Below, one piece after another: positions 1-64,000 of a stretch of 64,000 nt of DNA. The translations under genes and the position numbers were made by a program. The DNA is taken from the IMG/VR virus record IMGVR_UViG_3300050035_000086, positions 1 through 64,000 of that record; one strand, 5' to 3'. This DNA comes from a virus. Each line of letters opens with the position of its first letter. Within the stretch, counting starts at the first letter, position 1. The notes beneath the pieces were generated by a model. It did no database searches. It was not told the origin of the DNA and worked only from the letters and a program-made list of their open reading frames with translations.

Positions 1-172
1 TCAGTGACGTGTCATGATGTGTTGGCTGTCGCCACAAGAGTCTGACCTAAGAGCCCGATTCCAGCCTCGAAGCAATTTGATCTGAAAGACCGCGACACCT
101 GCGGCAGCGTTCCGAAGTTGATCGACTCGGGACGAGTGGTGCGACGGCGGGGAGAGACCACGCTGCTATTTT

Positions 173-248
173 GTGGGTTGAGCTAGTATGGTTATAGCGA
201 TCCGTTGAAGCCGGATAGAAATCCGTTCGATTCGGATAACCCGCACCA
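173..248 (+). tRNA. tRNA-Phe(GAA)
   Basis: Acceptor GTGGGTT/AACCCGC, anticodon arm ATCCG-ttGAAgc-CGGAT, T-loop TTCGATT, encoded CCA. Confidence 0.85.
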
Positions 249-249
249 T

Positions 250-325
250 CAGGGTATAGTGTAGGCTGCTAACATCCCGCGCCTGGAACGCGGTGTCCGA
301 GGTTGAAATCCTCGTACCCTGACCA
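250..325 (+). tRNA. tRNA-Pro(TGG), C33
   Basis: Acceptor CAGGGTA/TACCCTG, anticodon arm CCGCG-ccTGGaa-CGCGG, CCA end. Confidence 0.8.
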
Positions 326-333
326 AGTTTAAC

Positions 334-408
334 GGCCCTGTAGTATAACGAACAGAACATCGGTCTACGAAACCGAAGATCGCAGTTTAAGTCTGCGCGG
401 GGCTACCA
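334..408 (+). tRNA. tRNA-Arg(ACG)
   Basis: Anticodon arm TCGGT-ctACGaa-ACCGA, acceptor GGCCCTG/CGGGGCT, CCA end. Confidence 0.85.
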
Positions 409-414
409 AGTTTT

Positions 415-488
415 GCCGGGTTCAGTTAGTGGCAGGCTGTCTGATTCCAAACCAGACTACGTGGGTTCGATTCCTACACTCGGTGCCA
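415..488 (+). tRNA. tRNA-Trp(CCA)
   Basis: Loop ttCCAaa, T-arm GTGGG-TTCGATT-CCTAC, discriminator G, CCA end. Confidence 0.8.
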
Positions 489-493
489 TTTTC

Positions 494-571
494 GCCAGTG
501 AAGCTCATAAGGATGAGCAAGCCTCTCATAAAGGCGAGGAAGCTACGGTTCGAGTCCGGCGACTGGCACCA
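494..571 (+). tRNA. tRNA with CAT anticodon (Met or Ile2)
   Basis: GCCT-ctCATaa-AGGC arm, GCCAGT/ACTGGC acceptor, TTCGAGT T-loop, CCA; some stem mismatches. Confidence 0.7.
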
Positions 572-577
572 AGTTTT

Positions 578-671
578 GGGCGATAGCATCGGCTGTGCGG
601 GGAACCCTTATAAAGTTCCGAAAGCGCCAGATTAGCGCAACGGTCGGGATCGACACCCGAGTCGCCTACCA
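578..671 (+). tRNA. Atypical long-variable-arm tRNA with TAT anticodon (identity uncertain)
   Basis: Acceptor GGGCGAT/GTCGCCT, short D-arm, loop ctTATaa, variable hairpin GCGC-cagatta-GCGC, T-arm TCGGG-atcgaca-CCCGA, CCA. Confidence 0.7.
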
Positions 672-672
672 C

Positions 673-749
673 GGGTCGTAAGCATTGATGGTCAGATGCA
701 CCCGACTCTTAATCGGAAGAGCAGGATTCGAGTTCCTGACGACCCACCA
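673..749 (+). tRNA. tRNA-Lys(CTT)
   Basis: CCGA-ctCTTaa-TCGG arm, GGGTCGT/ACGACCC acceptor, CCA. Confidence 0.85.
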
Positions 750-801
750 ATCTTAAAGGAAATTGCAATGCGAAAATGCGAAGACAAATCGGATAAACAA
801 C

Positions 802-877
802 GGGGTCGTCGCATAGAGGCAACTGCAACGAACTTTTAATTCGAAAGACGTGAGTTCGAATCTCACCGGCCCCACCA
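802..877 (+). tRNA. tRNA-Lys(TTT)
   Basis: CGAA-ctTTTaa-TTCG arm, GTGAG-TTCGAAT-CTCAC T-arm, CCA. Confidence 0.85.
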
Positions 878-881
878 TTTT

Positions 882-957
882 GGCCCCTTAGCTCAGCGAA
901 CAGAGCAGTCCGTTTCTACCGGAAAGGTCGAGAGTCTGAATCTCTCAGGGGTCCCCA
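882..957 (+). tRNA. tRNA-Arg(TCT)
   Basis: TCCG-ttTCTac-CGGA arm, GGCCCCT/AGGGGTC acceptor, GCTC D-arm, CCA. Confidence 0.8.
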
Positions 958-963
958 AGTTTT

Positions 964-1042
964 GACCCCGTATCTCCCTCGTTTCCTAAACGAGAAAGAG
1001 TAAAAGGAAATGATGCCAGTTCGATTCTGGTCGGGGTTCCCA
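964..1042 (+). tRNA. D-armless tRNA-Arg(CCT)-like gene
   Basis: Acceptor GACCCCG/CGGGGTT, anticodon arm CTCGT-ttCCTaa-ACGAG only 7 nt after acceptor, T-arm GCCAG-TTCGATT-CTGGT, CCA. Confidence 0.7.
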
Positions 1043-1045
1043 ATT

Positions 1046-1122
1046 GCCGCCGTACCGGTTTGGATTCCGAATCCAAGGGCCGTAGATGAATCAGGCAGGT
1101 TTGAATCCTGTCGGCGGCTCCA
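1046..1122 (+). tRNA. D-armless tRNA-Arg(CCG)-like gene
   Basis: Acceptor GCCGCCG/CGGCGGC, anticodon arm TTGGA-ttCCGaa-TCCAA 7 nt after acceptor, T-arm GCAGG-TTTGAAT-CCTGT, CCA. Confidence 0.7.
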
Positions 1123-1127
1123 GTTTT

Positions 1128-1205
1128 GCCGGGTTGGTGTGAGTGGTCTAAACCGTTTCCCCTACAAGGAAAATTTCGCTGGTTCAAATCCAGCACCCGG
1201 TACCA
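1128..1205 (+). tRNA. tRNA-Val(TAC), C33
   Basis: TTTCC-ccTACaa-GGAAA arm, GCTGG-TTCAAAT-CCAGC T-arm, CCA. Confidence 0.8.
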
Positions 1206-1210
1206 TTTAT

Positions 1211-1284
1211 GGGCGACTCGTCCAATGATAGGACCCTCCCCCGATTAGGGAGATATTGCGGTTTGAGTCCGTGGTCGCCTACCA
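1211..1284 (+). tRNA. tRNA-Ile(GAT), C33/T37
   Basis: CTCCC-ccGATta-GGGAG arm, GGGCGAC/GTCGCCT acceptor, CCA. Confidence 0.75.
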
Positions 1285-1289
1285 AGTTT

Positions 1290-1363
1290 GCGCGGTTGGT
1301 ATATTGCTTGTGCCCTGGTCCTCCAAACCAGAGAAAGGGGTCGAATTCCCCTACTGCGCTCCA
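1290..1363 (+). tRNA. tRNA-Gly(TCC), C33
   Basis: CTGGT-ccTCCaa-ACCAG arm, GCGCGGT/ACTGCGC acceptor, discriminator T, CCA. Confidence 0.8.
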
Positions 1364-1464
1364 TCTTAGTCCAGATAATGGACGCCCATCGAGACTCCGT
1401 TTGAGTCCGCGAAGTACAGTGGGGCCGTCGCCCCAAAACAACTAACCCCACAAAGGATAAACAC

Positions 1465-2097
1465 ATGGCATCTCAAGATACTTCTATCGGTTACGCAAAC
1501 GGATTGTTTGTTCAGTCCATCACCACTGGAACAGAAACTGCTCTCCTTGTTCCCGCAACGGCTGGAATTTTTCCCGGACTTCCCGGCCCTGATCAGCCTG
1601 CTAGCACTGGCCTAGATATCGGCGTTCCCCCGGATGTTCAGTTCGGTGTGTGGGACGGACACCCGTTCAAGGTGCTCGTAGCTGGTAAGATCAATACAGG
1701 CGCTTCGATCACGTTCCTCGCCAATCTGTATTACGTGCCCGCCGCTATCGCCACTGCCCAGACCGCCGCTACTTTGGCAAACGATACAGTTGTTGTGTCA
1801 AACGCAGCGTCTGCTGCTTTCTCTGGGGCCGGTAACTTTGTTACGGAAGCAGAGTTCTTGTGGGATTCTGTTTCTAAGAAGTTGGTTGGTTTCGTGACAG
1901 CTAGTCAGGTAAACGGCGTTAACATCGCTGCCAACTCTGGAACCGCCGGAACTAACGTGGCAACCTCTGTTGTTACAGTAACATACACCGCCGGAACGAC
2001 CCCAAATCCGTTGAACTTCATTCCTTCGTTTACCTTTGGCACGGCAAACGCGGCGAACACTGTACAGTTGACGGAGTTCACTATTACTCGCGCCTAA
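1465..2097 (+). CDS. Putative virion structural protein (beta-rich; paralog of 24794-25483)
   Basis: RBS AAAGGA, T/A/G-rich 210 aa, shared motifs with 24794 ORF (FLWDSVSKKLVG vs LIWDAVSGKLNG; NAANTV vs GAANTI). Confidence 0.6.
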   Translation: MASQDTSIGYANGLFVQSITTGTETALLVPATAGIFPGLPGPDQPASTGLDIGVPPDVQFGVWDGHPFKVLVAGKINTGASITFLANLYYVPAAIATAQTAATLANDTVVVSNAASAAFSGAGNFVTEAEFLWDSVSKKLVGFVTASQVNGVNIAANSGTAGTNVATSVVTVTYTAGTTPNPLNFIPSFTFGTANAANTVQLTEFTITRA

Positions 2098-2107
2098 TAA
2101 CAACCCA

Positions 2108-2127
2108 CGGGGGTCTTCGGACCCCCG
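2108..2127 (+). terminator. Stable cUUCGg hairpin (terminator or transcript stabiliser)
   Basis: CGGGGGTC-TTCG-GACCCCCG just after the stop of 1465-2097; no clear U-tract. Confidence 0.45.
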
Positions 2128-2139
2128 ACTGGAGACCAA

Positions 2140-2361
2140 ATGGACACCTTCATTGAAGCAGTATGCGGCGTTCTATTTGTTCTAGCGGTTCTGTTCGCGG
2201 TTGATCGGAGTCTTTGGATCAAGGAAATCGAGACCGACTTGAACAACTTTTTGGGCGATTCTTTAGCTGCTCGTGATATGGCTGAAGATTCAGTTCGAGT
2301 ACACTATCAAGCACAAGCTAGTGCTATTAAAGCACTTATCAGAAAACATTTCAAGCTGTAG
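2140..2361 (+). CDS. Small membrane-anchored hypothetical protein
   Basis: RBS GGAG, N-terminal hydrophobic helix. Confidence 0.6.
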   Translation: MDTFIEAVCGVLFVLAVLFAVDRSLWIKEIETDLNNFLGDSLAARDMAEDSVRVHYQAQASAIKALIRKHFKL

Positions 2362-2369
2362 AGGAATAC

Positions 2370-2702
2370 ATGGCGAACTCACTTAATACGCTGCCTGCGG
2401 TCATTGACACAGATATTACTTCGTGGAGGACTGCCTCCGGTTATTTACAAGGAGTTCGAGTTATAAAGATCACCCTGGCGGTGGGGGCGAGTGCTGCTTC
2501 CTCCGCTGGGGTTATTTCTATTACAGCCCCCTCTGATAACTCCTTGCTTTGTTACCCAATGCTCGTTCCTGCTGGTCAACCTGCTTACACCGTTTTGTAC
2601 AACGAAAACCAGGACGTCTCCGGAGTCGAGACCTGGAGAGACTTTGCGGTTACAGGACTGACCGCTACTGGCACAAGACTGTTTGTCTGGTACAAGGTAT
2701 AG
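2370..2702 (+). CDS. Hypothetical (putative small structural) protein
   Basis: RBS GAGGA, 110 aa, beta-strand-like composition. Confidence 0.6.
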   Translation: MANSLNTLPAVIDTDITSWRTASGYLQGVRVIKITLAVGASAASSAGVISITAPSDNSLLCYPMLVPAGQPAYTVLYNENQDVSGVETWRDFAVTGLTATGTRLFVWYKV

Positions 2703-2707
2703 TCCAG

Positions 2708-4144
2708 ATGAAAAAACTTCTTTTGTTTCTCTTTGTTCTCGCTCTTGCCAGTCCATTATCTGGACAAGTTCCTGTGTTTCCGCAGGCGGCTGCGACCGCC
2801 ACCAGCATCTCTGGAGGAGGGGCGGGGGCTCAGCCCTACCAAACAGCCGCTAGTACGACCTCCTTTGTCTATCCGGCAACCGACGCAAATATGCTCACGA
2901 TGGACCTAAACCGCACCGACAGCTATACGGAACGCGGCACAATCGAGTGGCCCTACAAGAACCTTTCCACGCTGGTCATCCCAAGCACGGGATTAGCGTC
3001 GATCTTCTCCAGTCCAAATGCTTCTTATTCAAACCCTACCGCCGTTACTCTCCCCGCAATTCCCATCACGATATACGGCAACAATTCGACGTGGACTCCG
3101 ACAGGTGGGCTTACCGTCGCGGCTAAGATCATTTCCTACGATTTGATCGACGGCGCGGCTGTGACATACAACTACGCGGGTACTGAGCGTAGCGAGAAGC
3201 ATGGCGGGGCATTTCTCGGAAACGTCAATCTTACTCAAGGGTATCTTCATGCGTTCGGCACGAATCTAAGCGGAAACAGCAACACTTTCACGGTAGGCGG
3301 GGCTTCGACCGCCGCGTTGCTTTATGGAGAGGCAATTACCGGAAGCCAGAAGATTACATCGGGAGGTCCGGGGGCGTTAATTGCCCTGTACAACCCAAAC
3401 ATGACTAAGTCGAGCGGCTATAACGTCGATATGACCTCTGGTGGCCAGTTGCTTTTGAGTGGCGCACTGCTGAACACGGTTGCGGGAACCGCGAACATAT
3501 ATCTTCCGACAGCCAATACGTTGTCAACTGTCCACGCAATCAGCGGCCTCATTGTTGGAACGGGAACCGGCGTCAACTGCGTAAATGGCACGACTACCTA
3601 CGTGGTCTATGGGTTTAACCTCGCTCCGATCACGAATTGCACCCTTGTTCCCGGCTACCAGGGGCCGACAGCTTTCCAAGGGGCAATATCCGTACCAGCG
3701 GCAACGGGAATCTCTAGCGTAACAACCGGAACAGCGGCTAGTGCTGGATATGTCGGGCAGGTTCTTTCCTCAAAGATTTCTAGCGGTTCGGCAGTATCCG
3801 AATCAACCGGGGCCACAGTAAACGTCACGAGCTTGACGCTTACGGCGGGCGATTGGGACGTTGAGGGTTCGGTGGTTTTCAAGCCATCAAGTGTGACTAT
3901 TCCGTCTGGATACAACGCGTGGATAGGAATCAATTCGACATCTGTCACGATTCCCTCTGATGGTACCGAAGTGGCTGTCACGCCTGGAACCGAATCTAAT
4001 CAAAGCTCTGGTTTTGGGGGATCAATTCCAAGACAGATTTATAACGTGTCAACTTCCACGACGGTTTATCTTGTTGCGCAATCCAACTTTACGGCAGGCT
4101 CTATGGGAGTTTATGGATACCTGACGGCGCGGAGAGTTCACTAA
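2708..4144 (+). CDS. Fibre/appendage-like protein with N-terminal signal-peptide-like sequence
   Basis: Likely start ATG 2708 (MKKLLLFLFVLALASPLSGQ); Ser/Thr/Gly-rich; C-terminal 'VTSLTLTAGDWDVEG...LTARRVH' fibre-tip-like domain. Confidence 0.6.
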   Translation: MKKLLLFLFVLALASPLSGQVPVFPQAAATATSISGGGAGAQPYQTAASTTSFVYPATDANMLTMDLNRTDSYTERGTIEWPYKNLSTLVIPSTGLASIFSSPNASYSNPTAVTLPAIPITIYGNNSTWTPTGGLTVAAKIISYDLIDGAAVTYNYAGTERSEKHGGAFLGNVNLTQGYLHAFGTNLSGNSNTFTVGGASTAALLYGEAITGSQKITSGGPGALIALYNPNMTKSSGYNVDMTSGGQLLLSGALLNTVAGTANIYLPTANTLSTVHAISGLIVGTGTGVNCVNGTTTYVVYGFNLAPITNCTLVPGYQGPTAFQGAISVPAATGISSVTTGTAASAGYVGQVLSSKISSGSAVSESTGATVNVTSLTLTAGDWDVEGSVVFKPSSVTIPSGYNAWIGINSTSVTIPSDGTEVAVTPGTESNQSSGFGGSIPRQIYNVSTSTTVYLVAQSNFTAGSMGVYGYLTARRVH

Positions 4145-4168
4145 CCTAAGATTTAAGAAAGGTACAAA

Positions 4169-4348
4169 ATGAAGAATGATTCGAAGATCGAAAAGAAGTC
4201 CTCGAAAGTAGCGGCGAAGTCTGCTAAGAAGTCTGAGAAGGCGGAAGAGAAGGCCGAGAAGAAAATCGGCTCCGTGAAGATAAAAATCAAGGCCAAAGCC
4301 TCGACTCCTGAGCAGGCCAAGAGTATGCTGAAGAAAGCAATCAAGTAA
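4169..4348 (+). CDS. Small Lys-rich basic protein (59 aa, not in ORF track)
   Basis: RBS AAAGG; MKNDSKIEKKSSKVAAKSAKKSEKAEEKAEKKIGSVKIKIKAKASTPEQAKSMLKKAIK*. Confidence 0.7.
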   Translation: MKNDSKIEKKSSKVAAKSAKKSEKAEEKAEKKIGSVKIKIKAKASTPEQAKSMLKKAIK

Positions 4349-4383
4349 TTTAACCCGTCCATTATCTGGACAAAGGAATAATC

Positions 4384-4710
4384 ATGGCAGAGTCAAGAGC
4401 CAAATCCGGCATGGGTGGAAAGTCCGGAAAGAAATCTTCCAAAAAGTCGGGTCACATTCATGAGACCCATATCCGCCACTACAAGAGCGGCGGGCACGAA
4501 GTAACCCACCACTACAAAGATGACGCCGGAAATATTACCCCAGGTGATCCGGATATGATGGCGGACAAAGCGGCCCTTATGGCACACCTTCAGAATACGA
4601 TTCCCGACAATGGATCAGCGCAAGCAGCCCCCACAGGACCTCCTCAAGCCGCTGATGCCTCCCAACAGCAAGTAGCTCCTTCGCAAGCTCAAGCCCCTCA
4701 AGGTATGTAA
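4384..4710 (+). CDS. Hypothetical protein (basic/His-rich N-terminus)
   Basis: RBS AAAGGA, 108 aa. Confidence 0.65.
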   Translation: MAESRAKSGMGGKSGKKSSKKSGHIHETHIRHYKSGGHEVTHHYKDDAGNITPGDPDMMADKAALMAHLQNTIPDNGSAQAAPTGPPQAADASQQQVAPSQAQAPQGM

Positions 4711-5397
4711 ATGACACTCGCACACAAATTGACGGCAGCGGCGGCAATCGTTCTACTCGTGCTTTTGGTAGTTGGCGGAATTGCGTGGAGACAGGACCAT
4801 AAAGCCCTGTCACAATCTAAGGCGGTTGAATCTGCACAAAAACCAATTATTGCGCAAGCGACTGCTGACAAGGTGGTGACGACCTCCGATCTTACCAAAG
4901 CTCTGGCCGCGATTCAGCAGCAAAGAACCGTAGTAGTTACTGTCCCGCAAGCCGCCGCCGCAATCGCCCAGGCTATTCCAAATCTTCCTCAGCAAGTCCA
5001 AGTTCAAAACGTACCCGCTACGGCAACGACTCCAGAATCCCAAAGCCTAGTCATTCCCCAAGCCGATATTCCGGCCTTTCAAAAATACAAGTTAGATTGC
5101 GATGAATCGAACGCAAAACTACTGGCTTGTGCCAAGAACGCTGTTGATGACAAGACTATCCTAACTGCGACTGAGAAAGAGCGTGATTCTTGGAAACAAA
5201 CTGCCCAAGGCGGAACCTTCTGGACACGTCTCGGATCTGGGTTGAAACACTCAGGGTGCGGAGCGGCGGGAGGGTTGGTTGGCGTAGAAACTGCCCAATC
5301 TAGAAACGCTACTCCAATGACTGGTATTACCGCTGGGGCAGCAACTTTTGGAGGGTGCGAAGTTTTATCTTACTTTTTAGGGAGACGCCACAAATGA
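4711..5397 (+). CDS. Membrane-anchored coiled-coil protein, possible spanin-like
   Basis: N-terminal TM helix then helical Ala/Gln-rich region; adjacent to holin-like ORF. Confidence 0.45.
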   Translation: MTLAHKLTAAAAIVLLVLLVVGGIAWRQDHKALSQSKAVESAQKPIIAQATADKVVTTSDLTKALAAIQQQRTVVVTVPQAAAAIAQAIPNLPQQVQVQNVPATATTPESQSLVIPQADIPAFQKYKLDCDESNAKLLACAKNAVDDKTILTATEKERDSWKQTAQGGTFWTRLGSGLKHSGCGAAGGLVGVETAQSRNATPMTGITAGAATFGGCEVLSYFLGRRHK

Positions 5398-5711
5398 ATG
5401 GTAATTGGGCGGCTGGTTTTTTAAGGTCGCAACTCTCAGACAAAGATGGAACTGTTAGCAACACCCGAGTCCTGTTAGCTCTGGTTGTTAGTCATATACT
5501 AGCTTGGATCAGCGCTCTAGTTTGTCTATACGCTTGGTTTACTTTCAAGACACACACCCCCGTTACGATGACCGATATTGTGACATTTTTGGGGTCTGTT
5601 ACTGTATTCGCTACGTCTCTCTGCGGGACGTTGCAACTCATCAAAACCGGCGGAGACGCCGTTAACAACCGAGCGCCGAATGCTCCTCCTCAGATTCTGC
5701 CGCCCGCATAG
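5394..5711 (+). CDS. Two-TM membrane protein, putative holin
   Basis: Start ATG 5394 overlaps previous stop; two hydrophobic segments after 'SNTRVL'. Confidence 0.5.
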   Translation: MNGNWAAGFLRSQLSDKDGTVSNTRVLLALVVSHILAWISALVCLYAWFTFKTHTPVTMTDIVTFLGSVTVFATSLCGTLQLIKTGGDAVNNRAPNAPPQILPPA

Positions 5712-5720
5712 GAGATTCAA

Positions 5721-5855
5721 ATGAGTTTTGTAATCACAGCAGTAGTTGCTTTTACCGCTGGAGTAGTTCTTACCCTTTTCTACCGTAAACAGGTCGAGAA
5801 GAAGCTCCACGACGAAAAGAACGCAATCCTCGCCGAAGTCAAGAACAAAATCTAA
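5721..5855 (+). CDS. Small single-TM protein (44 aa, not in ORF track)
   Basis: RBS AGGAG; MSFVITAVVAFTAGVVLTLFYRKQVEKKLHDEKNAILAEVKNKI*. Confidence 0.6.
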   Translation: MSFVITAVVAFTAGVVLTLFYRKQVEKKLHDEKNAILAEVKNKI

Positions 5856-5876
5856 TAACCCCTAGAGGGAACTGAT

Positions 5877-6083
5877 TTGACTTTCGAAGTTCTGGAAAGA
5901 CTCAGATTGTTTGTGGGCGGTCACCGGCAAAAATCGTTGATGGCCGCGCAAAATTCTCGGCTTAATGGATACAAGTCAGTTGCCTTAGAGCACGAGAATG
6001 AAGCGGCACTAGCTGCGGTAATTCTTCAAGATTTAGCGAACGAAAAAGGAACTAGTTATGCCAATCCGAAAACCAACTACTAA
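5877..6083 (+). CDS. Hypothetical protein
   Basis: TTG start with GAGGG RBS, fills gap in operon. Confidence 0.45.
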   Translation: MTFEVLERLRLFVGGHRQKSLMAAQNSRLNGYKSVALEHENEAALAAVILQDLANEKGTSYANPKTNY

Positions 6084-6240
6084 AGTTGGGAAGCAGAAAG
6101 CCGTTAAGGGCGTGATGGAAGAATTTAAAGCAGGAAAACTGCACTCAGGGTCCAAGAAAGGACCCAAGATCACAAACCCAAAACAGGCAATCGCTGTGGC
6201 ATTATCCGAGAGCGGACAATCAAAATCCAAAAAGAAGTAA
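6058..6240 (+). CDS. Small basic protein, DUF6496-like
   Basis: VMEEFKAGKLHSGSKKGPKITNPKQAIAVALSE matches the remembered family pattern. Confidence 0.65.
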   Translation: MPIRKPTTKVGKQKAVKGVMEEFKAGKLHSGSKKGPKITNPKQAIAVALSESGQSKSKKK

Positions 6241-6249
6241 GGATCAGTC

Positions 6250-8283
6250 TTGACAGCAAACTACGATGAACTCGTTGATCAGTACCAAACAGCCGATCAG
6301 ATACCAAACAACGTGCTGTATGAGTACCTAGACGAGAATAAACAGAACATAATCAATCTCTCCCAAATAGAGAATATACCAGAATCCAAACTGGGAAGAG
6401 AAGTTCGTCGTCGTTGTGTTTTCGACATCAAGTGGTTGGCTCAGTACTTCCTGTGGGATGCTATGGCCGCTAGTGATGGCGGATTGAAACCTGTTTCCAA
6501 TAACATATTTCTCGACCCCCAGTACGATATCTTTGCTGAATTGTTTGCTAAGAAAGATCCAGCAGTTCCGATTCACAAACTCAGTCCCACCAAGACCAGA
6601 GTTTTGTTGTGGCCAAGAGGCGGAGCCAAAAGCTCGTACGATCACGTGGACACATTTCAGTGGATAATTGCTTACCCTGATGTCCGAATTTTATACCTTA
6701 CAGCAGAATCCAGTTTGTCCATTGGATTCGTCGGCGAGCTTAAAGGTTTCTTTACCCTCCGAGAAGATACTCCCACTCTGTCGAATCTGTTTTTCCCGGA
6801 ACATTGTTGCTTGGCAAAGGACATGAAAAAGGGAACAGTCTTTACGACGCCTGTATATAAGAACAAGAAAACAGGACGTAAAGAACCTACGGTTATCGCC
6901 TCATCGGTAGGAAAAACCAAGAGCGGATACCATTATGAAGTAATCAAATGTGATGACTCTGTGTCCGATAAAAACACTGAGACTGAAACCCAGTGCCAGA
7001 GTGTTTCTGAGAAGTTGTTCTTAGCCGAAAACCTCTTGATTCCGGGCGGAGATGGCTTCCCCATATTCTACATCGGAACTAGGTATCACGATCTCGACCA
7101 CTACGGCGCTCTCCTTGAGAAATATCTAGATAAAGGTGAAGTAGAAATCACCTCAGGAGTAGGCTGGAAGTTCTACCACAACAAGACCTACAGTATTGAT
7201 ATTCTGATCGGCAAAGCCTGCCAGATCAAGCCAGAGGTTGCTGAGAAACTGTCCAGAGAGGGCAGACCAGTCACCTATGCAGAAGCAGGCGAAGCTGGAT
7301 GCGATATTCTCCTCCCCAACATCATGTCGTACTCGTTCTTCATGGGCAAGTTCTCGAAGAATGAAAGAGTCACAGAGGGGCAGCTTAATCAGAATCCCCA
7401 GACTACGAGTGACGTAGAGTTCGACCGAATGTTGATGCTTCGGGCCACAGTTCCCTATCAGATGCTCCCCCGAGAAGGACCCTGCTGCCAGTTTTGGGAT
7501 TTCGCCTTTAGTCAGAAAAAAGGCAGAGACTACTCGACGGGTGCGTCCATTATCTGGACAGAAGAGGATGAACTTACCGCTAAGGGGGAGAAGACGGGGA
7601 ATAAGAAGACGGTTGGGTACGTTCGCAAGATCGTCCGAGACCGCTTCAATCACTCCACCCTCGCCCAAGCCGTAGTTGATCTTGCCGTAGAAGAGCATCC
7701 ATTTGTTATCGGAATTGAAGATGCCGCCGGGTCTCGTTTCTTGGAGCCTACAATTATTTCTACAGCACTCCGAACAAAAGATGCTCGCGTAATTGAGTTG
7801 TGCTCTCATATCGATTGGGTTACTCCGGACAACCAGATAGATGCCAAGCGGGTAAGAATGCGGTCGATGTATCCTTGGATTTCCGAGGGAAGACTCAAGT
7901 TCCTGAATGCCTGCATGGCTCCCAAAGAGTCCAATTTGGAAGTTTTCTATTCCGAATGGCAGAAATGTTTAGTAAGCCATCACCATGATGATATCCCAGA
8001 CGTTGTATCTCAGATGCCCAACCGATACGCTCCTCGGGCCACCCAAGCCATAGTCGAAAACAACGTTGAGATGTTCTCCCGCATAGATCAAATAGGCTGG
8101 AACGAACTCTTCAATGAAGATTACATGGCACAGAACGGCTCGTGGATGGACGACAACGGAAACATCATAAACCAAGAACAGCCAATTATGCCGACAGCCG
8201 ATCTATTCCAACCAGAACCAGAAGCATCAACTCAAACGCCCTATGGGATGCCAAACGTCCTCGGGGCTGGGTTTTGGGGGTAG
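6250..8283 (+). CDS. terL: Terminase large subunit
   Basis: Walker A-like PRGGAKSS, Walker B IKCDD, IGTRY coupling motif, RNase H-like nuclease WDFAFS...HDDIPD. Confidence 0.9.
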   Translation: MTANYDELVDQYQTADQIPNNVLYEYLDENKQNIINLSQIENIPESKLGREVRRRCVFDIKWLAQYFLWDAMAASDGGLKPVSNNIFLDPQYDIFAELFAKKDPAVPIHKLSPTKTRVLLWPRGGAKSSYDHVDTFQWIIAYPDVRILYLTAESSLSIGFVGELKGFFTLREDTPTLSNLFFPEHCCLAKDMKKGTVFTTPVYKNKKTGRKEPTVIASSVGKTKSGYHYEVIKCDDSVSDKNTETETQCQSVSEKLFLAENLLIPGGDGFPIFYIGTRYHDLDHYGALLEKYLDKGEVEITSGVGWKFYHNKTYSIDILIGKACQIKPEVAEKLSREGRPVTYAEAGEAGCDILLPNIMSYSFFMGKFSKNERVTEGQLNQNPQTTSDVEFDRMLMLRATVPYQMLPREGPCCQFWDFAFSQKKGRDYSTGASIIWTEEDELTAKGEKTGNKKTVGYVRKIVRDRFNHSTLAQAVVDLAVEEHPFVIGIEDAAGSRFLEPTIISTALRTKDARVIELCSHIDWVTPDNQIDAKRVRMRSMYPWISEGRLKFLNACMAPKESNLEVFYSEWQKCLVSHHHDDIPDVVSQMPNRYAPRATQAIVENNVEMFSRIDQIGWNELFNEDYMAQNGSWMDDNGNIINQEQPIMPTADLFQPEPEASTQTPYGMPNVLGAGFWG

Positions 8284-8284
8284 C

Positions 8285-8653
8285 ATGAAACTATTTGTCC
8301 AGATAATGGACGACAATGGCGAGGTCCTAGACGAATACTCATGTGACCCGTGTCAACCAAGTCGATGGAATGCTCCGACCGAGCAGAAATTTATCGGGAA
8401 GATGCCACAACAGTCATCCGACGTTGTAAATAACGGCACGTATGAGTTGTTCGGAATCACTTTCCAACCCCACCTCCGAGTGGATCGTCCGAATGGTTGG
8501 TCAACTCCCCCTCCCGACAGTTCCCCTGTCGTACTCCCCGGCTACAAGCCGTCTCCTAAACCATCCTTCCCGTGGAGCAAGTCTGCTCCGACCCCTTCTC
8601 CAAAACAAAATCCCGCAACGGGTTTCCCGCCTGCGGTAATACCAAGAGGATAA
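8285..8653 (+). CDS. Hypothetical protein, Pro-rich C-terminus
   Basis: ATG 8285 immediately after terL stop. Confidence 0.6.
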   Translation: MKLFVQIMDDNGEVLDEYSCDPCQPSRWNAPTEQKFIGKMPQQSSDVVNNGTYELFGITFQPHLRVDRPNGWSTPPPDSSPVVLPGYKPSPKPSFPWSKSAPTPSPKQNPATGFPPAVIPRG

Positions 8654-8654
8654 T

Positions 8655-8951
8655 ATGACCACAGGAACCCTTATTTCGCTCGGCGGGAATCTCGAATCTC
8701 CGCGCAACTCAAAACCATCTGATTACCCCGCTGTCGGCCCTTCCGGCCCCGAGGGCGAAGCCAAGGGAGCAGGACAACTCGTTTCCCTCACCACAGAACA
8801 AGAAGGTCCGCAGCACGCCCAAGACGAGGGGGAGCATACCCCCGCAAAGTGGGGCAAGGCTGACTGGAAAGTAGGAACGGCCAGCGAAGGAAGCACATCG
8901 ATTTCCATTCCTTACTCTGTAGATTTTGAAACTGGCGAACACACCTGCTAA
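8655..8951 (+). CDS. Hypothetical protein
   Basis: RBS GAGGA, contiguous in operon. Confidence 0.6.
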   Translation: MTTGTLISLGGNLESPRNSKPSDYPAVGPSGPEGEAKGAGQLVSLTTEQEGPQHAQDEGEHTPAKWGKADWKVGTASEGSTSISIPYSVDFETGEHTC

Positions 8952-8979
8952 TAACTGTCCATTATCTGGATGAGGTCCG

Positions 8980-11900
8980 ATGAATAAACTTTTTTTGCTG
9001 CTTCTTATTCCGATTCTTGCTTTTGGTCAAGCCACCACGGGGTACCACCGGGTCAATCAGCTTATATCTCGCGGAACTTCTGGAGTTACTGCTCAAATTG
9101 TTCCCAATGGGTCTATCTACGTAACCAACACGGTTACGGGAGCGACCGCAACTATTTATTCGGACCCCGGTTTGTCCATCCAGATCACTTCGGGGTTGGT
9201 TACCTCCGACAAAAATGGCAACTACGACTACTATATCCCACTGAGTTACTGTGTCAATGAGGCCGTTTCCTCTCCGGGACAAGGAAGTTATACCACAAAG
9301 AATATCTGCATAAACTCTGCGGGGGGTATCATTTCCGCCGGAACCGCAGGCCAGATTCCATATTACGCCGCAAATGGAACTACCGTGTCTCCGACTAGTT
9401 CTCTTCCAAATGGAATCACCGCTGCAACCCAAACCACGGGCGACAACACCACCAAAGTGGCTACGGATGCTTTTGTTCTTGCCAACGCTCCAACCGTAAA
9501 TTTCGCGGCTCCTCCTGTTCTAGGCAGCGCAACTCCGAACGTAGTCAATGGCACGAACGGAAACTTCTCAGGCACCGTCGCGGCTGGCACTTCGATGTCT
9601 GCGCCAGTAACTAATGGCGTGCAGACGGTTCCAGCGATTAGCGGGGATGCTACCACAGCCATCAATTCAGCGCTCTCGTCTGCCGGACCGGGAGGAACTG
9701 TGCAATTAACTCCCGGGTCTGTCTATACGACCCTCGGAACGATTAACGTCACACAGCAGGGTCTGACATTAAACTTTAATGGTGCCTGCATCAAACCTAC
9801 GGGAACCGGAGATAGTCTGCTGGTGAACGTGACGACTGGAATGATTGCTAACGTGGTGCTCAACTCACCATGCTTTATTGCAGGGGGGGCATCCACAGGC
9901 GCGTCGATCCATGATACGTCCAGCGTGTTTGGTACGAAAGTCAATAACCCTTCGTGGAAACAGCTTTCTGGAAACTCGCCGTCGAACGGATATTATTGGC
10001 ATTATCTGATTCAAGTGAATGGAGACGAACAGTTTACTATCGATGGGGCACAAGTTAACGGGACGTTTCTCGAATGCGATGTGACATTCTGCGGAGACGT
10101 GCTCTATAACACGCCCGGCCTGGGAACTGGCTCTGCCGCTGTAGTTTATTTGAACAATTCGAGCTTCAATCTGGAGAATGACGGCAACGGTGTGGACTGG
10201 GGAGGCTACGGAAATGATCTGCATTTGAGCAGTGTGGTGATCGAGAACACTTCGCAGTTCATGATTCGTTCTACTCCGACCGGTGCCGGTACAGGTGATG
10301 TAATTTGCGACAAGTGCCACTTGGAGGATACTGGGAGCAGCACAAATCCCGCCTTAAACGGCATCCACGCAGTTGCATTAGTCATTATGAACGGCGGGAC
10401 TTTTCATAATCACGGCGGAAGGCTTGAAGGTGCAGACATGACCTTCCACGCTACGGGCACCACGGGATCAACTGCCTGGAGTTATTTCTTTATTGCCAAA
10501 AGTGCGACTTACGGAGACACGGCTCCAATACCCTGGGGCCACGTTTCTAACGGGACAGCGGACTGGGTTGGGTCGAGTGTGGCCCTCACCTTCCCGTGCT
10601 TTACTCCGACGGGCAGCGACACAATTACGTACTCGATTTTGCGGACCACGGGGACAACTCCCTACCCGAATGATAATGTCTCGGATGTGGTGGCGATGGG
10701 ACAGACTTGCACGGGGACTTACTGGACATATACAGACACAGTTCTCACCTCGGCTCTGACGACTTATACTTTCACGGTCAACAGGTATAGCTTCTTTCCT
10801 AACAAAGTTCAGTACTTCTGGGGCAGTATTTTTCTCGGTGGCGCTGCCGCGAATGACAATACCCAAGAAGGGTCCTACACCGGAGACTGTCAGTTTGGTA
10901 ACAACGTTATTACGGCTCGAAATTACTCGCTGGTCAACTTTCCGCAAGTGTGGTGCGACAGTCCGTCCTATACCTATAATCCAAACGGAAGTCCTGTGAA
11001 TGTGGTTCAGGCGGTCCATTATACCCCGTATTACCAATCTGCTTTCATGCTTCAGAATAAATTCGGTGTGTACACTGGTGGAGGACAGAAGGGCGTTCTG
11101 AATCTCGGCTACTCTAACGCCCCGATGGACATTCTCACACTGTCAGACAGCAGTCCCTATAAGACGCTTTCCACATCGGATAATAGACCTGGGCACGATG
11201 CGGCAGACTCTGCTTTGGGGTCTGACAGTTCGACTGGAGACTTGGCACTGCGCAGCGGCAGTTCAATCGATTTGTATGTAAATAATTATTTCGATGGCTC
11301 GAATTGGCAGGAAAAGCTCACCGGCAATACAAAGATACTGAAATCCTCCTACGTGAATTGGACTGGGTTACTGGGCCTCCCAGCAGGAACGGCAAAATAC
11401 GGACTTCAGATAGATACAAACGGGGCCATTTCCCCCACAGGAACCAATAGCATCCCGACAGCGCAGGACCTTACAACGACGTATCTTTGCATCGGAAATA
11501 GTGGAACGTGGCGTCCCTACACATGCACAACGAGTCCGAATTTCACACAAACAAGCTGGGATTTATTTCTCTTTGTTCCCGACGTGACAAACACGAATGC
11601 GGGGGGTCTATCTCCTGAGTTAAACATCAACGGAGGTGGGAACGTGTATATCTACCAGCAGACTGCTGCCGGTCCTGCAACGCAAGTTCCAGCGGGAACT
11701 TTGCAGGCAGGGGTTCCGTATTGGATCGCTCATTCACCGGCATTCCAATATCTTTTGGTTGGACCTGCCGTACAACCGATCACGCTTACCGCTACAGGAA
11801 CGAGCGGGGCGGCAACCTATTCAAACGGCGCGCTAAACATTCCACAGTATGCGGGCGGATCGGCCAGTACGGTCCCCGGTGACCTGATTTGCGCTCATAT

Positions 11901-12885
11901 GGGAGACACCACCATTGACAACCTATCTATCACAGGCGGTAGCTGCGCAGGCGGTTCTTGCACCATCAATGTGAATACGGGAAACCAGCGCATCTACCAG
12001 GTGCCAGGCCAACTGTTCGGCATCGTCGGCAGCAGCACGACGGGTTTGAATGGCGGTCCATACACGCTGACATCCTCAACCGGGCTGCTCATGACGTTCC
12101 CTCAGACGGCGTCTTCCGGCACAGTGTCCAGTGGGGGCGATGTGTTTCTGTGGTGCGAAAATCAAGCAGCCGATGCCACTACCGCGACCGCCTTTTCTAA
12201 TAACACCATTCCTGTGCCAGCTAACACGATGGTCGCGGGAACTCCTTTGAATCATAGGGCGCAACTATCCTTTGTGAGCAGCTCTACGCCGCCCGGTTTG
12301 ACTCCCACTCAGGTTTTTATAGGGTCAACTCCGGTACTGGCCACAGCGGGTCCTTCGGCTATTGACGGCAGCATGGCCTTCCGTATGGGAGAGATTGGGT
12401 TCGATCTGGTTCCGCTCACCGTAGGCAGCAGCGGCTTGATAACAGCTTCATGGCTTGGGATTCCGTCGCTGCCCATGAGTTACCAGTCAACCGCCTACTG
12501 GTACAACATCAACACGCCAAACCCCACGATGATCAACACAACCAATTCAAACGTGGTATCGCTATCGACGGCCTATACCGCGACGGGTTTGGGGTCCATC
12601 ACGGCCAGCAGCGGATGCACGGTGACCGGCTCGATCGGCCAGACGGTGTTGCTGACCTCTTTCAACAACGGCAACACGACGGCTACGGCGACCGGCACGC
12701 TGATCGCAGCCAATACGATTTCCGGGGCTACATGGGTGGTGACGAACACCGGCCAGGCAGCCACGGCTGCGGCGACTTCCGCAACATGCGGTAACGGTAC
12801 GGCCACGGCCAGCGGGACAGCCACTTTGACCACCACGCTGGGCGGCGCGCAAGGCAATGCGGTCATGCTGGTGAGTTTGCAATAA
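8980..12885 (+). CDS. Tailspike/tail fibre-like protein with signal-peptide-like N-terminus (1301 aa)
   Basis: MNKLFLLLLIPILAFGQ; fibre motif TTGDNTTKVATDAFV; beta-helix entry motif DATTAINSALS...GGTVQLTPG. Confidence 0.7.
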   Translation: MNKLFLLLLIPILAFGQATTGYHRVNQLISRGTSGVTAQIVPNGSIYVTNTVTGATATIYSDPGLSIQITSGLVTSDKNGNYDYYIPLSYCVNEAVSSPGQGSYTTKNICINSAGGIISAGTAGQIPYYAANGTTVSPTSSLPNGITAATQTTGDNTTKVATDAFVLANAPTVNFAAPPVLGSATPNVVNGTNGNFSGTVAAGTSMSAPVTNGVQTVPAISGDATTAINSALSSAGPGGTVQLTPGSVYTTLGTINVTQQGLTLNFNGACIKPTGTGDSLLVNVTTGMIANVVLNSPCFIAGGASTGASIHDTSSVFGTKVNNPSWKQLSGNSPSNGYYWHYLIQVNGDEQFTIDGAQVNGTFLECDVTFCGDVLYNTPGLGTGSAAVVYLNNSSFNLENDGNGVDWGGYGNDLHLSSVVIENTSQFMIRSTPTGAGTGDVICDKCHLEDTGSSTNPALNGIHAVALVIMNGGTFHNHGGRLEGADMTFHATGTTGSTAWSYFFIAKSATYGDTAPIPWGHVSNGTADWVGSSVALTFPCFTPTGSDTITYSILRTTGTTPYPNDNVSDVVAMGQTCTGTYWTYTDTVLTSALTTYTFTVNRYSFFPNKVQYFWGSIFLGGAAANDNTQEGSYTGDCQFGNNVITARNYSLVNFPQVWCDSPSYTYNPNGSPVNVVQAVHYTPYYQSAFMLQNKFGVYTGGGQKGVLNLGYSNAPMDILTLSDSSPYKTLSTSDNRPGHDAADSALGSDSSTGDLALRSGSSIDLYVNNYFDGSNWQEKLTGNTKILKSSYVNWTGLLGLPAGTAKYGLQIDTNGAISPTGTNSIPTAQDLTTTYLCIGNSGTWRPYTCTTSPNFTQTSWDLFLFVPDVTNTNAGGLSPELNINGGGNVYIYQQTAAGPATQVPAGTLQAGVPYWIAHSPAFQYLLVGPAVQPITLTATGTSGAATYSNGALNIPQYAGGSASTVPGDLICAHMGDTTIDNLSITGGSCAGGSCTINVNTGNQRIYQVPGQLFGIVGSSTTGLNGGPYTLTSSTGLLMTFPQTASSGTVSSGGDVFLWCENQAADATTATAFSNNTIPVPANTMVAGTPLNHRAQLSFVSSSTPPGLTPTQVFIGSTPVLATAGPSAIDGSMAFRMGEIGFDLVPLTVGSSGLITASWLGIPSLPMSYQSTAYWYNINTPNPTMINTTNSNVVSLSTAYTATGLGSITASSGCTVTGSIGQTVLLTSFNNGNTTATATGTLIAANTISGATWVVTNTGQAATAAATSATCGNGTATASGTATLTTTLGGAQGNAVMLVSLQ

Positions 12886-13266
12886 GGGAAGAACTAGTAC
12901 GGCCTTCTCCCGATCCGTTCTTCCCGCCGCAAGGATTCTGGAAATTTCGGCCTCGGACATTGTATTCTGTACCAGAAGTCGTGGTTGTTTGGGTCGTCCA
13001 AGTTTGATTCGAACGTGGGAGAATTCTCCGTATCGTTCGAGAGCAACTGACGTATTGGCTTGGTGGGAGTAGGACAATCCCGCCTTGCACATATTCGTAA
13101 GAATCTCGTTTGCTTTCCGGGCGGTCGGATGAAATCCTATCTCCGGAAATAGACGCCGAATTGCAGATACGTGGTTATATACAGTTGTGCTGCTCAATCC
13201 CCGCTGTCCGTACAAATAACGAGAGAAGTTTTTCAAGATTGTTTCTGGTTTCAGTTTTCGGGCCAT
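12886..13266 (-). pseudogene. Truncated tyrosine recombinase (XerC/D-like N-terminal domain only)
   Basis: ATG 13266 with AGGAGG RBS; FSRYLYGQRGLSSTTVYNH...MSEAEISRILAA...REKAVLVL, then similarity stops before the catalytic R at the tailspike stop codon. Confidence 0.7.
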
Positions 13267-13284
13267 AGCCCCTCCTTTAAAACC

Positions 13285-13313
13285 ATAATAGCACAAGTCC
13301 ATTATCTGGACAA
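13285..13313 (-). promoter_or_regulatory. Sigma70-like promoter of recombinase remnant overlapped by the 15-bp motif
   Basis: TTGTCC-17 bp-TATTAT with TG extension; motif 13297-13311 covers -35 and spacer. Confidence 0.5.
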
Positions 13314-13326
13314 ACTAAGGACCTAA

Positions 13327-15405
13327 ATGTCAGTTCTCCCTGAACCCGTAATTGATGTTCATCAAGATTTAACTCCAGATGAAGCGCGCGTATTCCTCAA
13401 TACGGGGACATGGGGCGATGACGGAGCTCGAAAACTTGCGGTACAAGATGCCGAAAGAGCCGAGTCTGACGCGCAGAGAAAAAGCTGGATAATGGCCTGG
13501 GTTTCTTCTAGGGACTTGTACGCCAGTATCTACGCCCCTAATTTTTGGCCTGGGACTTCAATCGAGGCATCTTCTGTAAATTTCTTCACCGTAGCGACAG
13601 CTGTAAATGGCATTAACCCCCAACTTCTCGCTGGTTTATTCTACGAGAATCCTCCCTTTATGGTTCAGGAAAGACCCGGAACTTCGGCACAGTGCGCCCG
13701 GGCAGTTTCTGCTCTGCTAGGATATCAACTCGAAGATATCAACTTCCGAGAAGAACTCCGTCTTGGTTTGATGAACTGTCTGCTATTTGGTACAGCCATC
13801 TTCCAGGAGGGGTGGGAAAAATATACCAAGACCCGGAAGATTGTTAAGCGAAAGAACCCGGTTATTAAGATTCCGAGCACGATTCCCGGAGCACCAGAAA
13901 CCTCAATTTCAGACGACGAGTTAGAAGTAGAAGAGATCGAAGAAGTAATCGACAGACCTACTTTTGAGCACATAGTCAATCTTCGGGAAATTCTGGTAGA
14001 CCCAGGTTTGGAAGTTCCGGAGATTCGCAAAGCTAAGTATGTTGTTCGTCGTCGCTACATGACGTGGGACGACATCGATAAGTTGCGCGACCGTGAGGGG
14101 TATGACATTCCGTCCCGCGAGAAAATGCTTGAGTTGTTTCTTCCCCCGAAGGAGCCGGTTGAATCTAATCCTCAACAGGAAGGCGGACGTAATCCTTTGT
14201 GGGACGCGCGCGCGGAATCTCCGTGGGAAGCAACTACAATCGATCCTTTCCAGCAACCTCTGGAAGTCCTCGAACGTTGGGACAACAAAACCCTAATCGT
14301 AGTGATCCAGAAAAAGGTAGTCATCTACAACGGACAGAATGCCTACGGTAAAATCCCGTTCCTGAGCATTGGATGGTGGGATCAGCCTGGAGCTTTCTGG
14401 TCCATCGGATTAGGCCGGTTGATTGGCACCGAGCAACGTGTCCAAGCTGGTATCACGAACCTGATGATGAATATTGCGAACCTGAAGCTGAATGCTCCTA
14501 TGGTTCGCGTAAAAGGAAAGTCGGTCCCGACACAAAGCATCCGAATCGGTCCTAACAAAATGATCGAAGTAGATGCCCAAGGCGATCTACAACCTCTGAA
14601 ATTCGGAGACCCGGTACAAGAAGCCAATCAGCTCTTTGCCATGTCTCAGCAGAGGGTAGATTCGGTGTCGGGGGCCAACCCTATTACGTCTCAGGGAAAC
14701 GCGGGGTCGGCTGGACACTCTAATCTCGCGCGGTCATCTGCCGGGGCCTCTCTTCTCGGACAAGGTGCGTCAAATATCATCTCCGATTGTATTGATAAAC
14801 TGGCTAATCAGGTTTTGGTGCCGTATTTGTATGACATGCAAGAGATGAACTCAATGATGCTGCCGTACAGCCAACTCGATTGGATCATGTCAGAAGAACT
14901 GAAGCATGATTATATAACAGAAGGGGGGGATCTTGTTGAGATACTGAACGCCAAGGTGAAGTTTACAGTATTAGCGGGAGCAAAAATGCAAACACGCCGA
15001 AACATGGCCCAAGGTTTGCCCATGCTTACTCAATTTCTAGCTAATCCTTCCGTTATTGAACAACTTGCCCTAGAGAACAAGAAGGTTGACGTGAACGAGA
15101 TTTGCCGGATGTGGTTTGAGGCTAGTGAATTCAAAAATCAGAACGATGTGATTATTGACATGACTCCTGAAGACCAACAGCGTCAGCAGCAGAAAAGCCA
15201 AAATGGGGCCGCTCAACAGAAGTTCCAGCAGCAGCAAGCTCTTCTTCAGCAGAAGGCTGCGGCAGCGGAGCAACTTGCTGATTCTGAAAATGTCGCGCGC
15301 GCCGCCCGGGACGTACTTCGGGAGGGCTTTAAAAAGTCCGTAGAACCGGAAATGCTTACGGGACAACCTCAAACTAGCGGATCAGGATTTGGTGGAAACC
15401 TCTAG
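13327..15405 (+). CDS. Portal protein
   Basis: 692 aa, position between terminase and scaffold/capsid, typical segments (LLFGTAIF, YGKIPF, FWSIGLG), Q-rich C-terminal helix as in podoviral portals. Confidence 0.8.
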   Translation: MSVLPEPVIDVHQDLTPDEARVFLNTGTWGDDGARKLAVQDAERAESDAQRKSWIMAWVSSRDLYASIYAPNFWPGTSIEASSVNFFTVATAVNGINPQLLAGLFYENPPFMVQERPGTSAQCARAVSALLGYQLEDINFREELRLGLMNCLLFGTAIFQEGWEKYTKTRKIVKRKNPVIKIPSTIPGAPETSISDDELEVEEIEEVIDRPTFEHIVNLREILVDPGLEVPEIRKAKYVVRRRYMTWDDIDKLRDREGYDIPSREKMLELFLPPKEPVESNPQQEGGRNPLWDARAESPWEATTIDPFQQPLEVLERWDNKTLIVVIQKKVVIYNGQNAYGKIPFLSIGWWDQPGAFWSIGLGRLIGTEQRVQAGITNLMMNIANLKLNAPMVRVKGKSVPTQSIRIGPNKMIEVDAQGDLQPLKFGDPVQEANQLFAMSQQRVDSVSGANPITSQGNAGSAGHSNLARSSAGASLLGQGASNIISDCIDKLANQVLVPYLYDMQEMNSMMLPYSQLDWIMSEELKHDYITEGGDLVEILNAKVKFTVLAGAKMQTRRNMAQGLPMLTQFLANPSVIEQLALENKKVDVNEICRMWFEASEFKNQNDVIIDMTPEDQQRQQQKSQNGAAQQKFQQQQALLQQKAAAAEQLADSENVARAARDVLREGFKKSVEPEMLTGQPQTSGSGFGGNL

Positions 15406-15412
15406 AAAACAG

Positions 15413-15441
15413 TTGACATTTCGTAAATGATGTGGTAAACT
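15413..15441 (+). promoter_or_regulatory. Sigma70-type promoter
   Basis: TTGACA-17 bp-TAAACT with TG extension; motif variant 15475 just downstream. Confidence 0.7.
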
Positions 15442-15522
15442 GTACTTGTTGTAAAAACCCACCAAAATTAAACCGTCCAGATAGTGGACTGCTCGCGTTC
15501 TGCGGATTGCAGAAGGAGAACT

Positions 15523-15732
15523 GTGACCCAGCCAAACTTCCGTACAAATTTCAACGCTATCCCGGCCACCGACTACGACCGAATGTCGAATGCTGAGATT
15601 CAGAACCTAATCAACCAAGCCCACCAAATCAAAACAGGCCGAATGGGTAGAGTATCAGCCGCGCCCCCTCCTCCGCCAAAAGGCTACGTAGACCTCGACG
15701 GACTCATTAAGAGGTACGGAGGAAATCAATGA
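15523..15732 (+). CDS. Hypothetical protein
   Basis: GTG 15523 with AAGGAG RBS. Confidence 0.55.
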   Translation: MTQPNFRTNFNAIPATDYDRMSNAEIQNLINQAHQIKTGRMGRVSAAPPPPPKGYVDLDGLIKRYGGNQ

Positions 15733-16070
15733 CCGATATTGCTTATCCTGACGAACTAGAAAGCAAGATCGACGTATACGAGCGAGGGCGCGTTTTAAGA
15801 ACAGTTCCAGACCAAGCGTGGGACATTATCTTTGATACTGTCCACAGCTACGTAGATAGTATCGACCAACAACACCGGAATTTACCGCCGGGAGATTCTT
15901 CAGTTGTAGCCTCCCACGCGGGCCTCTCGGTCATGAGTCAATTCGAACAGTTCTTCAAGGAAGATCTCGAAAACGCGATGGATTTCGCCGCGCACCCAGA
16001 CGAAGAGTTTACAAAATATCTGAGCGGCTTCCGAGATAGACTTGATGTTTTGAAACAACAGGAGGCGTGA
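15729..16070 (+). CDS. Hypothetical head-region protein
   Basis: RBS GGAGG, overlapping start/stop. Confidence 0.65.
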   Translation: MTDIAYPDELESKIDVYERGRVLRTVPDQAWDIIFDTVHSYVDSIDQQHRNLPPGDSSVVASHAGLSVMSQFEQFFKEDLENAMDFAAHPDEEFTKYLSGFRDRLDVLKQQEA

Positions 16071-16399
16071 TGGGAAATTCCGAGATACGAATATTCCATA
16101 CAAACCTCGAAAACAATGGCACATACCGGGATGTCGTTCTCCTCTCCGATCATCTAGATGAGTTGATAGAGGTTGAGAAATCTCATAAATCGGATTGGAG
16201 TCGGTTAAACAGAGCTTTCAAAATCGCCAGCGACAAAACAATTGACCAAGATATTCGTATTGGCCAGTTGGAAAAAGCGCTAGAATCTTCGCAAACACAG
16301 ATCATGTCTACGCAAGAATTTAGTTTGTACGAGATAAAAAAGCGGGACGAGATAATCAAACAACTACAAAATAGACTTGATGCTTCGTCGTCCAGATAA
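16067..16399 (+). CDS. Hypothetical coiled-coil protein
   Basis: RBS AGGAGG; stop TAA lies inside the motif at 16390. Confidence 0.55.
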   Translation: MMGNSEIRIFHTNLENNGTYRDVVLLSDHLDELIEVEKSHKSDWSRLNRAFKIASDKTIDQDIRIGQLEKALESSQTQIMSTQEFSLYEIKKRDEIIKQLQNRLDASSSR

Positions 16400-16474
16400 T
16401 GGACAATCTGCAAGATAAACTACCCCATTTTTCCTTAACCACCTACCCGTTGATATTGGATTATATCAAGAGGA

Positions 16475-17647
16475 ATGAACAACATGAGTAAGCCCGTAAA
16501 TGACCCCTGGCTCCTGAACTCCGACGGAAGCCCCGACCCATTCGCAAACAACGTAGATTGGAATATGCCCGATCTTCCCAACCTCGACGAGGACATCAAC
16601 GACCAAGATCCAGTTCTTGCCCCTCAAGACCCAGACCCCGAAGTAGTTGAAACTCCGGTCGTCGAAGTCCCACCACCGCCTCCCGAGGAGCCAGAAGAAC
16701 CCGAAACAATGGATCTCGAAGATGGTACTCAACTAGTCTTGAGTAAAGACAAAGGCGTGTGGGTTGGATCGGTCGTAGGTCGAGCGGGAAGCGCCCAAGT
16801 CTACAAAGGGGCCACCAAGAATAAACTGATCTTGGAAGTCCTGAAGGCTCAGGCAAATGCTACCAAGAAGATTCGGGAGCAGAACGCTAAGATCAAGTTT
16901 GGTGCTATTCCCACCAAGCCGGTAGCACAAACACAGACCCCTCAGCCGTCTCCTGTCCGGCAACTCACAGCAGACGAGATTTTTGAATATCGAACTTTAT
17001 GGGAGTCGGACCCAGTAGCCGCTAATGACTTCTTGCTCCAAAAGACTCGCGGGGTGACGATGGACCAAGTCCTGAATCTTGCCCAGCAGGGAGCACAAAA
17101 AGGATCGTACGCAGCCAATCAGCTTACCGCCGAGCAGGCAAATAAAACCTTCTTGGCGAACAATCCGGACTACTTCCCGGATAACAATTTTGTGAACTTC
17201 AACCTGCTACTTCAGTGGCTGGCAAAGTTCAAACTCGGCGAATCAATCCGAAAGGGAGAAGAAGAAGCTGTATTCAATAAGCTGCTCTCCACCGGAAACT
17301 ACACAGCCGAAAATCTTGAGGAAGCCTTCCAAGACCTGAACAATGATGGTTTGATGATTCAGGCACCAAGGCAACCCAAAACACCTTCACCGGAAACGGT
17401 GGAAACCCCTCCGCCGGTAGCGGTTCAACACGAACCGGCACCTGCGCCGCGTCCCGACTCACGGATTGTAAGTCAGGTTACGCGCCCGAGAGCGGCACTA
17501 GGAATTGGTAGGAATGACGTAACACCCGTCAAACCTCCGGAGTCTCCGAACGCGCCCTCAGCCGAGGATTTTGAGAACATGACAGACGAAGAGGTGGCGA
17601 ATACTCTCAATGCCATTCGTCGGGCACGTGCTCAAAGTCGGCGCTAA
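16475..17647 (+). CDS. Putative capsid scaffolding protein
   Basis: Acidic/Pro-rich termini, helical core, immediately upstream of the capsid gene. Confidence 0.6.
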   Translation: MNNMSKPVNDPWLLNSDGSPDPFANNVDWNMPDLPNLDEDINDQDPVLAPQDPDPEVVETPVVEVPPPPPEEPEEPETMDLEDGTQLVLSKDKGVWVGSVVGRAGSAQVYKGATKNKLILEVLKAQANATKKIREQNAKIKFGAIPTKPVAQTQTPQPSPVRQLTADEIFEYRTLWESDPVAANDFLLQKTRGVTMDQVLNLAQQGAQKGSYAANQLTAEQANKTFLANNPDYFPDNNFVNFNLLLQWLAKFKLGESIRKGEEEAVFNKLLSTGNYTAENLEEAFQDLNNDGLMIQAPRQPKTPSPETVETPPPVAVQHEPAPAPRPDSRIVSQVTRPRAALGIGRNDVTPVKPPESPNAPSAEDFENMTDEEVANTLNAIRRARAQSRR

Positions 17648-17673
17648 AAACTAACACAAAGGAGTATCTCTAA

Positions 17674-20316
17674 ATGAGTTACTCACCAGCATCAATCGTG
17701 ACTTCGGGCGCATTGCCCAACCTCGTAGCTATTCACTAAAATCTTGGTGAATTCAAACTGTTCTAAATCGGCGAAAATCTTCTTGACAAGGTCTGCTAGG
17801 TGTGGTAGACTATAGTTATCGAATAAAGAAAACGCCGAGGAAACCGTGAAAGAGAAAACCAAAAGTTATATGGCTGGGATTCTAGATGCAGAAGGTTGCC
17901 TCCGAATCGCCACCCACAAACGAGGCAACAAAACCTACTACGAACCCAAGGTCTATTTGAGTAACAAATCAAAGGCCGTGATGCAGTGGTCGGTCCTACA
18001 TTTCGGGGGAAGTTTCGTCCGAAATGTAAACAACAAAGCAGGGGAAGATTGGTTCATTTGGTATCTTCAATCATTTCCCACCGTTGTTAGTTTCCTCAAA
18101 ACTATTCTGCCCTACTTGAAGTACAAGAGGGAGCAAGCTGAAACTCTTATTGAGTTCATTGAGAACAGAGAAAATCTGTCCGACAACCAAAAGAACGAGT
18201 ATGTTCTGAAACTCAAAGAGATGAAGCAACACGGGTCCGTAACGACTGAAACGAACAGCAGCTATCTAAAAGCAGAACCAGCATACCTAGCCGGATTCTT
18301 TGATGGCAAAGGTTGTGTTCGGGTCAATAAGACTCCGATGAAAAACACAACCGCCTACCATCTAATTGTATCTATTGCCAACAACGACCGATCTGTTTTA
18401 GATTCTTGTAAAGAACTCTATGGCGGAGATGTCAGAGCCAAAGGGAAAAGAAATTGCTTCTCTTGGAGTTTATTCTCCAAAGCAAGCATTGAAAAATTCC
18501 TCGTGGATAGCCTTCCGTATCTTGTAGTTAAAAGAGACGAGGCGTTGGCGGCACTAGAATACGTTCAACTAAGACGAGCACAATGCCCAGCAAAACGCGA
18601 AGCCTTGTATCTTCGGTTGATAGCTTTAAAGAAGCTGAAGACACAGTCTGAACTGCATAGTGATATGCAGAGCGCCCCAGCAGAGATGCTGACGGCCTAA
18701 AACACACTGATGAACGTGAAGCAATTCCTAACCTGAAGGCACAAACTCCCTTCCTCAGCATGACGAAGCAGCGTCCGCTGCCCCTCCGTCAGGGAAACCA
18801 AATTCAGTGAACAATATTGCTGAATCCAAATCCGGCTATATCGGTGGACAACTCTCTGAGTCAATACCGAGGGAAGACTGGGAAACCAGAACCCGTAGAG
18901 GCTAATACGCCGGACAGTCCATTATTTGGACTGAAGATAGAGTCCGAGCTATGGGGTGACCTATAGAGCGACCTTGTGGTGACGCAAGAGAGGCGAAAGC
19001 CTAGTGACCCGAAAGGGCATTTCCAAAACAAGACTGTCTTCACCTACGCTCTGCTTGCCGCTAACCTTAATCAGGCTGCGGAAGGCACAGTCGGATCTCC
19101 TATCAGTGAATCCAGCAATAAAATTGTCGCGACCATCGGGCAATATGCTGATTTCATTAATAGTTCCGACCTTGCCCTGGACGTTGCAATTGACGACCCG
19201 GGTCTCCTTCAGAACTTGGCAAACGAACTGAACTACCGCTTGGCTCTCACCCTCAACTCCCTCGTCCAGCTTACCGCTGACTCGGCTGTTGCGGTCGATA
19301 GCTTGGTAAACATCCAGCTTGCAAACGGCTCGTATCTGACTGCGAATAACATCCGGTCTGCTGCTCAGTCGCTGGTAAGCGTTAACGCTCGTCCTCTCGT
19401 GGACAACAAATTTGGTGGAATCATTCACCCTAATGTAGTCCGCGACGTGCTGAACGACACCTCCTTTAATGGTCTGACCGACATTATCAAGAGGTCTGAG
19501 GAAATGCGCAACATGCTGTTTGAACTGCCTAAGAATGAGGATACCATCTCGTTCGCCGGGGTCACGTTCAAACAGACATCCACTGCCCCCACTGTAACAA
19601 TCTCCGGAAATACCTATGGACTTGAAAGTCTAGTAGCCTGAAGAAGTAATTCTTCTTGAATCACGTCGCTAATTCGGTGGACATCTCTCAGAGACAATAC
19701 CGAGCCAAACCCAAGAAATTGGGAAGTGTGTAGAGAGCATAGACGACGCTCCTGAAAAGGATGATGATGTGCTCCGGCCTGTATGGCGACATACAGAGAC
19801 TGATAGAAATACTCAGTCCCGTCCAGATACTGGACGAGTAACAAAAGCGTACAATAGTTATATTTTCGGCGATGACGCAATCTTCTCCGTCTTCCTGGGG
19901 AAGAATCCAAACGATGGATCGAAGAACTATCAAATGGTAGCTTAGGGGAGTAATTCCCTTCGAACACACCGCTAATTCAGGGAACAACTCTTCGGAGTCA
20001 ATCCTGAGCGAAGCCCGAAAGGGAACGTGCAGAGGCCATACACGGTGCCCCTCGAAAGAGGGTGATGAGATGGTCCGCTCTATACGGCGACGTATAGAGG
20101 TGGGCGGAACAAGAAACGACCCACCCTTGTCCAAATAATGGACATGTAACACAGAGGAAATTGTTCATACAGTCCGCGCCAGAACAAGGCAGCGTGAGTG
20201 ATCCGGCCCGTCAAATCGGCGGGTGGGTCAGTTACAACGTGAGGTATACCAATACTTTGCGTCCGGGCTCGACAATGACGCTTCGTCGTTTGCAGTCGGA
20301 AACATCATCCAGCTAA
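17674..20316 (+). CDS. Major capsid protein, spliced: join(17674-17737,18710-18808,19037-19617,19850-19930,20158-20316), 327 aa
   Basis: Exons sum to 984 nt in frame: MSYSPASIVTSGALPNLVAIH-Y-EREAIPNLKAQTPFLSMTKQRPLPLRQGNQIQ-F-FTYALL...QYADFINSSD...IIHPNVVRDV...SGNTY-YNSYIFGDDAIFSVFLG...KNY-KLFIQ...DPARQIGGWVSY...SETSSS*; resembles N4-gp56-like capsid proteins; RBS AAAGGAG. Confidence 0.88.
17783..17811 (+). promoter_or_regulatory. Intron-internal sigma70 promoter for the endonuclease ORF
   Basis: TTGACA-17 bp-TAGACT with TG extension, 35 nt upstream of GTG 17846. Confidence 0.7.
17846..18700 (+). CDS. Intron-encoded double-motif LAGLIDADG homing endonuclease/maturase
   Basis: Motifs YMAGILDAEG and YLAGFFDGKG, each followed by 'LPYLxxKREQA/KRDEA' helices. 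Confidence 0.88.
   Translation: MKEKTKSYMAGILDAEGCLRIATHKRGNKTYYEPKVYLSNKSKAVMQWSVLHFGGSFVRNVNNKAGEDWFIWYLQSFPTVVSFLKTILPYLKYKREQAETLIEFIENRENLSDNQKNEYVLKLKEMKQHGSVTTETNSSYLKAEPAYLAGFFDGKGCVRVNKTPMKNTTAYHLIVSIANNDRSVLDSCKELYGGDVRAKGKRNCFSWSLFSKASIEKFLVDSLPYLVVKRDEALAALEYVQLRRAQCPAKREALYLRLIALKKLKTQSELHSDMQSAPAEMLTA
18809..19036 (+). mobile_element. Group I intron 2 (228 nt, ORF-less)
   Basis: P1 ATTCAGT/GCTGAAT U-G; P3 CCGGC/GCCGG; J8/7-P7 GAAGATAGAGTCC; terminal G19036; removal restores QIQ-F-FTY. Confidence 0.88.
19618..19849 (+). mobile_element. Group I intron 3 (232 nt, ORF-less)
   Basis: Exon ends CTAT pairing with GTAG; P3 CGTCG/CGACG; P7 GAGCA/TGCTC; P8 TCCT-gaaa-AGGA; terminal G19849. 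Confidence 0.83.
19931..20157 (+). mobile_element. Group I intron 4 (227 nt, ORF-less)
   Basis: Exon ends CTAT pairing with GTAG; P3 CACCG/CGGTG; P7 GGCCA/TGGTC; P8 CCCTC-gaaa-GAGGG; terminal G20157; similar to intron 3. Confidence 0.83.
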
Positions 20317-20342
20317 TGGATGAAATAATTTCGATTTTCTTG

Positions 20343-20370
20343 TTGCATTTCCACGAATCTGTGGTATAAT
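20343..20370 (+). promoter_or_regulatory. Sigma70-type promoter upstream of free-standing HNH gene
   Basis: TTGCAT-16 bp-TATAAT, extended -10 TGTGGTATAAT. Confidence 0.65.
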
Positions 20371-20447
20371 GTACTTGGATTCGAATTCAAAGGTAAAGGG
20401 CGGCGCTGACCCGTCGCCCCAAACCTCATGGTCAGATGAGGATAAAA

Positions 20448-20981
20448 ATGAAAACCAAAGTTTGCAAGAAGTGTGGAATAGAGAAATCAGTAGAAGAGTT
20501 TGGTAAAAAGCTGTCGGGATGGACTGCCTTGTGTTTAGATTGCACGCGGCGGAGAGATAGAGAACGATATGCGGCCAATCACGAGGAAATTAGGGAAGTG
20601 CAAAATGAGTACTACTCTAAGAACTCGGCAAAGATAATGGCGCAGATGAAGCAGGCACTAAAGAATCACCCGGAAAGAGGTCTTCTTAGGTTAGCTCAAC
20701 GTCGCTGCAAGAAGTCGGGGGTTGTTTGCACGATAACTGAGAAAGATATTGTAGTTCCGGAGTTTTGCCCCATCCTGGGTTTGAAGTTAGAATTTGGGGA
20801 AATGGATAACCGAAACAACTCTCCGAGCCTGGACCGCATAATCCCCGAACTAGGGTACGTCCCGGGAAACGTTGCTGTAATCTCGTATAGAGCCAATCGA
20901 ATCAAAAACGAAGGTCTAGCAGAAGAGCACCGCAAGATAGCCGACTGGATGGACGCCCAAAAGGAACTCACCAATGCCTAA
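20448..20981 (+). CDS. Free-standing HNH-type homing endonuclease
   Basis: N-terminal CKKC...CLDC zinc motif; CPILG...SPSLDRIIPELGYVPGNVAVISYRANRIKN. Confidence 0.8.
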   Translation: MKTKVCKKCGIEKSVEEFGKKLSGWTALCLDCTRRRDRERYAANHEEIREVQNEYYSKNSAKIMAQMKQALKNHPERGLLRLAQRRCKKSGVVCTITEKDIVVPEFCPILGLKLEFGEMDNRNNSPSLDRIIPELGYVPGNVAVISYRANRIKNEGLAEEHRKIADWMDAQKELTNA

Positions 20982-21318
20982 CCTCCTATTTTCGTTGACA
21001 GCAAAGGACTTCGAGTTCCAAACCTTCTGCACAGGAGGAAACGGGGGCCAGCATCGCAACGCCAAGCAGAACGGTGTCCGGTGCATTCACCCACCCTCTG
21101 GAGCCGTTGGTGAACACCGAGATGGCCGAGACCAGTTCCGAAACAAGCAGGAAGCGTTCCGAAAGTGCTGTGAGTCCCCCAAGTTCAAGGCTTGGCACCA
21201 TGTCGAGGTCCTAAGACACACCGGGGAGCTACGAGAGATTGAAGAACGGGTAGACCGAATGATGTCTTCCGAAAATATCAAGATCGAGTATTTGGGAGAA
21301 CCAGAATATGTCTGCTGA
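20974..21318 (+). CDS. Peptide chain release factor-like (RF-1/GGQ domain) peptidyl-tRNA hydrolase
   Basis: TGGNGGQHRNAKQNGVRCIHPPSG...RDQFRNKQEAF. Confidence 0.85.
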   Translation: MPNLLFSLTAKDFEFQTFCTGGNGGQHRNAKQNGVRCIHPPSGAVGEHRDGRDQFRNKQEAFRKCCESPKFKAWHHVEVLRHTGELREIEERVDRMMSSENIKIEYLGEPEYVC

Positions 21319-21646
21319 TCAGCCCCTGAGTGCAAAAATAGAAGGCGATGAGCTTGTTATTCGAATCGGGGTTGGAACCCTGGCCTGGGCCGCTGAATTT
21401 GAAGGTCGAGAGCCATTCTGGGATTTCAACGAGGAACGAAATAAGTTTGTTCAGCTCTGGAAGATTACTGACGATCTAGGCTGGGCGGAAGATGTCTGTC
21501 GAGAGATTAACCGAGAAGAGGAAGACGGAAGTAGCCCGCTAACCAACCTTCTTGACAAAGCATCCGAAGAGGCTCTAGATCAGGGAAGTCTAAGTGTTTG
21601 GTCTCCAGAACTAGACCCAATCGATCCGGAGGATGAAGATGCCTGA
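21308..21646 (+). CDS. Hypothetical acidic protein
   Basis: RBS GGAG, overlapping previous gene. Confidence 0.6.
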   Translation: MSADQPLSAKIEGDELVIRIGVGTLAWAAEFEGREPFWDFNEERNKFVQLWKITDDLGWAEDVCREINREEEDGSSPLTNLLDKASEEALDQGSLSVWSPELDPIDPEDEDA

Positions 21647-21893
21647 CATCTGTCCAGACTGTGGTCGAGACCTAACCGAGATCAACAATAGCATTTGGGC
21701 CGATTACTGCCACATAAAACTTGGGGGCCGTCCTTTTTGGGATGTCTGTTTGCCTCCTCTCACAGAGGAGGACCATAAAAGGCTCGAACCTCTCATAAGA
21801 CCGATGGTAGACGAATTATCCAAAAGACTGGCCGAGACAATCGATTCGATTTTGAAAGACGAGGAAAATAGCAGATGCCTAATGCCTCAGTAA
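21639..21893 (+). CDS. Hypothetical protein with CxxC
   Basis: RBS GGAGG; CPDC. Confidence 0.5.
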   Translation: MPDICPDCGRDLTEINNSIWADYCHIKLGGRPFWDVCLPPLTEEDHKRLEPLIRPMVDELSKRLAETIDSILKDEENSRCLMPQ

Positions 21894-22313
21894 CCACCGG
21901 CCCCTCGATGCCTAACACGACCGCGACGTACTACGGAACCAAACGTAAACCCAAGAAAGCAAAGAAGACCAAGAAGAAATGAAGCTACTGACCGACGGAG
22001 TTCCTAGAATCTACACAGAAGGTGTGATCTACCCACCCAACCAGATTCCTCTGGAGCACTTGGTTGCCTGCAATTCTGGCCGGGTCCGGAACATCACTCC
22101 ACAGAAAGAGTCCAAACAATGGAAAATGTAGCCGGTGTTCTTTTCGTAGGATTTTTCGCCGCTTGTTTTATTTGGCTGTTGGTTTATGACAAGAGGCACA
22201 GATAATGGATAAGTTGGTCCGGTTTCCTGACGACTTTCGCCCCAGCCCGATACACAGTGGAATCGTCTACGAGTACTCTCCTGGTTTTTGGGTAAAAATT
22301 CCGTATAAAAGTG

Positions 22314-22342
22314 TTGACAAACCCACCAAACTATAGTACAAT
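22314..22342 (+). promoter_or_regulatory. Sigma70-type promoter
   Basis: TTGACA-17 bp-TACAAT upstream of 22376. Confidence 0.7.
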
Positions 22343-22375
22343 GTTTTTAGTGAACTTCAGACTTTAAGGAGAAAT

Positions 22376-22582
22376 ATGGCAGACGAAACTACCACACAGC
22401 CTACGATTGAAGAAAGCATCACGGCATTGCAGACCTCCAACACCAATATCCTTGCCCGGCTGACTAAGTTGGAAATCGAAGTAGCTGCGATTCCGACGAC
22501 TACTACAGACCCCGCCGTCACCGCGTTGACCGAGAAGTTTACCAACCTCGGAGATGCTCTTGACCGCCATGGAATCAGGTAA
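22376..22582 (+). CDS. Small coiled-coil hypothetical protein
   Basis: RBS AAGGAG. Confidence 0.65.
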   Translation: MADETTTQPTIEESITALQTSNTNILARLTKLEIEVAAIPTTTTDPAVTALTEKFTNLGDALDRHGIR

Positions 22583-22584
22583 TT

Positions 22585-22740
22585 ATGGCCGCTAAACACC
22601 CCGGCTTCTCTGCCGTTCAAAAGAAAATTCAAGGCTCTGGCTATTCCAAGGAATCGGCTGGGGCTATTTTGGCGTCTGCGACTCGCGGAGCGAGTAAGAA
22701 GGCCAAGACCAAGAATCCGAAACTCAAAAAGGTGAAGTAG
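22585..22740 (+). CDS. Small basic protein (51 aa, not in ORF track)
   Basis: MAAKHPGFSAVQKKIQGSGYSKESAGAILASATRGASKKAKTKNPKLKKVK*. Confidence 0.65.
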   Translation: MAAKHPGFSAVQKKIQGSGYSKESAGAILASATRGASKKAKTKNPKLKKVK

Positions 22741-23060
22741 TGGACCGCATACGAGGAAATATCGAGCACTACAAGATTTGGCTCCGCTCAGAATTTCGAG
22801 AAGGAGTTCTTCGTCCTGATTTTGGAAGGAATTCTGGAAAGACCCAAGCTCTGATTGAACTTGCCCACGAACAGATTCATTCCGGAATGCGGGTAGCTAT
22901 TTTGGCGGGGACTCCCAATCTGTCTTTAACCGTAAGAGATCGGTATATTCGAACCTTCGGAGAAGAGGAAAATATGCCGATTTTTGCGGGACAAGAAAGT
23001 GATCTCAAAGGAAAGATAGTAGACGACATTTTTGATGATCGTCCCGAGTGGTCCAAGTAA
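22740..23060 (+). CDS. Hypothetical protein with P-loop-like motif
   Basis: GRNSGKT. Confidence 0.5.
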   Translation: MDRIRGNIEHYKIWLRSEFREGVLRPDFGRNSGKTQALIELAHEQIHSGMRVAILAGTPNLSLTVRDRYIRTFGEEENMPIFAGQESDLKGKIVDDIFDDRPEWSK

Positions 23061-23281
23061 TGGACCGCCCCCTCAAACTAAAGAAGAAGAGTAGCCAGAT
23101 TCACGAAGGATCGACCTACGACCCGAGTACAGAACGACTGACTACCGTTCTGAATGGCGCGACGGTGGCTTACCACCAAGTTTCTCCCGAAATTATCGCC
23201 GGGTTGGAACAAGCCGATAGTCCCGGGTCGTATTTCCACCAACACATTCGTAACGCGCACAAGAACACCAGAGTTCGTTAG
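23060..23281 (+). CDS. KTSC-domain protein
   Basis: SSQI...YDPSTERL...YHQVSPEIIAGLEQADSPGSYFHQHIR; start ATG inside motif variant 23051. Confidence 0.8.
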   Translation: MDRPLKLKKKSSQIHEGSTYDPSTERLTTVLNGATVAYHQVSPEIIAGLEQADSPGSYFHQHIRNAHKNTRVR

Positions 23282-23284
23282 ATC

Positions 23285-23440
23285 GGCTGTCCATATCCTT
23301 CCTCCTCCTTTATACGGACAGCCAGCCGGGGCTTGAACCTTTCTCCTCCTTTATTTCAGGCCTCGGCCCCCTAAGTTTGCCCTTCTCCCCTTTCGGATTA
23401 TTCTGAGAGAATACGGATCGCGACCGTCGCGGAAGGGCAA
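23285..23440 (+). ncRNA. Candidate sRNA: tandem hairpins with CCUCCU-containing loops
   Basis: GGCTGTCC/GGACAGCC around CCTTCCTCCTCCTTT; GCCGGGGCTTGAA/TTCAGGCCTCGGC around CCTTTCTCCTCCTTT; TTGCCCTTC/GAAGGGCAA. Confidence 0.5.
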
Positions 23441-23558
23441 TTCAAATGAATAACCGCGAAGTGGGGCGGTTTCCGATGCGATAAGCCTCTCAACGATGCT
23501 CAAATCGTCGCAGCGTTTTCCTTCCGGAAGGACCCCAACTTTTGTCCGAATAATGGAC

Positions 23559-23731
23559 GCGCAGGTCGCCATAGACTAGCCAATCCGATAGTTCACTAGC
23601 CCTGAACGAGCGGGGAGGCGGGTTGAGCAGGTTGGATAGTACTGGCAAGATTTTAGATGACCTCTACTATCGTAGTCAGACTACGATTCCAACCGGGCAA
23701 CGCTCGATCTTAAATCTAACCTGCGGCCTGC
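23559..23731 (+). ncRNA. Candidate structured ncRNA (~175 nt)
   Basis: Closing stem CGCAGGTCGC/GCGGCCTGCG; inner stems GGGTTGAGC/GCTCGATCT, GGTTGGA/TCCAACC; no credible ORF. Confidence 0.45.
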
Positions 23732-23751
23732 GATTTTTACCCAGAGGAACA

Positions 23752-24132
23752 ATGCCAAAAATAGCCGATCCTTTCGACGACCACTACCAGCATCTGAATC
23801 ACCTCCCCGACTCCACCCTCCGCGACTTAGCTCGCAACGACGCAGCCCCCAGAGACTACCGCAAATTTGCTGTGGAGCTTCTATGGGTCCGCAAATCTCC
23901 CTACGTCAAGCACACCGACCTACGCGAATTTGTCCAAGAACTGGAAGCCGAGTACGAAGGAATCTCGTTCGAATTCCCGGCACCGGTTGTAGAAGACGGC
24001 CCAGGACCGCTAACTGCCGGAATCACTACGAAGACCATGTTCGGCTCCGACGAAGTTCCCACTCCTACAGAAGCTCCTGATGAGGATAACCCTCCTCCGA
24101 AGCCTCGAAAGAAGAAACCAGATGATGCCTAA
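23752..24132 (+). CDS. Hypothetical protein
   Basis: ATG 23752 with GAGGA RBS. Confidence 0.6.
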   Translation: MPKIADPFDDHYQHLNHLPDSTLRDLARNDAAPRDYRKFAVELLWVRKSPYVKHTDLREFVQELEAEYEGISFEFPAPVVEDGPGPLTAGITTKTMFGSDEVPTPTEAPDEDNPPPKPRKKKPDDA

Positions 24133-24748
24133 AGGAACTGCCGTCTGCTTTGTAGCACGCCACGGAGAAACTATACTAAATGCTACCAATTCGTTTCGTG
24201 GGTCCGCCAACCCACCCCTAAACGATACCGGAATTAAAGAAGCCCACGAACTCGCCAAGTTTTTAGAGGCGTTTGAAATCTCCCACGTAGTCTCTTCCGA
24301 CAAACAGCGCGCGACTAAAACCGCTGAAATAATCGCTAAAGCACAGCACACGGATGTTCACCAAACTCCCTTCCTCCGAGCCTTGAACGTGGGCAAATTT
24401 AGTGGGCAGAAAAGAACCCCCGAGTCCGAAGCCGAACTTCAAACCTATCTGGACGATCCCGATTGTAAAATTCCCGACGGTGAGTCCCTCAATGAATTCA
24501 AGGGTCGGATTCATCCCTGTATCACAGAAGCTATTGATTTGTTTTGTCAGTCTGGAATTCCTCCTCTCGTCGTAGCCCATAGTTCGATTATACATGAAGT
24601 GGGTGCGATGCTCAAAGGCAACCATAAAGGAGTTCTAGTCGAACCGGGCGGAGCGATAGCGATCTATTTCAACGGATCGAAACTAGATGTAGAACCAATC
24701 TTCAAACCTCTTCTTATTTCTGGCACACACGCAGAAACGATAACCTAA
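24122..24748 (+). CDS. Histidine phosphatase (phosphoglycerate mutase-like) family protein
   Basis: RHGET catalytic motif, SSDKQRATKTA, GESL, VVAHS. Confidence 0.88.
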   Translation: MMPKGTAVCFVARHGETILNATNSFRGSANPPLNDTGIKEAHELAKFLEAFEISHVVSSDKQRATKTAEIIAKAQHTDVHQTPFLRALNVGKFSGQKRTPESEAELQTYLDDPDCKIPDGESLNEFKGRIHPCITEAIDLFCQSGIPPLVVAHSSIIHEVGAMLKGNHKGVLVEPGGAIAIYFNGSKLDVEPIFKPLLISGTHAETIT

Positions 24749-24793
24749 CGCCCGTAGTGGCAAAGATAACCAACCAACTCTAAGGAGTTTTAC

Positions 24794-25483
24794 ATGAACA
24801 GCGATACCTTTGCCGGACTCTCCGGCGTCCTAACGGGCAACCCAACCTACCGCAACAATCTTCTTCCTCTAACCGGCTTGGGAACTACCGAGACCTTGGT
24901 CAACATGGCCACGGATTCCTCCCTCACGACGGGGGTAGCCGCGTTTGTTCGTGCCCCTCTTCAGACTGACATTATTGGAGGCAACGCTCCTCTGGATCAG
25001 AACGAAAACGGAAGCAGTATCGGTGGCAACCTGGGCCGTCCCGGACAGGACTACAGAGGTGCGCGCCCGTATTTCAATTCGAATAGTTTCAATGGTCGTC
25101 CGATTATCTTGCAGGCTTCTGGATACTTTACCTCAGCGACAACAACGACAACGGCCCATCAGATTAACTTGTATCAAGCTACTGCTGCGAACGGAGCGCA
25201 GCTAACGACTAAAAATACAATTTTCTCGGCGCTGTCTTCCGCCACTCTGGCTGCTGGAAACTACAACTACTTGATTCAGGTCAGTTTGATTTGGGACGCA
25301 GTTTCGGGCAAGCTGAATGGGTGGGCGGAAGCCAATGTGGGCGGTACTTATACAGCTCGAACAGCCTTGACCCCCATCACTGTGGCCTCCCCGACCGACT
25401 TATTCTTCTTCCAGTCCGTTAAGTTCTTCAACGGCGCAGCCAATACAATCACCCCGGTTGAATTAAATATTTCACAAACCTAA
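24794..25483 (+). CDS. Putative virion structural protein (paralog of 1465-2097)
   Basis: RBS AAGGAG; shared C-terminal motifs with 1465 ORF. Confidence 0.6.
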   Translation: MNSDTFAGLSGVLTGNPTYRNNLLPLTGLGTTETLVNMATDSSLTTGVAAFVRAPLQTDIIGGNAPLDQNENGSSIGGNLGRPGQDYRGARPYFNSNSFNGRPIILQASGYFTSATTTTTAHQINLYQATAANGAQLTTKNTIFSALSSATLAAGNYNYLIQVSLIWDAVSGKLNGWAEANVGGTYTARTALTPITVASPTDLFFFQSVKFFNGAANTITPVELNISQT

Positions 25484-25672
25484 TCGAACGTGCGGGTGTT
25501 TCTACGTAGTAATGCGTAGAGCGGGTATACGGGTCTCGGAGTCTTGCAGTAAAACCAAACGTAAGGTATCGAGAACACCCGTAACAAATTCGAGGGGTAA
25601 GACGTTGGAATTTTATGCTACCCAGGTAAGCCCCTCGAAACAATTTGTCCGAAAAATGGACTACGAGGTTTT

Positions 25673-25954
25673 ATGTCAGTTTTCATTGAAATCCACGATG
25701 AACAAAAAGCAGACGAAGACATTGACACAAGTTGTGTATCTTGCACAGAAAACGTCATCGGCTATGTAATTGCCGCAGTTGTGAAACATGATGACGGAAA
25801 GATCACCCTAGAGAGAGAAATCTCAGTCAACACCGACGACGTTATCGATAATCAACTTGCCGAATCTGTGGTTAAGAAAATCGAAGCAAAGCTGAATGAA
25901 GCTTTCCCCGATCCCAACAAACCAGAACCTAGTAAGTTGTGGGTGCCTGACTAA
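25673..25954 (+). CDS. Hypothetical protein
   Basis: RBS GAGG. Confidence 0.6.
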   Translation: MSVFIEIHDEQKADEDIDTSCVSCTENVIGYVIAAVVKHDDGKITLEREISVNTDDVIDNQLAESVVKKIEAKLNEAFPDPNKPEPSKLWVPD

Positions 25955-26649
25955 TGAGTGATTCAATCAAGAGCGAGTTTGATGTTGTTGACTACGAAGC
26001 AGGCGCTTCGAACGACGTAAAGGGCCAAGAATGTGTAGGTTGCAGACGCCTCCTTCGCTGGGACTTCTACGACAAAGACTCTTCCCGAAGCTCTGGATAC
26101 GATCCGATGTGCCCCCTCTGCAAAGCATCCCCAAAACTTAGTATGGCTGAGCACACTGCCCGACTCCGAGAGATGAATTACAACTCCGAGGGAACCCGAA
26201 GACAGCGCCATCCTGATTCTCAGTTTCTATGGGAGAAGCAACCTGGACGCCCAATGGAATGCTCGGTGTTTCTAGCCAAGCTGAAGCACGCCTACCCAAA
26301 TCTGCACGTTACCCAAGGTGGAGTCACCATCAACGGTGCTATTGTTGACCTAGCTTTGTATGCTACGTCTGGAGTAAACCGTCCAGAATTCAATGGGCAG
26401 AGCTTTAAGTACATGGGGTACGTGACTCTCGGAATCATGCCCGAATACTCTGAATATGAGTTCAACGAACGAGACATCCTCCAGCGCTGTACTCAAATTG
26501 GTTGGCGGTCGGTTCTTCTCCGGTTCGTAGAGAACAATATTCTGTCTGAAGAACAATGTGAAGCAGAGTTTGGAGTGCCGTCTGGGGGAGCAAATTCCCT
26601 CTGGTACAAGAAACTGAATAACCATCGCAACGCAAAGAAAATAGCCTAG
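25954..26649 (+). CDS. Hypothetical protein with N-terminal zinc-finger-like motif
   Basis: CVGC...CPLC. Confidence 0.6.
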   Translation: MSDSIKSEFDVVDYEAGASNDVKGQECVGCRRLLRWDFYDKDSSRSSGYDPMCPLCKASPKLSMAEHTARLREMNYNSEGTRRQRHPDSQFLWEKQPGRPMECSVFLAKLKHAYPNLHVTQGGVTINGAIVDLALYATSGVNRPEFNGQSFKYMGYVTLGIMPEYSEYEFNERDILQRCTQIGWRSVLLRFVENNILSEEQCEAEFGVPSGGANSLWYKKLNNHRNAKKIA

Positions 26650-26701
26650 TCCAGATAATGGACACAAAACCCTGATCGGCTGGATTAGCCGTGGAGAATG
26701 T

Positions 26702-27331
26702 ATGACAATCAAAGCCATAAAGCCCTTCGAAAAAGAAACTGTTTCAGCGCCTGTTGAAAATACTTCCTCTACTGAAACCCCCAACCAGTTCAACAGTAGC
26801 GCCTCCCCGATTTCAACAGACGCCTTGCTCACCCTGATTGCTTCAATGCAGCAACAACTGCTCGCTTCACAGCAAGCCGCAGTAGAAGCTAATGCCAAGC
26901 TCGCGGAAGCTATTTTGGAAACCACTAAGCCTCGCGAAGTCCTGAAGTCAAAATCTGAACTGGCAAAAGAAGCCAACGAAAAGAAGTTTGACGAAGCCGC
27001 CAAGGAACTGAAGCGGCGTCAGCGCGCTAACCTTCTCTACAACCAAGATAACTGCGACCACATCGCCGGTTGCAACGAGTTGTCCGAGCAGCGCGACATC
27101 GCCGGACGTACCTCAATCATCTGGCATCGCAACGACGTGGGCGTCGATATCGGCATTTGCACAAACTGCCAGCGCATCTTCCACCCGACCGACACTGTCG
27201 ATTCTCGGGGAAATTCCTATACCTACTGGCGGAAAAAGCCCTCGTTCAACAAGCTGTCCGCAGCCGGACACCGAACGATGCAGAATCCTCAACAGGCGAT
27301 GGATGAGTCTTACCTACACGATCTAGAGTAA
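26702..27331 (+). CDS. Hypothetical coiled-coil/zinc-binding protein
   Basis: RBS GGAG; CDH...CTNC. Confidence 0.6.
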   Translation: MTIKAIKPFEKETVSAPVENTSSTETPNQFNSSASPISTDALLTLIASMQQQLLASQQAAVEANAKLAEAILETTKPREVLKSKSELAKEANEKKFDEAAKELKRRQRANLLYNQDNCDHIAGCNELSEQRDIAGRTSIIWHRNDVGVDIGICTNCQRIFHPTDTVDSRGNSYTYWRKKPSFNKLSAAGHRTMQNPQQAMDESYLHDLE

Positions 27332-27351
27332 TCCTTGTTGAACGAGGCGGA

Positions 27352-27807
27352 ATGAAAAACTTGTCTTACGAAAACTGGGTTGCCCAATTCGTAGAGAACC
27401 TGTCTGAGTATTTCAACCTTGGCGGCTGGAACATCCACATCGACTACGAGGATGAACCCTCCAAAGACGGGTGCTATGCCAGCAACGATATCAACTCCCC
27501 CTACCAATTCTCCACGATTACTCTTTATCAGCACTCGCGAGAAGATTTTGAGTCGGGGGAGCAAGACTTGCTGGTCATGTCTATTGTCCACGAATTAGTC
27601 CACATCTTCCTCGATCCGTTCCAAGACTATATGCACCCGCATCTGTCGATAACCACAACCCCATTATTCATGAGCACCTTAGAACAGCAGACGCAAAAGT
27701 TGACGATGGTGTTCTTGAAGACCCTTCCCGAAGACATTATCCCTCCTTTTCCCAAGGTAAAAAATGGCAAGTACAATTCAGCTTCAAAGGACGATAAACA
27801 GAAGTAG
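27352..27807 (+). CDS. Putative HExxH metallopeptidase-like protein
   Basis: SIVHELVHIFL. Confidence 0.55.
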   Translation: MKNLSYENWVAQFVENLSEYFNLGGWNIHIDYEDEPSKDGCYASNDINSPYQFSTITLYQHSREDFESGEQDLLVMSIVHELVHIFLDPFQDYMHPHLSITTTPLFMSTLEQQTQKLTMVFLKTLPEDIIPPFPKVKNGKYNSASKDDKQK

Positions 27808-28480
27808 TCAGTTCATCCGACTGGCTCCTTTGACGTTTACGTCCAACACGGCCAACGACCCGGCGTTCTCAAATGCCGACTGGGTTATGCAGACGATACT
27901 AGCCCCTCCCTTCGCTTGGCGGTGGAATCGAAACGCGACGGCAACCCCAACGTCACCTACGTTTGTAACAACACCGGGAGTGTCGGACTATTTGGTATCT
28001 TTGCCCACTTTTGGGTGGATCGAGAAAGCTGTCGGGTATGATGTCGCTGATGGATATAGAGCTTTCGAACTTCAAGTAGGCTTAGTCTCCGGAGGAGAGT
28101 CTCTTCAGAACGAACCGGCGCGTATTGCCGCACAGTACGATGACGACTCGGGAAACATTACCTTCCGTTTGTTTCCCCCTCCCGATGACAAAATCTATAA
28201 TATCGTAGTCGAATACCAGAAGTGTGCCCCTCAGTTCTTAGTAACAACCCAAACTTGGGCACCAATCCCGGACTATATGAGTTACATTTATAACTCCGGA
28301 TTTGACGCGAAGTCGTACGAGTATGCGAATGATCCACGATTTGGATCGGCTATGCAACTTTTTTACACGCAACTAGCTTCTGTTGCTGAAGGATTAGACA
28401 CCTCCCAAAAGAATATCTGGTTAGCAGATCGTTTGAACTCGATGCGGCAAACGATGGCTGTGCAATCGGGAAAAGCTTAG
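27764..28480 (+). CDS. Putative head-tail adaptor/tail protein
   Basis: N-terminus similar to 28493 ORF (VMQTILAPPFAWRWNR vs VMCRILDESMPWKWNR); FRLFPPPD motif typical of adaptors. Confidence 0.55.
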   Translation: MASTIQLQRTINRSSQFIRLAPLTFTSNTANDPAFSNADWVMQTILAPPFAWRWNRNATATPTSPTFVTTPGVSDYLVSLPTFGWIEKAVGYDVADGYRAFELQVGLVSGGESLQNEPARIAAQYDDDSGNITFRLFPPPDDKIYNIVVEYQKCAPQFLVTTQTWAPIPDYMSYIYNSGFDAKSYEYANDPRFGSAMQLFYTQLASVAEGLDTSQKNIWLADRLNSMRQTMAVQSGKA

Positions 28481-28492
28481 AAAGGAGAAAAT

Positions 28493-29593
28493 ATGCCGAT
28501 AATTACTGGTAATCAGAGTACCTCTATCACGGTTTTAGAATTAGCTAAGCAGATGAAAGCAAACCCCGAGTTCTATAATGTCCTCGGAGGAGCTGCTGGG
28601 TACTCGACAGAGCCGTTGCTGACCGCCTGTAACGATGTCATGTGCCGGATTTTGGACGAGAGCATGCCGTGGAAATGGAACCGCAAGGTTATCCCTCCTT
28701 TCCTGACAGTCTCTCTCCAGCAAGACTACTGCACAAATATAACAGACCTTAGTTGGCTGGAGGCCTGCTGGATTGTGGATATCAATAATTCCACATCCAA
28801 CTCCAACGGCGCTCCTAAACCTAGTCGGCCAATGGAGACAGTCCGAGACCTAGTTCAAACCTCTGTCCAGAACGTTCCTTTTCAGATAGCTTTCGTTTTC
28901 AACAATCAGGCGTATCTAGGGTTGTGGCAAGCTAATACCGAGTACGGCTGCGGGTATGGGGTCGCACAACTCCCTCGGTCCCCCATTCAGCAGTTCATGG
29001 ACGAGAACGGGAACATTCTATTCATCGACTCGACACAGCTGGGAATCAATATTGAATCGCCTGGATACACCGGGACCACAATCTCTCTTCCGTCTAATTC
29101 TCCGTATGGCGTGTCTGGAAGTACGCAACCCGCCGCAGACCCTAATGCGACTCCTGGGACTCTTGTACAAGACGGAACCGTTATATGGACTGTGGCGGAC
29201 CCGTGGGGGTACTGCTTTAGAATTTCACCTCTGCCCGCCCTAAACGGCCTCTGCTGGTTCATTGGCGGACAATATCAGGCGCTCCCTCCTGTGCTGCTAA
29301 CTATGCAGCAGACGATTGACCCTGTTCCGAATTCCATGACGTTTCTATTTCGGGCCGGTGTTCGCGCACAGTTGCAAATGTTTAACGGCAACCCAAAAGG
29401 TGCTCAAGCTTACGCCGAGTGGGAGGAACAGCTACGCGCGAGCTTACGTGGCGCGGACCGCCAGCAAGAGGAGAACGTACTTTACCCCAGCCAGACCATT
29501 TTGAACGGCGGGGGATTCGGGTCTACATGGGCCGGGATAGGCGCAGCTCAGCCCTATGGACCCGCTTTTATGGGTCCTGGTTACGGGTACTAG
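28493..29593 (+). CDS. Putative head-tail adaptor/tail protein (paralog with insertion)
   Basis: As above; contains 'WQANTEY...DGTVIWT' module also found in 30835 ORF. Confidence 0.55.
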   Translation: MPIITGNQSTSITVLELAKQMKANPEFYNVLGGAAGYSTEPLLTACNDVMCRILDESMPWKWNRKVIPPFLTVSLQQDYCTNITDLSWLEACWIVDINNSTSNSNGAPKPSRPMETVRDLVQTSVQNVPFQIAFVFNNQAYLGLWQANTEYGCGYGVAQLPRSPIQQFMDENGNILFIDSTQLGINIESPGYTGTTISLPSNSPYGVSGSTQPAADPNATPGTLVQDGTVIWTVADPWGYCFRISPLPALNGLCWFIGGQYQALPPVLLTMQQTIDPVPNSMTFLFRAGVRAQLQMFNGNPKGAQAYAEWEEQLRASLRGADRQQEENVLYPSQTILNGGGFGSTWAGIGAAQPYGPAFMGPGYGY

Positions 29594-30201
29594 CCAAACA
29601 AATTCGCCGTCTCTTTTATCTTTGGGAGTATGATCCTATATTTGTGTTTAGGAAAAGACCCAGCCTTTGTATAGCCAAGTTCTACCATCTGCTGATTGGT
29701 TCGAGTCTTGGGTCCCGCTTTTCTCGCCACCATTTTTCCGTTAGGGTCCTTCCAAACATCTTGAGGCTTAGTCAAACCGAGATATTCCCAGTTTGTTGCT
29801 TTGTAAATTGCTCCCGTGTGTCCCTGCATTTCGTCTGCATACGTGACCAAGCACTCGAAGCGACGGTCAGATCGAATTAGCTTCAGACTTTGTCCGAGCA
29901 GGAAACTGGCCCCGTTTTGAGGAACTTCCGGGGATACAACGAGTCTAGACAACGAAAGAACCTTTCGCCAATCTCCATCTGGGTAGGTATTCATCGCGCA
30001 CGACTTCGTAGGCGGGAGCCACCAAGCCACTCCGAGACAGTCAAATAGATTTTCTTTGTGGTATAGGCCGTGGACATACACAGCGGTATTTGATCCACCT
30101 TTGGCGTAGTGGTATTTCTCTACCATCTCCCTAGCCGCAGAGAGGGAAGTCACACGAACTTCGTAATCCTTTTTTGAGAGAACTGGAACACAGGGTTTCA
30201 T
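29590..30201 (-). CDS. mom: Mom-like (GNAT-fold) DNA modification protein
   Basis: VEKYHY...LSLSRLVVSPEVPQNGASFLLGQSL...LVTYADEMQGHTGAIYKATNWEYLG. Confidence 0.75.
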   Translation of the reverse strand: MKPCVPVLSKKDYEVRVTSLSAAREMVEKYHYAKGGSNTAVYVHGLYHKENLFDCLGVAWWLPPTKSCAMNTYPDGDWRKVLSLSRLVVSPEVPQNGASFLLGQSLKLIRSDRRFECLVTYADEMQGHTGAIYKATNWEYLGLTKPQDVWKDPNGKMVARKAGPKTRTNQQMVELGYTKAGSFPKHKYRIILPKIKETANLFG

Positions 30202-30208
30202 ATTCTAC

Positions 30209-30391
30209 CTATCGGACGCTGTGGAAAATTAACCAATTTCCACCAAAATAAATAATCCCCGCAAGTCCCAAAAACCAGCGTCCTCGTAGTTTTCTGATGT
30301 GTCCTTCCAGATAGAAAATGTGTTGGTCGTACCAAGCCAAATTATCTCCCGTGCAGTATGTAGATCCTACCCAGTTCCACATATTTTTCAT
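30209..30391 (-). CDS. Small membrane protein
   Basis: RBS GAGG; upstream of mom-like gene. Confidence 0.5.
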   Translation of the reverse strand: MKNMWNWVGSTYCTGDNLAWYDQHIFYLEGHIRKLRGRWFLGLAGIIYFGGNWLIFHSVR

Positions 30392-30408
30392 TTCTCACCT
30401 CTGAAAAT

Positions 30409-30438
30409 AGTATACTACCGTTCCACTCTTTCTGTCAA
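30409..30438 (-). promoter_or_regulatory. Sigma70-type promoter of the mom-like operon
   Basis: TTGACA-18 bp-TATACT on - strand; motif copy 30446-30460 abuts the -35. Confidence 0.55.
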
Positions 30439-30454
30439 CCGAAAAATCCAGATA

Positions 30455-30835
30455 ATGGACAAAATGAAACCTTTCTACGGAAATATCGAAGATTTAACAA
30501 CTCGAAATTCCAACTTCAGGAAAGTACTTTTCACGGGGAAGCTCCAACTGGTTCTGATGTCCCTGAAGCCAGAAGAAGAAATCGGCGAAGAGAAACATCC
30601 CTCCGATCAGTTCTTCCGTGTCGAGCAAGGAACTGCGGTCTTCGTCCTGAACAAGGAAGATGTATTTATTGCCCGAGACGGAGATTCTGTAGTAGTCCCC
30701 GGTGGCTCGTACCACAACGTAATCAACAAATCCAAGACCTCTACTTTGAAATTATACACGATATACTCCTCTCCCGAACACCCTAGTAAAGAGATTAAGA
30801 AAACCAAGAAAGAAGCAGAGGCCGCTGAGAAATAA
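30455..30835 (+). CDS. Cupin-domain protein
   Basis: NFRKVLFTGKLQLVLMSLKPEEEIGEEKH-DQFFRVEQG...VVPGGSYHNVIN...LKLYTIYSSPEH. Confidence 0.85.
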   Translation: MDKMKPFYGNIEDLTTRNSNFRKVLFTGKLQLVLMSLKPEEEIGEEKHPSDQFFRVEQGTAVFVLNKEDVFIARDGDSVVVPGGSYHNVINKSKTSTLKLYTIYSSPEHPSKEIKKTKKEAEAAEK

Positions 30836-33800
30836 TGGCAAACCAATTTCAACTAAATGGATCGACTTCCGGTAAACAAACCCGGTATACCGGGCTGTGG
30901 AATGCCTCGTGGACTTCCGGAATTTGGACCAATAGAAGTCCACTCAGAGAAGGACCGGTCACCCGAATGGAGGCCCGGTACATTGGCGCACGTAATGACT
31001 GTTTCTGGGACGGGTCCAACATTGAGATCAGTCAGAGACTGACCCCCGTCCGCCGCCCGGGTCAGACGCAATATAACACGTCCACTTTCTCCGCCATCAA
31101 CTGTTTCTATGAATTTCGATTGTTCAACACCAACACCGAGACCATCAAAGTGATGGCCGATACTGCTGGTACTTTATTCGATGCCACTGGACCCTCTGGT
31201 CAAATTGCTGTATGGTCGAAATCCGCAGGCGCTGGGCAGACATACATGCAGTATGTCGCCAACAATTTGTATTTCGGAAATGGGGTAGACCTCAAGAAGT
31301 GGGTCCAGAATCCCGTCGGGTGGCTTGCGTCAAATAAATATACTGTAGACGAAATGCAGACGTTCGTTATTGACTCCAATGGAAACTTGGAGCAGTTGAC
31401 CCAGTGCATTATCCCGGTCGTATCAATTGGAATCGCATCGAACGTCCTCACGGTCACTTTCGACCGAAATGTTACCAACTACTTGACCACCGGGTTGAAT
31501 ATCAATTTTAGGGGCTTGACGGTAGCTACCTTCCTTAATGGCTACGACCCAAAGAACCAAGTAATCACGATCAGTAACGTTTCGGGAACCACGGTCCAAG
31601 CCCCCTTTGTCTACAACAACTACGCCACTACCGCAGATTCTGGAACTTGCTATGTAGTGGAAGGTGGAACCCCGTACTCTGGGGGAACTGTTCCTGTCTG
31701 GAATACCGCTTTGATGGGAACTACCACAGACAATGTGTGTTTGTGGGTCAATCGCGGAACCCCTCTTGAGAATTTCGGAATCGTTGGGCCGACTCAGCAA
31801 ACCATGAGTTTTACGGTAAATACCAACTCAAACTCTTGGGCAGATAACACCTACTACTCGATCCTGGATTCAATCATTGATAACAACGGAAACTTACAGA
31901 AGGTAACGACATCTGGAAAAAGCGGATACTATGGCTCGGGTTCATTCCCCACGTGGTCCACTACTCTCGGTGGTACTACCGCCGATGGTACTGTTGTTTG
32001 GACGGTAGTACAGCTCGGTCTATGGAACCCCTCTGCTCCGAATGTGACCACTTGGCTTCCTAACCATACATACACGAATGGAGCTTTGATAACCGCCACC
32101 CCAACTGGTGGATCGCCTTCGGTGTTCCAACTTCAGGGTTTTGCAGAAGCGCAGATTTCCGGAGCGGTCACGGCCTACTTGTACCCAGGAACCGGGTCTG
32201 GGGCTGTCACTCAATTCAACCACTCCTTTCCCCTGTCTACCGGGTCCGCACTGGGGTCAGCGACTGGCAACAGTTTTTTATTTGACCCAGCTAGTACTTC
32301 GGTATTCGGAGCTAACCCAATTCAATGGGCTACTCTTAACTCCTCGGGGACAACCACGGGGTATACCACCCCTTTTCCAACGCATACCAATACCTACGAA
32401 CTGGTGGTTTTGGGAAATATTGTATTTCCCGAGGCCGGAAACTACACAATATCCATCGTCCACAAAGACGGTATGTTTTGGGGAATGGGTAATTCTGCGA
32501 CCGTAATTAGCGGACCATCAAACGACCCTAGAAACAATACGGTAACGGCTGTTCAGGGATATCCTGTTTTTGGCGGAACTAATACCAACGCTTCTGGGGT
32601 AGACCTAACAGAAGACTTTGTCATTAATATACCGACCGCAGGAACCTACCCGATTGAAATTGACTATGCCTATTGGTATCATAGCGGACAGACTTTGGTT
32701 CTGACCGTAAACGGAGTCAATCCTGTCCCAGGAACTATCTCAACGTTGAGAACCAGCGGACCTACCGCCCCGACGTGGCCAGCATTCAGTTCGGCCTACG
32801 CTCCCGGATATGCTCTGGCTAACGAGACTTCTGGGCAATTGGTGTGGGCCAATATAGGACTTGTGACTGATTTTTCGTGGACAACCAAGACGTATTATCT
32901 AACAAACAGTTCGGCTGGGATTATTGACTCAAACAGTTATTCTGAAATTCCGTATGAGTCCGGAACAACCACCACCTTGGCCCCTACTTTTGTCAAAACT
33001 TTCAACGGGATTACGTCAGACAATCCAAACTTAATATGGCTAAACACGGGAAAGGCATCTATCGTCGCAGCAGGAAATTTATCGACCTCGGCGGGAGGAT
33101 GGCAATATTGTATCGCTCTGGTCAACACGCTAACTGACACCGTATCTAATGCTGGACCAGTCACAACAATCACTGGAAGTTTTGTGGGTGCTTCAGGGGT
33201 TCACCTATCTGGGGGTCTTCCCGACGTATCTGTTATAGACCCACAGGTGGACTATGTCGCCATCTTTCGAACTAAGGATGGCGGAGGAACTTATTACCTA
33301 ATTCCTCCTACATACAACCAAAATACAGTTTATACCTTGCCGTTGTCCGAGTACCTCGCGAACGGATATACAGACACGACTCTTGATGCGGATCTTAACT
33401 TCCTCATCTCTCCCGCGCTTTCTTACGAGAATACTCCTCCCGGAAACGTGGGAACTGGAACGCAGGGGATGATCAATTTTACCTACCATCTAAGCCGTCT
33501 CTTCGCAAGCACGGGAAATATAGTCTACTGGAGCACGGGTCCAGATACGACCGTTGGAAATGGAAACGAAGCTTGGTCTCCGTCTAACTCCTTTACCTTT
33601 CCTTCTCTTGTAAAGAGAATTGTATCCACCAGTATTGGAGCTTTAATATTTACAGTTTCTGACGTGTACCTTATTGCCGGGAAAGCCACATCCTCCAGTC
33701 CCCTGTTTCCTACTCCATACATCCCCGGGCTTGGTCTTCTATCTTACAACGCCCTTTCCACCAACGGAACATTGATTTATTTGCTTACCGCAGATAATCA

Positions 33801-34494
33801 ATTTGTAGAGCTTAACCCGCACTCCGGAGTGAGTCAGCTTGGAAACCCAATTGGTGACAAGCTGCAAACATGGGACCCATCTCTCGCCTATGTCACTTGG
33901 CATGTCAGCGGATCGAGAGACCAAGCCCTATATGTTTCAGATGGCTCTACGGGGTGGTATAGACTTATGACCACACCTAGTCCAGAAACTGGACAAACTT
34001 GGTGCCCCTTCGCCACTATTCAGGGAGGAGCTAAGGCCGTCCAATCTGTTGAAGTATCTCCCGGAGTAACTAAACTGCTAGTGGGTCCTACAACTTCCGG
34101 ACCCATTTTGCAACGAGACTACTCGGTAAACACAGACAACGGAACGGCGTATCCGGCATTTGGAACTCTGGGAAGTATAGTTCTAGCGCACCCAGGTCAA
34201 CTTGCAGAATTGGTATTTGTCACTTTGGATAGCACTGCGGTTGGCTCACATCCCACCGTTAGTACTCTGATTGATGAGATATCGGGAACTTTCGAATCTA
34301 TGCCTTCTTATGTTCCGGACCCAACACAACTTCCAGCAAGTACCACGCTCTACGGAGACAGATTCTACTTCTCTCAAACTCAACAACCTGCTATTTGTCG
34401 CCATCTCATGCTGAAATTTTCGTGGCCTGCTGAAAACTACGCAAATGAACTTTTAGCAATGACTATCTTTGGCGGTCCTACGGAGGAGTTGTAA
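30835..34494 (+). CDS. Large tail protein (podoviral nozzle/stabilisation-type beta-propeller with inserted carbohydrate-binding-like domain)
   Basis: 1219 aa; position after adaptors; repeated W-x3-T-Y...DSNGN modules; PA14-like segment (FPEAGNYTISIVHKDG...AGTYPIEIDY). Confidence 0.6.
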   Translation: MANQFQLNGSTSGKQTRYTGLWNASWTSGIWTNRSPLREGPVTRMEARYIGARNDCFWDGSNIEISQRLTPVRRPGQTQYNTSTFSAINCFYEFRLFNTNTETIKVMADTAGTLFDATGPSGQIAVWSKSAGAGQTYMQYVANNLYFGNGVDLKKWVQNPVGWLASNKYTVDEMQTFVIDSNGNLEQLTQCIIPVVSIGIASNVLTVTFDRNVTNYLTTGLNINFRGLTVATFLNGYDPKNQVITISNVSGTTVQAPFVYNNYATTADSGTCYVVEGGTPYSGGTVPVWNTALMGTTTDNVCLWVNRGTPLENFGIVGPTQQTMSFTVNTNSNSWADNTYYSILDSIIDNNGNLQKVTTSGKSGYYGSGSFPTWSTTLGGTTADGTVVWTVVQLGLWNPSAPNVTTWLPNHTYTNGALITATPTGGSPSVFQLQGFAEAQISGAVTAYLYPGTGSGAVTQFNHSFPLSTGSALGSATGNSFLFDPASTSVFGANPIQWATLNSSGTTTGYTTPFPTHTNTYELVVLGNIVFPEAGNYTISIVHKDGMFWGMGNSATVISGPSNDPRNNTVTAVQGYPVFGGTNTNASGVDLTEDFVINIPTAGTYPIEIDYAYWYHSGQTLVLTVNGVNPVPGTISTLRTSGPTAPTWPAFSSAYAPGYALANETSGQLVWANIGLVTDFSWTTKTYYLTNSSAGIIDSNSYSEIPYESGTTTTLAPTFVKTFNGITSDNPNLIWLNTGKASIVAAGNLSTSAGGWQYCIALVNTLTDTVSNAGPVTTITGSFVGASGVHLSGGLPDVSVIDPQVDYVAIFRTKDGGGTYYLIPPTYNQNTVYTLPLSEYLANGYTDTTLDADLNFLISPALSYENTPPGNVGTGTQGMINFTYHLSRLFASTGNIVYWSTGPDTTVGNGNEAWSPSNSFTFPSLVKRIVSTSIGALIFTVSDVYLIAGKATSSSPLFPTPYIPGLGLLSYNALSTNGTLIYLLTADNQFVELNPHSGVSQLGNPIGDKLQTWDPSLAYVTWHVSGSRDQALYVSDGSTGWYRLMTTPSPETGQTWCPFATIQGGAKAVQSVEVSPGVTKLLVGPTTSGPILQRDYSVNTDNGTAYPAFGTLGSIVLAHPGQLAELVFVTLDSTAVGSHPTVSTLIDEISGTFESMPSYVPDPTQLPASTTLYGDRFYFSQTQQPAICRHLMLKFSWPAENYANELLAMTIFGGPTEEL

Positions 34495-35255
34495 TGTCCA
34501 CCCTAGCACAAGCAACCTCCAAAACAGTAGAGGAACTGGGACTCAGGCGGGTATCCTCCTCTGCTTCCTCCTTTACTCAAGCGATTTCGGATACCTCTCA
34601 AAGTAGCGGAACACAGACCACACGATGCCCAGTTCCCCCTATTTCTATTTCCCCTGATTCTCTTTCCTCATACGATCAAAAAGGTTTGGTGCCTCAAGCC
34701 CGATTTATGGCCTCCCTTCCTCTATTCCAAGATACATCTTCTACGGGAGTTTCAGTTACCAAGACGGTTGTCGCTAGCGGGGGTTCAGCATCTTCTGGAT
34801 CTTCTTCGGGATCGTCGTCTTCTGGGTCCTCATCTTCGGGTTCTTCCTCCTCTCCGACAAACACTATTCCAACCAACACGGGGATTATTACACCAGCAAT
34901 CAGTCAAGGTTCTCCTTTTTTGACTTCTTTGCAAATGTCTCCTTTGTTTATTTTGTATAAGGTAACAGTTAGCTCTCCCGCGCGCGTCGAACTCTATAGC
35001 ACCTCTGGGGCGCAAACGCTGGACAGGGGGAGACCCGCAACTACCCCGGTATCCTCAGGAACGGAAAACGAAGTCATCGGAGATTTTAATTTGGCCTTGA
35101 GTACAGAATCTCCCTGGCTATGCTCTCCCGCTCCGACCGGATTTAATGGGGACGACCCGATCTCTTCAACTATATATCTGACGGTGACGAATCTTAATCC
35201 GTCTACTTCTCCCATAACAGTTTCCTTGTCCTATCTTCCTCTAGGAGGATCTTAA
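34494..35255 (+). CDS. Tail-associated protein with Ser/Gly linker
   Basis: SSGSSSGSSSSGSSSSGSSSS linker. Confidence 0.55.
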   Translation: MSTLAQATSKTVEELGLRRVSSSASSFTQAISDTSQSSGTQTTRCPVPPISISPDSLSSYDQKGLVPQARFMASLPLFQDTSSTGVSVTKTVVASGGSASSGSSSGSSSSGSSSSGSSSSPTNTIPTNTGIITPAISQGSPFLTSLQMSPLFILYKVTVSSPARVELYSTSGAQTLDRGRPATTPVSSGTENEVIGDFNLALSTESPWLCSPAPTGFNGDDPISSTIYLTVTNLNPSTSPITVSLSYLPLGGS

Positions 35256-36478
35256 TGGGTCAAATTTATCCAACTCCATCCTCCTTCGGGCAGTCCCTAA
35301 CCATTAATACAACTGCTCCCCTAACCGGAGGGGGTCCTGTTTCTTCGGGAGGAAGTCTTACCCTGGGTCTTTCGACCAGCAATGATTCAACCCGTCGAGC
35401 ATACGTAGTTACTCCTGCTCCAGACGGAAATACTGCCAATTTTACGATAGTCGGATTCCCGCCTGGGTCAAACGTTTCTTACGCTGACGTTTTCGTTGAC
35501 GGAAAACTTCAGTTTACTTCTACTTTTACTCTGTCAGGTTCTACCCTTTACCTGAATACTCCTCCCACAACCGGGCAAAAAGTTAGGGTAGTATGCTCGA
35601 CTCCGTCCGACAACCGACAGCAGTTCACATTAACTTCCTCTTCTTCCACCGTTTTCACGTTTCCTTCTGTTTCTCCCCAAAGTGCTTACGTAGATGTCTA
35701 TGATGGAAATGGAAAACTGCAAACTGTTGGGGCAACTGGGTACTACCTCGATATTACCGACGGAGCGTACTCTGTTGTTTTTGCTTCTGCTCCGGTGATC
35801 CCCGTTGTCGCTGTGTTCGATCCTACGGTAAACAGTGGTCGTAATTTGTACACAACAACGGCCATTACTTCGACAACCTTCAGCATATCTGGCGGATCAC
35901 CTAGCACCCCCTACATTGATGTGTTTGACCAAGGTTTGTTTCTGATGGACGGCTCGTCTTACGACTACACCCTGAGTTATACTTCCGGGGTGTGGATCAT
36001 AACATTTGCAACCGCCCCGGTCGCTCCTGTTGCTATCTTCGCCCCGGCTACTGTAATTCCCCCCTCCCAGAGTATCGGTTCTGTAGTTAATACTCTAAAT
36101 GGACTGTCCGGAAATGTTACCCTAGTCCCTGGGTCAAATATCACTCTGACACCTTCTGGGAATACGATCACCATAGCGTCTACGGGAGGAGGGGGTGGTT
36201 TTACCTCGGGAAGCACCTCAAGCGGATATTGGGTAAAAGACCCTACAGGACATATTCACCAGTGGGGCAATATTACAACCGATATTAATAGCGGAAGCGT
36301 TGTGGTAACTTTTCCAACTCCTTTTACCACCGCATTAAGTATTTCCGTACTTGTAGCAACTGTATCGGCAGCAGACCGAATTACTTACGTGAATAACGGA
36401 ACTGCGAACGATGTTGGCTTCTCTGTGTCAAACAACGGTTCGGGTGGATTTGCCTCTTGGACTGCTGACGGATTCTAA
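35255..36478 (+). CDS. Tail fibre protein with gp53-like C-terminal domain
   Basis: Three internal repeats (DVFVDG/DVYDGNG/DVFDQG), VNTLNGLSGNVTL, SGYWVKDPTGHIHQWG...VTFPTPF. Confidence 0.7.
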   Translation: MGQIYPTPSSFGQSLTINTTAPLTGGGPVSSGGSLTLGLSTSNDSTRRAYVVTPAPDGNTANFTIVGFPPGSNVSYADVFVDGKLQFTSTFTLSGSTLYLNTPPTTGQKVRVVCSTPSDNRQQFTLTSSSSTVFTFPSVSPQSAYVDVYDGNGKLQTVGATGYYLDITDGAYSVVFASAPVIPVVAVFDPTVNSGRNLYTTTAITSTTFSISGGSPSTPYIDVFDQGLFLMDGSSYDYTLSYTSGVWIITFATAPVAPVAIFAPATVIPPSQSIGSVVNTLNGLSGNVTLVPGSNITLTPSGNTITIASTGGGGGFTSGSTSSGYWVKDPTGHIHQWGNITTDINSGSVVVTFPTPFTTALSISVLVATVSAADRITYVNNGTANDVGFSVSNNGSGGFASWTADGF

Positions 36479-36528
36479 AACGCCCCAAAATAATTTCTTG
36501 ACCTTCAAATCTAAAACTTAGGATAAAC

Positions 36529-36849
36529 ATGCAAGCACCTTGGAACCCAATGACGTGGGCATCAGAACACTGGCCGCAACTTGTGGGATGGACGGCTGTG
36601 GCAACCTTTCTGTCTTATATCTACCAGTGGGCAAAGAACTTAGGCGGATACGCCACGTCTCTAACCGCAACGAGAGATGATTTAGGCGCGATTAAGTCTA
36701 ACCATATCCCTCATCTTCAGAAGGAGTTGGAGATGGTCAATCAGCGACTCGAAACAGTCAATACTAATCTTGAAGGAATTCGAGAAGACTTTCGTGACGG
36801 CATTAATCGTCTAAGCGACAGTATCAATGTTTTACTGACGAGGCTTTAA
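36529..36849 (+). CDS. TM + coiled-coil protein (possible holin-like)
   Basis: Single TM followed by heptad repeats. Confidence 0.45.
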   Translation: MQAPWNPMTWASEHWPQLVGWTAVATFLSYIYQWAKNLGGYATSLTATRDDLGAIKSNHIPHLQKELEMVNQRLETVNTNLEGIREDFRDGINRLSDSINVLLTRL

Positions 36850-37254
36850 ATGGATCTTATGTTTGTGCGTCCGGCTAAACTGGGAGATGAGACGAAATTT
36901 TTGGACTGGTCTGTAGAAAATCCAGATAATGGATTTGATCCAGAGGTTGCTAAATCTCCGTCTACATTCGTTCTATGTGCTTACGACAAAACGGGAGCAG
37001 TAGCTTACCAGCCGGTCCAGCAAGTATTCATGATGGACTCCTACGCGGGCCGTCCCGGAAATACTAAGTTGCAAACAGCGGTGGCTATGAAGGAATTGTT
37101 CCAGGAGACGGTTACCCAAGCACACATAAAAGGCGTGTCCGAAATTTACTACCTCGGGACAGAGGTAGGAACCGATGCAATGACTACCAAGCATGTTTTT
37201 GAAGAGCTTCCATACAAGGTTTTTCGCGTGAAAGTTGCTAGTCTAGAGGGCTAA
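36850..37254 (+). CDS. GNAT-like virion assembly protein (position of P22 gp14-like genes)
   Basis: Starts 'FVRPAK', precedes ejection-type genes. Confidence 0.4.
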   Translation: MDLMFVRPAKLGDETKFLDWSVENPDNGFDPEVAKSPSTFVLCAYDKTGAVAYQPVQQVFMMDSYAGRPGNTKLQTAVAMKELFQETVTQAHIKGVSEIYYLGTEVGTDAMTTKHVFEELPYKVFRVKVASLEG

Positions 37255-38148
37255 ATGAAGATCAACACATTTTTGGAATTCGTTTGGAGTTCCCGGCAAA
37301 ATCGATACATACTTGTCCGCAATCAGTCCATTACCTGGACTGGTGGGGTTGCTCTGTGTAAAGCAGAGGGGCCTAGCTCTGAACAACAAGGAATAGCCTC
37401 CTCCCAACAATCTTTCTACAACACGCTACAAAAAGACTACGGAACACAGTTCGCAAACCAGAGTAATATTTTGAATGCTCTGAACAAATCTTTGTCCCCC
37501 ATTATAAATGCAGGAGTCGGTCAGTATGGGTTTGGAAATGCTGAGGACGCGGCAATGCGTACTCAGTCAACTTCGGGAACCGCGAGCGCCTACAGAAGTG
37601 CGAAACAGGCGTCTGGGGAAGCGCAAGCAGCGCAAGGCGGAGGAGATACTTTTATCGGCTCTGGTGTCAAAGCGCAGACAAACGCGCAACTAGCCAATTC
37701 TGCCGCTTCTACTGAAGCAAATCAGCAACTAGGAATTACGCAACAGGGGTACCAAACCGGAAGATCAAATTATTTCAACGCAGTCAATCAGGAACAAAAT
37801 GTAGCTAATGCTTATAACCCCTCCGCGTACGGCCAGATGGCGAACTCGGCGGGATCTGCGGCGTATGGGTCGGCCTCAAACAATCAACAACTAAAAGCCG
37901 CAGCAGACGCTGCAAATAATCCTTGGGGACTCGTCGGGGGAGTAGCTGGTGGCATCGCGGGCTCTTTCGTAGGGATGCCGGGGGCTGGATACGCTCTTGG
38001 GTCTTCCTTGGGGGGTGGTTTAAGTGGTGCAACTTCTTCGGGGGGAAACTCTGGCGGTCTTGCTGGTGGGTTTGGTAATCTAGATACCACAGGAGGATCA
38101 ACTTTCATGGAGCAGTTGAAGAATTTCGGATCGGGCCTGGGCAGATAA
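37255..38148 (+). CDS. Putative DNA ejection/pilot protein
   Basis: Q/A/S/G-rich helical body with Gly-rich hydrophobic C-terminal hairpin. Confidence 0.6.
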   Translation: MKINTFLEFVWSSRQNRYILVRNQSITWTGGVALCKAEGPSSEQQGIASSQQSFYNTLQKDYGTQFANQSNILNALNKSLSPIINAGVGQYGFGNAEDAAMRTQSTSGTASAYRSAKQASGEAQAAQGGGDTFIGSGVKAQTNAQLANSAASTEANQQLGITQQGYQTGRSNYFNAVNQEQNVANAYNPSAYGQMANSAGSAAYGSASNNQQLKAAADAANNPWGLVGGVAGGIAGSFVGMPGAGYALGSSLGGGLSGATSSGGNSGGLAGGFGNLDTTGGSTFMEQLKNFGSGLGR

Positions 38149-38149
38149 T

Positions 38150-38542
38150 ATGAGCGAACGAAGAATTGAAGCACTGGTTGACGCTATTGCCCACTTACGG
38201 GGTTCGTCCACTAACCCGGACTCTGATTTGTACCAGATTCGAAACCCGATTGGTACTATGAGTTTTTCTCGTCCCGGACGCAATGAGGTAGATGCTGAGG
38301 GACACCGCGTGTTTAAATCTTGGTTAGCCGGGTATCGAGCCGCTGTATTTGATCTTACCATCAAGTGCAAAGGAGAGTCTCGTGCCAACCTAAAACCTAC
38401 CGATCTACTCGAAAATCTATTGCGCGTTCTGGGAATTACTGAGAAGCTGGGGCAAGATCAAGTAGTTAAATTCCTGAAGCGCGCCCTCAAAGACCAATCC
38501 ATTACCCGGACCACCCCTCTATCATATTTTGTCGAAAACTAA
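38150..38542 (+). CDS. Hypothetical protein, possibly lysozyme-fold virion protein
   Basis: RNPIG...GHRVFKSWLAGYRAA resembles NNPGN-type virion proteins. Confidence 0.35.
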   Translation: MSERRIEALVDAIAHLRGSSTNPDSDLYQIRNPIGTMSFSRPGRNEVDAEGHRVFKSWLAGYRAAVFDLTIKCKGESRANLKPTDLLENLLRVLGITEKLGQDQVVKFLKRALKDQSITRTTPLSYFVEN

Positions 38543-38550
38543 GGACCACA

Positions 38551-40197
38551 ATGCCTGATAATCTTCCTAATCCCGATGCGTCTGCTGTTGTAACTGCACC
38601 CGCTGGACCTCCTGCTCCCCAGACTCAATCTCCCGATATGGGGGATCAGCAGATTCCACAACAACCGATGCAAGCCTTTAATCCCCCCGCGCGTGGAGTC
38701 CCCGCCTCCCAACCACAGCAACCCGCCCCACAAAGCGGATGGCACAAGGCTCTTCAGAGCTTAATGGGAAGTTCTACCCAATATCAGCAGACCCCAAACG
38801 GCCCAGTTCCAGTTCAGGTCCCGAATAAACCCGGGCAGTTGTTCCGTAGTATCTTGGCTGGGGCCATCATGGGAGGAGCTGCGGGAGAAGAAGCGCACAA
38901 CCAGAATCCCTACGGGGGTTTTGCTGGCGGTTTTATGCCCGGGGCAAAAGCGGGTATGCAGAACCAGCAAGCGGAGCAACAGAGAGCGCAACAGCAAGCT
39001 CAGCAGCAATGGCAGAACCAGCTAACAGCGAACAAGGAGCAGAGAGACAAAGATAAAGACCAAAGAGAAGCGACAGCCGCCTCGACTGAGGATATGGTTC
39101 AAAAAGCTCGAATCGCCCAAGCAAACGCAGAAACCTTGAGAACAAACCAATTAGTTCAGGGATCTAGCTTTGACCTCCACCAAAGAATAGCGGACGCGGA
39201 CAAGGCGCGCATCTCTACGTTCGTAAACGCCGGAGTAAAGCCAACTTACGAAGATATTCCAGAATCCCAAATGAATGATATCATCAAGAATGCCCCCGGG
39301 TCCGGGTCTCTTGACTGGAGAGCAACCGGGACCAAAACTGTGATGGTGAAAGACGCAAACGGAAACGAGACTCCTTCTTTCGAGCTGGTATATTCCGCCT
39401 ACGATCCAAAAACATCTGCCCCTCTATCTCAGGCAACTATTCAGCAGTGGGATAAAGATGGACTTTTCAAGTATCATCCGGAGTATAAAGATATTGTCAA
39501 AACCGGGAAGGTTCTAAGTGCCGATCAGTTCACATCTCTAGACCAGCAGGCCCAAAACTACGCGAACCAAAGCCTCGCACAAACCAAAAATGATTTAGAA
39601 GTTGAGCTCGTCAGGGCACAAATCGGGGAAGCAAAAGCGGCTATTGCCGCTCATCAGGCTACTACTCGTAGAGAAAATCTGTCTACTTCAGAAATGGCTA
39701 CAGAGGACGCTCGGAAGAACCGAGAAGAAAACGCTTGGAAACATCTCGCAGCCGCTGGAAATGATCCTTCTAAAATAAGTGCAGAAGACCGAGTCGTCAT
39801 AGGACGAGCTTCTGCTCCGGTAGCTGCTGCCGCTCTTGCGGGGATTAAAGTCGCAGCCCAAGAAGCACAAAACGGAGACGCCGACGCCGAATCCCAACTC
39901 CCTGAATTGTGGAGGCAGTATAACGCTCTCAGCCGATTGGCTAGCTTCTCGAATGAGTCTTCAGCCTCAGCGGTTGATCCAATTCAGGCTACCGTTGATT
40001 CTCTCAAGGGTAAGTCTGCCCACGAAGTTGCCGCTTCTCTGGACGACCCAAAGAATAAAGTTCCTGACGCCGTTAAAGCACAGGTATGGAAGAAGCTAGG
40101 AATGCAGCCGCCATCGTCCTTGAGTCCTCTCGGACAAGGTGCGCTGAGGGCCGTAGAAACGATAGGCCCAGCTCTTAACGCAATACCGATCTTATAG
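38551..40197 (+). CDS. Putative ejection (internal virion) protein
   Basis: 548 aa, Pro/Gln-rich N-terminus, Gly-rich helix, coiled coils. Confidence 0.6.
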   Translation: MPDNLPNPDASAVVTAPAGPPAPQTQSPDMGDQQIPQQPMQAFNPPARGVPASQPQQPAPQSGWHKALQSLMGSSTQYQQTPNGPVPVQVPNKPGQLFRSILAGAIMGGAAGEEAHNQNPYGGFAGGFMPGAKAGMQNQQAEQQRAQQQAQQQWQNQLTANKEQRDKDKDQREATAASTEDMVQKARIAQANAETLRTNQLVQGSSFDLHQRIADADKARISTFVNAGVKPTYEDIPESQMNDIIKNAPGSGSLDWRATGTKTVMVKDANGNETPSFELVYSAYDPKTSAPLSQATIQQWDKDGLFKYHPEYKDIVKTGKVLSADQFTSLDQQAQNYANQSLAQTKNDLEVELVRAQIGEAKAAIAAHQATTRRENLSTSEMATEDARKNREENAWKHLAAAGNDPSKISAEDRVVIGRASAPVAAAALAGIKVAAQEAQNGDADAESQLPELWRQYNALSRLASFSNESSASAVDPIQATVDSLKGKSAHEVAASLDDPKNKVPDAVKAQVWKKLGMQPPSSLSPLGQGALRAVETIGPALNAIPIL

Positions 40198-40212
40198 CAA
40201 CATAGGAAAATC

Positions 40213-43200
40213 ATGTCTAACTCAGTAGACCTTAGTGGAATCTGGGGGCAAACAACCGCCTCCACAGAAACTAATGCTCCTGCTCCTCCAAGCGCTGTCG
40301 ATTTAAGCAGCATTTGGGGGGCGCAAAAATCATCTCCAGTTGCCCCCACTTCAACTCCCGGGGCCGCCGACCTCAGCAGCATATGGGGTGGAGGTTCTGC
40401 GCGTCCAGATAATGGACAACCTGCCCAACCTATTCAGCATGTTTACCAAGACCCAAATCAAAGTTGGTATAAAAGGGCCTGGGACTTCGCACAGACACCG
40501 ATCACGGAAAGTCTCTTCGGAATGCCAGAAGAAAGAGAAGGGGCTGGTGGCCTTGAGCGCGGTATAGAACACATTGCATCTGGGTTTACGAGTCCCCTCT
40601 CGCTCGCGCTGACCGCTGCCACCTTCGGCACTGGGTCTTTGATCGAAAGCGCCGGAGCAACTGCCCTCAAAGAAGCCGGACTCTCTACTGCCGAAATTGC
40701 AGATGCTGTCAAAGGCTCCCAAGCGGCTCTAGGTGCTCTCAAGGAAGCGAAGTCAGTGGACCCAGTCATTCAACAAGCTCTGGAAGCGGGAGGGCACGAT
40801 CTGGGTCTTCTGGATCGGGCTAGGAAACTCGTGTCTCCGTTAAATCGAGACGCGGAGTTCGGTTCGTCTGCAATTCAGAACGCCCTAAAGGAATCTGGAA
40901 AATTCTCCCCAGAAGAACTAGAAGCTCTGGGTAAGGCCGGAGACGCAGTCGCCGAAGCCAAGGCTGGATTCCACCCAGTTGAAGACGCCGTACGCGAAAC
41001 AGGCGCAGATGTAGACGTTTGGAAGCGCGCGCAGAAAGCCCTATACGATAATGGCCTGACTGAGCAGGACCTATTGTCTAAAAATATGCTCGAAAACGGG
41101 GCCTTCCAAGTCCTGCGTCACACGATCCCGGATCTACCTGTCGCTGCTACTGCTCGAATGGCCAAGACTGCGAATGCTGTTTTGAATGCCGGATTTACCC
41201 TCCAGCAGTTTGAAACAGCAGCGGCTATGTCTCCCCGATTCCTCGACGCTCTCAAAGAAGGGGACACCGATAAAGCTTGGGAGTACGGAACAGAAGCCTT
41301 TGCAGGCGGTGCTTTGGGAATCCTCGGGACGCCTCACGCTCTTCACGCAGCGGGAGAACTGTTCAAACCGCTTCTGGAGACCGACAAGTTCAGACCCAAC
41401 GACGAGTTTTTGGCAATGGACCGGGCTAACAAGGAACGTGAAGTTCAACATGCAGTCGGAGAACAAGAATCCATCAATTTGGATAGCCGCGTTCGGAAAA
41501 TTCTCGGACACGAAACTCCCGGCTTTAAGGATAAGGTATTTGGCCCAAATGCTGATGTAAAATCACAGAAAGAACTTGAACTAGCTTCTGTGTTTCATCA
41601 GGTGGTCACCGGAGGAGACGCTGAAAAAGCGGCTGTTTGGCACGACGCTCTTGCGGAGGCATTGGGCAAAGACGAGCGCTTGACGAAGAGTCCAGATAAT
41701 GGACAGTATGGTCCAGCTAATGAAGCCGATGAGTGGGATCAGCTTGAAAACGAGGTTCATTCTCGAACTGGAAAGGACCCGGCGGACGTTTCTTATGCCG
41801 AGTTACAGAAAGCAGGAGTATCTCCAGAACTACTAAACAACTGGGATAAGTACACAAAGAGAAACCCGTTTTCAGCCGACACCCCAGAATTGTCTAAATA
41901 TGCTCGCACACAGACTCTCTCAGGAATCGGAACCGCTAATCCTGTTTTACTTCTCAACGACTACGCTCACGAACTACTCACCCGTGTTTGTATGAACACT
42001 CGGAACTGGTACGGAGCTGAGTTTAACACAGAAGATGTTGGGAAACTGGTGTCCGCTCTTCGAGAAGAGGCACAAAAAGGAGACAGAGGAAACCTCTCGG
42101 TACTTGCGAACGAACTAGAAAAAGCCGCGTCGGGGGGTAGGTCTGTGGTCGCCGTTAAGAAAATCGGTGGTCTCGCGCAGACATCTACCATTGCTCACGA
42201 GCAGACACACGTCTGGCAGACTAAATATCCTCTGACCCCGGAGCAACTGAAGCCGGTACTCGGTGATCCTCTGTACCGAGATGCCCTAAACGATTTGTAC
42301 CGCAAAGGATATAAGTCGGATACAGATACGCTTCCAGATGAAATCCTGTCTCATCTATCCACTGATGATCGACTTGGGTTATCAAAAACAGAAGCAAAGG
42401 ACTTGACAAAGAAGTTCTTGTCGTTGTATCCTAAAGAAGCAATATCGGAATTCCCGAACAGAAATGAAACCACTCTAAATGCCCTGAAGGAGCTAGGATA
42501 CGATGAGAATATTAACCAGACCGCAAATCGAGGAATACTTTACCAAACGTCACGAGTCTTCGGAAACGGAGCGGGGTCTCCGCACCCCTACCTCCCCGAC
42601 AACATCCGAGAACTCATCGCCGACAACAACTTCAAAGCACTCCCCGATAGCTATAAAGCCACTGTCTTAGCCTCTTTAAAGAGAGTTGCTAACGGAGAAC
42701 TATCTGACCGGGAGCTTGAAGCAGCCAAAGCTCTGAGAGACGAGCAGGCTCGCAATTTCCAAATAGGATCGTCCAACGATCTTCTGCACTCGTTCGTCCA
42801 AGACTACATGACCCGTACCTACAAGGACCTGAATCCAGACGGTAAGGTTGTTGCGTCCGAAGCCAAGCAGGGTAAGTTCGCTACGAACGTCACGATGGCT
42901 CGTCAGCGCGTATATGACTCTCACCTAACCGCCCTTCTGAAATCTCCAAAGCCAATCGACTTTGATCCGGTGTCTGTAACAGCTAAAGGACGCGGAGAAC
43001 TCATCAAAGCAGCGGCAAACAAACAGTTGATTGACACTCTCCGCGATCAGTTCACTCGCGGCTCAGACGGTCGTCCTGCGGTAGTTCTCTCAGGACAAGG
43101 CCAAGTTGTGTCTGGACAAAATGGGGAAGACCCTAAAACTTTCATCGACCCAAACCGGGTTCGTAAAATCAACATTGCAGATTCAGTAGTCCAGCAACTG

Positions 43201-45303
43201 GACAAATCAGGAGACCTCCAAAGATTCTTGGACGAAGGAACCATCAAGGACCTGACTCCATACGTCCATCCATCGAATATCCAAGCAGCTATCGAAAAGT
43301 TGGAGGAGCAGTCTACTCGTAAAGAAGCTCAATATGACGAAGTCGGGAACAATAAGCTATCAACCGACATCATGTATTTGAAGTCGATGGCAGCTAACAA
43401 AGACTACTCAGGACTCAAGGAGTTTAACGACGCGCAGAAGAAGGTTTATGCGTGGGACCCCCAAGATTACATAAGTCTAAATAACAATGCAATGAAGGGG
43501 TGGAACTTCGTAACCAACGATTCTGCTGGGCATAACATCTTGGTCCGGTCAGATATTCGTGTCCATCCTGAGTTTGCGGAGTACCTGAAGAACCGTCTGG
43601 GTCTGGAACCGTCGGCGGTCGCCAGCAGCGCGGTGGGGAAAGCCTTGCTCGGAGCCGGGACCAAGATGAAAGAGACGTTGCTGTCTCTATCTCCGTTCCA
43701 CATGGTTCAGGAAGCGCTACGCGGAATCATGATAGGAATTAACCCGTTCCACAAAATTGGTCCGGACATTCTTACCGGGGCTAAGGTAGACCCACTCGAC
43801 CCTAATTCACCCACGAAGATTAACGTGGGTGTCCGAAACGGACTGACCGTGGGTACTGACTACAAATCCTTGCAGGACCATTCTGAAGGTGTCGCTGCGG
43901 GCGGCGGAATTCTTCGTCTGATCCCCGGAGTCGGGAAACCTCTGTCTAATGCCATGGACTGGTACCAGTCGTTCTTGTTCAAACGCTATATTCCCGCCCT
44001 TAAAGCGCGCGGTTACGAACTTATGTTTGATCGCTACCAAGAGGCGCATCCCGACTGGGAAATAGACCACGTCGCAAAAGTAGCAGCTACCCACGCCAAT
44101 AACACGTTTGGTGGAATTAATTGGAAAGCGATGGGCAGATCAGCTACGAATCAGGACTGGGGGCGCTTATTGCTGCTAGCTCCTGATTGGCTTGAGGCGG
44201 AGATGCGCTCTGGGGCCAATCTGTTCAACAAAGATGAAGGCGGACTAGGCCGTGCGCAAGTCGCCAAGATGGCTCTCGGTTTGTGGGGGGTAGCGCGCGT
44301 TCTGAACTACGCTTCTACTGGTAGTTTTCACAACGAGGCTCCCTTTGGGTTAGCCGTCAAGAACAAAGAAGGCAAGGAAACGGTCTTCGGCATTAGAACT
44401 CTACCCACCGACCTTCTTCACGCGGCGTCTGACCCAGTAGGGTTCCTCAAAGGACGTTTAGCCCCTACCATACGTACGGGGGAAGAACTCCTGTCCCAAC
44501 GCGACCAGTTTGGAAGAAAGCTGGCTCCAGAAGACTTGTGGGCAGACGTTTTCAGGAACATGGCTCCTATTCCTGCTCAGACTATAGGACAAATGGTATC
44601 GGGGTCCGGGCCTTCTGTAGGCAACCCGGGGCAAGTATGGAAATCTATCGGAGGCACTGCCCAAACTTATCAGACCCCCGCTCAGAAGCTAGCCGCAGAA
44701 CTGGCTAGTAATCACAACGAAGATGGCCCCGTGGACTCGTCACAAATGGCTCGCCATTCTAGAGTTATGCAGCTAGAAGATCAAGTAAGATCAGGAGACC
44801 TTTCTTGGCCGGACTTGATGAAATTGACGTATGAGACAGATCAGTTGAAGGAATCGGAGCTGAAACATATTCAGCAGAATCTTCAGAAAACGAAGGGGCT
44901 GGATTCTTCAATGGCCTCTCTCTACACTAGAGCTTCGAGACTGCCCGCCAAAGAATACTTGCAACTTTTAGATGTGACAAATCCTTCCGAGAAAACGGCT
45001 TTGGTTCCTCTGACAATACAAGTTCAGAGACGGTACCTGACCAAAGCTAAGAAGGATGAGACCCCCGAAGAGAGACAAAGGGATCCAGTATTCCAGAGAC
45101 TGTTGAGAACAATCCCTGGGAGAGAAGAAGCTGCTCCGCAGCCGCAGTCTCAAGCAGCTCCTCCGCCCGTGGTTTCTCCGGCTATACAAAAGGAAGTAGC
45201 ATATCTCTATACAGCTACTCACCCGAATACTGGGCATAGAGTTGGGTCAAATGACGGTCATACGTGGTTTGATCACCAGACGGGAGAACCAATAAATGGC
45301 TAG
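40213..45303 (+). CDS. Very large internal virion/ejection protein (1696 aa)
   Basis: Last large gene of structural arm; N-terminal DLSxIWG x3; internal IAHEQTH. Confidence 0.65.
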   Translation: MSNSVDLSGIWGQTTASTETNAPAPPSAVDLSSIWGAQKSSPVAPTSTPGAADLSSIWGGGSARPDNGQPAQPIQHVYQDPNQSWYKRAWDFAQTPITESLFGMPEEREGAGGLERGIEHIASGFTSPLSLALTAATFGTGSLIESAGATALKEAGLSTAEIADAVKGSQAALGALKEAKSVDPVIQQALEAGGHDLGLLDRARKLVSPLNRDAEFGSSAIQNALKESGKFSPEELEALGKAGDAVAEAKAGFHPVEDAVRETGADVDVWKRAQKALYDNGLTEQDLLSKNMLENGAFQVLRHTIPDLPVAATARMAKTANAVLNAGFTLQQFETAAAMSPRFLDALKEGDTDKAWEYGTEAFAGGALGILGTPHALHAAGELFKPLLETDKFRPNDEFLAMDRANKEREVQHAVGEQESINLDSRVRKILGHETPGFKDKVFGPNADVKSQKELELASVFHQVVTGGDAEKAAVWHDALAEALGKDERLTKSPDNGQYGPANEADEWDQLENEVHSRTGKDPADVSYAELQKAGVSPELLNNWDKYTKRNPFSADTPELSKYARTQTLSGIGTANPVLLLNDYAHELLTRVCMNTRNWYGAEFNTEDVGKLVSALREEAQKGDRGNLSVLANELEKAASGGRSVVAVKKIGGLAQTSTIAHEQTHVWQTKYPLTPEQLKPVLGDPLYRDALNDLYRKGYKSDTDTLPDEILSHLSTDDRLGLSKTEAKDLTKKFLSLYPKEAISEFPNRNETTLNALKELGYDENINQTANRGILYQTSRVFGNGAGSPHPYLPDNIRELIADNNFKALPDSYKATVLASLKRVANGELSDRELEAAKALRDEQARNFQIGSSNDLLHSFVQDYMTRTYKDLNPDGKVVASEAKQGKFATNVTMARQRVYDSHLTALLKSPKPIDFDPVSVTAKGRGELIKAAANKQLIDTLRDQFTRGSDGRPAVVLSGQGQVVSGQNGEDPKTFIDPNRVRKINIADSVVQQLDKSGDLQRFLDEGTIKDLTPYVHPSNIQAAIEKLEEQSTRKEAQYDEVGNNKLSTDIMYLKSMAANKDYSGLKEFNDAQKKVYAWDPQDYISLNNNAMKGWNFVTNDSAGHNILVRSDIRVHPEFAEYLKNRLGLEPSAVASSAVGKALLGAGTKMKETLLSLSPFHMVQEALRGIMIGINPFHKIGPDILTGAKVDPLDPNSPTKINVGVRNGLTVGTDYKSLQDHSEGVAAGGGILRLIPGVGKPLSNAMDWYQSFLFKRYIPALKARGYELMFDRYQEAHPDWEIDHVAKVAATHANNTFGGINWKAMGRSATNQDWGRLLLLAPDWLEAEMRSGANLFNKDEGGLGRAQVAKMALGLWGVARVLNYASTGSFHNEAPFGLAVKNKEGKETVFGIRTLPTDLLHAASDPVGFLKGRLAPTIRTGEELLSQRDQFGRKLAPEDLWADVFRNMAPIPAQTIGQMVSGSGPSVGNPGQVWKSIGGTAQTYQTPAQKLAAELASNHNEDGPVDSSQMARHSRVMQLEDQVRSGDLSWPDLMKLTYETDQLKESELKHIQQNLQKTKGLDSSMASLYTRASRLPAKEYLQLLDVTNPSEKTALVPLTIQVQRRYLTKAKKDETPEERQRDPVFQRLLRTIPGREEAAPQPQSQAAPPPVVSPAIQKEVAYLYTATHPNTGHRVGSNDGHTWFDHQTGEPING

Positions 45304-46225
45304 TCCTGGAAATCCATTATCTGGACAACAACCGACTCCTCCGGCGGGCTACAAACTTGATGTGACCCCTCCGGAAGGGTATGCGTTGGACCAGAGCGTA
45401 CCTGAAAGTCAGCAATCGATCCCACCTCCTACACCCAATCTAGCGGCGCAACCCCCTGAGGTTCTGCCACAGGCAATGCACCCGGTTCTACAGCAGATAT
45501 TGAAGGAAAACCAGGGACTCGCTAAAAATTTCAACGCAGACAACACTTCTCTAGTGTTTGCCAGCGGAGAGAGACAGCAGCGAGGACTCAAGGAAAGAGG
45601 AGGTCTAGAATTCTGGCACCCAGAAGGAGAACCTGTTGATAAGGGAGGCGATCCGACCTACCCAACTCCACAACTCGGAAAGAATGTTCTTGAAGTATAC
45701 AGTGATGACTTGAAGAATGACCCAATCTCCCTAAAGCAGGCACTCGTTGGCGACTTATTGCACGGAATGACGAGTGATCCTTATTGGAAGAATCTCCGCG
45801 ACCAGTTTATGCAGAACTTTACTCCGCAGGAGAGGAAACGACAAAAAGATGCACAGACGTGGTGGGAAGACGTGAACGGAGATAGACACGCGGAACAAAA
45901 GGGAGAGGTTGGACATTCGCTGGGTAATGGAACATACGATGCCTATATTCGAGGATGGATATTTAATGAGGGGGAGGGAAAACAAGGGCAGATGGAGCAA
46001 GGAAATACTATGTATTCCCCCAAACAACTACAAATCTTACAGAAGATGCAGGAGTATCTAAAAACTGGAAAGATTTCTACTGCCCCACTAAAAAATACCC
46101 GTAGTAGGCCAGAAAAGATAGTTCCTAAGAAGGAGCCAGTTCGACCAGAACCAGATTGGGATGCCAATGACTACAAAAGGAATGGTCTAAAAGTACCTCC
46201 TTCTCTAGCTACTCTCAACAAATAG
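45296..46225 (+). CDS. Hypothetical virion-associated protein
   Basis: PPAGYKLD/PPEGYALD N-terminal repeats; RBS GGAG. Confidence 0.55.
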   Translation: MASPGNPLSGQQPTPPAGYKLDVTPPEGYALDQSVPESQQSIPPPTPNLAAQPPEVLPQAMHPVLQQILKENQGLAKNFNADNTSLVFASGERQQRGLKERGGLEFWHPEGEPVDKGGDPTYPTPQLGKNVLEVYSDDLKNDPISLKQALVGDLLHGMTSDPYWKNLRDQFMQNFTPQERKRQKDAQTWWEDVNGDRHAEQKGEVGHSLGNGTYDAYIRGWIFNEGEGKQGQMEQGNTMYSPKQLQILQKMQEYLKTGKISTAPLKNTRSRPEKIVPKKEPVRPEPDWDANDYKRNGLKVPPSLATLNK

Positions 46226-46235
46226 TCTAGCAAAC

Positions 46236-46273
46236 AGAAGCCCCGAATCCTCTATAGGACCGGGGCTTTTTCT
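46236..46273. terminator. Intrinsic terminator at convergence of the two genome arms
   Basis: AAGCCCCG...CGGGGCTT followed by T-tract; motif copy 46276 immediately adjacent. Confidence 0.75.
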
Positions 46274-46293
46274 GTGTCCATTATCTGGACCGT

Positions 46294-46509
46294 CTAATCC
46301 GCATCTGGTAAACCGAAGTAATGTCTCCACCCCTCGGTTCCAAACGTATCATCACCATCCGACTCGTCTAGCTTCTGTTCTACGATGTCATAGTGTGAAA
46401 ACACAGACATCAGTTCTGCCGGGGATGCTGCTCCTACGATAGCCTTTCCCCTGATGGTGTAGATTTCCTTCTCGGTCAAAAGTTTTGGTTCTTTAAATTT
46501 CAGAGTCAT
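46294..46509 (-). CDS. Hypothetical protein
   Basis: Overlapping operon arrangement, RBS GGAG. Confidence 0.55.
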   Translation of the reverse strand: MTLKFKEPKLLTEKEIYTIRGKAIVGAASPAELMSVFSHYDIVEQKLDESDGDDTFGTEGWRHYFGLPDAD

Positions 46510-46900
46510 CTTTCTTCTCCTTGGTTAAAAAATCGTATCTTTCCCTAATCAGATCAATCAAAACCGGATCTCGATACCCGTAGACATCCGGAATGCCGAG
46601 GTTTACAATTGGCCTCTCTTCCTCTCCTAGCATTTCCCGCAATTGCGCTTCCTGCCGGTCATCCATACATACAATAAGGTCCGCCCATTGCAACAGAACT
46701 TCATCTACCGGGACCAGAGCAAACTCCGCCGTCAGCCCCGCCGCCCTGGTGTTGAAGTTGTACGGTTCTTGCGACAGGACCATAGCCGCTGTTGGTGAAC
46801 GAAGAATCCCAGCGGAGCAAACACAGAGGACCTTCTTGTACTCGCCCTGGTATGGATTTGTACTATTTGCTAGCCTGTTCATGAGGAAGTTCGTTGACAT
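46493..46900 (-). CDS. Low-molecular-weight protein tyrosine phosphatase family protein
   Basis: VLCVCSAGILRSPTA (C-x5-R), TRAAG, WADLIVCMD, LGIPD. Confidence 0.88.
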   Translation of the reverse strand: MSTNFLMNRLANSTNPYQGEYKKVLCVCSAGILRSPTAAMVLSQEPYNFNTRAAGLTAEFALVPVDEVLLQWADLIVCMDDRQEAQLREMLGEEERPIVNLGIPDVYGYRDPVLIDLIRERYDFLTKEKKDDSEI

Positions 46901-47201
46901 TTTTATTATCCTTTTCAATTTCCAATTGTAGCATAGCCAGCGCCCTCCACGCAACTTTTGCGCTGTGTCGTACGCCATCCGTATCTACGGTTCCTTTTTC
47001 CATCAAATGGCGAAGCAATGTATCTTCTTGATCGCCAGACTTTTCTCTAGCCCAATGAAGTGGTTCTCCGCTGTTGTGTTGTTCGTTTCCAATGTAGGAC
47101 AAATGGGCAACATCTGCCAAGGCGTCGGGGAAATATTGGAACAAACCCGACCACAGAGGAATCTTCTTCCTCTCAACAGGATCAGTCGGAAGCAATGACA
47201 T
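46863..47201 (-). CDS. dATP/dGTP diphosphohydrolase-domain (DUF5664-like) protein
   Basis: YFPDALADVAHLSYIGNEQH...TLLRHL...DTDGVRHSAKVAWRALAML. Confidence 0.7.
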   Translation of the reverse strand: MSLLPTDPVERKKIPLWSGLFQYFPDALADVAHLSYIGNEQHNSGEPLHWAREKSGDQEDTLLRHLMEKGTVDTDGVRHSAKVAWRALAMLQLEIEKDNKNVNELPHEQASK

Positions 47202-47598
47202 TGTCTATCCTTTCACCTTCCAAGAAGGAGTCAAAGTCCGAATAATGGACAACTTGGGGTAAATAATGGAAAATGTTCTCTTCGCCTCCGATCACTACAA
47301 TCCTCTTGCCTGTACCTAAAGCATATCCAAACTCAGCATGGCGACCGCCTCGTGGTGTTCCGATAGTGGGGTCCTCTGAAAAGAATACGAACGTGTCGGC
47401 GGCGTCGATATCTTCGAGGTCGATGTATGCGGTATGTCGGCAGAACTTAGGCGTAAACTCGTGAAGATGGGCTGTCTCTGATCCCGTCTCCTCAAGCCAT
47501 CGACTCGTTACTTTGATGTTGTGTTCGAGAAGAATAGGAACCAAAGACTTGATTTCCTTCTTCCTGGAATATCTAGCAGCTAAGTATACCTTCATCAT
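47182..47598 (-). CDS. Nucleoside 2-deoxyribosyltransferase-like protein
   Basis: KVYLAARY...DLEDIDAAD...GGRHAEFGYALG. Confidence 0.75.
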   Translation of the reverse strand: MMKVYLAARYSRKKEIKSLVPILLEHNIKVTSRWLEETGSETAHLHEFTPKFCRHTAYIDLEDIDAADTFVFFSEDPTIGTPRGGRHAEFGYALGTGKRIVVIGGEENIFHYLPQVVHYSDFDSFLEGERIDNVIASD

Positions 47599-47769
47599 CT
47601 CCTCCAAATTGAGCCTGTCTTCGGGTCCATCCCATACTTCTCGTTACTCAAAGAGTAGGTCCGAGGTTTCCGATCCGGGTCTCTTCGTCCAGTCGGGGAC
47701 TTCGGTTCGTCTAGGTTATGAATGGGTGTGTACTGGCCCCCAAGATCATGAAGCCACCCAATCCAAATT

Positions 47770-48357
47770 TCAAACAGATTCTTGTCTCTCAATTTTTTCC
47801 TCTCTAGATTCTCTGTATTCTCGAATTGCTTTGCCAACTAATACCCACTCTTCGTAGCAGCGAAGCAGCTTTGATTCGTTACATCCTTTGCAGCAAGGAA
47901 CGCAATTTTCAACCGAATATCCCTTTGAACTATCCTTTCGGTCTAGATTATGTCCCCTAGAGGTATCATTTGTGCTATGCTTGCACCACACAAGAGGGAA
48001 GGAGCAGTAGTGGCATACGAAGTTCTTTTGGGCAAAATTTTGGTACTCTTCGAAAGAAAGATTTACCGAAATATGTCTCTTCTTGGCATCTCGTACCAGC
48101 CGAGCGTAAGGGACCCAATACGGTTCTTTTTGAAGGGCCTTCGTTATTTGCTCCTTCTGATAACATGTGCAACTTATAGTCAATCCACCTTTTAAGCTGG
48201 AATGGCTTATTATCTTTTCTTTTCCGCAGTCGCAGCGACACAACCACCTTCTTTTGCTTTCGTTTTTTCCTTTAGTTCTTTTTCTAGCCGCCTCTTGTAT
48301 GACGACAAGTTTACCGAACCTCTGATTAGTGAGGTCTTGAAGCGGAACAGTTCTCAA
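47770..48357 (-). CDS. HNH homing endonuclease
   Basis: DLTNQRFGKLVVI...WLCRCDCG; CHYC...LDRKDSSKGYSVENCVPCCKGCNESK. Confidence 0.85.
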   Translation of the reverse strand: MRTVPLQDLTNQRFGKLVVIQEAARKRTKGKNESKRRWLCRCDCGKEKIISHSSLKGGLTISCTCYQKEQITKALQKEPYWVPYARLVRDAKKRHISVNLSFEEYQNFAQKNFVCHYCSFPLVWCKHSTNDTSRGHNLDRKDSSKGYSVENCVPCCKGCNESKLLRCYEEWVLVGKAIREYRESREEKIERQESV

Positions 48358-49205
48358 AGTTCGTCTAGGCTCCTTACTTTAAATAGGCTCCTTACTTTAA
48401 ACCCAGAAGCACGGGCGTGGCCCCCACCTCCGTAGAGCTTAGCAATCTCGGACACGTCTAAGCCATACTCGTCTGATCGCAAACTAAAGATAGCGGAAGT
48501 TCCATCTAGGTAGAACGTCGCCCCGAACGGCTCTCCCCGGGCCAAGATGTTTCCGGCTTCGGAGCACAGAGTATAAGGCAGGTTCGCCGTCCAGACTTCA
48601 TGACCTCCGATTTTGAACCGGAACTTGTTTTGAAGAAGCTCATTGATATCTTTGGTCTGCTTCTTCAAGATTATGTTTCCATACCCTTCTATCTCTCGCG
48701 CTTCGTGTGGATCTTCCAAAAGCTTACGGAGGAAGTCCCAGTTTTCAAAGTCGTACTCAGTTGCAAACAAGTAGGCCGAGATACCTTTGGTCTCTTCGAA
48801 GTGGAACCTCCACAGGTCTCTATCCTCTACGTAATTCACCAGCATCGGAATATCTTCTACTGGGTGAAAATAATCCCAAGCCAGACGTGCGCCGGACTTC
48901 TCCATGTCGAATTTCACAGACACGTTTTCTGGGAGATCGACTAGATCAGCTTCCGCGCTCTTGTGGTGGTCCAGGATTGTGATCGATTTTGCCTTCGCGG
49001 ACATCTCCAAAATCACAGGACGCTTGTAGGAGAAGTCAACAAACCAAACCTCTCTATCTGTTACATCCGGAGGGTCTTCCTGGTATTTTCCAGGATAGAA
49101 TTCCCAGTCCGGATGTACTTTCCAAATTGACCAAGCTGCTGTGAACCCGTCAGCGCAGGGACTATGATAAATTACTAGAGGCGTCATGTAATCCTTTCTG
49201 TCCAT
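48354..49205 (-). CDS. DHH/DHHA1 phosphoesterase
   Basis: YHSPCADG, VDFS, LDHHKS, DRDLW, GGGGHARASGF; start ATG lies in motif 49200. Confidence 0.88.
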   Translation of the reverse strand: MDRKDYMTPLVIYHSPCADGFTAAWSIWKVHPDWEFYPGKYQEDPPDVTDREVWFVDFSYKRPVILEMSAKAKSITILDHHKSAEADLVDLPENVSVKFDMEKSGARLAWDYFHPVEDIPMLVNYVEDRDLWRFHFEETKGISAYLFATEYDFENWDFLRKLLEDPHEAREIEGYGNIILKKQTKDINELLQNKFRFKIGGHEVWTANLPYTLCSEAGNILARGEPFGATFYLDGTSAIFSLRSDEYGLDVSEIAKLYGGGGHARASGFKVRSLFKVRSLDEL

Positions 49206-49213
49206 TATCTGGA

Positions 49214-50689
49214 CTAAACCCTCGTCTGAATTGTACCAGTAACACCCCGGCGTCTGTCAACTATGTAGCTCGACAAAGCAGCATCTGATATAAACGCGTT
49301 TCTCTCGTGAAAACGGTCTGCTCCTCGGAGGGAGGACATCTGGTAGTGTGTCCCACCTGTCAACTCTTGAACAACCTCGTGGTGCAGGTGTCCGGTGAAG
49401 AAAGCACGGTAGATCGTCTCCGCCCACAACCTCGGTTCTTCCTTCGCCATTGTTGCCATGTACTGCGGAGGTTTGAGCGCCCCGTCCCCGTGGGCAAACC
49501 CCATCAACGTGTCCCCGTAGCAAGCGTATGCCCGAGTCTTGGCAGAAAACACAACTTCTACTGCGGGATCAGCTTGGTACTTGACCTGGAGGCACTTCAG
49601 CAAAGCTAGGCTGAGCAGCCGGTCATGATTGCCCGGGACAAAAAGTATCAGGACTGGGGCCACACTTCGAAGCATGTCAACATCTCGGAACGCAAGGTCT
49701 ACGCCCTCAGAGAAAATCTGCGCAGCGGTTCCATCCAGTTCTTGCGGTGTTCCGCGAGTCGTCCCTCCTTGGTCGTTGTCAATAGTCAGAAAATCATTTC
49801 CCGAGGTGTAGATAAACTTGTCAGGTTTTCCCTTGTCTGCCACGTCCTCCAAAAGTTTCGTCCTGGCGTAGACAAGACGCTCCTCTGCTTCTTTGCGGCT
49901 GAAGTTTTCTCCGGTCTCGACTTCCCAACCCGAACCTCCGTAATGAAGTTCTCCCGCGCTGGTGACTACTGCAAACGGATTTCGAGGAGACTTCAAATTA
50001 AACACAGGAGGAGTATATGCCGGGATGAGCGTAGACAAGTGGTCCTGCAACGGAACGATAAAGTTCTGTTCAAGATCATTCCACTTCTCGGCGTCTATCT
50101 TTGTCTGGTGCCAGCGTTTCTTCTCGAATCCTTCCCATACCGCCTGCCGCCTCTGTTGGAAAGCGTCATCTGCCAAGTCATCCACTTCCCGAGCCATGAC
50201 TTCTTCGCGGGTAAATGGCTCCGCTTCATGGGTCCAGCCATGCACTGCTTTAAGTTCTTGAAACTGGTCGCGGGGGATTGCAAAGCGACGACAAATTTCA
50301 TTGATCGTAGAAGGCTTTCCGTCCCAATCAGAGTATGCCTTCTTCATCGACCGGAATTTGACACCGTTGATGACTAAAGGTTTAGGACGACATTTTAGGA
50401 AAGTGATGTATGTGTCAGAATCTCCATTATACACGTATTTTTCGTTTTGTACCCACGTTCCTTCTGGCTCATCAAAGGATACCTCGTTGCTTTGAGTCGG
50501 ACCGTCCTCAATAGGCCACGGTTCGGCCTCTTCATTAAGAGGGAGAGGCCGCTGGAGGATTCGGTCCACAGTCTTATGGTGGAGACCAAACTGCTTAGCG
50601 ATCCAGCGATGAGACGCTTCGGGATTAAGGGTGGAGCACTCGTGTACCCGAGTCTTGAGTTCTTCTGGAACTGGTGTTGTCTTAGGCAT
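49214..50689 (-). CDS. Calcineurin-like metallophosphoesterase with N-terminal HTH
   Basis: GELH, GNDF, PGNHD, FAHGD, TGHLHH; HRWIAKQFGLHHKTVDRIL. Confidence 0.8.
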   Translation of the reverse strand: MPKTTPVPEELKTRVHECSTLNPEASHRWIAKQFGLHHKTVDRILQRPLPLNEEAEPWPIEDGPTQSNEVSFDEPEGTWVQNEKYVYNGDSDTYITFLKCRPKPLVINGVKFRSMKKAYSDWDGKPSTINEICRRFAIPRDQFQELKAVHGWTHEAEPFTREEVMAREVDDLADDAFQQRRQAVWEGFEKKRWHQTKIDAEKWNDLEQNFIVPLQDHLSTLIPAYTPPVFNLKSPRNPFAVVTSAGELHYGGSGWEVETGENFSRKEAEERLVYARTKLLEDVADKGKPDKFIYTSGNDFLTIDNDQGGTTRGTPQELDGTAAQIFSEGVDLAFRDVDMLRSVAPVLILFVPGNHDRLLSLALLKCLQVKYQADPAVEVVFSAKTRAYACYGDTLMGFAHGDGALKPPQYMATMAKEEPRLWAETIYRAFFTGHLHHEVVQELTGGTHYQMSSLRGADRFHERNAFISDAALSSYIVDRRRGVTGTIQTRV

Positions 50690-51138
50690 TACTTAGTCTC
50701 CTTTTGAATCTCTTCCAGCATCCACAAAGCAGTCATTGTTTCCCCGTCTTGCAAACCATAAGTGTAGGTTGTAAGATCTTCCGTAGCGATGTGTCGAGTC
50801 ATATCTCGGGCCGCTCTGACTTTCAGTTTGGTAAGGATTTCGTCCGAGAGTTTTATACGGGGGTCTTCGTCCAGATAACGGACAAATTCATCAGAATATT
50901 CAGACCACGCATCTGTTACCCATGTAGTTCGAAAAAGTCCTATCAAACGAGGTTTGAACGTCCTTTTAATAACCGCTACACCAGATCGCAGGCCGCAAGT
51001 CGAACACACTTCTTCTTCGTCTGACCCGATAAACTGGTGCCACGAAACAGATTGAACGTGCCCGTTGGCACAAGCAAACCCAATTCTGTATGTTATCTCT
51101 GGATCGGGTTTAGGCGGGGAAGGCTTAAACCAACTCAT
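50689..51138 (-). CDS. Hypothetical protein
   Basis: RBS GAGGAGG; CANGH...CSTC. Confidence 0.55.
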   Translation of the reverse strand: MSWFKPSPPKPDPEITYRIGFACANGHVQSVSWHQFIGSDEEEVCSTCGLRSGVAVIKRTFKPRLIGLFRTTWVTDAWSEYSDEFVRYLDEDPRIKLSDEILTKLKVRAARDMTRHIATEDLTTYTYGLQDGETMTALWMLEEIQKETK

Positions 51139-51480
51139 GCTTCCTCCTCGTATTCCGACCTGAAATATCTCAAACTACCTAATCCTCGCTCAATAATAAG
51201 TCTCTCTTTAAGAAGAGAAACTATTTCTCGGCGAAGAGCCAATGTTTTAGTCAGATTTTCTACTTTCCTCTGGGTGAGGAATAGTTCAGCTTCTCTGAGA
51301 ATATTCATTTCTCCTCCTCTTCAATATCAGCCTTCTCAGTAATCAAGAGGGCTACTCCTACTAGCGCGGAGAACCCGCCCAGCAGCCAGGAACGTTGGAT
51401 AAAGGCTTCTACCGCCGCTGCCCCAAATACAGAGGCGAGGATGGCTTCTACCGTTCGGCGTTCGAGTTTGATTTCGTGCA

Positions 51481-51690
51481 TCATCGGCCCTCCGCAAAAT
51501 AAACGACAATTCCCAGCAGAAGAATGAAGAGGAAAACCGCGAGGAAGATGCCAGCTCCGATCCAGATGGGGCTTAGCACCCACCACCAACTCCACGTAAT
51601 AAACCCCACTAGCTTGAGGGTAACGAAGATTAGGGTAAGCCATCCGCCGAGACCCACTCCTTGGTAAGAATTTACTGTTACGTTGCTCAT
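51481..51690 (-). CDS. Small transmembrane protein
   Basis: LIFVTLKLVGFITWSWWWVLSPIW, a common phage TM-protein pattern. Confidence 0.7.
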   Translation of the reverse strand: MSNVTVNSYQGVGLGGWLTLIFVTLKLVGFITWSWWWVLSPIWIGAGIFLAVFLFILLLGIVVYFAEGR

Positions 51691-51835
51691 GCTGTCTCCT
51701 TGTGCTCTTCACAGCGCGCTGATCGAGAGGATAGATCGGCACCGCCTCTCTTGTCTTTCTTGAAAGCCCAGACGGTTGCGGGTTGTTGACAAACGGAGCA
51801 CTTACGAGGTGTCGAGTATTCTGAAATTGGTTTAG

Positions 51836-52303
51836 TCATTTTGTCTCCTGTCCAGATAATGGACTTCCCTTCTGAAAGTTTTCGAGGTAGTCTGCGGCAG
51901 CACGTAGAAGTCGTGGATCGTCGCCAAACTTTTGAATCCCCGAATTTATTTGGTACGAAAGGAGCCCACGGACGCTCGCACGGAGTAGGTCTCTCTTGAC
52001 CTTTCGAATCACAAGTGATTTCTTCGCGTTGAAACCAACAAATTCAGACCCGTTATATGTTGCGACCGCTTCCCACCCCTCCTTGAGCTTGGTGGTCTCG
52101 ATCTTGACCTTCTTCCATGAGTGGTCATGGTCAACATGCAGACGCCGAGTTCCTGCGGGTTTTCCGCTTACCCAGCAAAGCCCGTTGCTCCTTCTAGCCA
52201 TCTCATCGTACTCGCGAAGAGTGATATTGTATGTCTTTTGGAGTCGGCGGTCGGCCTCCTTGTCGAGTTGTACTTTGGTCTTATGCTTTACTTTTCGTGT
52301 CAT
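51836..52303 (-). CDS. Endonuclease VII-like protein
   Basis: YNITLREYDEM...RRLHVDHDH...VRGLL; Zn-binding cysteines largely lost. Confidence 0.7.
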   Translation of the reverse strand: MTRKVKHKTKVQLDKEADRRLQKTYNITLREYDEMARRSNGLCWVSGKPAGTRRLHVDHDHSWKKVKIETTKLKEGWEAVATYNGSEFVGFNAKKSLVIRKVKRDLLRASVRGLLSYQINSGIQKFGDDPRLLRAAADYLENFQKGSPLSGQETK

Positions 52304-52464
52304 AAACTTCCTTTCGAACAACGCCACTGGGCCGGAGACGTGACGCTCCAAATCTGTTTCATCGGCTTTCCACATGCCGGACAAAAAGGCGGTTGGTCGC
52401 TTATCTTGACCAGCTTCTCCGCCTTCTCTCCGCAGTATACGCATTGGTAGTTGTAAACCGGCAT
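52300..52464 (-). CDS. FmdB-type zinc-ribbon protein (54 aa, not in ORF track)
   Basis: MPVYNYQCVYCGEKAEKLVKISDQPPFCPACGKPMKQI. Confidence 0.75.
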   Translation of the reverse strand: MPVYNYQCVYCGEKAEKLVKISDQPPFCPACGKPMKQIWSVTSPAQWRCSKGSL

Positions 52465-52626
52465 TTAGAACACCCTCGCAAGAGTATATCCAATTGAGGC
52501 CCCTACCAAAAGTCCAGCAATTGCCTCCCACCAACCAAAGTGGTAAACTTCGGTGGAGATCAAAGCAGAATGAATCTCCTCCATCTTTTCGTACAGCTCT
52601 TTGACAGTCAGTCTTTTCCTAGCCAT
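52465..52626 (-). CDS. Small membrane protein
   Basis: RBS AGGAGG; C-terminal TM. Confidence 0.5.
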   Translation of the reverse strand: MARKRLTVKELYEKMEEIHSALISTEVYHFGWWEAIAGLLVGASIGYTLARVF

Positions 52627-52634
52627 GTTACCTC

Positions 52635-52841
52635 CTACTCGTTTTTCCAAATGGTGGTAATTTCCACATCGCGTCCATCTTGGTAGTCCCCGAGTATGGA
52701 AATGAAATCTTCTACCTTCAGCTTTTTGGCCTCCACTAAGGCGGCGTCCCAATCTTCCGCACCAATTTCTACCCCAACGTCAACCGATATTCTGCCGGTA
52801 ATACTGAAGGTCTTCAATTTAGAAGCTGTTTTTGTTGCCAT
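52635..52841 (-). CDS. Hypothetical protein
   Basis: RBS AAGGAG. Confidence 0.6.
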   Translation of the reverse strand: MATKTASKLKTFSITGRISVDVGVEIGAEDWDAALVEAKKLKVEDFISILGDYQDGRDVEITTIWKNE

Positions 52842-52849
52842 GTTTCTCC

Positions 52850-53221
52850 TTATTTGACGAACACAAGTCCGCCAATGGTTGTGGTAATGTTATACCCTTT
52901 AGGCAATGAAGACTCGTCCAGTTCGGGTTTGGGGGCAAAGTAGATAGCCCCTCCGGTTACGTCCGACACCAGCTTCGAGGTAACCGAATCGATCCTGGAC
53001 AGTAGCTGCTGGAACTGAGGGTCTCTCGTGTCGGGAAACTCGCCCGGGTTTTCTTCGAGCCAACGCCAACAGTTTTCATAGAGGTCTCCGTCATACCAAC
53101 CAGCCGCTGCCCGATTCAGGAACACTTGGCAGACCGCCAGCATTGTCTGGTGGAGTTCTGTCTTGGCGGCGCGCCAACAAGCAAGGGCTACTTGACTCTG
53201 TTTGAAGTCTGTCCCGGTCAC
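52850..53221 (-). CDS. SleB/CwlJ-like cell wall hydrolase homolog, apparently lacking catalytic Glu
   Basis: ALACWRAAKTE...MLAVCQVFLNR...DVTGGAIYF...TIGGLVF. Confidence 0.6.
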   Translation of the reverse strand: MTGTDFKQSQVALACWRAAKTELHQTMLAVCQVFLNRAAAGWYDGDLYENCWRWLEENPGEFPDTRDPQFQQLLSRIDSVTSKLVSDVTGGAIYFAPKPELDESSLPKGYNITTTIGGLVFVK

Positions 53222-53535
53222 TGACCCTCCTGTCCATTATCTGGACTCGGCTCCGTCCAAGGTTCAACTGGTTTCCGTGTGGAAATATCCACCACCGGGG
53301 TCTGCTTGATATCGTACCCAAGCGGAAGGAAGTACATCGCCGCGTGTAGTTGGCAGCAGAAGGACTTCGTAACTCCTCCCTGGTTGAAGATTACTAGGTA
53401 CTGAGCTTCGGAAGGAGCCTGCGCTTTTCCACTTTCAACATCATCCTTACACCATTGTATCCGAAGAGCGGCGTTTTGTCCAGCTTTACATTCTGGATAA
53501 TCACAAATAACTTCGATTGTGTTTCGAATGCCCAT
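53218..53535 (-). CDS. Hypothetical Cys-containing protein
   Basis: RBS GGAGG; CDYPEC...FCCQLH. Confidence 0.55.
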   Translation of the reverse strand: MGIRNTIEVICDYPECKAGQNAALRIQWCKDDVESGKAQAPSEAQYLVIFNQGGVTKSFCCQLHAAMYFLPLGYDIKQTPVVDISTRKPVEPWTEPSPDNGQEGQ

Positions 53536-53543
53536 TATCCCTC

Positions 53544-53927
53544 CTAATATTTCTTCCCATTAGCCTTCATCCGGTTCTCCCGCTTGTGGTCTTCGCGAGT
53601 CTTATTGTATTCCAATTTCTCCGCGTAAGCCCCACCCAGGTCCATCCCCAGTCCAGCAGCAATATCAAAGATTCGGATGACGGCGTCAGCAAGCTCTACT
53701 TCAATCATTTTCCGGTGAGGAAGGTGGTCATCCATCAAGTTCTTCCGATGTCCCTCCATCGCCTCGCTAATTTCGCTGTGGACTAGACATAGAAGTTCTC
53801 CCACATTTCGTTCGGTCGGTTTTCCAGTTTCCAAATCTACCCACCACTTTTGATTAATCTCGTGAACTTCCTGGGCGAGATCGTTTATGATCGCTGCTGC
53901 AAACTTTACTTGATAGTCTTCTGACAT
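53544..53927 (-). CDS. MazG-like NTP pyrophosphohydrolase
   Basis: LVHSEISEAMEGHRK...EVELADAVIRIFD...KLEYNKTR. Confidence 0.8.
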   Translation of the reverse strand: MSEDYQVKFAAAIINDLAQEVHEINQKWWVDLETGKPTERNVGELLCLVHSEISEAMEGHRKNLMDDHLPHRKMIEVELADAVIRIFDIAAGLGMDLGGAYAEKLEYNKTREDHKRENRMKANGKKY

Positions 53928-54439
53928 TATTCCACCTCGAAATATTTCTTCAGATTTTTGATCCCGCTATCTACTAGGTTCGCTACCTGTCTGCGGCTGA
54001 TTCCAAAATCTCCGGCGGTCTCTCGCTGTGACTTCCCGTCTACGAACACGTTGTAGATTACTCTGTACTCATCCAAAGGAAGACTATAAATAGCCCCATA
54101 CAATTCTTCGTCTGAGACCTCTGCAACCGGCTGCGGTATCTTCTCAGCTTGGTGCATAATCTTGGGCAAGGAGAGCGACACCAGCCGGGGTCCGGGATCT
54201 TCCTTGGTGCGCTGTGGGTGCTGCCCAGTTCGCCACAAGTCTGTGATCCGGCTTCGGCAAATTCGAGCGGCGTAAGCCTCTCCTTTTCCCTTGTCTATAC
54301 CTTTTTGAACGTGATACTTCTTTTCAAGCAAGGCTACGTAGCACTCCTGGCTCAGGTCTTCCCTCTGATCGGCGGGGATTTTAAGCCGCGAAAGAACTCG
54401 CTCGATTACCGATTTGTATTTAAGAACGTCAATGTCCAT
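53927..54439 (-). CDS. Sigma-70 family (ECF-like) RNA polymerase sigma factor
   Basis: REDLSQECYVALL (region 2), C-terminal HTH GKSQRETAGDFGISRRQVANL (region 4). Confidence 0.75.
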   Translation of the reverse strand: MDIDVLKYKSVIERVLSRLKIPADQREDLSQECYVALLEKKYHVQKGIDKGKGEAYAARICRSRITDLWRTGQHPQRTKEDPGPRLVSLSLPKIMHQAEKIPQPVAEVSDEELYGAIYSLPLDEYRVIYNVFVDGKSQRETAGDFGISRRQVANLVDSGIKNLKKYFEVE

Positions 54440-54440
54440 T

Positions 54441-54845
54441 TTATTCCTTGGGACTCAATTTTGCTGTTTGCCATCTTCTGTCTTTGTGTGCCGCATCTGG
54501 CCCCGTTTGATGGCATGACCGGCATAGTGCCTCACAATTTGTTAAACTTACTTCCCCACCAGACCCCTTCGGGACCCTTTCGTTCATCTCACCACTTACC
54601 CAAGTGATTGTTCTTCCACACTTTTCGCACTCGAAGTTTCCAGATAATGGATTCCAACACCTACGGAATACTTGCTTACGAATTCCCCCCACTGCCTCCG
54701 CCTTGGTCATTTCTACCGTGGGGTAGTTCAACCGCTGCTTGTCTCGGAAGATACGAATTGGGAGACCGGTTTCGCCGAGTTCTACGCGGACGGTTTTAGT
54801 CATATCGATAATCCCTTTGTCCCAAGTACGTTCGGATTTCAGCAT
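54441..54845 (-). CDS. HNH-like protein
   Basis: CEKCG...NERVPKGSGG...NCEALCRSCH. Confidence 0.6.
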   Translation of the reverse strand: MLKSERTWDKGIIDMTKTVRVELGETGLPIRIFRDKQRLNYPTVEMTKAEAVGGIRKQVFRRCWNPLSGNFECEKCGRTITWVSGEMNERVPKGSGGEVSLTNCEALCRSCHQTGPDAAHKDRRWQTAKLSPKE

Positions 54846-55172
54846 CTACCGTTCGAGAAATATAGTCTCCAACCCAGTCACCAAATGTTATGAGGCGTCC
54901 ATCTTCCGTTTCAATAGGTGGCATCGAATCCAGATACTTGAAAACCTGCTCGGGTGTCGATCTAATGCGGTACATTTCCCGGTCAATCATTCATACTCCT
55001 TATTACCCCAAATACCAGACATATCCCATATAGTTGGAGTTGTTTGCTTTCTGGAAATATATTTTGGGTAAGAACAAAGTTAAGAGCTAAGAGGACAAAG
55101 AACAACGATCCGGAGTCCGCCAGAACACGAGAGGTGTGCCTAAGCACTCCAGAAACCCCCGCTAAAATGGAA

Positions 55173-55901
55173 TCAGTTTTTGACATCGCTTAGTTCTCCT
55201 CTCCAAGTTGAAACCGATTCTCGAACTGCCGCTAAGAATACCTGTTTGTGCAACTCATGCTCCGACTCGGACGTGATCTCCAGCACTTGTTTCCCCAACT
55301 TCCAGAACTCGTCTATCTCTTTTCTCTCGTCTGGCGTAGCGTAGAACCCGGGAAGCTCCAACCAAAGCCCAGAGGGAAGCTCGTGGACATGAAGAAGCTC
55401 ATTTACCTTGACCCGAAGCTGGGCTGCTGTTACTTTGGGGCGAAGAGCGTAGTCCATTATCTGGACAGTATAGCATCCGTTTCCATCACCATCTTCATTA
55501 TCCGTATCGTTGATTTCTGCGTGTACGTTTCCGTCGTTCTGGACCAGTCGTCTCAATTCATGAGCTTTAGTAATCCCAATCTCTTCCAACTTGCTCTCAG
55601 AAATATGCGGAAGCAAAACTTCAGCTACAGACAGTATAGCATACAATTGTGACCTACGTCTATCTATTTTTTCGCGAATCGTCTCCAAGTAGGAAGAAAA
55701 CCGGTCAAAACCGTAGGCTATCCAGTACTGCTGTAGCTTTACCTCCCGGAGAAGAGAACCGAGGCGGGCATAGGAATGGGAAAGTCTCTCTTCGTGGGAG
55801 CATATCTGACCGATGAGTGCATCAATTTCCTTTCCTTTTACGAGAGCGTCTTCCTGGTTTAGAGGAGGAAGGTAGGAAGGTATTGTCTGAATTTCGTTCA
55901 T
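55173..55901 (-). CDS. Hypothetical DNA-binding-type protein
   Basis: LGSLLREVK...YGFDRFSSYLE...RRSQLY...IGITKAHEL pattern of phage helical DNA-binding proteins. Confidence 0.5.
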   Translation of the reverse strand: MNEIQTIPSYLPPLNQEDALVKGKEIDALIGQICSHEERLSHSYARLGSLLREVKLQQYWIAYGFDRFSSYLETIREKIDRRRSQLYAILSVAEVLLPHISESKLEEIGITKAHELRRLVQNDGNVHAEINDTDNEDGDGNGCYTVQIMDYALRPKVTAAQLRVKVNELLHVHELPSGLWLELPGFYATPDERKEIDEFWKLGKQVLEITSESEHELHKQVFLAAVRESVSTWRGELSDVKN

Positions 55902-56980
55902 TACTTCGTCTCCTTCTTCCCCGCCATCGGCATTACCAAAGTAGTCATATTTCCGGATTCCAGACGTATCGGCTTGTTCTTGTCTACTAGACCCAAAGTA
56001 GCCTCTTCCCCCGCTTTTGCCAAGAATGCGGACAGATACTTGGCCTTAACCCTCAGATTCGAGACAGTTACCGGCTGAAACAAGGGGTCCGGGTCGATCT
56101 GTTCGTAGGGCGCTTCGTCTGAGGCGGTTGATCCTACTCCAGTATTTCTATATTGTACCACACCTTCGGCGAATTGTAAATCTATTCCTCCTTGATCTAT
56201 AGATTCGTCAATTAAAGTCTCAACCGTACGGAGAGCAGCTACCCACTCCTCCGTCTTGAATCCGAACTTGAGCTTCGAAGGAATTGCCAGAAGCCCGTCA
56301 AAATTCGGGAACGTCTGGGTCGGTTTGGAAGCGAATACGCGGATTCCTCCCGACTGGGCGTACAGGTGCGTATTGGATTCCCCGAGGGAGATCGTACCGT
56401 CCATTATCTGGACTATTGCAGCCGCCGGGAGATTCAACGTCATCTTGAATTCGAACGGGACTGAGTTGCCCACGGTCGCCACGGTAAGCACGTTCGCGTC
56501 TGTCCCCACAATTCGATAGCCGGATGGAGATTCTTCCTCGATACCCAAAGGCAGGCTCTGGAGCAGGACAACACCGCCGAACGCCGAAGCCTTATTAGGA
56601 GACGCCGAAGCAACAGCAATAGACAGGGCCTTCTTGAGATCGACAGAAGCCAGTTCCAGGACCTTGGTAGGAGGCTCGGGAATCTTGAGAGGCTTGATAT
56701 CCTGGATTTCCAATTCGATCTTCGCGCGCGCCGACTTCAGAGACAGGAGCTTCTCTTCCTTGGCGATCTCGACTTGTCCGGACATTCGACCTACGACCTG
56801 AGAAAGCTTCTTTCCGTTGACCGAGAAAGTTCCCCCTAGTCCGGATAATGGACTTTCTGAGACAACCCAAATGTCACTATCCTGGGCGCTTATGCCGTGC
56901 TCTCCGATTTGGTAGAACTCGGTACGAACCGGCGAGAACACCCTAAGACTTTTCTTTAGCTCTGTGGCGACTATGTTCAC
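55901..56980 (-). CDS. dnaN: DNA polymerase III beta sliding clamp-like protein
   Basis: 359 aa; VGTDANVL, FPNFD, KAKYLSAFL, KPIRL...LVMPM. Confidence 0.75.
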   Translation of the reverse strand: MNIVATELKKSLRVFSPVRTEFYQIGEHGISAQDSDIWVVSESPLSGLGGTFSVNGKKLSQVVGRMSGQVEIAKEEKLLSLKSARAKIELEIQDIKPLKIPEPPTKVLELASVDLKKALSIAVASASPNKASAFGGVVLLQSLPLGIEEESPSGYRIVGTDANVLTVATVGNSVPFEFKMTLNLPAAAIVQIMDGTISLGESNTHLYAQSGGIRVFASKPTQTFPNFDGLLAIPSKLKFGFKTEEWVAALRTVETLIDESIDQGGIDLQFAEGVVQYRNTGVGSTASDEAPYEQIDPDPLFQPVTVSNLRVKAKYLSAFLAKAGEEATLGLVDKNKPIRLESGNMTTLVMPMAGKKETK

Positions 56981-57279
56981 TGATTATCCCTTTCATATCT
57001 TGCTTCTTCTAGCCACCCTTCAACCGGCATAGAGAATCGAGTGAGTCGGTCCCTAGATTCGTTGCATAATTCTAAGGCTCGAAATAGAAGATCTCTATCT
57101 GGACTGCCGAGAGATTCTTCTCTGTAGATCATTTTCTGAATCTCAGACAACGGCTTTCCAAATAGGGTGTTCCCAGGGTCGGACATAATCTCTTCTATAA
57201 GTCTTTCGCGTGATCGAAAGCTACCCAGCGATGCGTTGCCCACATTTTCTCGATCTCCTAAATCCTCATTCAAACCCAT
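56977..57279 (-). CDS. Hypothetical protein
   Basis: RBS GAGGAGG. Confidence 0.5.
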   Translation of the reverse strand: MGLNEDLGDRENVGNASLGSFRSRERLIEEIMSDPGNTLFGKPLSEIQKMIYREESLGSPDRDLLFRALELCNESRDRLTRFSMPVEGWLEEARYERDNQ

Positions 57280-58453
57280 TTGGGTCCTCCTCTTCGTGGT
57301 TTGTATCCAACACTTTGGATTGTAACATACTGTCCATCCAATCCGCAATCTTTAAATGCTCCTCGGCGGTGCCGTCGTTTTTGAGCAGGTTTGCGCGATA
57401 CGAAATAACAACAACGTTACCTTTAAAATATCCCAGAGAAGAATCAATTCTGTCGAGAGTCGGCGAATAACTTTCTAGTCGCCCAACCCCTCTCCGCAAA
57501 ATCCAACCGAAAACGGGACATATTCTCGGTATTTGTATATCTTCTTTGGTAAGTTCAAACAACAAATCTCGATCTTTGGCTCTTCTCTTCGCGTTATGGT
57601 ACATACTGACTACAATTTGCTTAACTTCCTTACTAAGCGACAAAAACTCCCCCGAAGGGTGCCCGGAAGACATCCATTCTGAAATTCTTCTGTGTTCCTC
57701 CGCAGTTCCACTATTTTTGATTCGATTAGCTCTATTCGAAATTACAAATATGTTGTCAGGAACGTATCCCATGTTAGGAATAAAGCGATCCAAAGAAGGA
57801 GAATTATCCCCAGAAACCCCCCGCGCGCGGCGAATAGGTATCCCAAGAACTGGACACGTAGCCGGAACTGATATATCATCCTCCGTGATTGAAAAAGGAA
57901 TAAAGAATTTTTCGGCTCTTGTTTTTGCACCATCTACCAACCCCTTCTCTAGGTGCGTGTCTTCGTACACGTCCTGATAAAGTTTCATGTACCTTTTGTG
58001 TTCAGGGGTTTGTTGCCTCTCTCTGTTTCTCTGTTTTGTGGACTCTTTTTGCCTATAATCGCGCTGAGCTTTCTTACTCTGGGGTGTATTTCTGTACGCC
58101 CCTTGATACTCCCGCATGTACTCGATACGGTTTTGAGTCTCTCGGTATTTCTTTTGGCATGTCTTGCAGCTACTGCATTTTCCATCTTCTTTGGTTGTAT
58201 CTCGGCTAAAATTCATTAGCTCTTGGGACTCTCCGCAGGTTCCGCATACTTTAAACAGAGCCTGCCCAAGAGGCGCGGCAAGCAATAGGTTATTTTTCTT
58301 CCTGTTTCTTTCGGCGCGCTCTGCGTCAGATTCTTTTTGGCACTCCTTACATCTTGCTTGCAGTCCATCTTTAGCTTTTCTGTTTTTAGAAAAGCATTCT
58401 ACTTTCTTGGATTTTCCGCAAGTACAACATGATTTTTCTGCTTTTTGGATCAT
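57266..58453 (-). CDS. HNH homing endonuclease with two tandem nuclease domains
   Basis: Two CxxC...CxxC units plus two CPV(L/F)G...SP(S/T)LDR...GY...NxxVISxRANxxKN domains. Confidence 0.8.
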   Translation of the reverse strand: MIQKAEKSCCTCGKSKKVECFSKNRKAKDGLQARCKECQKESDAERAERNRKKNNLLLAAPLGQALFKVCGTCGESQELMNFSRDTTKEDGKCSSCKTCQKKYRETQNRIEYMREYQGAYRNTPQSKKAQRDYRQKESTKQRNRERQQTPEHKRYMKLYQDVYEDTHLEKGLVDGAKTRAEKFFIPFSITEDDISVPATCPVLGIPIRRARGVSGDNSPSLDRFIPNMGYVPDNIFVISNRANRIKNSGTAEEHRRISEWMSSGHPSGEFLSLSKEVKQIVVSMYHNAKRRAKDRDLLFELTKEDIQIPRICPVFGWILRRGVGRLESYSPTLDRIDSSLGYFKGNVVVISYRANLLKNDGTAEEHLKIADWMDSMLQSKVLDTNHEEEDPNGFE

Positions 58454-60330
58454 TGTTCCTCTTCGTACCGGTCCGAAATTTGCTCGAAGCTGGCGAACTC
58501 ACCAAACGATGTCAGATAGCAAGCCGAGTTTCCGGTTCCCATCGAGCGACCCTTCAGGAGCTTCACTAACGTTTTATCCTCGTACACTCCCTTAGTCATC
58601 GTGGGGTCGTCTGCTTTGTTTAGTTCTCGGTGAATCGTAACCACTGAGTTTGAGGCGTCCGCCCAAGCTCCGGAACCTTTTGCATCTGTCAGATGAATCT
58701 GCTTGCCCTTTGTCTGCTGCGTTGCCTTCCGGGGCTGACCCACGTTAAAGAACACAACCTTGTAGGTCTCAGCTATCTGCTTGATCCGGGTCATTGCCGC
58801 TGTCTGCACCTGCGTCTCGTTGTTCATTCCCGTGGTCAGGTGGTGGAAGTGATCCAACACGACCCCATATGGCGACAAACGTTTAATAGCAGCCTCAAGT
58901 AGATCAAGGACCGCGTTGATGTCATTCAAAACTGGATCAAACCCCACGTAATATTCCACGCCTTCCAACTCATTCGCGGCCTGTTTCTTATCAAAGCCGG
59001 TCAGAAAATTTCTATCTTTCCTGAGAACCTGCGCTGTCACCATTGTAGCAATCTCAGCAGGACGCATTTCGGCTTGGAAGTTTACAAACGACCGACCGTA
59101 CTTCCTGGCATTATACAAAGTCCATTGTAACACAAAAGTGCTCTTGCCCATACCACTATTCGTGGCATTGATTCCGACCACGTCCCCAGGCATGATGTTC
59201 ACCATTGTGTCTACGTCGTGCCACGGAGCGCGCATTCTATCTGGGTGATCAGAGAGAACCGCGTCATCTCCGGACCGCATAGTTTCCTGCAAGGAATATA
59301 CAGAGGGCATAGGCTGTGACTTAGCCTTGCTTGTCAACTCGTCTACAAGATTCTTGAATTTTGAAAGGTCTCGTCCGCAGGCTTCGAGGAACGTCTGGTT
59401 GCCGTCCTTCATTCCTTCTGGCCAAGTTAGTAGATAGGTCTTCTCCCCCAACTCCTTCCATAATTTTTCCATGTACCCGGAGCCGGTTGCGTCCGTATCC
59501 CCAGCCAAGACCACGTAGGACGCCTTCATCAACTGGTCCTTCATACCGGGTGTTAGCTTTGTTCCCGCAGAAGGAACGGATACCGAACACAATCCTATTT
59601 GAGCGAGAGCTGCGCAATCGAACTCACCCTCAACTACGTAGACAGGTTCAAAACAGTCAATGGCTTCCGTATTAAACAAAGCCGTAGACATCCCCGGCTG
59701 ACGGCTGAACCCTCCTGGTTTTTTCCTGACGATTGATCTGTACTTGACACCAATAACCTTATCCCCTTCGATTGAAGGAAAGGCAATCCATCCCTTGTCT
59801 GCTAGGTCTGCTCCTTCGTTTCCAGACAAAGACCCAATATTTTGTGCAAAGCCAAGTCTTAGCTGCTGGGCCGTTGCAAGTGTTATTCCGCGTTCCTCCC
59901 GGAGAAACGTACACGCGGCTTCTGAGTTTGCCAAAGCCTTCTCTAGTGCGCCCCACCTACTCAGGTCGATGGTTTTATAAACCTTAGACTCAGCTACTGG
60001 GCGAAAAGTAGATTCCACCTTGGTCTTAGCTTCCTCCCAAGATGAGGTCTGTCCAATTTCTTTCTTGACTTTTTCCAAAGCCGTCGCGAAGTCGCAGTTA
60101 TCTACTTCCTGTAAAAACTGGAATATGTTGCCTGTTTTTCCGCACCCGAAACATTGGAATCTCTGGTCATCAAAAACGTTGAAACTGGCGGTCTTCTCAG
60201 TGTGCCCAGGTAGCGGGCATAGTCCCGCGTAGGATTTACCGCTATTCCTCTTCAGATGAGTATATTTCCCGTAGATTTTAAGAACCGCCGGGTTTTCTTT
60301 GATTTCGTCCAGATTATCCACTATGTCCAA
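58450..60330 (-). CDS. Primase-helicase (CHC2 Zn finger + TOPRIM + DnaB-like helicase)
   Basis: CPLPGH...CFGC; VVEGEFD; DTDATG; KDGN; ATNSGMGKST; VLDH. Confidence 0.9.
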   Translation of the reverse strand: MDIVDNLDEIKENPAVLKIYGKYTHLKRNSGKSYAGLCPLPGHTEKTASFNVFDDQRFQCFGCGKTGNIFQFLQEVDNCDFATALEKVKKEIGQTSSWEEAKTKVESTFRPVAESKVYKTIDLSRWGALEKALANSEAACTFLREERGITLATAQQLRLGFAQNIGSLSGNEGADLADKGWIAFPSIEGDKVIGVKYRSIVRKKPGGFSRQPGMSTALFNTEAIDCFEPVYVVEGEFDCAALAQIGLCSVSVPSAGTKLTPGMKDQLMKASYVVLAGDTDATGSGYMEKLWKELGEKTYLLTWPEGMKDGNQTFLEACGRDLSKFKNLVDELTSKAKSQPMPSVYSLQETMRSGDDAVLSDHPDRMRAPWHDVDTMVNIMPGDVVGINATNSGMGKSTFVLQWTLYNARKYGRSFVNFQAEMRPAEIATMVTAQVLRKDRNFLTGFDKKQAANELEGVEYYVGFDPVLNDINAVLDLLEAAIKRLSPYGVVLDHFHHLTTGMNNETQVQTAAMTRIKQIAETYKVVFFNVGQPRKATQQTKGKQIHLTDAKGSGAWADASNSVVTIHRELNKADDPTMTKGVYEDKTLVKLLKGRSMGTGNSACYLTSFGEFASFEQISDRYEEEQ

Positions 60331-60551
60331 TCCCCTTGTATATCCCTACTCCGAAGTTGCCTCCGGAATTCGACCCAGTCTTCGTCTTCGTCGAGCTGGA
60401 CAGTAATTATCTCAGACGCTTTGTCTATAGCAGTTGGGGCGCTGAAAGTAATTCCGAAGAATTCACCCCGGCGCTCTAGGTACTCTCCTGCGAACAAGAT
60501 GAGATCGGGTAGGGGCTCGTTATTTCTCAAGCTGAATTCACTGATTAGCAT
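60321..60551 (-). CDS. Hypothetical protein
   Basis: RBS AGGAG. Confidence 0.5.
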   Translation of the reverse strand: MLISEFSLRNNEPLPDLILFAGEYLERRGEFFGITFSAPTAIDKASEIITVQLDEDEDWVEFRRQLRSRDIQGDWT

Positions 60552-60693
60552 GTCATCTCCTACACTTCCAGTTTGTATCCGTTGTTTTCGGCCCACGTTT
60601 CAAGCTGCTCTGCCGAGAACACATCGTCTGGCTCTAGGTTGTTTTGAATCCAAGACACAGAGTCATCGTTCAGCGCACTACTAAAATCAGGTC

Positions 60694-61272
60694 TCATACT
60701 TCCTCCTCTTTCCTCGGACTAACCAGAATCGCGGTTGAGTAGTCAGGCTCCCAAAGTTGAATCGACTCGTTCGCTTTATTGAACTCCGTCAATGCCGCTT
60801 CGAGTTCTTCGAGACCGTTTAGGTCTGACGTACCGGCATCTTCCCACATGTTGTCCAAAAGATTGCAAGTTACATCTTCCAAATCAACCGTAGGCAAACC
60901 GTGAGTTTTGCAGGCCCAGACATATTCAGGCTCCTGCCCCTCTTCGTACCGGTCGATGGCCTCATCTACAGACTCATAAAATTCATCGCCATCAAGAACG
61001 TGATCTCCGGTATATTCTGCCTCCGTGATCTTGGTGGCCTTCTCAAATCGGTCCCACTCTTTCTTGCTTTCCTTCAGGACCCACTCTTTGTGTTCGCATT
61101 CCTCGCAGACTTTGTAGGAGCCATAACGCTTGATTGTCTTTCCGCAAGCGCACAGACGCTCTCCGTGGCAGAAGTCCGCCTCTTCCTTCGTTCGGGCGAC
61201 TACTTTACACTCCGAACAGTAGAAGATTCCCGCAGTAGTTCCGTCTGCTTTAAAAAGCTCGATTGCTGACAT
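60694..61272 (-). CDS. Hypothetical Cys-rich/acidic protein
   Basis: RBS GAGGAGG; motif copy 61284 directly upstream. Confidence 0.6.
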   Translation of the reverse strand: MSAIELFKADGTTAGIFYCSECKVVARTKEEADFCHGERLCACGKTIKRYGSYKVCEECEHKEWVLKESKKEWDRFEKATKITEAEYTGDHVLDGDEFYESVDEAIDRYEEGQEPEYVWACKTHGLPTVDLEDVTCNLLDNMWEDAGTSDLNGLEELEAALTEFNKANESIQLWEPDYSTAILVSPRKEEEV

Positions 61273-61307
61273 TATTCCTCCTCGTCCATTATCTGGACAC
61301 AAAACAA

Positions 61308-62486
61308 TTATATCACAGCTTTGTCAGTTTCGGACAACAAATCTGCGAGAGGATCGAAGATATTTTCGTCTGCCTGCTTCATCTTCTCTCGCGCTTGCCG
61401 GTCAATCTCGGCTTCTTCTTGGAGTCGTAGGGCGGTCGCGTCTCTCAGGGTCTTGGCTTTTTCGGCTTCCTGCTTCTGCTTCCGAGCGGAGTACGCGAGG
61501 TTGTCCACTATCTGGACAAACTTTCCAGGGGCGTACGACAGGTTTTTGGTATCATTCAGGTCCTGCGTTTCGACCCAGGTTTTGAACGCCGACTTGATTT
61601 CCTCGGCGGTGAACTCTTTCAGCACTTCTGCTAACCGCGCCCGTTGCTTGTCTAAGAAGCATACAAGGCCCCCAGACGCGTAGGAAAGCTCCCGGACTAG
61701 GGAAACTACCTCTGGGTCTTTGGCGGAGGCTTGTAGAGGCGAATCTGACCTCAAACGATCCTCAGCGCTCTTCAGGTATGAGGAAATGGCACCATACGGA
61801 AAGTCGTCTCCTTGATTTTCCTGAATCCACTCTTCAAAGTCACGGGCAACTGCGCCGGTCCCGTGGGCGATACCGAGAGCCTTAACGTCGTCCCAGGTTC
61901 CTTTGTGGCCACCTGCCTTGGCTCCGTACTGCGCTGCAATTTTGGTAAGTTCGTCTTTCAGCTTCATAGTTTCTCCTTGTCCGTTATCTGGATTTTCAAA
62001 ATCTTCTTCAGAGAAAATTTCAGCATCTTGCTCTGAAATGCTCTGCTCTGTATCTGCTCTGCTCTGCTCTGCTATATGGCAAATTGTGGCAAGCTCTGGC
62101 AATTGCTTAGCATTTGCTTGTCGTTCCTTTGTTTTCTTCATTTTAGCCAAAGCTCCTGCTTTTCCTGCTCTGGCCCTCTCGGCTCGTACCGCATCGTCGT
62201 CTGTTCTCTGCTTCTCCAGCTTAGAGTTGACTAGAGAACCATCTTCTTGCTCTTCAAAGAAGACCTTGAGGGACGGCCAGCATTCAGACATAACTTCTAC
62301 TGGGCACCCACAGATGTCTGCAAGCTCCTCTATTTTTGAAGGGATCGACCCTTCACACCACTGCTCATCCAGAAGATCGCGGTAGAGACCTCGGGCTACA
62401 TAGTCCAAACGCTGAACCTTTCGGTTGGCGCGCCAGTCTCTCCACAGCCATTTGAAATAGGGCAGGGGCTCCGTATTTTTTCCCAC
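61308..62486 (-). CDS. Replication initiator protein (DUF1376/YdaU-like N-terminus)
   Basis: LPYFKWLWRDW...ARGLYRDLLDEQWCEGSIP...ELADICG...RARAGKAGA. Confidence 0.75.
   Translation of the reverse strand: MGKNTEPLPYFKWLWRDWRANRKVQRLDYVARGLYRDLLDEQWCEGSIPSKIEELADICGCPVEVMSECWPSLKVFFEEQEDGSLVNSKLEKQRTDDDAVRAERARAGKAGALAKMKKTKERQANAKQLPELATICHIAEQSRADTEQSISEQDAEIFSEEDFENPDNGQGETMKLKDELTKIAAQYGAKAGGHKGTWDDVKALGIAHGTGAVARDFEEWIQENQGDDFPYGAISSYLKSAEDRLRSDSPLQASAKDPEVVSLVRELSYASGGLVCFLDKQRARLAEVLKEFTAEEIKSAFKTWVETQDLNDTKNLSYAPGKFVQIVDNLAYSARKQKQEAEKAKTLRDATALRLQEEAEIDRQAREKMKQADENIFDPLADLLSETDKAVI
62029..62120. repeat. Short tandem repeats inside initiator gene (candidate iteron/origin region)
   Basis: (TGCTC)n run 62029-62073 and GGCAA x3 at 62078-62102. 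Confidence 0.45.
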
Positions 62487-62574
62487 AGATCGTCCCTCCC
62501 ATCGTAAAACGTTATTTCCAGTCGTAAAACAGTATTATACTACCTGTTTCATGGGAATCCATTATCCGGACAGC

Positions 62575-63102
62575 TTAAAATTCAAGCAGAGACCCGTAGG
62601 GAACGTACAAAGGGTGCCAAGGTCTTCCCTCGTTCGTCTTTTTCAGGCACCACAGTTTCCGATTTAGCAAAGCCGTAGTTTCTCGGACTCGGCGAATTAG
62701 GAACGTCTCGTTCTTGAAAGTTGATCCCCAGGCGGCTACTACGGTCTCCTCTGGTGGAATCTCTCGAACGTAGGAGTCATTCAGAGGGCCAACCACGTCC
62801 AGGCAGTCCCCATAATAGGCTTTTTGCAAATCCTTTGGGTTGGTTGCTCGGAATGCGAACAGGTTGATAACCCGAATAGCATTGTATCCGTTGAGTTTAG
62901 CAAATCCGACACACTTTCTAATGGTCGGATCATCTTTGTCTGCATCGGCTGTGCTTGGGTTCAACATTACGAAATTCAGCACCTGTCGTGGATCAAACAC
63001 GTCGTCCGGCCACTCTCGGTAAAGGGTATATCGGTACCTTCCGTCTTCGCTTATTACAGCTTCCTTGTATGTTTCCATTATCTGGACCTTTTTGCCGGAC
63101 AT
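62575..63102 (-). CDS. DUF1643 family protein
   Basis: YRYTLYREW, FVMLNPSTAD, DDPTIRKC, NLFAFRATNP, VAAWG, PWHPLY. Confidence 0.85.
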   Translation of the reverse strand: MSGKKVQIMETYKEAVISEDGRYRYTLYREWPDDVFDPRQVLNFVMLNPSTADADKDDPTIRKCVGFAKLNGYNAIRVINLFAFRATNPKDLQKAYYGDCLDVVGPLNDSYVREIPPEETVVAAWGSTFKNETFLIRRVRETTALLNRKLWCLKKTNEGRPWHPLYVPYGSLLEF

Positions 63103-63321
63103 TTAACCGGACACTTCCTCTTCGTCCGGAGCAAGATACTTCAAGTCTAGCGGGTGTACGGGGACATCGAACTTCTGGCCATCGAAGCGGACATGGACGT
63201 ACATATCGTAGGACCGTTTTCGCACTACCGTCCCGAACTCAGGTCTATGGCCTTCCATAGAAACCCTCTGTCCAATTTCAACGGGAACTCCATAATACTG
63301 TTTTACATATTCGTAGGCCAT
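63103..63321 (-). CDS. Hypothetical protein
   Basis: YVKQYYGVP...VHP pattern; contiguous operon. Confidence 0.6.
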   Translation of the reverse strand: MAYEYVKQYYGVPVEIGQRVSMEGHRPEFGTVVRKRSYDMYVHVRFDGQKFDVPVHPLDLKYLAPDEEEVSG

Positions 63322-63590
63322 TATCGGTCCAACTTTCCACCCAGAATTTTAGGCTCTTCGGTTTGATCAAGTAGTAGTCCGTAGTGGCTGATGCACGGCT
63401 CAGGTAGGTCCTCTTCGAACTCGCACAAATCTTCTATGTCGTCAAAGGAATCCGCGCCCCAACGAACGTAGTCCAACCCTCCATCTGTGAACGTTCCACA
63501 GGGGCAAGACACAAAGTCGTGTCGGTGCCTCGACTCCAGAATTGTATTACACTTTTTGCAGCGTATTCGGTTACGTACGATACGTGACAT
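63321..63590 (-). CDS. Small Zn-binding protein
   Basis: NRIRCKKCNTILESRHRHDFVSCPCG...DGGLDY. Confidence 0.7.
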   Translation of the reverse strand: MSRIVRNRIRCKKCNTILESRHRHDFVSCPCGTFTDGGLDYVRWGADSFDDIEDLCEFEEDLPEPCISHYGLLLDQTEEPKILGGKLDR

Positions 63591-63738
63591 TACTCCTCCT
63601 CATCTTCAAAATCTAACCACTCGGCTTCGGCTTCTTTGTAGAAGCTAAACTCCTGATCATAAGCCACGTCGAGAGCGGTTCCTTCGTCAGCGGCTTCTAC
63701 TTCCGTGTCCCACTGGACGCTTACTCTCCACTTTGACA

Positions 63739-63957
63739 TTATTCTTCCTCACGTTCCGCAGTCATGAAAAGCCTGCTAAATATTTTTCCTCCGGGTTCGT
63801 CAATATATTGGGACAGCTCATCGGAAGCGGCATACAGCGCTTGACGGAAGATTCGAGCGTTCTTCTTTTCTTCTCGTGCCTCTTTTCGGAGTCCTGAAAC
63901 TATGAAGGAGTGCATATCATAGTCAATCTGATCCTTCTTTTGTTTGAACCAAAACAT
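63739..63957 (-). CDS. Hypothetical protein
   Basis: RBS GGAGG. Confidence 0.55.
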   Translation of the reverse strand: MFWFKQKKDQIDYDMHSFIVSGLRKEAREEKKNARIFRQALYAASDELSQYIDEPGGKIFSRLFMTAEREEE

Positions 63958-64000
63958 TATTCTTCCTCCATTCTAGTTACAGTGCTGGTTCCTACGTATC

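What the first reader, a model, noticed from the sequence alone, without database searches (positions are those of the whole stretch)
964..1122. Two adjacent D-armless tRNA-Arg genes (CCT and CCG) with the same non-canonical architecture
Seen: both have intact acceptor, anticodon and T arms plus CCA, but only 7 nt where the D-arm belongs and a 17-20 nt segment after the anticodon arm that can pair back with that linker (CGGT/GCCG; CTC/GAG). Their sequences differ while the layout is shared, which argues against random decay. Established: D-armless tRNAs are typical of animal mitochondria, and bacterial ArgRS normally uses D-loop A20. Inference: a distinct tRNA-like class that decodes AGG/CGG, acts as a decoy for anticodon nucleases, or has a non-translational role.
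Basis: partly seen in the sequence, partly recalled or inferred. Interest (0 to 1): 0.7.

Follow-up and report, generated by a model that had tools for sequence, protein, structure and literature searches.

The report
Rewired non-cloverleaf phage arginine tRNAs
Two neighbouring genes in this peat phage's tRNA cluster are very probably working arginine tRNAs with every normal core part present but joined in a different order, so they are not cloverleaves, which contradicts the textbook rule for tRNAs used by bacteria.

Summary
Window 964-1042 (anticodon CCT) and 1046-1122 (CCG) have normal acceptor, anticodon and T arms plus an encoded CCA, but no D hairpin. ARAGORN and the Rfam tRNA model miss both.

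They are not decaying genes. I found at least 60 distinct sequences with the same layout in about 40 viral contigs, five MAG contigs and one cultured phage. All four helices covary, including a 3-bp helix that brackets the anticodon arm.

The segment after that helix reads like a D-loop: U13-A14-R15-N-N-G18-G19-A20...A21-N48. Its R15 covaries with the base just before the T stem, as the 15:48 pair does. In the window's CCG gene an A19/U56 double change replaces G19/C56.

So nothing is missing. Block 10-21 has moved from before to after the anticodon arm, and lengths stay at 76-79 nt.

Nearly all anticodons are arginine. Rewired and canonical arginine anticodons within one array almost never coincide (1 overlap against 14.9 expected), and relatives carry canonical genes in the same slots. 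I read this as working decoders charged by host ArgRS.

Expression, charging and 3D fold are untested. I found no paper describing this. This scan's earlier notes reached the same reading on other phages.

The parts
964..1042 (+). Rewired tRNA-Arg(CCU) gene, 79 nt including the encoded CCA
   Evidence: Sequence. Scores 89.1 bits with R1 and 81.6 bits with R2. Orthologues with compensatory changes at L028:2844-2919 and L044:896-971.
1046..1122 (+). Rewired tRNA-Arg(CCG) gene, 77 nt including the encoded CCA
   Evidence: Sequence. Scores 89.2 bits with R1 and 78.9 bits with R2. Orthologues at L029:2313-2390 and L030:2603-2678.
974..976 (+). Gene 1, X helix 5' strand (CTC). Proposed equivalent of D-stem positions 23-25. 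It runs through C977 (position 26) into the anticodon stem.
   Evidence: Pairs with 998-1000. The family helix is 97.8% paired, with four pair types at the middle pair, which also has the highest mutual information of all column pairs.
998..1000 (+). Gene 1, X helix 3' strand (GAG). Proposed equivalent of D-stem positions 10-12.
1001..1014 (+). Gene 1, D-loop-like segment: U13 A14 A15 A A G18 G19 A20 ... A21(1013) U48(1014)
   Evidence: In the 60 distinct family rows the T-A after the X helix is invariant, G18 is 60/60, G19 55/60, A20 59/60 and A21 59/60. Some of these positions were fixed by my search pattern, but they hold in the 16 rows that do not match the pattern. A15 pairs with U48 as in the family-wide covariation.
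978..994 (+). Gene 1 anticodon arm: 5-bp stem and loop UUCCUAA (U33, anticodon CCU 985-987, A37, A38)
   Evidence: Sequence. All five pairs covary in the family.
1056..1058 (+). Gene 2, X helix 5' strand (CGG). T1059 can add a U-G pair with G1079.
   Evidence: Pairs with 1080-1082.
1080..1082 (+). Gene 2, X helix 3' strand (CCG)
1083..1094 (+). Gene 2, D-loop-like segment: U13 A14 G15 A U G18 A19 A20 ... A21(1093) G48(1094)
   Evidence: G15 with G48 fits the family rule (A15 with U48; G15 with G48 or C48). A1089 ('19') coincides with T1102 at T-loop position 56. Only this row and L094:6312 have U56, and both have A19.
1060..1076 (+). Gene 2 anticodon arm: 5-bp stem and loop UUCCGAA (anticodon CCG 1067-1069)
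   Evidence: Sequence.
1015..1031 (+). Gene 1 T arm (GCCAG UUCGAUU CUGGU)
   Evidence: Sequence. A canonical T loop. Stem pairs covary.
1095..1111 (+). Gene 2 T arm (GCAGG UUUGAAU CCUGU), with U at position 56
   Evidence: Sequence.
173..1366 (+). The surrounding tRNA gene array (Phe, Pro, Arg-ACG, Trp, Met-like, Ile-UAU-like, Lys, Lys, Arg-UCU, the two rewired genes, Val, Ile, Gly). The rewired genes sit in it with the same short (A)GTTTT-type spacers as the canonical genes.
   Evidence: The same gene order, with canonical Arg-CCT and Arg-CCG, is found in L005, L016, L017, L025 and L026.

Best explanation
Both genes are working arginine tRNAs, reading AGG and CGG, with a rewired core.

Compared with a canonical tRNA, the block holding the D-stem 5' strand and the D-loop (positions 10-21) has moved from between positions 9 and 22 to between positions 46 and 48. 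The order is now: 1-9, then 22-26, then the anticodon arm 27-43, then 44-46, then 10-21, then 48, then the T arm and acceptor 3' strand.

The D stem still forms (helix X), but it now brackets the anticodon arm and is continuous with it. This reproduces the normal coaxial stack of D stem on anticodon stem. The D-loop then leads straight into the T stem.

The usual core contacts all have counterparts: U8-A14, R15-N48, G18/G19 with the T loop, and A21. The molecule should therefore still fold into an L shape of normal size (76-79 nt).

Inferred steps, none shown: the genes are transcribed with the rest of the array and processed at the same spacers. Host ArgRS charges them through the A20 equivalent plus C35 and U/G36, since the contig encodes no ArgRS. 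They are then used to translate the phage's AGG and CGG codons.

Why the rewired form is kept is open. The likeliest advantage is escape from a host enzyme that recognises or cuts the normal tRNA-Arg core. Neutral equivalence is also possible.
For: Family and structure (shown):
- There are 65 model hits, 60 of them distinct, all with the same layout.
- All four helices covary. The structure is 97.9% paired, against 66% in shuffles and 32-42% in slid controls.
- An unbiased mutual-information ranking puts 15 of the 20 proposed pairs on top. The X-helix middle pair ranks first. The 15:48-like pair ranks 16th: A-U 41, G-G 13, G-C 6, with no exceptions.
- 19:56-like covariation: the only two rows with U56 are the only two with a true A19. 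One of them is the window's gene 2.
- The D-loop spacing is exact: A14, R15, two nucleotides, G18, G19, A20. An A two bases before the T stem is conserved in 59 of 60 rows. Lengths are mostly 76-79 nt, so nothing is lost.

Function (indirect):
- Anticodons are CCT, CCG, TCT and ACG, plus one TAT. C35 is present in 60 of 60 rows and the A20 equivalent in 59 of 60. These match the bacterial arginine identity set of A20, C35 and U/G36 (PMC9976931).
- Relatives carry canonical Arg-CCT and Arg-CCG in exactly these slots.
- In 32 arrays, rewired and canonical arginine anticodons overlap once. Shuffling gives 14.9 +/- 2.1, and none of 20000 shuffles goes as low.
- The window has no canonical CCT or CCG gene, yet uses CGG for 14% and AGG for 11% of its arginine codons.
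- Acceptor stem, T loop, U33, A37 and the encoded CCA are all canonical, and the spacers match those of neighbouring tRNAs.
- An engineered tRNA with no D arm at all works with E. coli EF-Tu and ribosomes (PMC11551756).
- The contig encodes RtcB and no ArgRS.
Against: - There is no direct evidence of expression, processing, charging or decoding. The metatranscriptome contigs gave no usable cover of the two genes.
- The 3D equivalence is inferred from sequence motifs and three tertiary-type covariations. It has not been modelled or probed.
- Most family members were retrieved with a pattern that fixes TAYC, TCCKAA, GTAR, GRA and GTTCGA, so invariance at those positions is partly by construction. 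The independent support is the 16 rows that do not match the pattern and the eight members found by synteny.
- Related sequences inflate covariation counts.
- Under the proposed mapping the 10:25 pair is mostly C-G, whereas the usual pair is G-C.
- The discriminators of the two window genes are C and U. A or G is the more common arginine discriminator.
- No selective advantage of the rewiring has been shown.
Confidence: 0.7

Rival explanations
1. They are working arginine tRNAs but truly D-armless. The anticodon stem is merely lengthened, and the 3' segment is a floppy enlarged variable loop. The molecule would adopt a Y or boomerang shape like mitochondrial tRNA-Ser(AGY), not a normal L.
For: The secondary structure alone (three-way junction, extended anticodon hairpin) resembles mitochondrial D-armless tRNAs. 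The E. coli machinery tolerates a tRNA without a D arm.
Against: A floppy loop would not keep UA-R-NN-GGA at fixed spacing. It would not keep an A two bases before the T stem in 59 of 60 rows. It would not covary with the base before the T stem or with T-loop position 56.
Confidence: 0.1
2. They are not decoders. They act as tRNA-shaped decoys or sponges for a host tRNA-Arg nuclease or another tRNA-binding defence protein, or they have some other non-translational role.
For: Phage tRNAs are known counter-measures to tRNA-cleaving defences (PMC10264068 and PMC11555353, listed). The phage encodes the RNA ligase RtcB, which suggests it meets tRNA damage. Nothing here shows aminoacylation.
Against: A decoy should sit beside a working tRNA of the same anticodon. 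Instead the rewired genes take the slot of the canonical gene, and the two anticodon sets are complementary (1 overlap against 14.9 expected). The 7-bp acceptor stem, encoded CCA, A20 equivalent and C35 are all conserved, which is what a charged tRNA needs.
Confidence: 0.12
3. They are decaying pseudogenes left by rearrangements in a fast-changing tRNA array.
For: Decay does occur in these arrays. L002 keeps only a 5' remnant of tRNA-Arg(CCG) in front of its Val gene. A 53-nt fragment sits at L084:2767-2819.
Against: There are sixty distinct sequences with compensatory changes in every helix, spread over many contigs. Orthologues differ mainly by double changes in stems.
Confidence: 0.02

Closest known systems
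Canonical class I bacterial and phage tRNA-Arg (Rfam RF00005). Examples: this window's tRNA-Arg(ACG) at 334-408 and tRNA-Arg(UCU) at 882-957, and the canonical Arg-CCT and Arg-CCG of relative L005 at 3692-3767 and 3772-3846.
   Same: Same array slot. Same acceptor, anticodon and T arms. Same length, encoded CCA and arginine anticodons with C35. Counterparts exist for U8, A14, R15:N48, G18, G19, A20 and A21.
   Different: There is no D hairpin between positions 9 and 26. The D-stem 5' strand and the D-loop lie 3' of the anticodon arm, so the secondary structure is a three-way junction and not a cloverleaf. ARAGORN and the Rfam model miss both genes.
Mitochondrial D-armless tRNAs: mammalian mt-tRNA-Ser(AGY) and nematode mt-tRNA-Ser (PMC7609411, PMC9427863)
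   Same: No D hairpin, a short connector after the acceptor stem, and an extended anticodon helix.
   Different: The mitochondrial tRNAs have lost the D-loop and its contacts with the T loop. They are shorter, fold into a Y or flexible shape, and need adapted partner proteins. The phage tRNAs keep a full-length D-loop motif and a canonical T loop, are of normal length, and are found in phages of bacteria.
Engineered D-arm-less 'mini HisT' used by evolved E. coli (PMC11551756)
   Same: It shows that bacterial EF-Tu, the ribosome and a synthetase can use a non-cloverleaf tRNA.
   Different: It is artificial, has bases 11-25 deleted, and is unstable unless pnp is mutated. The phage family is natural and has rearranged its core parts, not deleted them.
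Class II tRNAs, tRNA-Sec and allo-tRNAs with long variable arms (PMC5389517)
   Same: Extra nucleotides lie between the anticodon arm and the T arm. Gene 2 gives a weak tRNA-Sec hit.
   Different: In those tRNAs the variable arm is a self-contained hairpin and a normal D arm is present. Here the segment pairs with the 5' connector and carries the D-loop motif.
Permuted tRNA genes of Cyanidioschyzon merolae (from my own knowledge, not checked here)
   Same: The order of tRNA parts in the gene is changed.
   Different: There the whole gene is circularly permuted and processing restores a normal cloverleaf. Here the acceptor ends are in the normal order and the mature RNA itself would be rewired.

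Membership tests
Canonical cloverleaf tRNA (Rfam RF00005) | 7-bp acceptor stem, discriminator base, 3' CCA | tested here: met
   Seven of seven pairs in both genes. 99.3% paired with covariation in the family.
Canonical cloverleaf tRNA (Rfam RF00005) | 5-bp anticodon stem and 7-nt loop with U33 and a purine at 37 | tested here: met
   Loops are UUCCUAA and UUCCGAA. U33 and A37 are present in 60 of 60 rows.
Canonical cloverleaf tRNA (Rfam RF00005) | 5-bp T stem with a GTTCRANYC-type loop | tested here: met
   T stem 100% paired.
Canonical cloverleaf tRNA (Rfam RF00005) | D stem-loop hairpin between positions 9 and 26 | tested here: not met
   Only 7 nt lie between the acceptor and anticodon stems. 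No ARAGORN call. ARAGORN in mitochondrial or relaxed mode gives wrong boundaries or a wrong anticodon.
Canonical cloverleaf tRNA (Rfam RF00005) | Score at or above the family gathering threshold (29 bits) | tested here: not met
   No RF00005 hit over 964-1122 even at E up to 10.
Bacterial arginine tRNA identity (A20, C35, U/G36, A/G73; PMC9976931) | C35 and U36 or G36 | tested here: met
   C986/T987 and C1068/G1069. C35 is present in 60 of 60 rows and position 36 is T or G in all 60.
Bacterial arginine tRNA identity (A20, C35, U/G36, A/G73; PMC9976931) | A20 in the D-loop | tested here: inconclusive
   An A directly after the G18/G19-like pair is present in 59 of 60 rows (A1008 and A1090). Whether it occupies the spatial position of A20 is inferred, not shown.
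Bacterial arginine tRNA identity (A20, C35, U/G36, A/G73; PMC9976931) | Aminoacylation by ArgRS | not testable with these tools
   Needs a charging assay.
Mitochondrial-type D-armless tRNA | The D arm is replaced by a short connector, and the D-loop elements and D/T-loop contacts are lost | tested here: not met
   A D-loop-like motif is conserved, with 15:48-like and 19:56-like covariation.
Class II tRNA / tRNA-Sec (RF01852) | A self-pairing variable-arm hairpin plus a normal or extended D arm, with a score at or above 47 bits | tested here: not met
   25.8 bits for gene 2 and no hit for gene 1. There is no hairpin within 995-1014 or 1077-1094.
   Both genes score 79-89 bits, against 38 bits or less for canonical tRNAs.

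The most novel reading that the evidence does not exclude
Phages of bacteria naturally use a class of tRNAs that are not cloverleaves. The core has been re-threaded (block 10-21 moved behind the anticodon arm) while every tertiary contact of the L shape is kept. Selection keeps this form because it lets the phage's arginine tRNAs escape a host factor, such as a tRNA-Arg-directed nuclease or a decay or modification enzyme, that reads the normal D-arm connectivity.
Probability: 0.25. Interest if true: 0.92.

Novelty: new variant of a known kind. Interest (0 to 1): 0.8.

Why it matters
A 2024 paper states that all known bacterial tRNAs are cloverleaves and that arm size is the only structural variation known in cytosolic tRNAs (PMC11551756). 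A natural, widespread family with a re-threaded core that is apparently used with bacterial ribosomes would overturn that statement.

It would also have practical and conceptual consequences:
- It would show that the L shape can be reached through a different strand topology.
- It would expose a blind spot in tRNA finders. The genes are unannotated, or mis-annotated as tRNA-Ser in a cultured Alishewanella phage.
- It would offer a ready-made scaffold for orthogonal tRNA engineering.
- It would give a concrete test case for how ArgRS, RNase P, EF-Tu and anti-phage tRNA nucleases read the tRNA core.

Tried and rejected
- blastn of window 1-6000 and of gene 2 against the cultured-phage collection gave no match. 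An exact 31-mer of gene 2 found nothing in viral contigs.
- ARAGORN in mitochondrial mode, and with lowered thresholds, gave wrong boundaries or a wrong anticodon (Ala-GGC, or a 93-nt 'Arg'). It is no use as a detector here.
- The minimum-energy fold of gene 1 prefers a 9-bp stem, UCGUUUCCU with AGGAAAUGA. That stem arises because the CCU anticodon happens to complement the AGGA of the D-loop motif. It is impossible for the CCG, UCU and ACG members and is not the covarying structure, so I rejected it.
- A canonical-position D stem for gene 1 (TCTC 973-976 with GAGA 992-995) would destroy the anticodon stem and leaves no anticodon arm downstream. Rejected by inspection.
- A tree of the 46 nt shared by 64 rewired and 82 canonical Arg tRNAs, with the anticodon masked, is unresolved. 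There are 21 state changes against 48 in shuffles, and the largest pure rewired clade has 7 tips. Single versus multiple origin cannot be decided from it.
- Four peat metatranscriptome runs were laid on 100-2600. Their contigs cover the neighbouring 210-aa ORF. The two genes are touched only by two depth-2 contigs of a relative, so there is no verdict on expression.
- No ArgRS gene was found in the 92,952-base record. The record is estimated 86% complete, so a gene in the missing part is not excluded.
- The 210-aa neighbour protein occurs only beside the arrays of close relatives, so it is not linked to the rewired genes.

Full report
**What is there**

The window is the first 64 kb of a 92,952-base IMG/VR virus record, found in peat and freshwater metagenomes. 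It opens with a tRNA gene array at 173-1366 on the + strand.

Two tRNA-sized units lie between tRNA-Arg(UCU) (882-957) and tRNA-Val (1128-1205), at 964-1042 and 1046-1122. ARAGORN does not call them. Rfam's tRNA model does not hit them even at E up to 10. Unit 2 gives only a tRNA-Sec hit of 25.8 bits against a cut-off of 47.

Each unit has:
- a perfect 7-bp acceptor stem;
- a 5-bp anticodon stem with a 7-nt loop (UUCCUAA and UUCCGAA);
- a standard T arm, a discriminator base and an encoded CCA.

Only 7 nt lie where the D arm should be, and 20 or 18 nt lie between the anticodon and T arms. The two units are separated from their neighbours by the same short (A)GTTTT-type spacers as the canonical genes.

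**Relatives**

The 210-aa ORF just downstream (1465-2097) led to related viral and metagenome contigs. Their arrays have the same gene order: Lys, Lys, Arg-UCU, Arg-CCU, Arg-CCG, Val, Ile, Gly.

In many of them the CCU and CCG slots hold ordinary cloverleaf tRNAs (L004, L005, L016, L017, L019, L025, L026, L031). In others, one or both slots hold the same odd layout as in the window (L028 both, L029 CCG, L030 CCG, L044 CCU, L050 both). The odd genes therefore occupy the slots of canonical tRNA-Arg genes.

**A large family**

A covariance model of five such sequences (R1) separates them cleanly. Family members score 45-93 bits, and every canonical tRNA scores 38 bits or less.

A degenerate DNA pattern taken from the alignment found 37 viral contigs. 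It also found five contigs in 185,579 species genomes. All five lie inside dense tRNA arrays of MAG contigs, three of them binned as Acidobacteriota.

In total there are 65 model hits, 60 of them distinct. A second model added a few more. One cultured phage carries a member: Alishewanella phage vB_AspM_Slicko01, OQ508956.1 17417-17495. It has anticodon UCU, is annotated as 'tRNA-Ser', and scores 58.8 bits.

**Structure**

On the 60 distinct rows, all four helices covary, and 97.9% of cells are paired. Shuffles give 66% and slid controls give 32-42%.

The new helix X joins three bases before the anticodon arm to three bases after it. It is CTC/GAG in unit 1 and CGG/CCG in unit 2. In the family it is 97.8% paired, and its middle pair has four pair types (GC 35, AU 9, UA 9, CG 7).

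I also ranked every column pair by mutual information, without assuming a structure. The 15 highest are all proposed pairs, and the X-helix middle pair is first.

**The segment after helix X is a D-loop**

In every member, helix X is followed by U-A-R, then two nucleotides, then G-G-A, then a short variable stretch, then A-N and the T stem. This matches the spacing of positions 13, 14, 15, 16, 17, 18, 19, 20 ... 21 of a normal D-loop, followed by position 48.

Three observations support that reading.
- **15:48-like pair.** The R covaries perfectly with the base just before the T stem: A with U in 41 rows, G with G in 13, and G with C in 6. A-U and G-C are the usual forms of the 15:48 Levitt pair and G-G is a rarer known one.
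- **19:56-like pair.** The only two rows with U instead of C at T-loop position 56 are the only two with a true A at '19'. One of them is the window's unit 2 (A1089 with T1102).
- **Other core bases.** U8 and A9 are invariant, and an A two bases before the T stem (the A21 equivalent) is present in 59 of 60 rows.

Some of these positions were fixed by my search pattern. They also hold in the 16 rows that do not match the pattern, and in the members found by synteny.

**Interpretation of the layout**

Nothing is missing. Lengths are mostly 76-79 nt including CCA, about the size of an ordinary tRNA.

The parts are in a new order: 1-9, then 22-26, then the anticodon arm, then 44-46, then 10-21, then 48, then the T arm. 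The strand in front of the anticodon arm runs straight into the anticodon stem, as positions 22-26 do in a normal tRNA. The strand behind it plays the role of positions 10-12(13) and carries the D-loop.

The helices are nested and form a three-way junction. This is not a cloverleaf, yet every core contact of the L shape has a counterpart. The mapping is an inference from motif spacing and covariation.

**Function**

The anticodons in the family are CCT, CCG, TCT and ACG, all arginine. There is one exception, TAT at L089:1211, which is one mutation away from TCT.

C35 is invariant, position 36 is U or G, and the A20 equivalent is present in 59 of 60 rows. These are the bacterial arginine identity elements, of which A20 is the main one for E. 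coli ArgRS (PMC9976931).

Within 32 arrays that hold both kinds of gene, the rewired and canonical arginine anticodons coincide only once. Shuffling gives 14.9 +/- 2.1, and none of 20000 shuffles goes as low. Relatedness between arrays inflates this figure, but the distribution is mosaic.

The window itself has canonical Arg-ACG and Arg-UCU, and only the rewired genes for CCU and CCG. It uses CGG for 14% and AGG for 11% of its arginine codons.

This is the pattern expected of isoacceptors that replace canonical genes, not of decoys that accompany them. The record encodes no ArgRS, so charging would be by the host enzyme. It does encode the RNA ligase RtcB, which fits a phage that meets tRNA-damaging defences.

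An engineered tRNA with no D arm at all is accepted by E. coli HisRS, EF-Tu and the ribosome (PMC11551756). Use of a far less drastic variant is therefore plausible.

**What is not shown**

- Expression, end processing, charging and decoding are untested. Contigs from peat metatranscriptome libraries cover the neighbouring ORF but give no usable cover of the two genes.
- Whether the rewiring arose once is undecided, because the tree of 46 shared nucleotides is unresolved.
- Why the rewired form is kept is unknown. Escape from a host factor that reads the normal core is my preferred guess, by analogy with phage tRNAs that evade anticodon nucleases (PMC10264068, PMC11555353). It is only a guess.

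**Comparison with what is known**

I found no paper describing a natural non-cloverleaf tRNA in bacteria or phages. The 2020 review of non-canonical tRNAs lists D-armless forms only in mitochondria. A 2024 paper states that all known bacterial tRNAs are cloverleaves.

Mitochondrial D-armless tRNAs have lost the D-loop, whereas these have kept it. Class II tRNAs and tRNA-Sec have a self-pairing variable arm plus a D arm, which these do not.

I had reached the reading above (note) before I looked at this scan's earlier notes. Those notes show that other agents made the same finding on other phages, including T4-like, Streptomyces, Acinetobacter and jumbo E. coli phages. Those notes are unchecked and are not independent evidence, but they agree with this report. 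One of them says that part of a related claim later fell, without saying which part.

**Verdict**

These are a real and conserved RNA class, very probably working arginine tRNAs with a re-threaded core. They are new relative to the literature I could search, though this scan has met the class before.

Noticed in passing
window 578-671: A 94-nt tRNA-like gene with a long variable arm and a UAU-containing anticodon loop (CCUUAUAAA between GGAAC and GUUCC). ARAGORN misses it here but calls its homologues tRNA-Ile(tat) in L031, L098 and L100. Conserved copies are at L005:3355-3443 and L016:513-602. A class II-shaped tRNA-Ile(UAU) would itself be unusual.
   Followed up: partly
window 494-571: A weak tRNA (Rfam 29.8 bits, anticodon CAU) with an irregular T-arm region, not called by ARAGORN. 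Similar CAU genes were picked up only by my own scan in L013, L029 and L031.
   Followed up: no
window 1290-1366: tRNA-Gly(UCC) with C in place of U33 (loop CCUCCAA). It scores 37.8 bits in Rfam only in E-value mode and is missed by ARAGORN. The scan's note e1-5967593 lists other C33 tRNAs in this array.
   Followed up: no
window 18799-18966 and 19921-20097: Two group I intron hits above the Rfam threshold (51 and 63.8 bits), in the region where another note of this scan describes a capsid gene split by introns.
   Followed up: no
contig 71887-72972, - strand (outside the window; L104 and L105): An RtcB RNA ligase gene (Pfam PF01139, 157.9 and 62.4 bits, 394-aa frame). It fits tRNA repair during infection.
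   Followed up: partly
L002:4497-4515: In the closest relative that has an array, only the 5' end of a tRNA-Arg(CCG)-like gene (GGTCGTATAGTTCAAGTGG) survives, just in front of tRNA-Val. This is an example of decay in the same slot.
   Followed up: partly
L089:1211-1290: A family member with anticodon UAU (loop CUUAUGA), one mutation from UCU. It lacks C35, so either its identity has changed or it is inactive. The rewired genes read in this locus end in CTA, not CCA.
   Followed up: no
L084:2767-2819: A 53-nt tRNA-like element with acceptor stem, T arm and CCA but no anticodon arm.
   Followed up: no
L102:2996-3074 (OQ508956.1 17417-17495): Cultured Alishewanella phage vB_AspM_Slicko01 carries a member of the family with anticodon UCU, annotated as tRNA-Ser. 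In this subgroup (also L085:8096 and L060:1917) helix X is weaker or in a shifted register, which I did not resolve.
   Followed up: partly
window 1080-1130, as laid from run X17: A depth-2 contig from a peat metatranscriptome library matches 1080-1130. Upstream it continues into a different rewired Arg(CCG) sequence (CCGTATCGGCCACGTCTCCGAAGCGTGATA...), so a relative's copy is present in an RNA library. DNA carry-over is not excluded.
   Followed up: no
window 750-801: A 52-nt spacer between the two tRNA-Lys genes with no predicted structure (z = 0.07). It is the only long gap in the array.
   Followed up: partly

Follow-up and report, generated by a model that had tools for sequence, protein, structure and literature searches.

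Dispersed copies of a near-palindromic 15-bp word in an uncultured peat phage and its relatives: candidate docking sites for a two-fold symmetric phage protein

The DNA analyzed, referred to as the window, is a stretch of 64,000 nucleotides from the 92,952-bp record of an uncultured peat phage (93 kb). In the full record, a near-palindromic 15-letter word, GTCCAGATAATGGAC, occurs about once per 1.6 kb, genes included. The window contains 17 exact copies, all located where an earlier note on this DNA had placed them, and none appeared in 100 dinucleotide-preserving shuffles. With up to two mismatches, the number rose to 37 copies compared to 0.09 expected, which confirms the enrichment over background that the note had put up for checking. 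They comprise the 17 exact copies, 12 copies with one mismatch, the same number as counted before, and 8 copies with two mismatches, which exist as claimed but had been counted as 7. The weaker copies at 20307, 22196, 25647, 38497, and 60307 are present with three mismatches, and both orientations were found in both arms, again as described. The full record contains 59 copies with up to two mismatches.

Several exact copies are located between genes or at gene boundaries (strand in parentheses). The copy at 1369..1383 (+) is intergenic with a tRNA cluster on one side and ORF 1465-2097 on the other; 4357..4371 (−) fills a gap, 12 nt from the start at 4384, and is the same in the related genome G001; 13297..13311 (−) is followed 15 nt on by the portal gene start and has a CATAAT hexamer 7 nt upstream. 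The TAA of the copy at 16390..16404 (+) is the stop codon of ORF 16070-16399, 26649..26663 (+) adjoins the stop of ORF 25954-26649, and 46276..46290 (−) occupies the gap where the two arms converge. The copy at 49200..49214 (−) fills the gap between ORF 49214-50689 and ORF 48354-49187 with 12 nt to the start, and 51850..51864 (+) and 53232..53246 (−) lie at the 3' ends of the endonuclease VII gene and ORF 53218-53535, respectively, each with the next start 10 nt on. The copy at 61284..61298 (−) has TGTGATATAAT 8 nt upstream and, on its other side, the ribosome-binding site and start of ORF 60694-61272. The other exact copies are inside genes: 2751..2765 (−) in ORF 2708-4144; 7545..7559 (−) in the large terminase gene, encoding ASIIWT, where the codons of G002, G003, and G005 give SSVMWG/S without a site; 8297..8311 (+) in ORF 8243-8653 (VQIMD); 40403..40417 (+) in a 1696-aa ORF (RPDNGQ), with the own variant of G002 at the same codons; 41690..41704 (+) in the same ORF; 55452..55466 (−) in gene 55173-55901 (VQIMD), kept in G001 to G004 and G006, each time as the variant of that genome; and 56399..56413 (−) in the sliding-clamp gene (VQIMD), kept in six genomes.

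Copies with one mismatch are those at 8957..8971 (−), in a gap with the start at 8980 following after 8 nt; 15475..15489 (+), intergenic downstream of the portal gene; 18917..18931 (−), within a group I intron (Rfam match 18799-18966); 19821..19835 (+) and 20129..20143 (+), both in the capsid-gene region with introns; 30446..30460 (+), the same in G001; 37326..37340 (−), within ORF 37255-38148 and in reverse orientation at the same codons of G003; 45312..45326 (−), at the 5' end of ORF 45296-46225; 50869..50883 (+), within ORF 50689-51138 and perfect in G001; 56839..56853 (+), in the sliding-clamp gene; 61503..61517 (−), in the primosomal-protein gene and kept in G001 and G002; and 63073..63087 (−), the ATG of which is the start codon of ORF 62575-63078. 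Two mismatches were found at 23051..23065 (+), on a gene boundary; 23544..23558 (+), which reads GTCCGAATAATGGAC, the main variant of G002 and G003; 33980..33994 (+), within ORF 30835-34494; 36920..36934 (+), with both outer bases altered (A...T); 47236..47250 (+), within ORF 47182-47595 (VHYSD); 54638..54652 (+), within the core HNH gene; 61979..61993 (−), in the primosomal-protein gene; and 62557..62571 (−), intergenic.

Although small intergenic gaps account for only 10 to 14% or so of the DNA, about half of the copies lie within them or at their edges. Among the 59 copies of the full record, 38 are oriented along transcription and 21 against it, 22:6 for intergenic or edge copies and 16:15 inside genes, a split that rests on rough gene calls made in this analysis. 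The element stands alone and is about 19 bp long; neither further conservation nor a partner element was found up to 45 nt around the site. The flank preference is mirror-symmetric, with Y at −2 and R at +17, and not-G at −1 and not-C at +16, but without complementarity (58 Watson-Crick pairs at −1/+16 versus 82.5 expected). The spacing is more even than random, with a coefficient of variation of 0.47 to 0.80 in 9 of 10 genomes compared to about 0.97 (p < 0.05 in 6 of the 10).

A search of related phages, as the note had suggested, yielded a version of the word in 14 of the 16 related IMG/VR records examined. The relatives carrying it (portal identity 47 to 90%, G+C 40 to 60%) use the forms GTCC-RRN-TAATGGAC, TTCCAGATAATGGAA, or a perfect 14-bp palindrome, TTCCATTAATGGAA. 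Their variants include tTTCCAGATAATGGAAa, with both outer bases altered symmetrically, aTTCCATTAATGGAAt, a perfect 14-bp palindrome with 31 copies, and TGTCCGGAAAATGGACA. In one clade, the outer bases changed symmetrically from G to T and from C to A, and many phages retain TCC...GGA as the core of the half-site. Site density ranges from 0.17 to 0.67 per kb, and from 0.35 to 0.67 in 9 of 10 genomes. At the 15 sites that could be aligned with G001, motif columns differ by 8.9% versus 17.5% in the 30-nt flanks (p = 0.001), indicating selection on the word at the DNA level. In-gene copies arose by base substitution at aligned codons without change in length, and some altered amino acids, as in the terminase (ASIIWT versus SSVMWG) or from D to E in G006, the consensus of which became GGAA. 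At two codon positions, 37326 and 79216, the orientation is reversed between relatives, which means that orientation is of no importance.

The position of many copies just 5' of ribosome-binding sites may point to an RNA hairpin with a 5-bp stem and a 5-nt loop, the geometry of boxB, that would control translation or the stability and processing of mRNA. The word folds in both orientations (−5.5 and −4.6 kcal/mol), and a start codon follows 8 to 14 nt after the end of 24 sense and 16 antisense copies in six genomes, with the ATG of the motif being the start codon in 12 copies. Opposite an invariant T, position 5 is either A or G, which always allows A-U or G-U pairing on the sense strand, and the variants with G at position 5 lean toward sense (100:45 versus 69:59, p = 0.013), as a G-U pair in RNA would predict. 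Nevertheless, about 40% of the copies are antisense, the in-gene split is even, and orientation is reversed at fixed codons. The stem is never longer, with the next pair depleted of complementarity, and compensatory doubles of pair 1-15 are not in excess (2 A-T versus about 1 expected). The variants of the relatives fold weakly (−3.4 and −2.8 kcal/mol), and the loop is conserved either way round, so that an RNA reader would see two different loops. Copies adjoin an upstream stop codon equally often, and the proximity to ribosome-binding sites exists because the gaps are so small that the site fills them. A hairpin function is thus considered improbable.

Alternatively, the word could be a promoter, either by its −10-like GATAAT or as a single-element promoter for the phage sigma factor (53927-54439). 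GATAAT is near the −10 consensus hexamer, the end of the motif, TGGACA, resembles a −35 hexamer, and the small sigma factor contains regions 2 and 4. This explanation is very improbable when the surroundings are considered: a partner element at a fixed distance is missing within 45 nt, the orientation is mixed and reversed at fixed positions, the start codon follows many copies after only 8 to 14 nt, and relatives with GAAAA, GGTAA, or TTAA centers have no −10-like hexamer but kept the array.

Some homology blocks stop at copies, which are often at gene boundaries, and a length of 15 bp would leave reading frames intact. These observations would fit a tiny mobile or recombination-linker element that inserts or swaps modules, comparable to the promoter-stem-loop cassettes of T4-type phages or bacterial REP elements. 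The in-gene copies, however, are at aligned codons of the same length and are therefore not insertions, the link to synteny breaks is not significant, and target duplications or extended conserved flanks are absent. There is little reason to expect that such an element is the explanation.

Several of the homology blocks shared with G001 begin or end exactly at a copy, which could also indicate that the core HNH endonuclease (54441-54803) or another phage nuclease cuts or nicks the word, providing evenly spaced entries for recombination-dependent replication or genetic exchange. The 120-aa HNH protein is encoded by a core gene of the whole group, and the phage also encodes RecT, a PD-(D/E)XK nuclease, endonuclease VII, and an SbcD-like exonuclease. 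The association with gene-order breaks, when controlled for gene boundaries, was not significant (odds ratios 0.6 to 6.1, all p > 0.09), and the HNH protein shows no tie to the sequence of the word; its sole column changing in both genomes with TTCC sites is a cysteine. A nuclease site is quite unlikely.

The origin of copies by substitution, their flips, the symmetric but non-complementary flanks, the even spacing, and the lack of a partner argue against an RNA hairpin, a promoter, or a mobile element and for a protein that would read double-stranded DNA with two-fold symmetry. The claim in the earlier note that the word is the site of a dimeric protein, under selection genome-wide, is supported at the sequence level by the in-gene substitutions and the orientation flips at fixed positions, and likewise by the flanks, the symmetric change of the outer bases, and the perfect palindrome in another clade. 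A simple symmetric dimer does not explain the asymmetric center, in which the left half tolerates R-R-N but TAATGGAC hardly varies.

The protein named first in the note, the 242-aa core protein encoded at 55173..55901 (−), was also the best predicted binder here. Its gene is a core gene with 444 clusters in a 50%-identity library. It was assigned to no Pfam family, sequence profiles gave no match to a ParB, KorB, or HTH family, and no ParB CTPase domain was found in it; a ParB N-domain was not detected in the phage or five relatives. In the AlphaFold model (pLDDT 92), residues 36 to 175, approximately, are modeled as a ParB/Noc-type DNA-binding domain, and residues 190 to 241 as a long helical hairpin, possibly a dimerization domain. 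The top nine rows of the structure alignment were all ParB-family DNA-binding domains, including ParB 7bnr (Z 7.1 over 101 residues), Noc-NBS 7ol9 (Z 7.0), and the Noc domain 6y93 (Z 6.7 over 103 of its 105 residues). With a Z of about 7 and 10 to 14% identity, the fold match is middling, and a Z below 8 in this tool can be a common arrangement.

At the start of helix 83-96, the residue in front of an invariant S-Q-x-Y is R in every genome with GTCC sites but K in the two TTCC lineages, which branch independently on the tree of the candidate protein (supports 100/99 and 100/97). The change from R to K at this putative recognition helix tracks that of the outer base from G to T, although this covariation represents two events and other core proteins also have 0 to 2 columns changed in both TTCC genomes. 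Residues S84 and E115 are altered in all three relatives with a different palindrome or none.

The sites may instead be read by a host protein, a nucleoid-associated protein or global regulator exploited or titrated by the phage, with no phage reader at all. The predicted binder is only a candidate, the TCC...GGA core is stable across many phages, and G012 has a homologue of the candidate, with altered S-Q-x-Y, but no detectable array. Against this possibility, the word is kept by phages across the whole G+C range, probably with different hosts, and its variation follows that of one residue in a phage core protein. The word changed lineage-specifically in the outer base, the spacing (14 or 15 bp), and the center, which is the pattern expected for a co-evolving, phage-encoded reader. 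A host reader is unlikely, while the phage-encoded protein 55173-55901 would be the likeliest reader, using a ParB/Noc-type helix-turn-helix central domain without the CTP-binding N-terminal domain.

Dispersed palindromes of ParB-fold proteins are known from Noc and its sites (NBS) as well as from KorB and OB, and "undescribed system", as the note put it, was too strong. Noc of Bacillus subtilis reads a 14-bp palindrome, ATTTCCCGGGAAAT, at some 70 scattered places, which mark the whole chromosome instead of regulating single promoters. Its structures (7ol9, 6y93) are among the best matches to the candidate central domain (Z 6.7 to 7.0), but Noc has a ParB N-domain, a membrane-targeting helix, and a role in cell division, and neither the N-domain nor the helix was seen in the peat phage. 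The IncP plasmid RK2 carries 12 OB sites. OB is a palindrome repeated around a mobile replicon, in part distant from promoters, with a dimeric reader that has a ParB-type DNA-binding domain and with global silencing as the effect (PMC11790492). KorB acts as a CTP-dependent sliding clamp, has a ParB N-terminal domain, and works together with KorA (PMC11790492); in the phage and five relatives, the N-domain was not detected. Site density is several-fold higher in the peat phage, half of whose sites are in genes.

The stoperators of Cluster A phages, sites of L5 gp71-type repressors, are similar in being distributed over the whole genome at about one per 1.5 to 2 kb, often in tiny intergenic gaps or over start or stop codons, and in co-evolving with their reader across lineages (PMC9283540). 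Unlike the dyad-symmetric, orientation-independent sites of the peat phage, stoperators are asymmetric, follow the direction of transcription, and are bound by a monomer (PMC9283540, PMC4351075). The exact sequence of the word was not found in the literature searched. The closest published analogue is the 17-bp dyad repeat of Cluster O mycobacteriophages, TGTTCGG-NNN-CCGAACA, with 34 copies in Corndog, an array of the same kind (PMC4351075). More than 30 copies are dispersed over the phage genome, about 40% intergenic and the remainder in genes or near gene starts, at a higher density in the non-structural arm and with an asymmetric center (TTT/AAA) but no meaningful orientation versus transcription (PMC4351075). 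The Cluster O repeat differs in sequence, host group, and phage lineage, and its stem is 7 bp and invariant compared to 4 to 5 bp with a strongly conserved asymmetric center in the peat phage. A dimeric DNA-binding protein was predicted by the authors, who left the function unexplained, and no specific binder is proposed (PMC4351075), while the peat phage has a candidate with evidence from fold and covariation.

The preferred reading, which is considered rather probable, is that a two-fold symmetric, phage-encoded protein, most likely 55173-55901, docks on double-stranded DNA at the 15-bp word. Selection would maintain such sites along the entire chromosome, one per 1.6 kb or so, in intergenic gaps, genes, and introns and in either orientation. 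Since the copies occur at rather even intervals, bear no fixed relation to promoters, and can face either way, the array would most likely mark, organize, or globally silence the whole phage chromosome and not serve as operators of individual promoters. This type of array is already known, and the phage case would be a new version of it, in which the word can be traced as its sequence shifts across a large family of uncultured phages.

The network of 15-bp sites proposed in the earlier note is real. The near-palindromic word GTCCAGATAATGGAC was present in 17 exact copies in the window, at the positions listed in the earlier note, and in none of the shuffled sequences, and 37 copies were found with up to two mismatches (17 exact, 12 with one, and 8 with two mismatches), compared to 0.09 expected copies. 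The entire record of 92,952 bp (G000), of which the window is the first 64 kb and which has an estimated completeness of 86%, contained 24 exact copies, 40 with at most one mismatch, and 59 with at most two. A 7-mer, GGCTGCG/CGCAGCC, which is unrelated to the 15-bp site, was also overrepresented in G000, with 32 copies compared to 12.7 expected from a maximal-order Markov model.

The genome consists of two convergent arms. The structural genes are located on the plus strand up to 46.2 kb, among them those for the large terminase (6250-8283, +) and an SU10-type portal (13327-15405, +). The replication and early genes follow on the minus strand from 46.3 kb, encoding a sigma factor, sliding clamp, primase-helicase, primosomal protein, clamp loader, family A polymerase, RecT, nucleases, RtcB, and a tyrosine recombinase, the last of these outside the window at record positions 88479-89603. 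With its own replisome, tRNAs, introns, and homing endonucleases, the phage looks virulent from its gene content, and a relative, G009, possesses direct terminal repeats. Nine tRNA genes are clustered at the left end (173-1202, Rfam). Two group I introns reached the Rfam gathering score in the region of the capsid gene (18799-18966 and 19921-20097), and the motif copies at 18917, 19821, and 20129 are inside or beside these introns.

Several other genes beyond 46.3 kb were noted. A MazZ-like dATP/dGTP diphosphohydrolase N-domain (46863-47201; PF18909, E = 1.9e-8) adjoins a gene with a weak match to nucleoside 2-deoxyribosyltransferases (47182-47595), a pairing that might indicate base modification of the phage DNA. 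An SbcD/Mre11-like exonuclease (49214-50689) carries about 160 extra N-terminal residues resembling a helix-turn-helix; the orthologous proteins of G002 and G004 are shorter by about 110 residues. A 395-aa protein (57266-58453) contains several HNH or endonuclease VII-like segments, and its C-terminal part is similar to PHROGs that bear the annotation Srd anti-sigma factor or sigma-70 decoy. A UvrD-type helicase is split between record positions 67368-68039 (L114:5368-6039) and 70204-71172 (L114:8204-9172), its N-terminal domains and its C-terminal domain being encoded by separate open reading frames, with an HNH endonuclease gene (69296-69847) and small open reading frames between them. A gene for a NUMOD3/DUF559-type endonuclease comes immediately after that for the RtcB RNA ligase, and the two together occupy record positions 71848-73852 (L114:9848-11852).

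According to rough gene calls made for this analysis, the 59 copies in the record divided into 28 that were intergenic or at the edge of a gap and 31 inside genes, the coding share of the DNA being 86 to 92%, depending on the set of calls. The orientation to transcription was 38 sense to 21 antisense overall and 16:15 inside genes. An intergenic copy often took up the whole space from a stop codon to the next ribosome-binding site. At 16390, the TAA of the motif serves as the stop codon, and at 63073 its ATG is the start codon, as in a total of 12 copies over six genomes. Copies that end 8 to 14 nt ahead of a start codon, of which six genomes had 24 in sense and 16 in antisense orientation, might be taken for translation signals. 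Since the upstream stop codon was abutted about as often as the start side, this vicinity to ribosome-binding sites is read here as an effect of the tiny gaps instead.

The element is about 19 bp long, and its flank preferences are mirror images, with Y at −2 and R at +17, and not-G at −1 and not-C at +16. Its center is asymmetric: TAATGGAC is near-invariant and the left half of the site tolerates R-R-N. No further conservation appeared within 45 nt on either side in any site class, so that the site is not one half of a two-part promoter. A sigma-70-type promoter beside the sites was rejected because a good −10 hexamer ending 6 to 9 nt upstream, which is the distance expected for an operator, was present at only about 3% of the sites, such as those at 13297, 61284, and record position 78292.

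The earlier note had suggested looking for the motif in related phages, and this search was productive. The exact word was found many times in other IMG/VR contigs from relatives with 65 to 82% nucleotide identity over shared genes. A portal-based search yielded 80 loci, and every locus with at least 66% portal identity has an array, with 1 to 6 copies of the loose pattern per 10 kb. Besides G000, 15 records (G001-G009, G011-G015, and the contig L262) were read, either whole or as a stretch of 14 to 20 kb, and 14 of the 16 records including G000 carry the array with a sequence varying by lineage. The word is GTCCAGATAATGGAC in G000 and G001, GTCCGAATAATGGAC in G002 and G003, GTCCGGATAATGGAC in G004, and GTCCRGGTAATGGAC in G005. 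G006 uses TTCCAGATAATGGAA, in which the two outer bases show mirror-symmetric changes; G007 (43% G+C) uses the perfect 14-bp palindrome TTCCATTAATGGAA in 31 copies; and G008 and G009 (40 to 45% G+C) use TGTCCGGAAAATGGACA. Looser GTCC-N7-GGAC forms occur in G011, G014, and G015, and GTTCAC-N3-GTGAAC in L262 (9 copies in 14 kb). No array was present in the fragments G012 and G013. A further contig, L266, contains TTGTCAA-N-TTGACAA in 4 copies in 20 kb, which was not counted as an array. Site density was 0.35 to 0.67 per kb in 9 of 10 genomes. No cultured relative was found among GenBank phages by megablast and tblastn, and a literature search for the site sequence gave unrelated matches only. 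The sole relative in the genome collection was L268 (JAOAPI010000069.1), a 50.7-kb contig with a 48% identical portal and no array in the 22 kb read. It was binned with a Candidatus Sulfotelmatobacter (Acidobacteriota) metagenome-assembled genome, which is a weak hint to the host group.

The sites are under selection. At the 15 sites with at least 30 nt alignable on each side, 8.9% of the motif columns differed between G000 and G001, compared to 17.5% in the flanks (p = 0.001). REP and miniature mobile elements arise by insertion; the in-gene copies, in contrast, are located in aligned codons with a length difference of 0. They are therefore substitutions and not 15-bp insertions, and an insertion origin of these copies was ruled out. 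Some of them cost amino acid changes. In the terminase, G000 and G001 have the site and the peptide ASIIWT, and G002, G003, and G005 have SSVMWG/S and no site. The clamp and a 242-aa core protein contain VQIMD in most genomes and VQIME or VQLME in G006, where the consensus ends with GGAA. At 37326 (in G003) and at record position 79216 (in G002), the relative carries the site in opposite orientation at the same codons. Copies were also spaced more evenly than random in 9 of 10 genomes, with a coefficient of variation of 0.47 to 0.80 versus about 0.97 (p < 0.05 in six). A function as mosaic junction or recombination linker was considered, as several homology blocks shared with G001 end exactly at a copy, but no significant link remained after controlling for gene boundaries, and enrichment of HSP ends was found on the whole-genome level only for the G000/G001 pair.

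An action of the site as RNA is an unlikely alternative. Position 5 holds A or G and faces a T that never varies, so that an A-U or G-U pair can form in the sense strand in every case, and variants with G5 lean to the sense orientation (100:45 versus 69:59, p = 0.013), although this bias is confounded by genome. The geometry of a 5-bp stem with a pentaloop also fits a boxB/nut hairpin. About 40% of the copies are antisense, however, and the main variant in G002 and G003 has an AAUAA loop instead of a GNRA-like one. The hairpins predicted for the site variants are weak, between −5.5 and −2.8 kcal/mol. Immediately outside the stem, Watson-Crick pairs are rarer than expected (58 versus 82.5), which ruled out an extended hairpin, and the two flanks of a site are not complementary. 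Compensatory changes in the stem were few and carry little weight either way. Taken together, the selection on the sites, their origin by substitution, the flips in orientation, the non-complementary flanks, the weak hairpins, and the even spacing suggest that a reader with two-fold symmetry recognizes the site as double-stranded DNA, and that selection acts to keep the entire chromosome covered.

In every descriptive respect, the array is most like the unexplained repeats of Cluster O phages. Both are short dyad words present tens of times genome-wide (here 59 in 93 kb versus about 0 expected), between and inside genes, with no consistent orientation to transcription, and conserved in related phages. 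The earlier proposal of a dimeric-protein site under genome-wide selection was largely right, as indicated by the substitutions and flips, but the array is not new in kind. Stoperators of Cluster A are closest in density and placement. They are, however, asymmetric, read by a monomer, and oriented with transcription, in contrast to the dyad symmetry, symmetric flanks, and mixed orientation found here, and to the perfect palindrome in G007. Stoperators belong to temperate phages with an immunity repressor; in this record, a tyrosine recombinase gene is present and no repressor was identified. The start-associated sequences of Cluster K are tightly linked to translation starts in one orientation, but here only about 40% of the copies are within 40 nt of a start codon, in both orientations. 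Noc with its NBS sites and KorB with OB are closest with respect to the predicted fold of the candidate reader and the scattered palindromes.

This fold is predicted for the 242-aa protein (55173-55901, −), the candidate reader. It is one of the core non-structural gene products that most of the distant relatives also possess, together with a 123-aa protein, a 120-aa HNH protein, the clamp, primase-helicase, primosomal protein, clamp loader, and polymerase. It had no sequence match in Pfam, PHROG, or the PDB; PDB sequence profiles gave only spurious TPR-repeat matches. Its family is nevertheless large, with 444 clusters at E ≤ 0.001 in a 50%-identity library. An AlphaFold model from a 129-sequence alignment reached a pLDDT of 92 and a pTM of 0.71; an earlier model from 5 sequences was unusable (pLDDT 49). 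Plain Foldseek of the model against the PDB yielded nothing at E ≤ 0.001. A structure search that does not depend on Foldseek listed the DNA-binding domains of ParB, KorB, SopB, Spo0J, and StbA among the best rows (Z 4.0 to 5.5). In a second structural alignment, the top seven rows were all ParB or Noc (Z 6.4 to 7.1), among them M. xanthus ParB (Z 7.1), B. subtilis ParB (Z 7.0), the Noc-NBS complex (Z 7.0), and a Noc domain over 103 of its 105 residues (Z 6.7). Two Spo0J rows and an unrelated RbcL-Raf1 chain came next, all with Z 5.5. ParB-family domains accounted for 16 of the top 20 rows, and other unrelated rows started at Z 4.2. The matched region comprises residues 36 to 175 approximately, with ParB, Noc, Spo0J, SopB, and VirB aligning over about 100 residues at Z 5.0 to 7.1. 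These Z values are middling, of which the alignment tool warns, so that a ParB-type DNA-binding fold is probable but not certain for the modeled protein. A sequence profile search for a ParB-type helix-turn-helix gave no match. A likeness of residues 95 to 120 to the ParB signature was discarded as not specific, as Pfam at a loose threshold gave only weak SAM_2 matches in this stretch. In a viral structure library, the model matched uncharacterized phage proteins and DUF3102 proteins, in agreement with a weak language-model lead.

ParB, KorB, and Noc bind 13- to 16-bp palindromes as dimers, and the site is a palindrome of 14 to 15 bp. In contrast to these systems, a search for the N-terminal CTP-binding domain of ParB (PF02195) in G000 and five relatives (G002, G006, G008, G009, and G010, of which three have a completeness of 98% or more) found nothing at E ≤ 1, with positive results for control genomes. 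The 242-aa protein therefore does not belong to the ParB family with a CTP clamp, although its DNA-binding domain may be of that type.

The candidate reader may covary with the word. Helix 83-96 of the orthologues opens with R or K, and S-Q-x-Y comes next. Among the 14 genomes with a TCC-type site, S84 and Y87 never vary and Q85 is retained in 13. The first residue is R in all genomes with a GTCC...GGAC word and K in G006 and G007, the two with TTCC...GGAA. The protein tree joins G006 to the G000-G004 clade (support 100/99) and G007 to G008 (100/97), which means that the R-to-K and G-to-T changes coincided twice. L262, L266, and G012 have another dominant palindrome or none; of the family-conserved positions, only S84 and E115 are changed in all three. 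Distant homologues (about 30% identity) are encoded on contigs with repeated palindromes of their own (L262/L263 and L266/L267). On the other hand, zero to two columns are changed in both TTCC genomes in other core proteins too, so that this test by itself is not discriminating. Because divergent phages differ in everything, the covariation read from these alignments is suggestive and not proof.

With the even spacing, the independence from orientation, and the near-independence from promoters, a chromosome-wide role fits better than that of classical operators; the array would then serve in marking, organizing, or general silencing of the chromosome. It is possible, albeit rather doubtful as a complete scheme, that an unnamed phage protein family of at least 444 clusters at 50% identity, akin to DUF3102 and without a Pfam entry, possesses only the ParB-fold DNA-binding domain and no CTP switch, coats or marks the phage chromosome via evenly spaced palindromes, and uses a code readable from one residue of the recognition helix. 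This would be a phage-encoded system for labeling or organizing the chromosome in probably virulent phages, with possible uses in distinguishing own from host DNA, compacting or compartmentalizing replicating DNA, or global shutdown of genes.

Dispersed phage palindromes have been known since at least 2015 from Cluster O, without a reader or function. What this family supplies is a large set of diverged genomes, across which the word can be followed step by step as its outer base, spacing, and center change, and a single core protein whose predicted fold and one residue track these changes. An unexplained genomic oddity becomes a directly testable candidate protein-DNA pair, with a candidate reader that is unusually open to testing. 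Protein sequences are strongly shaped by the array, because genes for terminase, clamp, polymerase, and helicase all have to accommodate the same five-codon word. If confirmed, phages would address their whole chromosome with a ParB-like DNA-binding module without a CTP clamp, and a large family of "hypothetical" phage proteins would obtain a function.

Follow-up and report, generated by a model that had tools for sequence, protein, structure and literature searches.

The window, the whole stretch of 64,000 nucleotides that was analysed, belongs to the 92,952-bp genome of an uncultured soil phage. It carries, among others, genes for a tail-fibre-like protein, the terminase large subunit, the portal protein, a Mom-family protein, a sliding clamp, and DUF1376 and DUF1643 proteins, as well as a split capsid-gene region and a group I intron. 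A 15-base DNA word, GTCCATTATCTGGAC, is repeated in it, and we recovered this word from the coordinates quoted in a preliminary description of the same DNA. The word is built of GTCCA arms, which form an inverted repeat around an AT-rich TTATC core, and the core is not palindromic.

The repeated word and its distribution

With no more than 2 mismatches, 37 copies were found in the window against 0.12 expected, and the full genome holds 59. Four complete genomes of the clade hold 59 (this phage), 66, 49 and 77 copies, compared with 0–1 for a reversed-word control, and none was found in two outgroup genomes. The density is about 0.4–0.7 copies per kb at portal identities of at least 65% (0.40–0.52 on portal loci chosen blind to the motif), and portal loci at 57% identity or less had no copy in about 140 kb. 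The word marks a clade, being found throughout the close relatives of this phage and not in the outgroups. The analysis supports reading the copies as sites of sequence-specific recognition that are under strong selection at the DNA level.

Each lineage has its own dominant form of the word. Among the three motif-carrying relatives, position 8 is changed from A to T in G003, positions 10–11 from CT to TC in G001, and the outer arm bases are changed jointly in G002 (G1 to T and C15 to A). The joint change in G002 would fit a symmetric reader co-evolving with its sites, and such a symmetric change of the arms in one lineage points to a reader acting as a dimer.

The gaps between copies are even in all four genomes (CV 0.61–0.82 vs. 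0.97 at random, p 0.0003–0.04). Co-directional and opposed copies relative to transcription number 165 and 78, about 2:1, so that GATAAT lies on the sense strand in 68% of copies; in the late operon of relatives, co-orientation reaches 86:14, with GATAAT on the sense strand in 86%. A DNA function unrelated to transcription would account equally well for the even spacing and for the acceptance of both orientations.

One such function would be a signal for a DNA enzyme, needed at regular intervals, for instance for site-specific nicking or cleavage by an HNH endonuclease, for priming or replication restart, for Chi-like protection or for base modification. We consider this improbable. The even spacing and the tolerated in-gene copies would suit it, the genome encodes many HNH/EndoVII nucleases, of which two are core, along with a T7-type primase-helicase, and the best two-replichore split of orientations falls at 13.5/60 kb, beside the primase and initiator genes (41/59 consistent, permutation p 0.05). 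However, the orientation flip was not reproduced upstream of the portal gene in relatives (33:38), and the exact phasing with Shine–Dalgarno (SD) sequences and stop codons would be left unexplained. Known primase, Chi and nick signals are far shorter or restricted to one of the two strands.

Copies at gene boundaries and within genes

The main association of the word is with gene boundaries, that is, with junctions of stop codon, SD and start codon, and it is statistically dominant over that with promoters. Gene starts were taken from a crude ORF/SD caller built for the analysis. In this phage, 13 copies lie exactly 5' of an SD and start codon, in both orientations, where 0.86 were expected, and 13 copies overlap or abut a stop codon. 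Across the four genomes, SD/start-phased copies number 13, 8, 5 and 17 (fewer than 1 expected in each) and copies at stops 13, 16, 10 and 13 (about 2 expected). Start codons peak at +23 to +29 from the word in either orientation. The preliminary description had ranked these junctions second, behind promoters, and the counts reverse that order; the enrichment itself and the association with ribosome-binding sites and stop codons go beyond chance. The following copies lie at or between gene ends in the window.

1369–1383, − strand: exact; in a spacer, last tRNA gene 85 nt before, gene at 1465 81 nt after
4357–4371, + strand: exact; start-phased, SD at +16, ATG 4384 at +27
8297–8311, − strand: exact; terminase stop 13 nt before; holds a possible ATG (8306) of the next gene
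8957–8971, + strand: 1 mismatch; stop 5 nt before, SD at +15, ATG 8980 at +23
16390–16404, − strand: exact; the TAA within it serves as stop codon for gene 16067–16399
23051–23065, − strand: 2 mismatches; its TAATG provides both the stop of 22740–23060 and the start of 23060–23281
23544–23558, − strand: 2 mismatches (lineage-type TC variant); intergenic, gene 23623 64 nt on
26649–26663, − strand: exact; first G completes the TAG stop of 25954–26649; next start at +53
45312–45326, + strand: 1 mismatch; stop of the 1696-aa gene 8 nt before; in the first codons of 45296–46225
49200–49214, + strand: exact; its own G completes the TAG stop of an exonuclease gene; SD at +18, ATG 49187 at +27
51850–51864, − strand: exact; in the last codons of an EndoVII gene; SD at +15, ATG at +25
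53232–53246, + strand: exact; in the last codons of 53218–53535; SD AGGAGG at +15, GTG at +25
63073–63087, + strand: 1 mismatch; stop 15 nt before; at the very start of the DUF1643 gene

Copies deep within genes make up 36–41% of the total (the 41% compares with a 61% background) and fall in all coding frames; this share tells against the docking-site reading that is favoured below. In-gene copies of the window are listed here with those at introns.

2751–2765, + strand: exact; within the tail-fibre-like gene 2549–4144
7545–7559, + strand: exact; within the terminase large subunit gene, read S-I-I-W-T
18917–18931, + strand: 1 mismatch; within group I intron 18799–18966
19821–19835, − strand: 1 mismatch; non-coding stretch in the split capsid-gene region
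20129–20143, − strand: 1 mismatch; 32 nt 3' of an Rfam group I intron match (19921–20097)
33980–33994, − strand: 2 mismatches; within the 1219-aa gene
36920–36934, − strand: 2 mismatches (A1/T15, both ends changed); within gene 36850–37254, P-D-N-G frame
37326–37340, + strand: 1 mismatch; within gene 37255–38148
40403–40417, − strand: exact; within the 1696-aa gene, P-D-N-G frame
41690–41704, − strand: exact; within the 1696-aa gene, P-D-N-G frame
47236–47250, − strand: 2 mismatches; within gene 47182–47607
50869–50883, − strand: 1 mismatch; within gene 50689–51138
54638–54652, − strand: 2 mismatches; within HNH gene 54441–54845
55452–55466, + strand: exact; within the core 242-aa gene, read V-Q-I-M-D
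56399–56413, + strand: exact; within the sliding-clamp gene; relatives with nucleotide identities as low as 65% still have it
56839–56853, − strand: 1 mismatch; within the sliding-clamp gene
61503–61517, + strand: 1 mismatch; within a DUF1376 gene, relatives keep the same variant
61979–61993, + strand: 2 mismatches; within a DUF1376 gene

Distant relatives keep the terminase peptide S-[IMV]-[IM]-W yet have no copy there; the copy was fitted onto a conserved S-I/M-I/M-W peptide. In the 242-aa gene, the peptide is VQIMD in this phage and VRIMD in G001, the variant of the word that is proper to each lineage giving the residue, and the family column at this residue is divided between Q (20) and R (19). 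This Q/R change, which tracks the lineage variant, shows selection on the DNA word overriding codons.

The placement 5' of the SD also raises the possibility that the word works as RNA, with a 5-bp stem and pentaloop serving to insulate or control translation, to stabilise the mRNA or to mark it for processing; we find this quite improbable. The start-codon peak appears in both orientations and the stem is identical either way, the hairpin is predicted to be stable alone (−4.6 and −5.5 kcal/mol), and the commoner sense loop, GAUAA, resembles boxB-type GNRA-like pentaloops. Against this, the arms are invariant across the clade and show none of the co-variation expected of an RNA stem, whereas a genuine leader hairpin lying 20 nt from the motif keeps its loop while its stem co-varies freely. 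G-U and A-C in the stem stand at 108:75, A-C mismatches thus being common, and SD/start-phased copies are not better paired than others. In one orientation, the G001 and position-11 variants cost the stem a pair, with no added orientation bias, and the many copies deep in genes, with some in introns or after tRNAs, are not what an RNA element would predict.

Copies at promoters and a terminator

The preliminary description had placed eight copies beside promoters, ribosome-binding sites or the central terminator, and all eight site descriptions proved correct. Copies 4357, 8957 and 61284 each directly precede an SD and start codon; the copies near promoters and the terminator, with the elements themselves, are as follows.

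13285–13313, − strand: promoter-like TTGTCC-17-TATTAT, 9/12, TG; heads truncated recombinase ORF 12847–13266
13297–13311, + strand: exact copy; portal ATG 13327 15 nt on; over the −35 and spacer of the preceding element
15413–15441, + strand: sigma-70-type promoter TTGACA-17-TAAACT, 10/12, TG; conserved in relatives L108, L110, L112 and L113
15475–15489, − strand: copy, 1 mismatch; about +27 to +41 of the transcript from that promoter; a GGAUU leader hairpin follows
30409–30438, − strand: sigma-70-type promoter TTGACA-18-TATACT, 11/12; leftward small-ORF and Mom unit
30446–30460, − strand: copy, 1 mismatch; holds the cupin gene ATG 30455; centre about −51 to the Mom promoter
46234–46275, both strands: bidirectional terminator hairpin between convergent gene blocks; T-run on the + strand
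46276–46290, + strand: exact copy; 3 nt past the stop of the last leftward gene (46294–46509); abuts the hairpin
61284–61298, + strand: exact copy; DUF1376 gene stop 9 nt before; SD at +16, ATG 61272
61307–61315, − strand: extended −10 TGATATAAT; sets copy 61284 at about +1 to +15
62557–62571, + strand: copy, 2 mismatches; DUF1643 gene stop 3 nt before; GTG 62486 70 nt on

The copy at 13297 supplies 4 of the 6 −35 bases and most of the spacer of the leftward element, which lies upstream of an SD and the ATG at 13266. The name "recombinase remnant" given to ORF 12847–13266 is right, because over its first 126 residues it matches a XerC-like tyrosine recombinase in that protein's N-terminal half (PDB 4a8e, E 2e-7). 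The copy at 15475 lies 34 nt past the −10 of its promoter. This promoter after the portal gene is the one that is conserved across relatives; those that carry it there lack the motif, and those that carry the motif lack it. The copy at 30446 is separated by 7 nt from the −35 of the leftward promoter, on its upstream side, and the gene behind that promoter belongs to the Mom family (PF25680, E 1e-30). At 62557, a TATAAT (62539 to 62534) follows after 17 nt upstream of a DUF1376/primosomal-like gene, the supposed replication initiator; the implied −35 (ATGGAT) is poor and the site is not among the promoter-scan matches. The copy at 46276 abuts a strong bidirectional hairpin, as described.

Copy 61284 lies 8 nt after TGaTATAAT (61315 to 61307). 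Together with copies 78292 and 88465, it lies at about +1 to +15 behind a TGnTAnnnT extended −10, in a single orientation, and two of these three placements are conserved in orthologous loci. This arrangement, in which the element ends 7–8 nt upstream of the motif, involves only about four independent loci.

A general association with promoters did not hold: the window has 63 sigma-70-like matches against 54.6 in shuffled sequence, which is chance level, and several matches are built from the word's own GATAAT or TGGACA. This chance-level count weighs against a docking site that acts on transcription. The word has no fixed position relative to promoter elements, differing at each claimed promoter, and no conserved flank was found in any subset of copies. 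The proposal that some copies are true operators is supported in part, by 13297 over a −35 and a few copies at transcript starts. Few copies occupy the position of a classical operator. The preliminary description also had in-gene copies as elongation roadblocks or looping sites, which are putative roles.

The word might instead be a promoter, or part of one, for a phage ECF-like sigma factor, with the GATAAT orientation driving middle or late transcription. A sigma-like protein is encoded at 53927–54439 and is core to the motif-bearing clade, GATAAT prevails on the sense strand, above all in the relatives' late operon, and the post-portal junction of relatives carries either a sigma-70 promoter or the motif. 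We nevertheless believe this to be very unlikely. A 15-bp word is too short for a −35/−10 pair and no partner element was found in any subset, one copy in three would direct antisense transcription, initiation some 7 nt past GATAAT would land inside the abutting SD, and the symmetric two-arm change in G002 is unlike DNA reading by a sigma factor. The co-occurrence of sigma factor and motif is uninformative, because the outgroup lacks the whole replication arm.

Candidate readers and a docking-site model

A master repressor had been expected, and no helix-turn-helix (HTH) repressor was found among about 90 proteins scanned (Pfam/PHROGs). In the core set, no sequence-specific DNA binder other than the sigma-like factor was recognisable. 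Control of DNA modification, also suggested earlier, is not a family trait, because the Mom cassette is absent from the three motif-carrying relatives; Mom itself is excluded as the reader by the same absence. A tyrosine integrase is conserved in the clade, so that a lysogenic repressor is conceivable; the portal relatives, which number more than 358 and are all metagenomic, on contigs of at most 113 kb, gave no positive evidence of lysogeny.

The reader could also be a genome organiser like ParB, Noc or KorB, in the form of a dimer on dispersed near-palindromes that compacts, positions or silences the phage chromosome and affects transcription secondarily. The even spacing in four genomes, the tolerance of coding DNA and both orientations, and the symmetric arms, altered symmetrically in G002, agree with this. 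The core 242-aa protein, whose family was not recognised, resembles the DNA-binding domains of ParB/Spo0J/KorB in structure, weakly but repeatedly (4umk, Foldseek E 0.38; 6s6h, Z 6.7, rmsd 7.5 over 132 residues; 1vz0, Z 6.3; 1r71, Z 5.0), with scores below the tool's meaningful level for helical proteins. However, neither sequence-profile support nor a ParB Pfam domain was found and we saw no ParA partner, the site has a non-palindromic core, and neither a 2:1 bias with transcription nor a position at promoter starts is expected of such sites. We regard this explanation as unlikely.

In P1 (C1 operators), phiC31 (conserved inverted repeats), RK2 (KorB OB), Bacillus subtilis (Noc) and Cluster O phages (17-bp palindromes), one protein serves many replicon-wide sites. 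The sites are near-palindromic in several of these systems, as here; they are almost all intergenic, number about 10–70 per replicon, and their binding protein is identified. We know of none that is routinely overprinted on coding sequence or doubles as stop or start codons.

Studies have shown that Cluster A mycobacteriophages carry tens of 13–15-bp stoperators at about 0.5–0.7 per kb in both genome arms, many where very little DNA separates two genes and some in promoters, with a consensus that shifts by lineage (PMC9283540, PMC6550527). The word resembles this operator/stoperator network of the L5 gp71-type immunity repressor in density, lineage variation and orientation bias. Stoperators are nearly all co-directional and lose function on reversal, whereas this word is about 68% co-oriented, a proportion that counts against a stoperator-like docking reading. 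They are read by a monomer with HTH and stoperator domains, whereas the inverted-repeat arms here suggest a dimer; moreover, 41% of copies here lie deep in coding sequence, in all frames, and no cognate repressor was found among the roughly 90 proteins. Cluster K mycobacteriophages have the SAS/ESAS, a short phage-specific repeat within a few bases of start codons, sometimes including the upstream stop codon, which is conserved across subclusters and has no known function (PMC3203893). The word is similar in being a phage-specific repeat near starts that sometimes includes a stop codon. The SAS contains the SD, has essentially one orientation and occurs on the non-structural arm only, whereas this word lies 5' of the SD, in both orientations and on both arms, with half of its copies not start-associated.

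The explanation that we favour, although we hold it at somewhat less than an even chance, is that the word serves as a docking site, on double-stranded DNA, for a single clade-specific and sequence-specific DNA-binding protein, probably phage-encoded and of two-fold symmetry, that would act on transcription. The prevailing co-orientation with genes and the extended −10 elements ahead of about four loci are what link the word to transcription. One GTCCA arm would be bound per subunit, and the TTATC core may be read asymmetrically or through DNA shape. Each genome would keep about 50–77 such putative sites evenly spaced. Because the genomes are tightly packed, sites would be placed at least cost, in stop-to-SD gaps or tolerant protein segments, and we infer that the cheapest positions are also those where they act best. 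At the handful of sites that overlap a promoter or transcript start, the bound protein would be operator-like. At boundaries and within genes, it may be a roadblock or insulator against read-through RNA polymerase, and such a roadblock would shield the next gene's ribosome-binding site from read-through transcription.

A dispersed word and its lineage variants

The eight coordinates quoted in the preliminary description all give one 15-bp word, GTCCATTATCTGGAC, and each of these placements matched its description on re-reading. The word is composed of 5-bp inverted arms, GTCCA and TGGAC, flanking the non-palindromic core TTATC. With at most two mismatches, 37 copies were found in the window, compared with 0.12 expected from shuffles. 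The window makes up the first 64 kb of one 92,952-bp record, and 59 copies were counted over this whole record.

This record is that of a tailed phage, with genes for terminase, portal and a tail-fibre-like protein. It also encodes a T7-type primase-helicase, DNA polymerase, clamp and clamp loader, a RecT-like protein, RtcB, several HNH/EndoVII nucleases and a tyrosine integrase, and contains a tRNA cluster and group I introns. The genes, whose starts are approximate calls of our own ORF-plus-SD caller, run rightward up to 46.2 kb and leftward beyond. The central terminator was confirmed as a strong hairpin (46234-46275) with a T-run, and copy 46276 begins directly after it. A megablast search of 20 kb against GenBank phages gave no match. 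The combined load of HNH/EndoVII nucleases and self-splicing elements is unusually heavy; the helicase gene is split with an HNH gene between its parts, and the portal gene of some relatives is interrupted by a LAGLIDADG insert.

Nucleases, introns and repeats in the record
Window 47770-48357, minus strand, HNH/EndoVII nuclease
Window 51836-52534, minus strand, HNH/EndoVII nuclease
Window 54441-54845, minus strand, HNH/EndoVII nuclease
Window 57266-58453, minus strand, HNH/EndoVII nuclease
Genome 69296-69871, minus strand, HNH/EndoVII nuclease
Window 18799-18966, plus strand, group I intron in the capsid-gene region, confirmed with Rfam
Window 19921-20097, plus strand, group I intron in the capsid-gene region, confirmed with Rfam
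Genome 92750-92952, tandem repeats of about 27 nt (GGTGTTGGTGGCTGCGCTTCGGT...) that close the contig at its right end, perhaps from repetitive coding DNA or from the end of the assembly

When viral contigs were scanned for the exact word, many proved to carry multiple copies. Ascertainment bias was avoided by retrieving 49 loci by their portal protein. Loci with at least 65% portal identity, hereafter the clade, contained 0.40-0.52 copies per kb, and at 57% identity or less neither the word nor any alternative dispersed word was found in about 140 kb. When three complete relatives of 92-110 kb (G001, G002 and G003) were searched as whole records, our consensus gave 42, 37 and 57 matches, and their own consensus gave 66, 49 and 77, respectively. 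Two outgroup records had zero copies, and the reversed-word control gave 0-1. The dominant variants were GTCCATTATTCGGAC in G001, TTCCATTATCTGGAA in G002 and GTCCATTTTCTGGAC in G003, making four lineage variants in all, and additional ones appear in partial contigs. In the G002 variant both arms are altered together.

Copies persist at orthologous positions or junctions, also where their flanks cannot be aligned, with occasional turnover of exact position or orientation, and in all four genomes they are more evenly spaced than at random. One copy lies inside the gene of a core 242-aa protein and encodes V-Q-I-M-D in this phage; in G001 the peptide is V-R-I-M-D, and each comes from the variant of its own lineage. 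The family column at that residue is Q 20 : R 19. Selection acts directly on the DNA word. A role at recombination or cassette boundaries was rejected, as breakpoints of nucleotide homology were about equally common at junctions with (41%) and without (40%) the motif.

The tyrosine integrase is kept across the clade, and lysogeny is possible. More than 358 portal relatives were found, all metagenomic, on contigs of up to about 113 kb, none within a contig of bacterial size. A scan of bacterial genomes for prophage or host copies gave chance single matches only (about 1,100 expected in 596 Gb). The 13 copies in an archaeal locus (L214, 2099-4321) were attributed to chance mimicry by an unrelated tandem protein repeat, ...VQIIDVTDP..., of a Nitrosopumilaceae MAG; this repeat is a false positive for motif scans.

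Placement at gene boundaries and in coding DNA

Gene boundaries are the dominant theme of placement. Positions were counted in the direction of transcription, the word occupying 0-14. Approximately 16 copies of the genome are followed by an SD beginning at +15/16 and a start codon at +23 to +29, equally in both orientations. Under a positional null, the strict SD-plus-start criterion was satisfied by 13 copies (0.86 expected, p 3e-12), and a long-ORF stop lay at -7 to +9 of 13 copies (1.9 expected, p 5e-8). Start or stop association was seen for 22 of the 59 copies, compared with 2.75 expected, and the start-phased copies were divided 6:7 by orientation. The word itself supplies some of the signals: its first G completes a TAG stop at copies 26649 and 49200, its internal TAA is the stop codon at copy 16390, TAATG in copy 23051 is an overlapping stop and start, and the ATG at +9 of copy 30446 is a start codon. 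The same peaks were found in 365 distinct copies pooled from relatives, with starts at +23 to +29 in both orientations and stops at -2 (both orientations), +7 and -6. In the three further complete genomes, phased starts numbered 8, 5 and 17, and stops 16, 10 and 13, respectively. The preferred location of the sites is the minimal intergenic spacer.

Of the 59 copies, 24 lie deep in genes, at least 40 codons from either gene end (background 61%), and in-gene copies span all five open frames. A group I intron and the spacer 3' of the tRNA cluster also contain copies. Coding DNA tolerates the word well.

The sense strand reads GTCCAGATAATGGAC in 37:22, 45:19, 31:13 and 52:24 copies of the four genomes, 165:78 (68%) overall. 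In relatives the ratio is 86:14 in the late operon and 38:33 upstream of portal. Coding convenience was rejected as the whole cause of this bias and explains only part of it, because the ratio is about 60:40 both within genes and at junctions. A reading by replication polarity is marginally consistent with this genome (p 0.05), and the relatives do not bear it out.

Promoters, RNA structure and the candidate reader

The preliminary description had interpreted some copies as operators of a master repressor lying on promoters. At the four promoters concerned, the word was located at about -33 to -19 (over the -35 and spacer), +27 to +41, -58 to -44 and -44 to -30, respectively. The word thus lacks the fixed position relative to -35 and -10 of a classical promoter-overlapping operator; only about four loci share the position +1 to +15. 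At these independent loci the word, invariably in GATAA sense, follows the end of an extended -10 (TGnTAnnnT) at a distance of 7-8 nt. We consider them a small, genuine subset, and to this extent the operator interpretation is partly supported.

Loci with an extended -10 upstream of the word
61284
78292 (ortholog in L050)
88465 (ortholog in L033)
A locus in L009

Promoters are not the dominant theme of word placement. No conservation was found beyond the 15 bp, overall or in subsets by orientation or distance to the next start, and no promoter element lay at a constant distance from the word; a hidden partner element was ruled out, since nothing outside the 15 bp is kept in any orientation or position subset. 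Sigma-70-like matches numbered 63 in the window and 54.6 in shuffles, and at least seven of the matches next to a copy arise from the word's own GATAAT (-10-like) or TGGACA (-35-like). Annotators should be cautious, as this mimicry produces spurious promoter calls. The right arm of the genome had more matches than shuffles (25 vs 13.7 and 16 vs 6.6). Conservation in four relatives (L108, L110, L112 and L113) makes the promoter 3' of the portal gene convincing; these four lack the word at that junction, and relatives with the word there lack the promoter.

Several genes named in the preliminary description were borne out. The "recombinase remnant" is a truncated XerC-like tyrosine recombinase with the N-terminal half only; its residues 7-126 match the N-terminal half of an XerC-like recombinase (PDB 4a8e, E 2e-7), it starts at an ATG (13266) with an SD of its own, and past residue 126 its open frame extends, in antisense, into the 3' end of a 1301-aa gene. 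The "replication initiator" is a DUF1376/primosomal-like protein. The "mom-like" gene belongs to the Mom family (PF25680, E 1e-30), and a near-consensus promoter and a 58-codon ORF lie ahead of it. This leftward unit is missing from the three related genomes and is therefore probably a recently acquired cassette. Mom was rejected as reader or modifier of the word, as it is missing from three motif-bearing relatives.

Units beside copies of the word
12847-13266, minus strand, truncated XerC-like tyrosine recombinase
29590-30438, minus strand, sole leftward unit inside the rightward late block, with promoter, 58-codon hydrophobic ORF (about 30215-30391) and Mom-family gene

The word could also act in RNA, as a boxB-like hairpin or translational operator. 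Once transcribed, it is predicted to form a stable small hairpin (-4.6 and -5.5 kcal/mol), and a stem would account for the orientation-independent phasing. However, the arm sequence is invariant throughout the clade without compensatory change. The ratio of G·U to A·C is 108:75, so that A·C mismatches are common, and phased copies are no better paired; G001 and position-11 variants break pair 5-11 in one orientation, yet orientation is unskewed. A leader hairpin 20 bases from copy 15475 behaves differently, with a GGAUU loop that is kept and a stem that co-varies freely (CTGC/GCAG here; AAGTGA/TCACTT, ATCGT/ACGAT, ACGT/ACGT and TCAATC/GATTGA in relatives). A freely co-varying stem with a fixed loop is what RNA selection looks like in this phage family, and we regard an RNA element at the word as unlikely. 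The leader hairpin itself has the look of an RNA control element, such as a translational operator.

Leader hairpin
15497-15509, plus strand, GGAUU hairpin directly 5' of the SD of the gene after portal (orthologs in L121, L091, L117, L128 and L132)

We searched for the reader, that is, the postulated protein that binds the word. The HTH repressor expected by the preliminary description was not found by profile searches among about 90 proteins, a method that small repressors can escape. Two genes with operator-like copies, a 192-aa gene (60694-61272) and a 78-aa gene (88210-88446), were rejected as autoregulated readers because they are not core; in a protein atlas the 192-aa protein matched only hypothetical viral clusters. 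The core set contains a single recognisable sequence-specific DNA-binding protein, a 170-aa ECF-like sigma factor (Sigma70_r2 E 3.6e-5, r4 E 1.1e-4, phrog_1740 E 1.5e-10). With such a factor present, scans for the sigma-70 consensus may overlook much of the transcription in this phage. That the word is the promoter of this factor is very unlikely: the two arms changed symmetrically in G002, no partner element stands beside the word, and antisense copies exist. The clade-specificity of sigma factor and integrase was discarded as a clue, because the outgroup records also lack DNA polymerase and initiator.

Core proteins considered
53927-54439, minus strand, 170-aa ECF-like sigma factor
55173-55901, minus strand, 242-aa protein without a Pfam family

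The 242-aa protein is confined to the clade, with 147 homologues. Its predicted model is confident (mean pLDDT 84) and weakly similar to the DNA-binding domains of ParB, Spo0J and KorB (Foldseek E 0.38; VIA Z 5.0-6.7, which is unremarkable for helical models), and a sequence-profile search gave no ParB-type support. From this model we consider it a candidate reader, a lead and nothing more. Docking of a genome-organiser protein of the ParB/KorB/Noc type at the word is rather unlikely; of the traits of ParB-type sites, palindromy is seen in the arms of the word but not in its core, and the likeness of the 242-aa protein is weak. We give a similarly low chance to the word being a recognition signal for a DNA enzyme. 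Likenesses of the word to the Fis 15-bp consensus, the Fur GATAAT unit and the DnaA box were judged too degenerate or incomplete.

Comparison with known site networks and proposed function

It is established that the word forms a clade-wide array of DNA sites that are individually conserved, evenly spaced and co-evolving by lineage. We infer that a putative reader recognises them by their arms, and largely symmetrically. In the most economical mechanism, one phage-encoded dimeric protein docks at the sites and affects transcription. A site just 5' of an SD would halt read-through polymerase before the ribosome-binding site of the next gene is transcribed, and a few sites would serve as true operators.

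The array resembles the stoperator/operator network of Cluster A phages in having more than 20 scattered copies of one short site genome-wide (59 in 92,952 bp here, 49-77 in three relatives) and a consensus that shifts by lineage (four variants here). Cluster A stoperators have one predominant orientation to transcription and lose function when reversed (PMC9283540). In contrast, only 68% of copies (165:78) are co-oriented here, and start-phased ones are divided 6:7. Cluster A sites occupy promoters and short intergenic spaces; here, 22/59 copies are at a start or stop and 24/59 deep in genes. The Cluster A site is asymmetric and bound by a monomeric phage repressor with an HTH and a stoperator domain; the word combines an asymmetric core with symmetric arms. 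A temperate life cycle, a further trait of the Cluster A network, may apply to the present clade, in which the integrase is conserved. The proposed mechanism would work like that of the Cluster A network, of which we do not consider the array a member, because of its orientation and, in part, its location. The start-associated sequence of Cluster K phages contains the SD core, lies 3-7 bp before the start and is used in one orientation in the non-structural arm only. Unlike it, our word does not contain the SD, which begins at +15/16, and is used in both orientations and both arms.

A more speculative reading, to which we assign little probability, is that the word is the address label of an undescribed phage "chromatin". 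A new clade-specific DNA-binding protein would dock about every 1.5 kb regardless of coding content, and the sites would double as gene-boundary punctuation (stops, starts and pre-SD spacer), so that phage proteins would be forced to evolve around them. The only lead to such a protein, a weak one, is the core 242-aa protein.

Networks of one dispersed word are known in a few cultured phage groups, as the basis of immunity and whole-genome silencing. A network of this kind is now found among uncultured environmental phages, in a large clade with genomes of approximately 90-110 kb. It adds near-palindromic arms with an asymmetric core, an exact fit into stop/SD/start junctions in either orientation, and overprinting strong enough for an amino-acid switch (Q/R) with the lineage's word. 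This provides a clean, testable case in which DNA-level selection overrides protein sequence, and the site variants set against the core proteins offer a built-in co-variation signal for finding the reader computationally.
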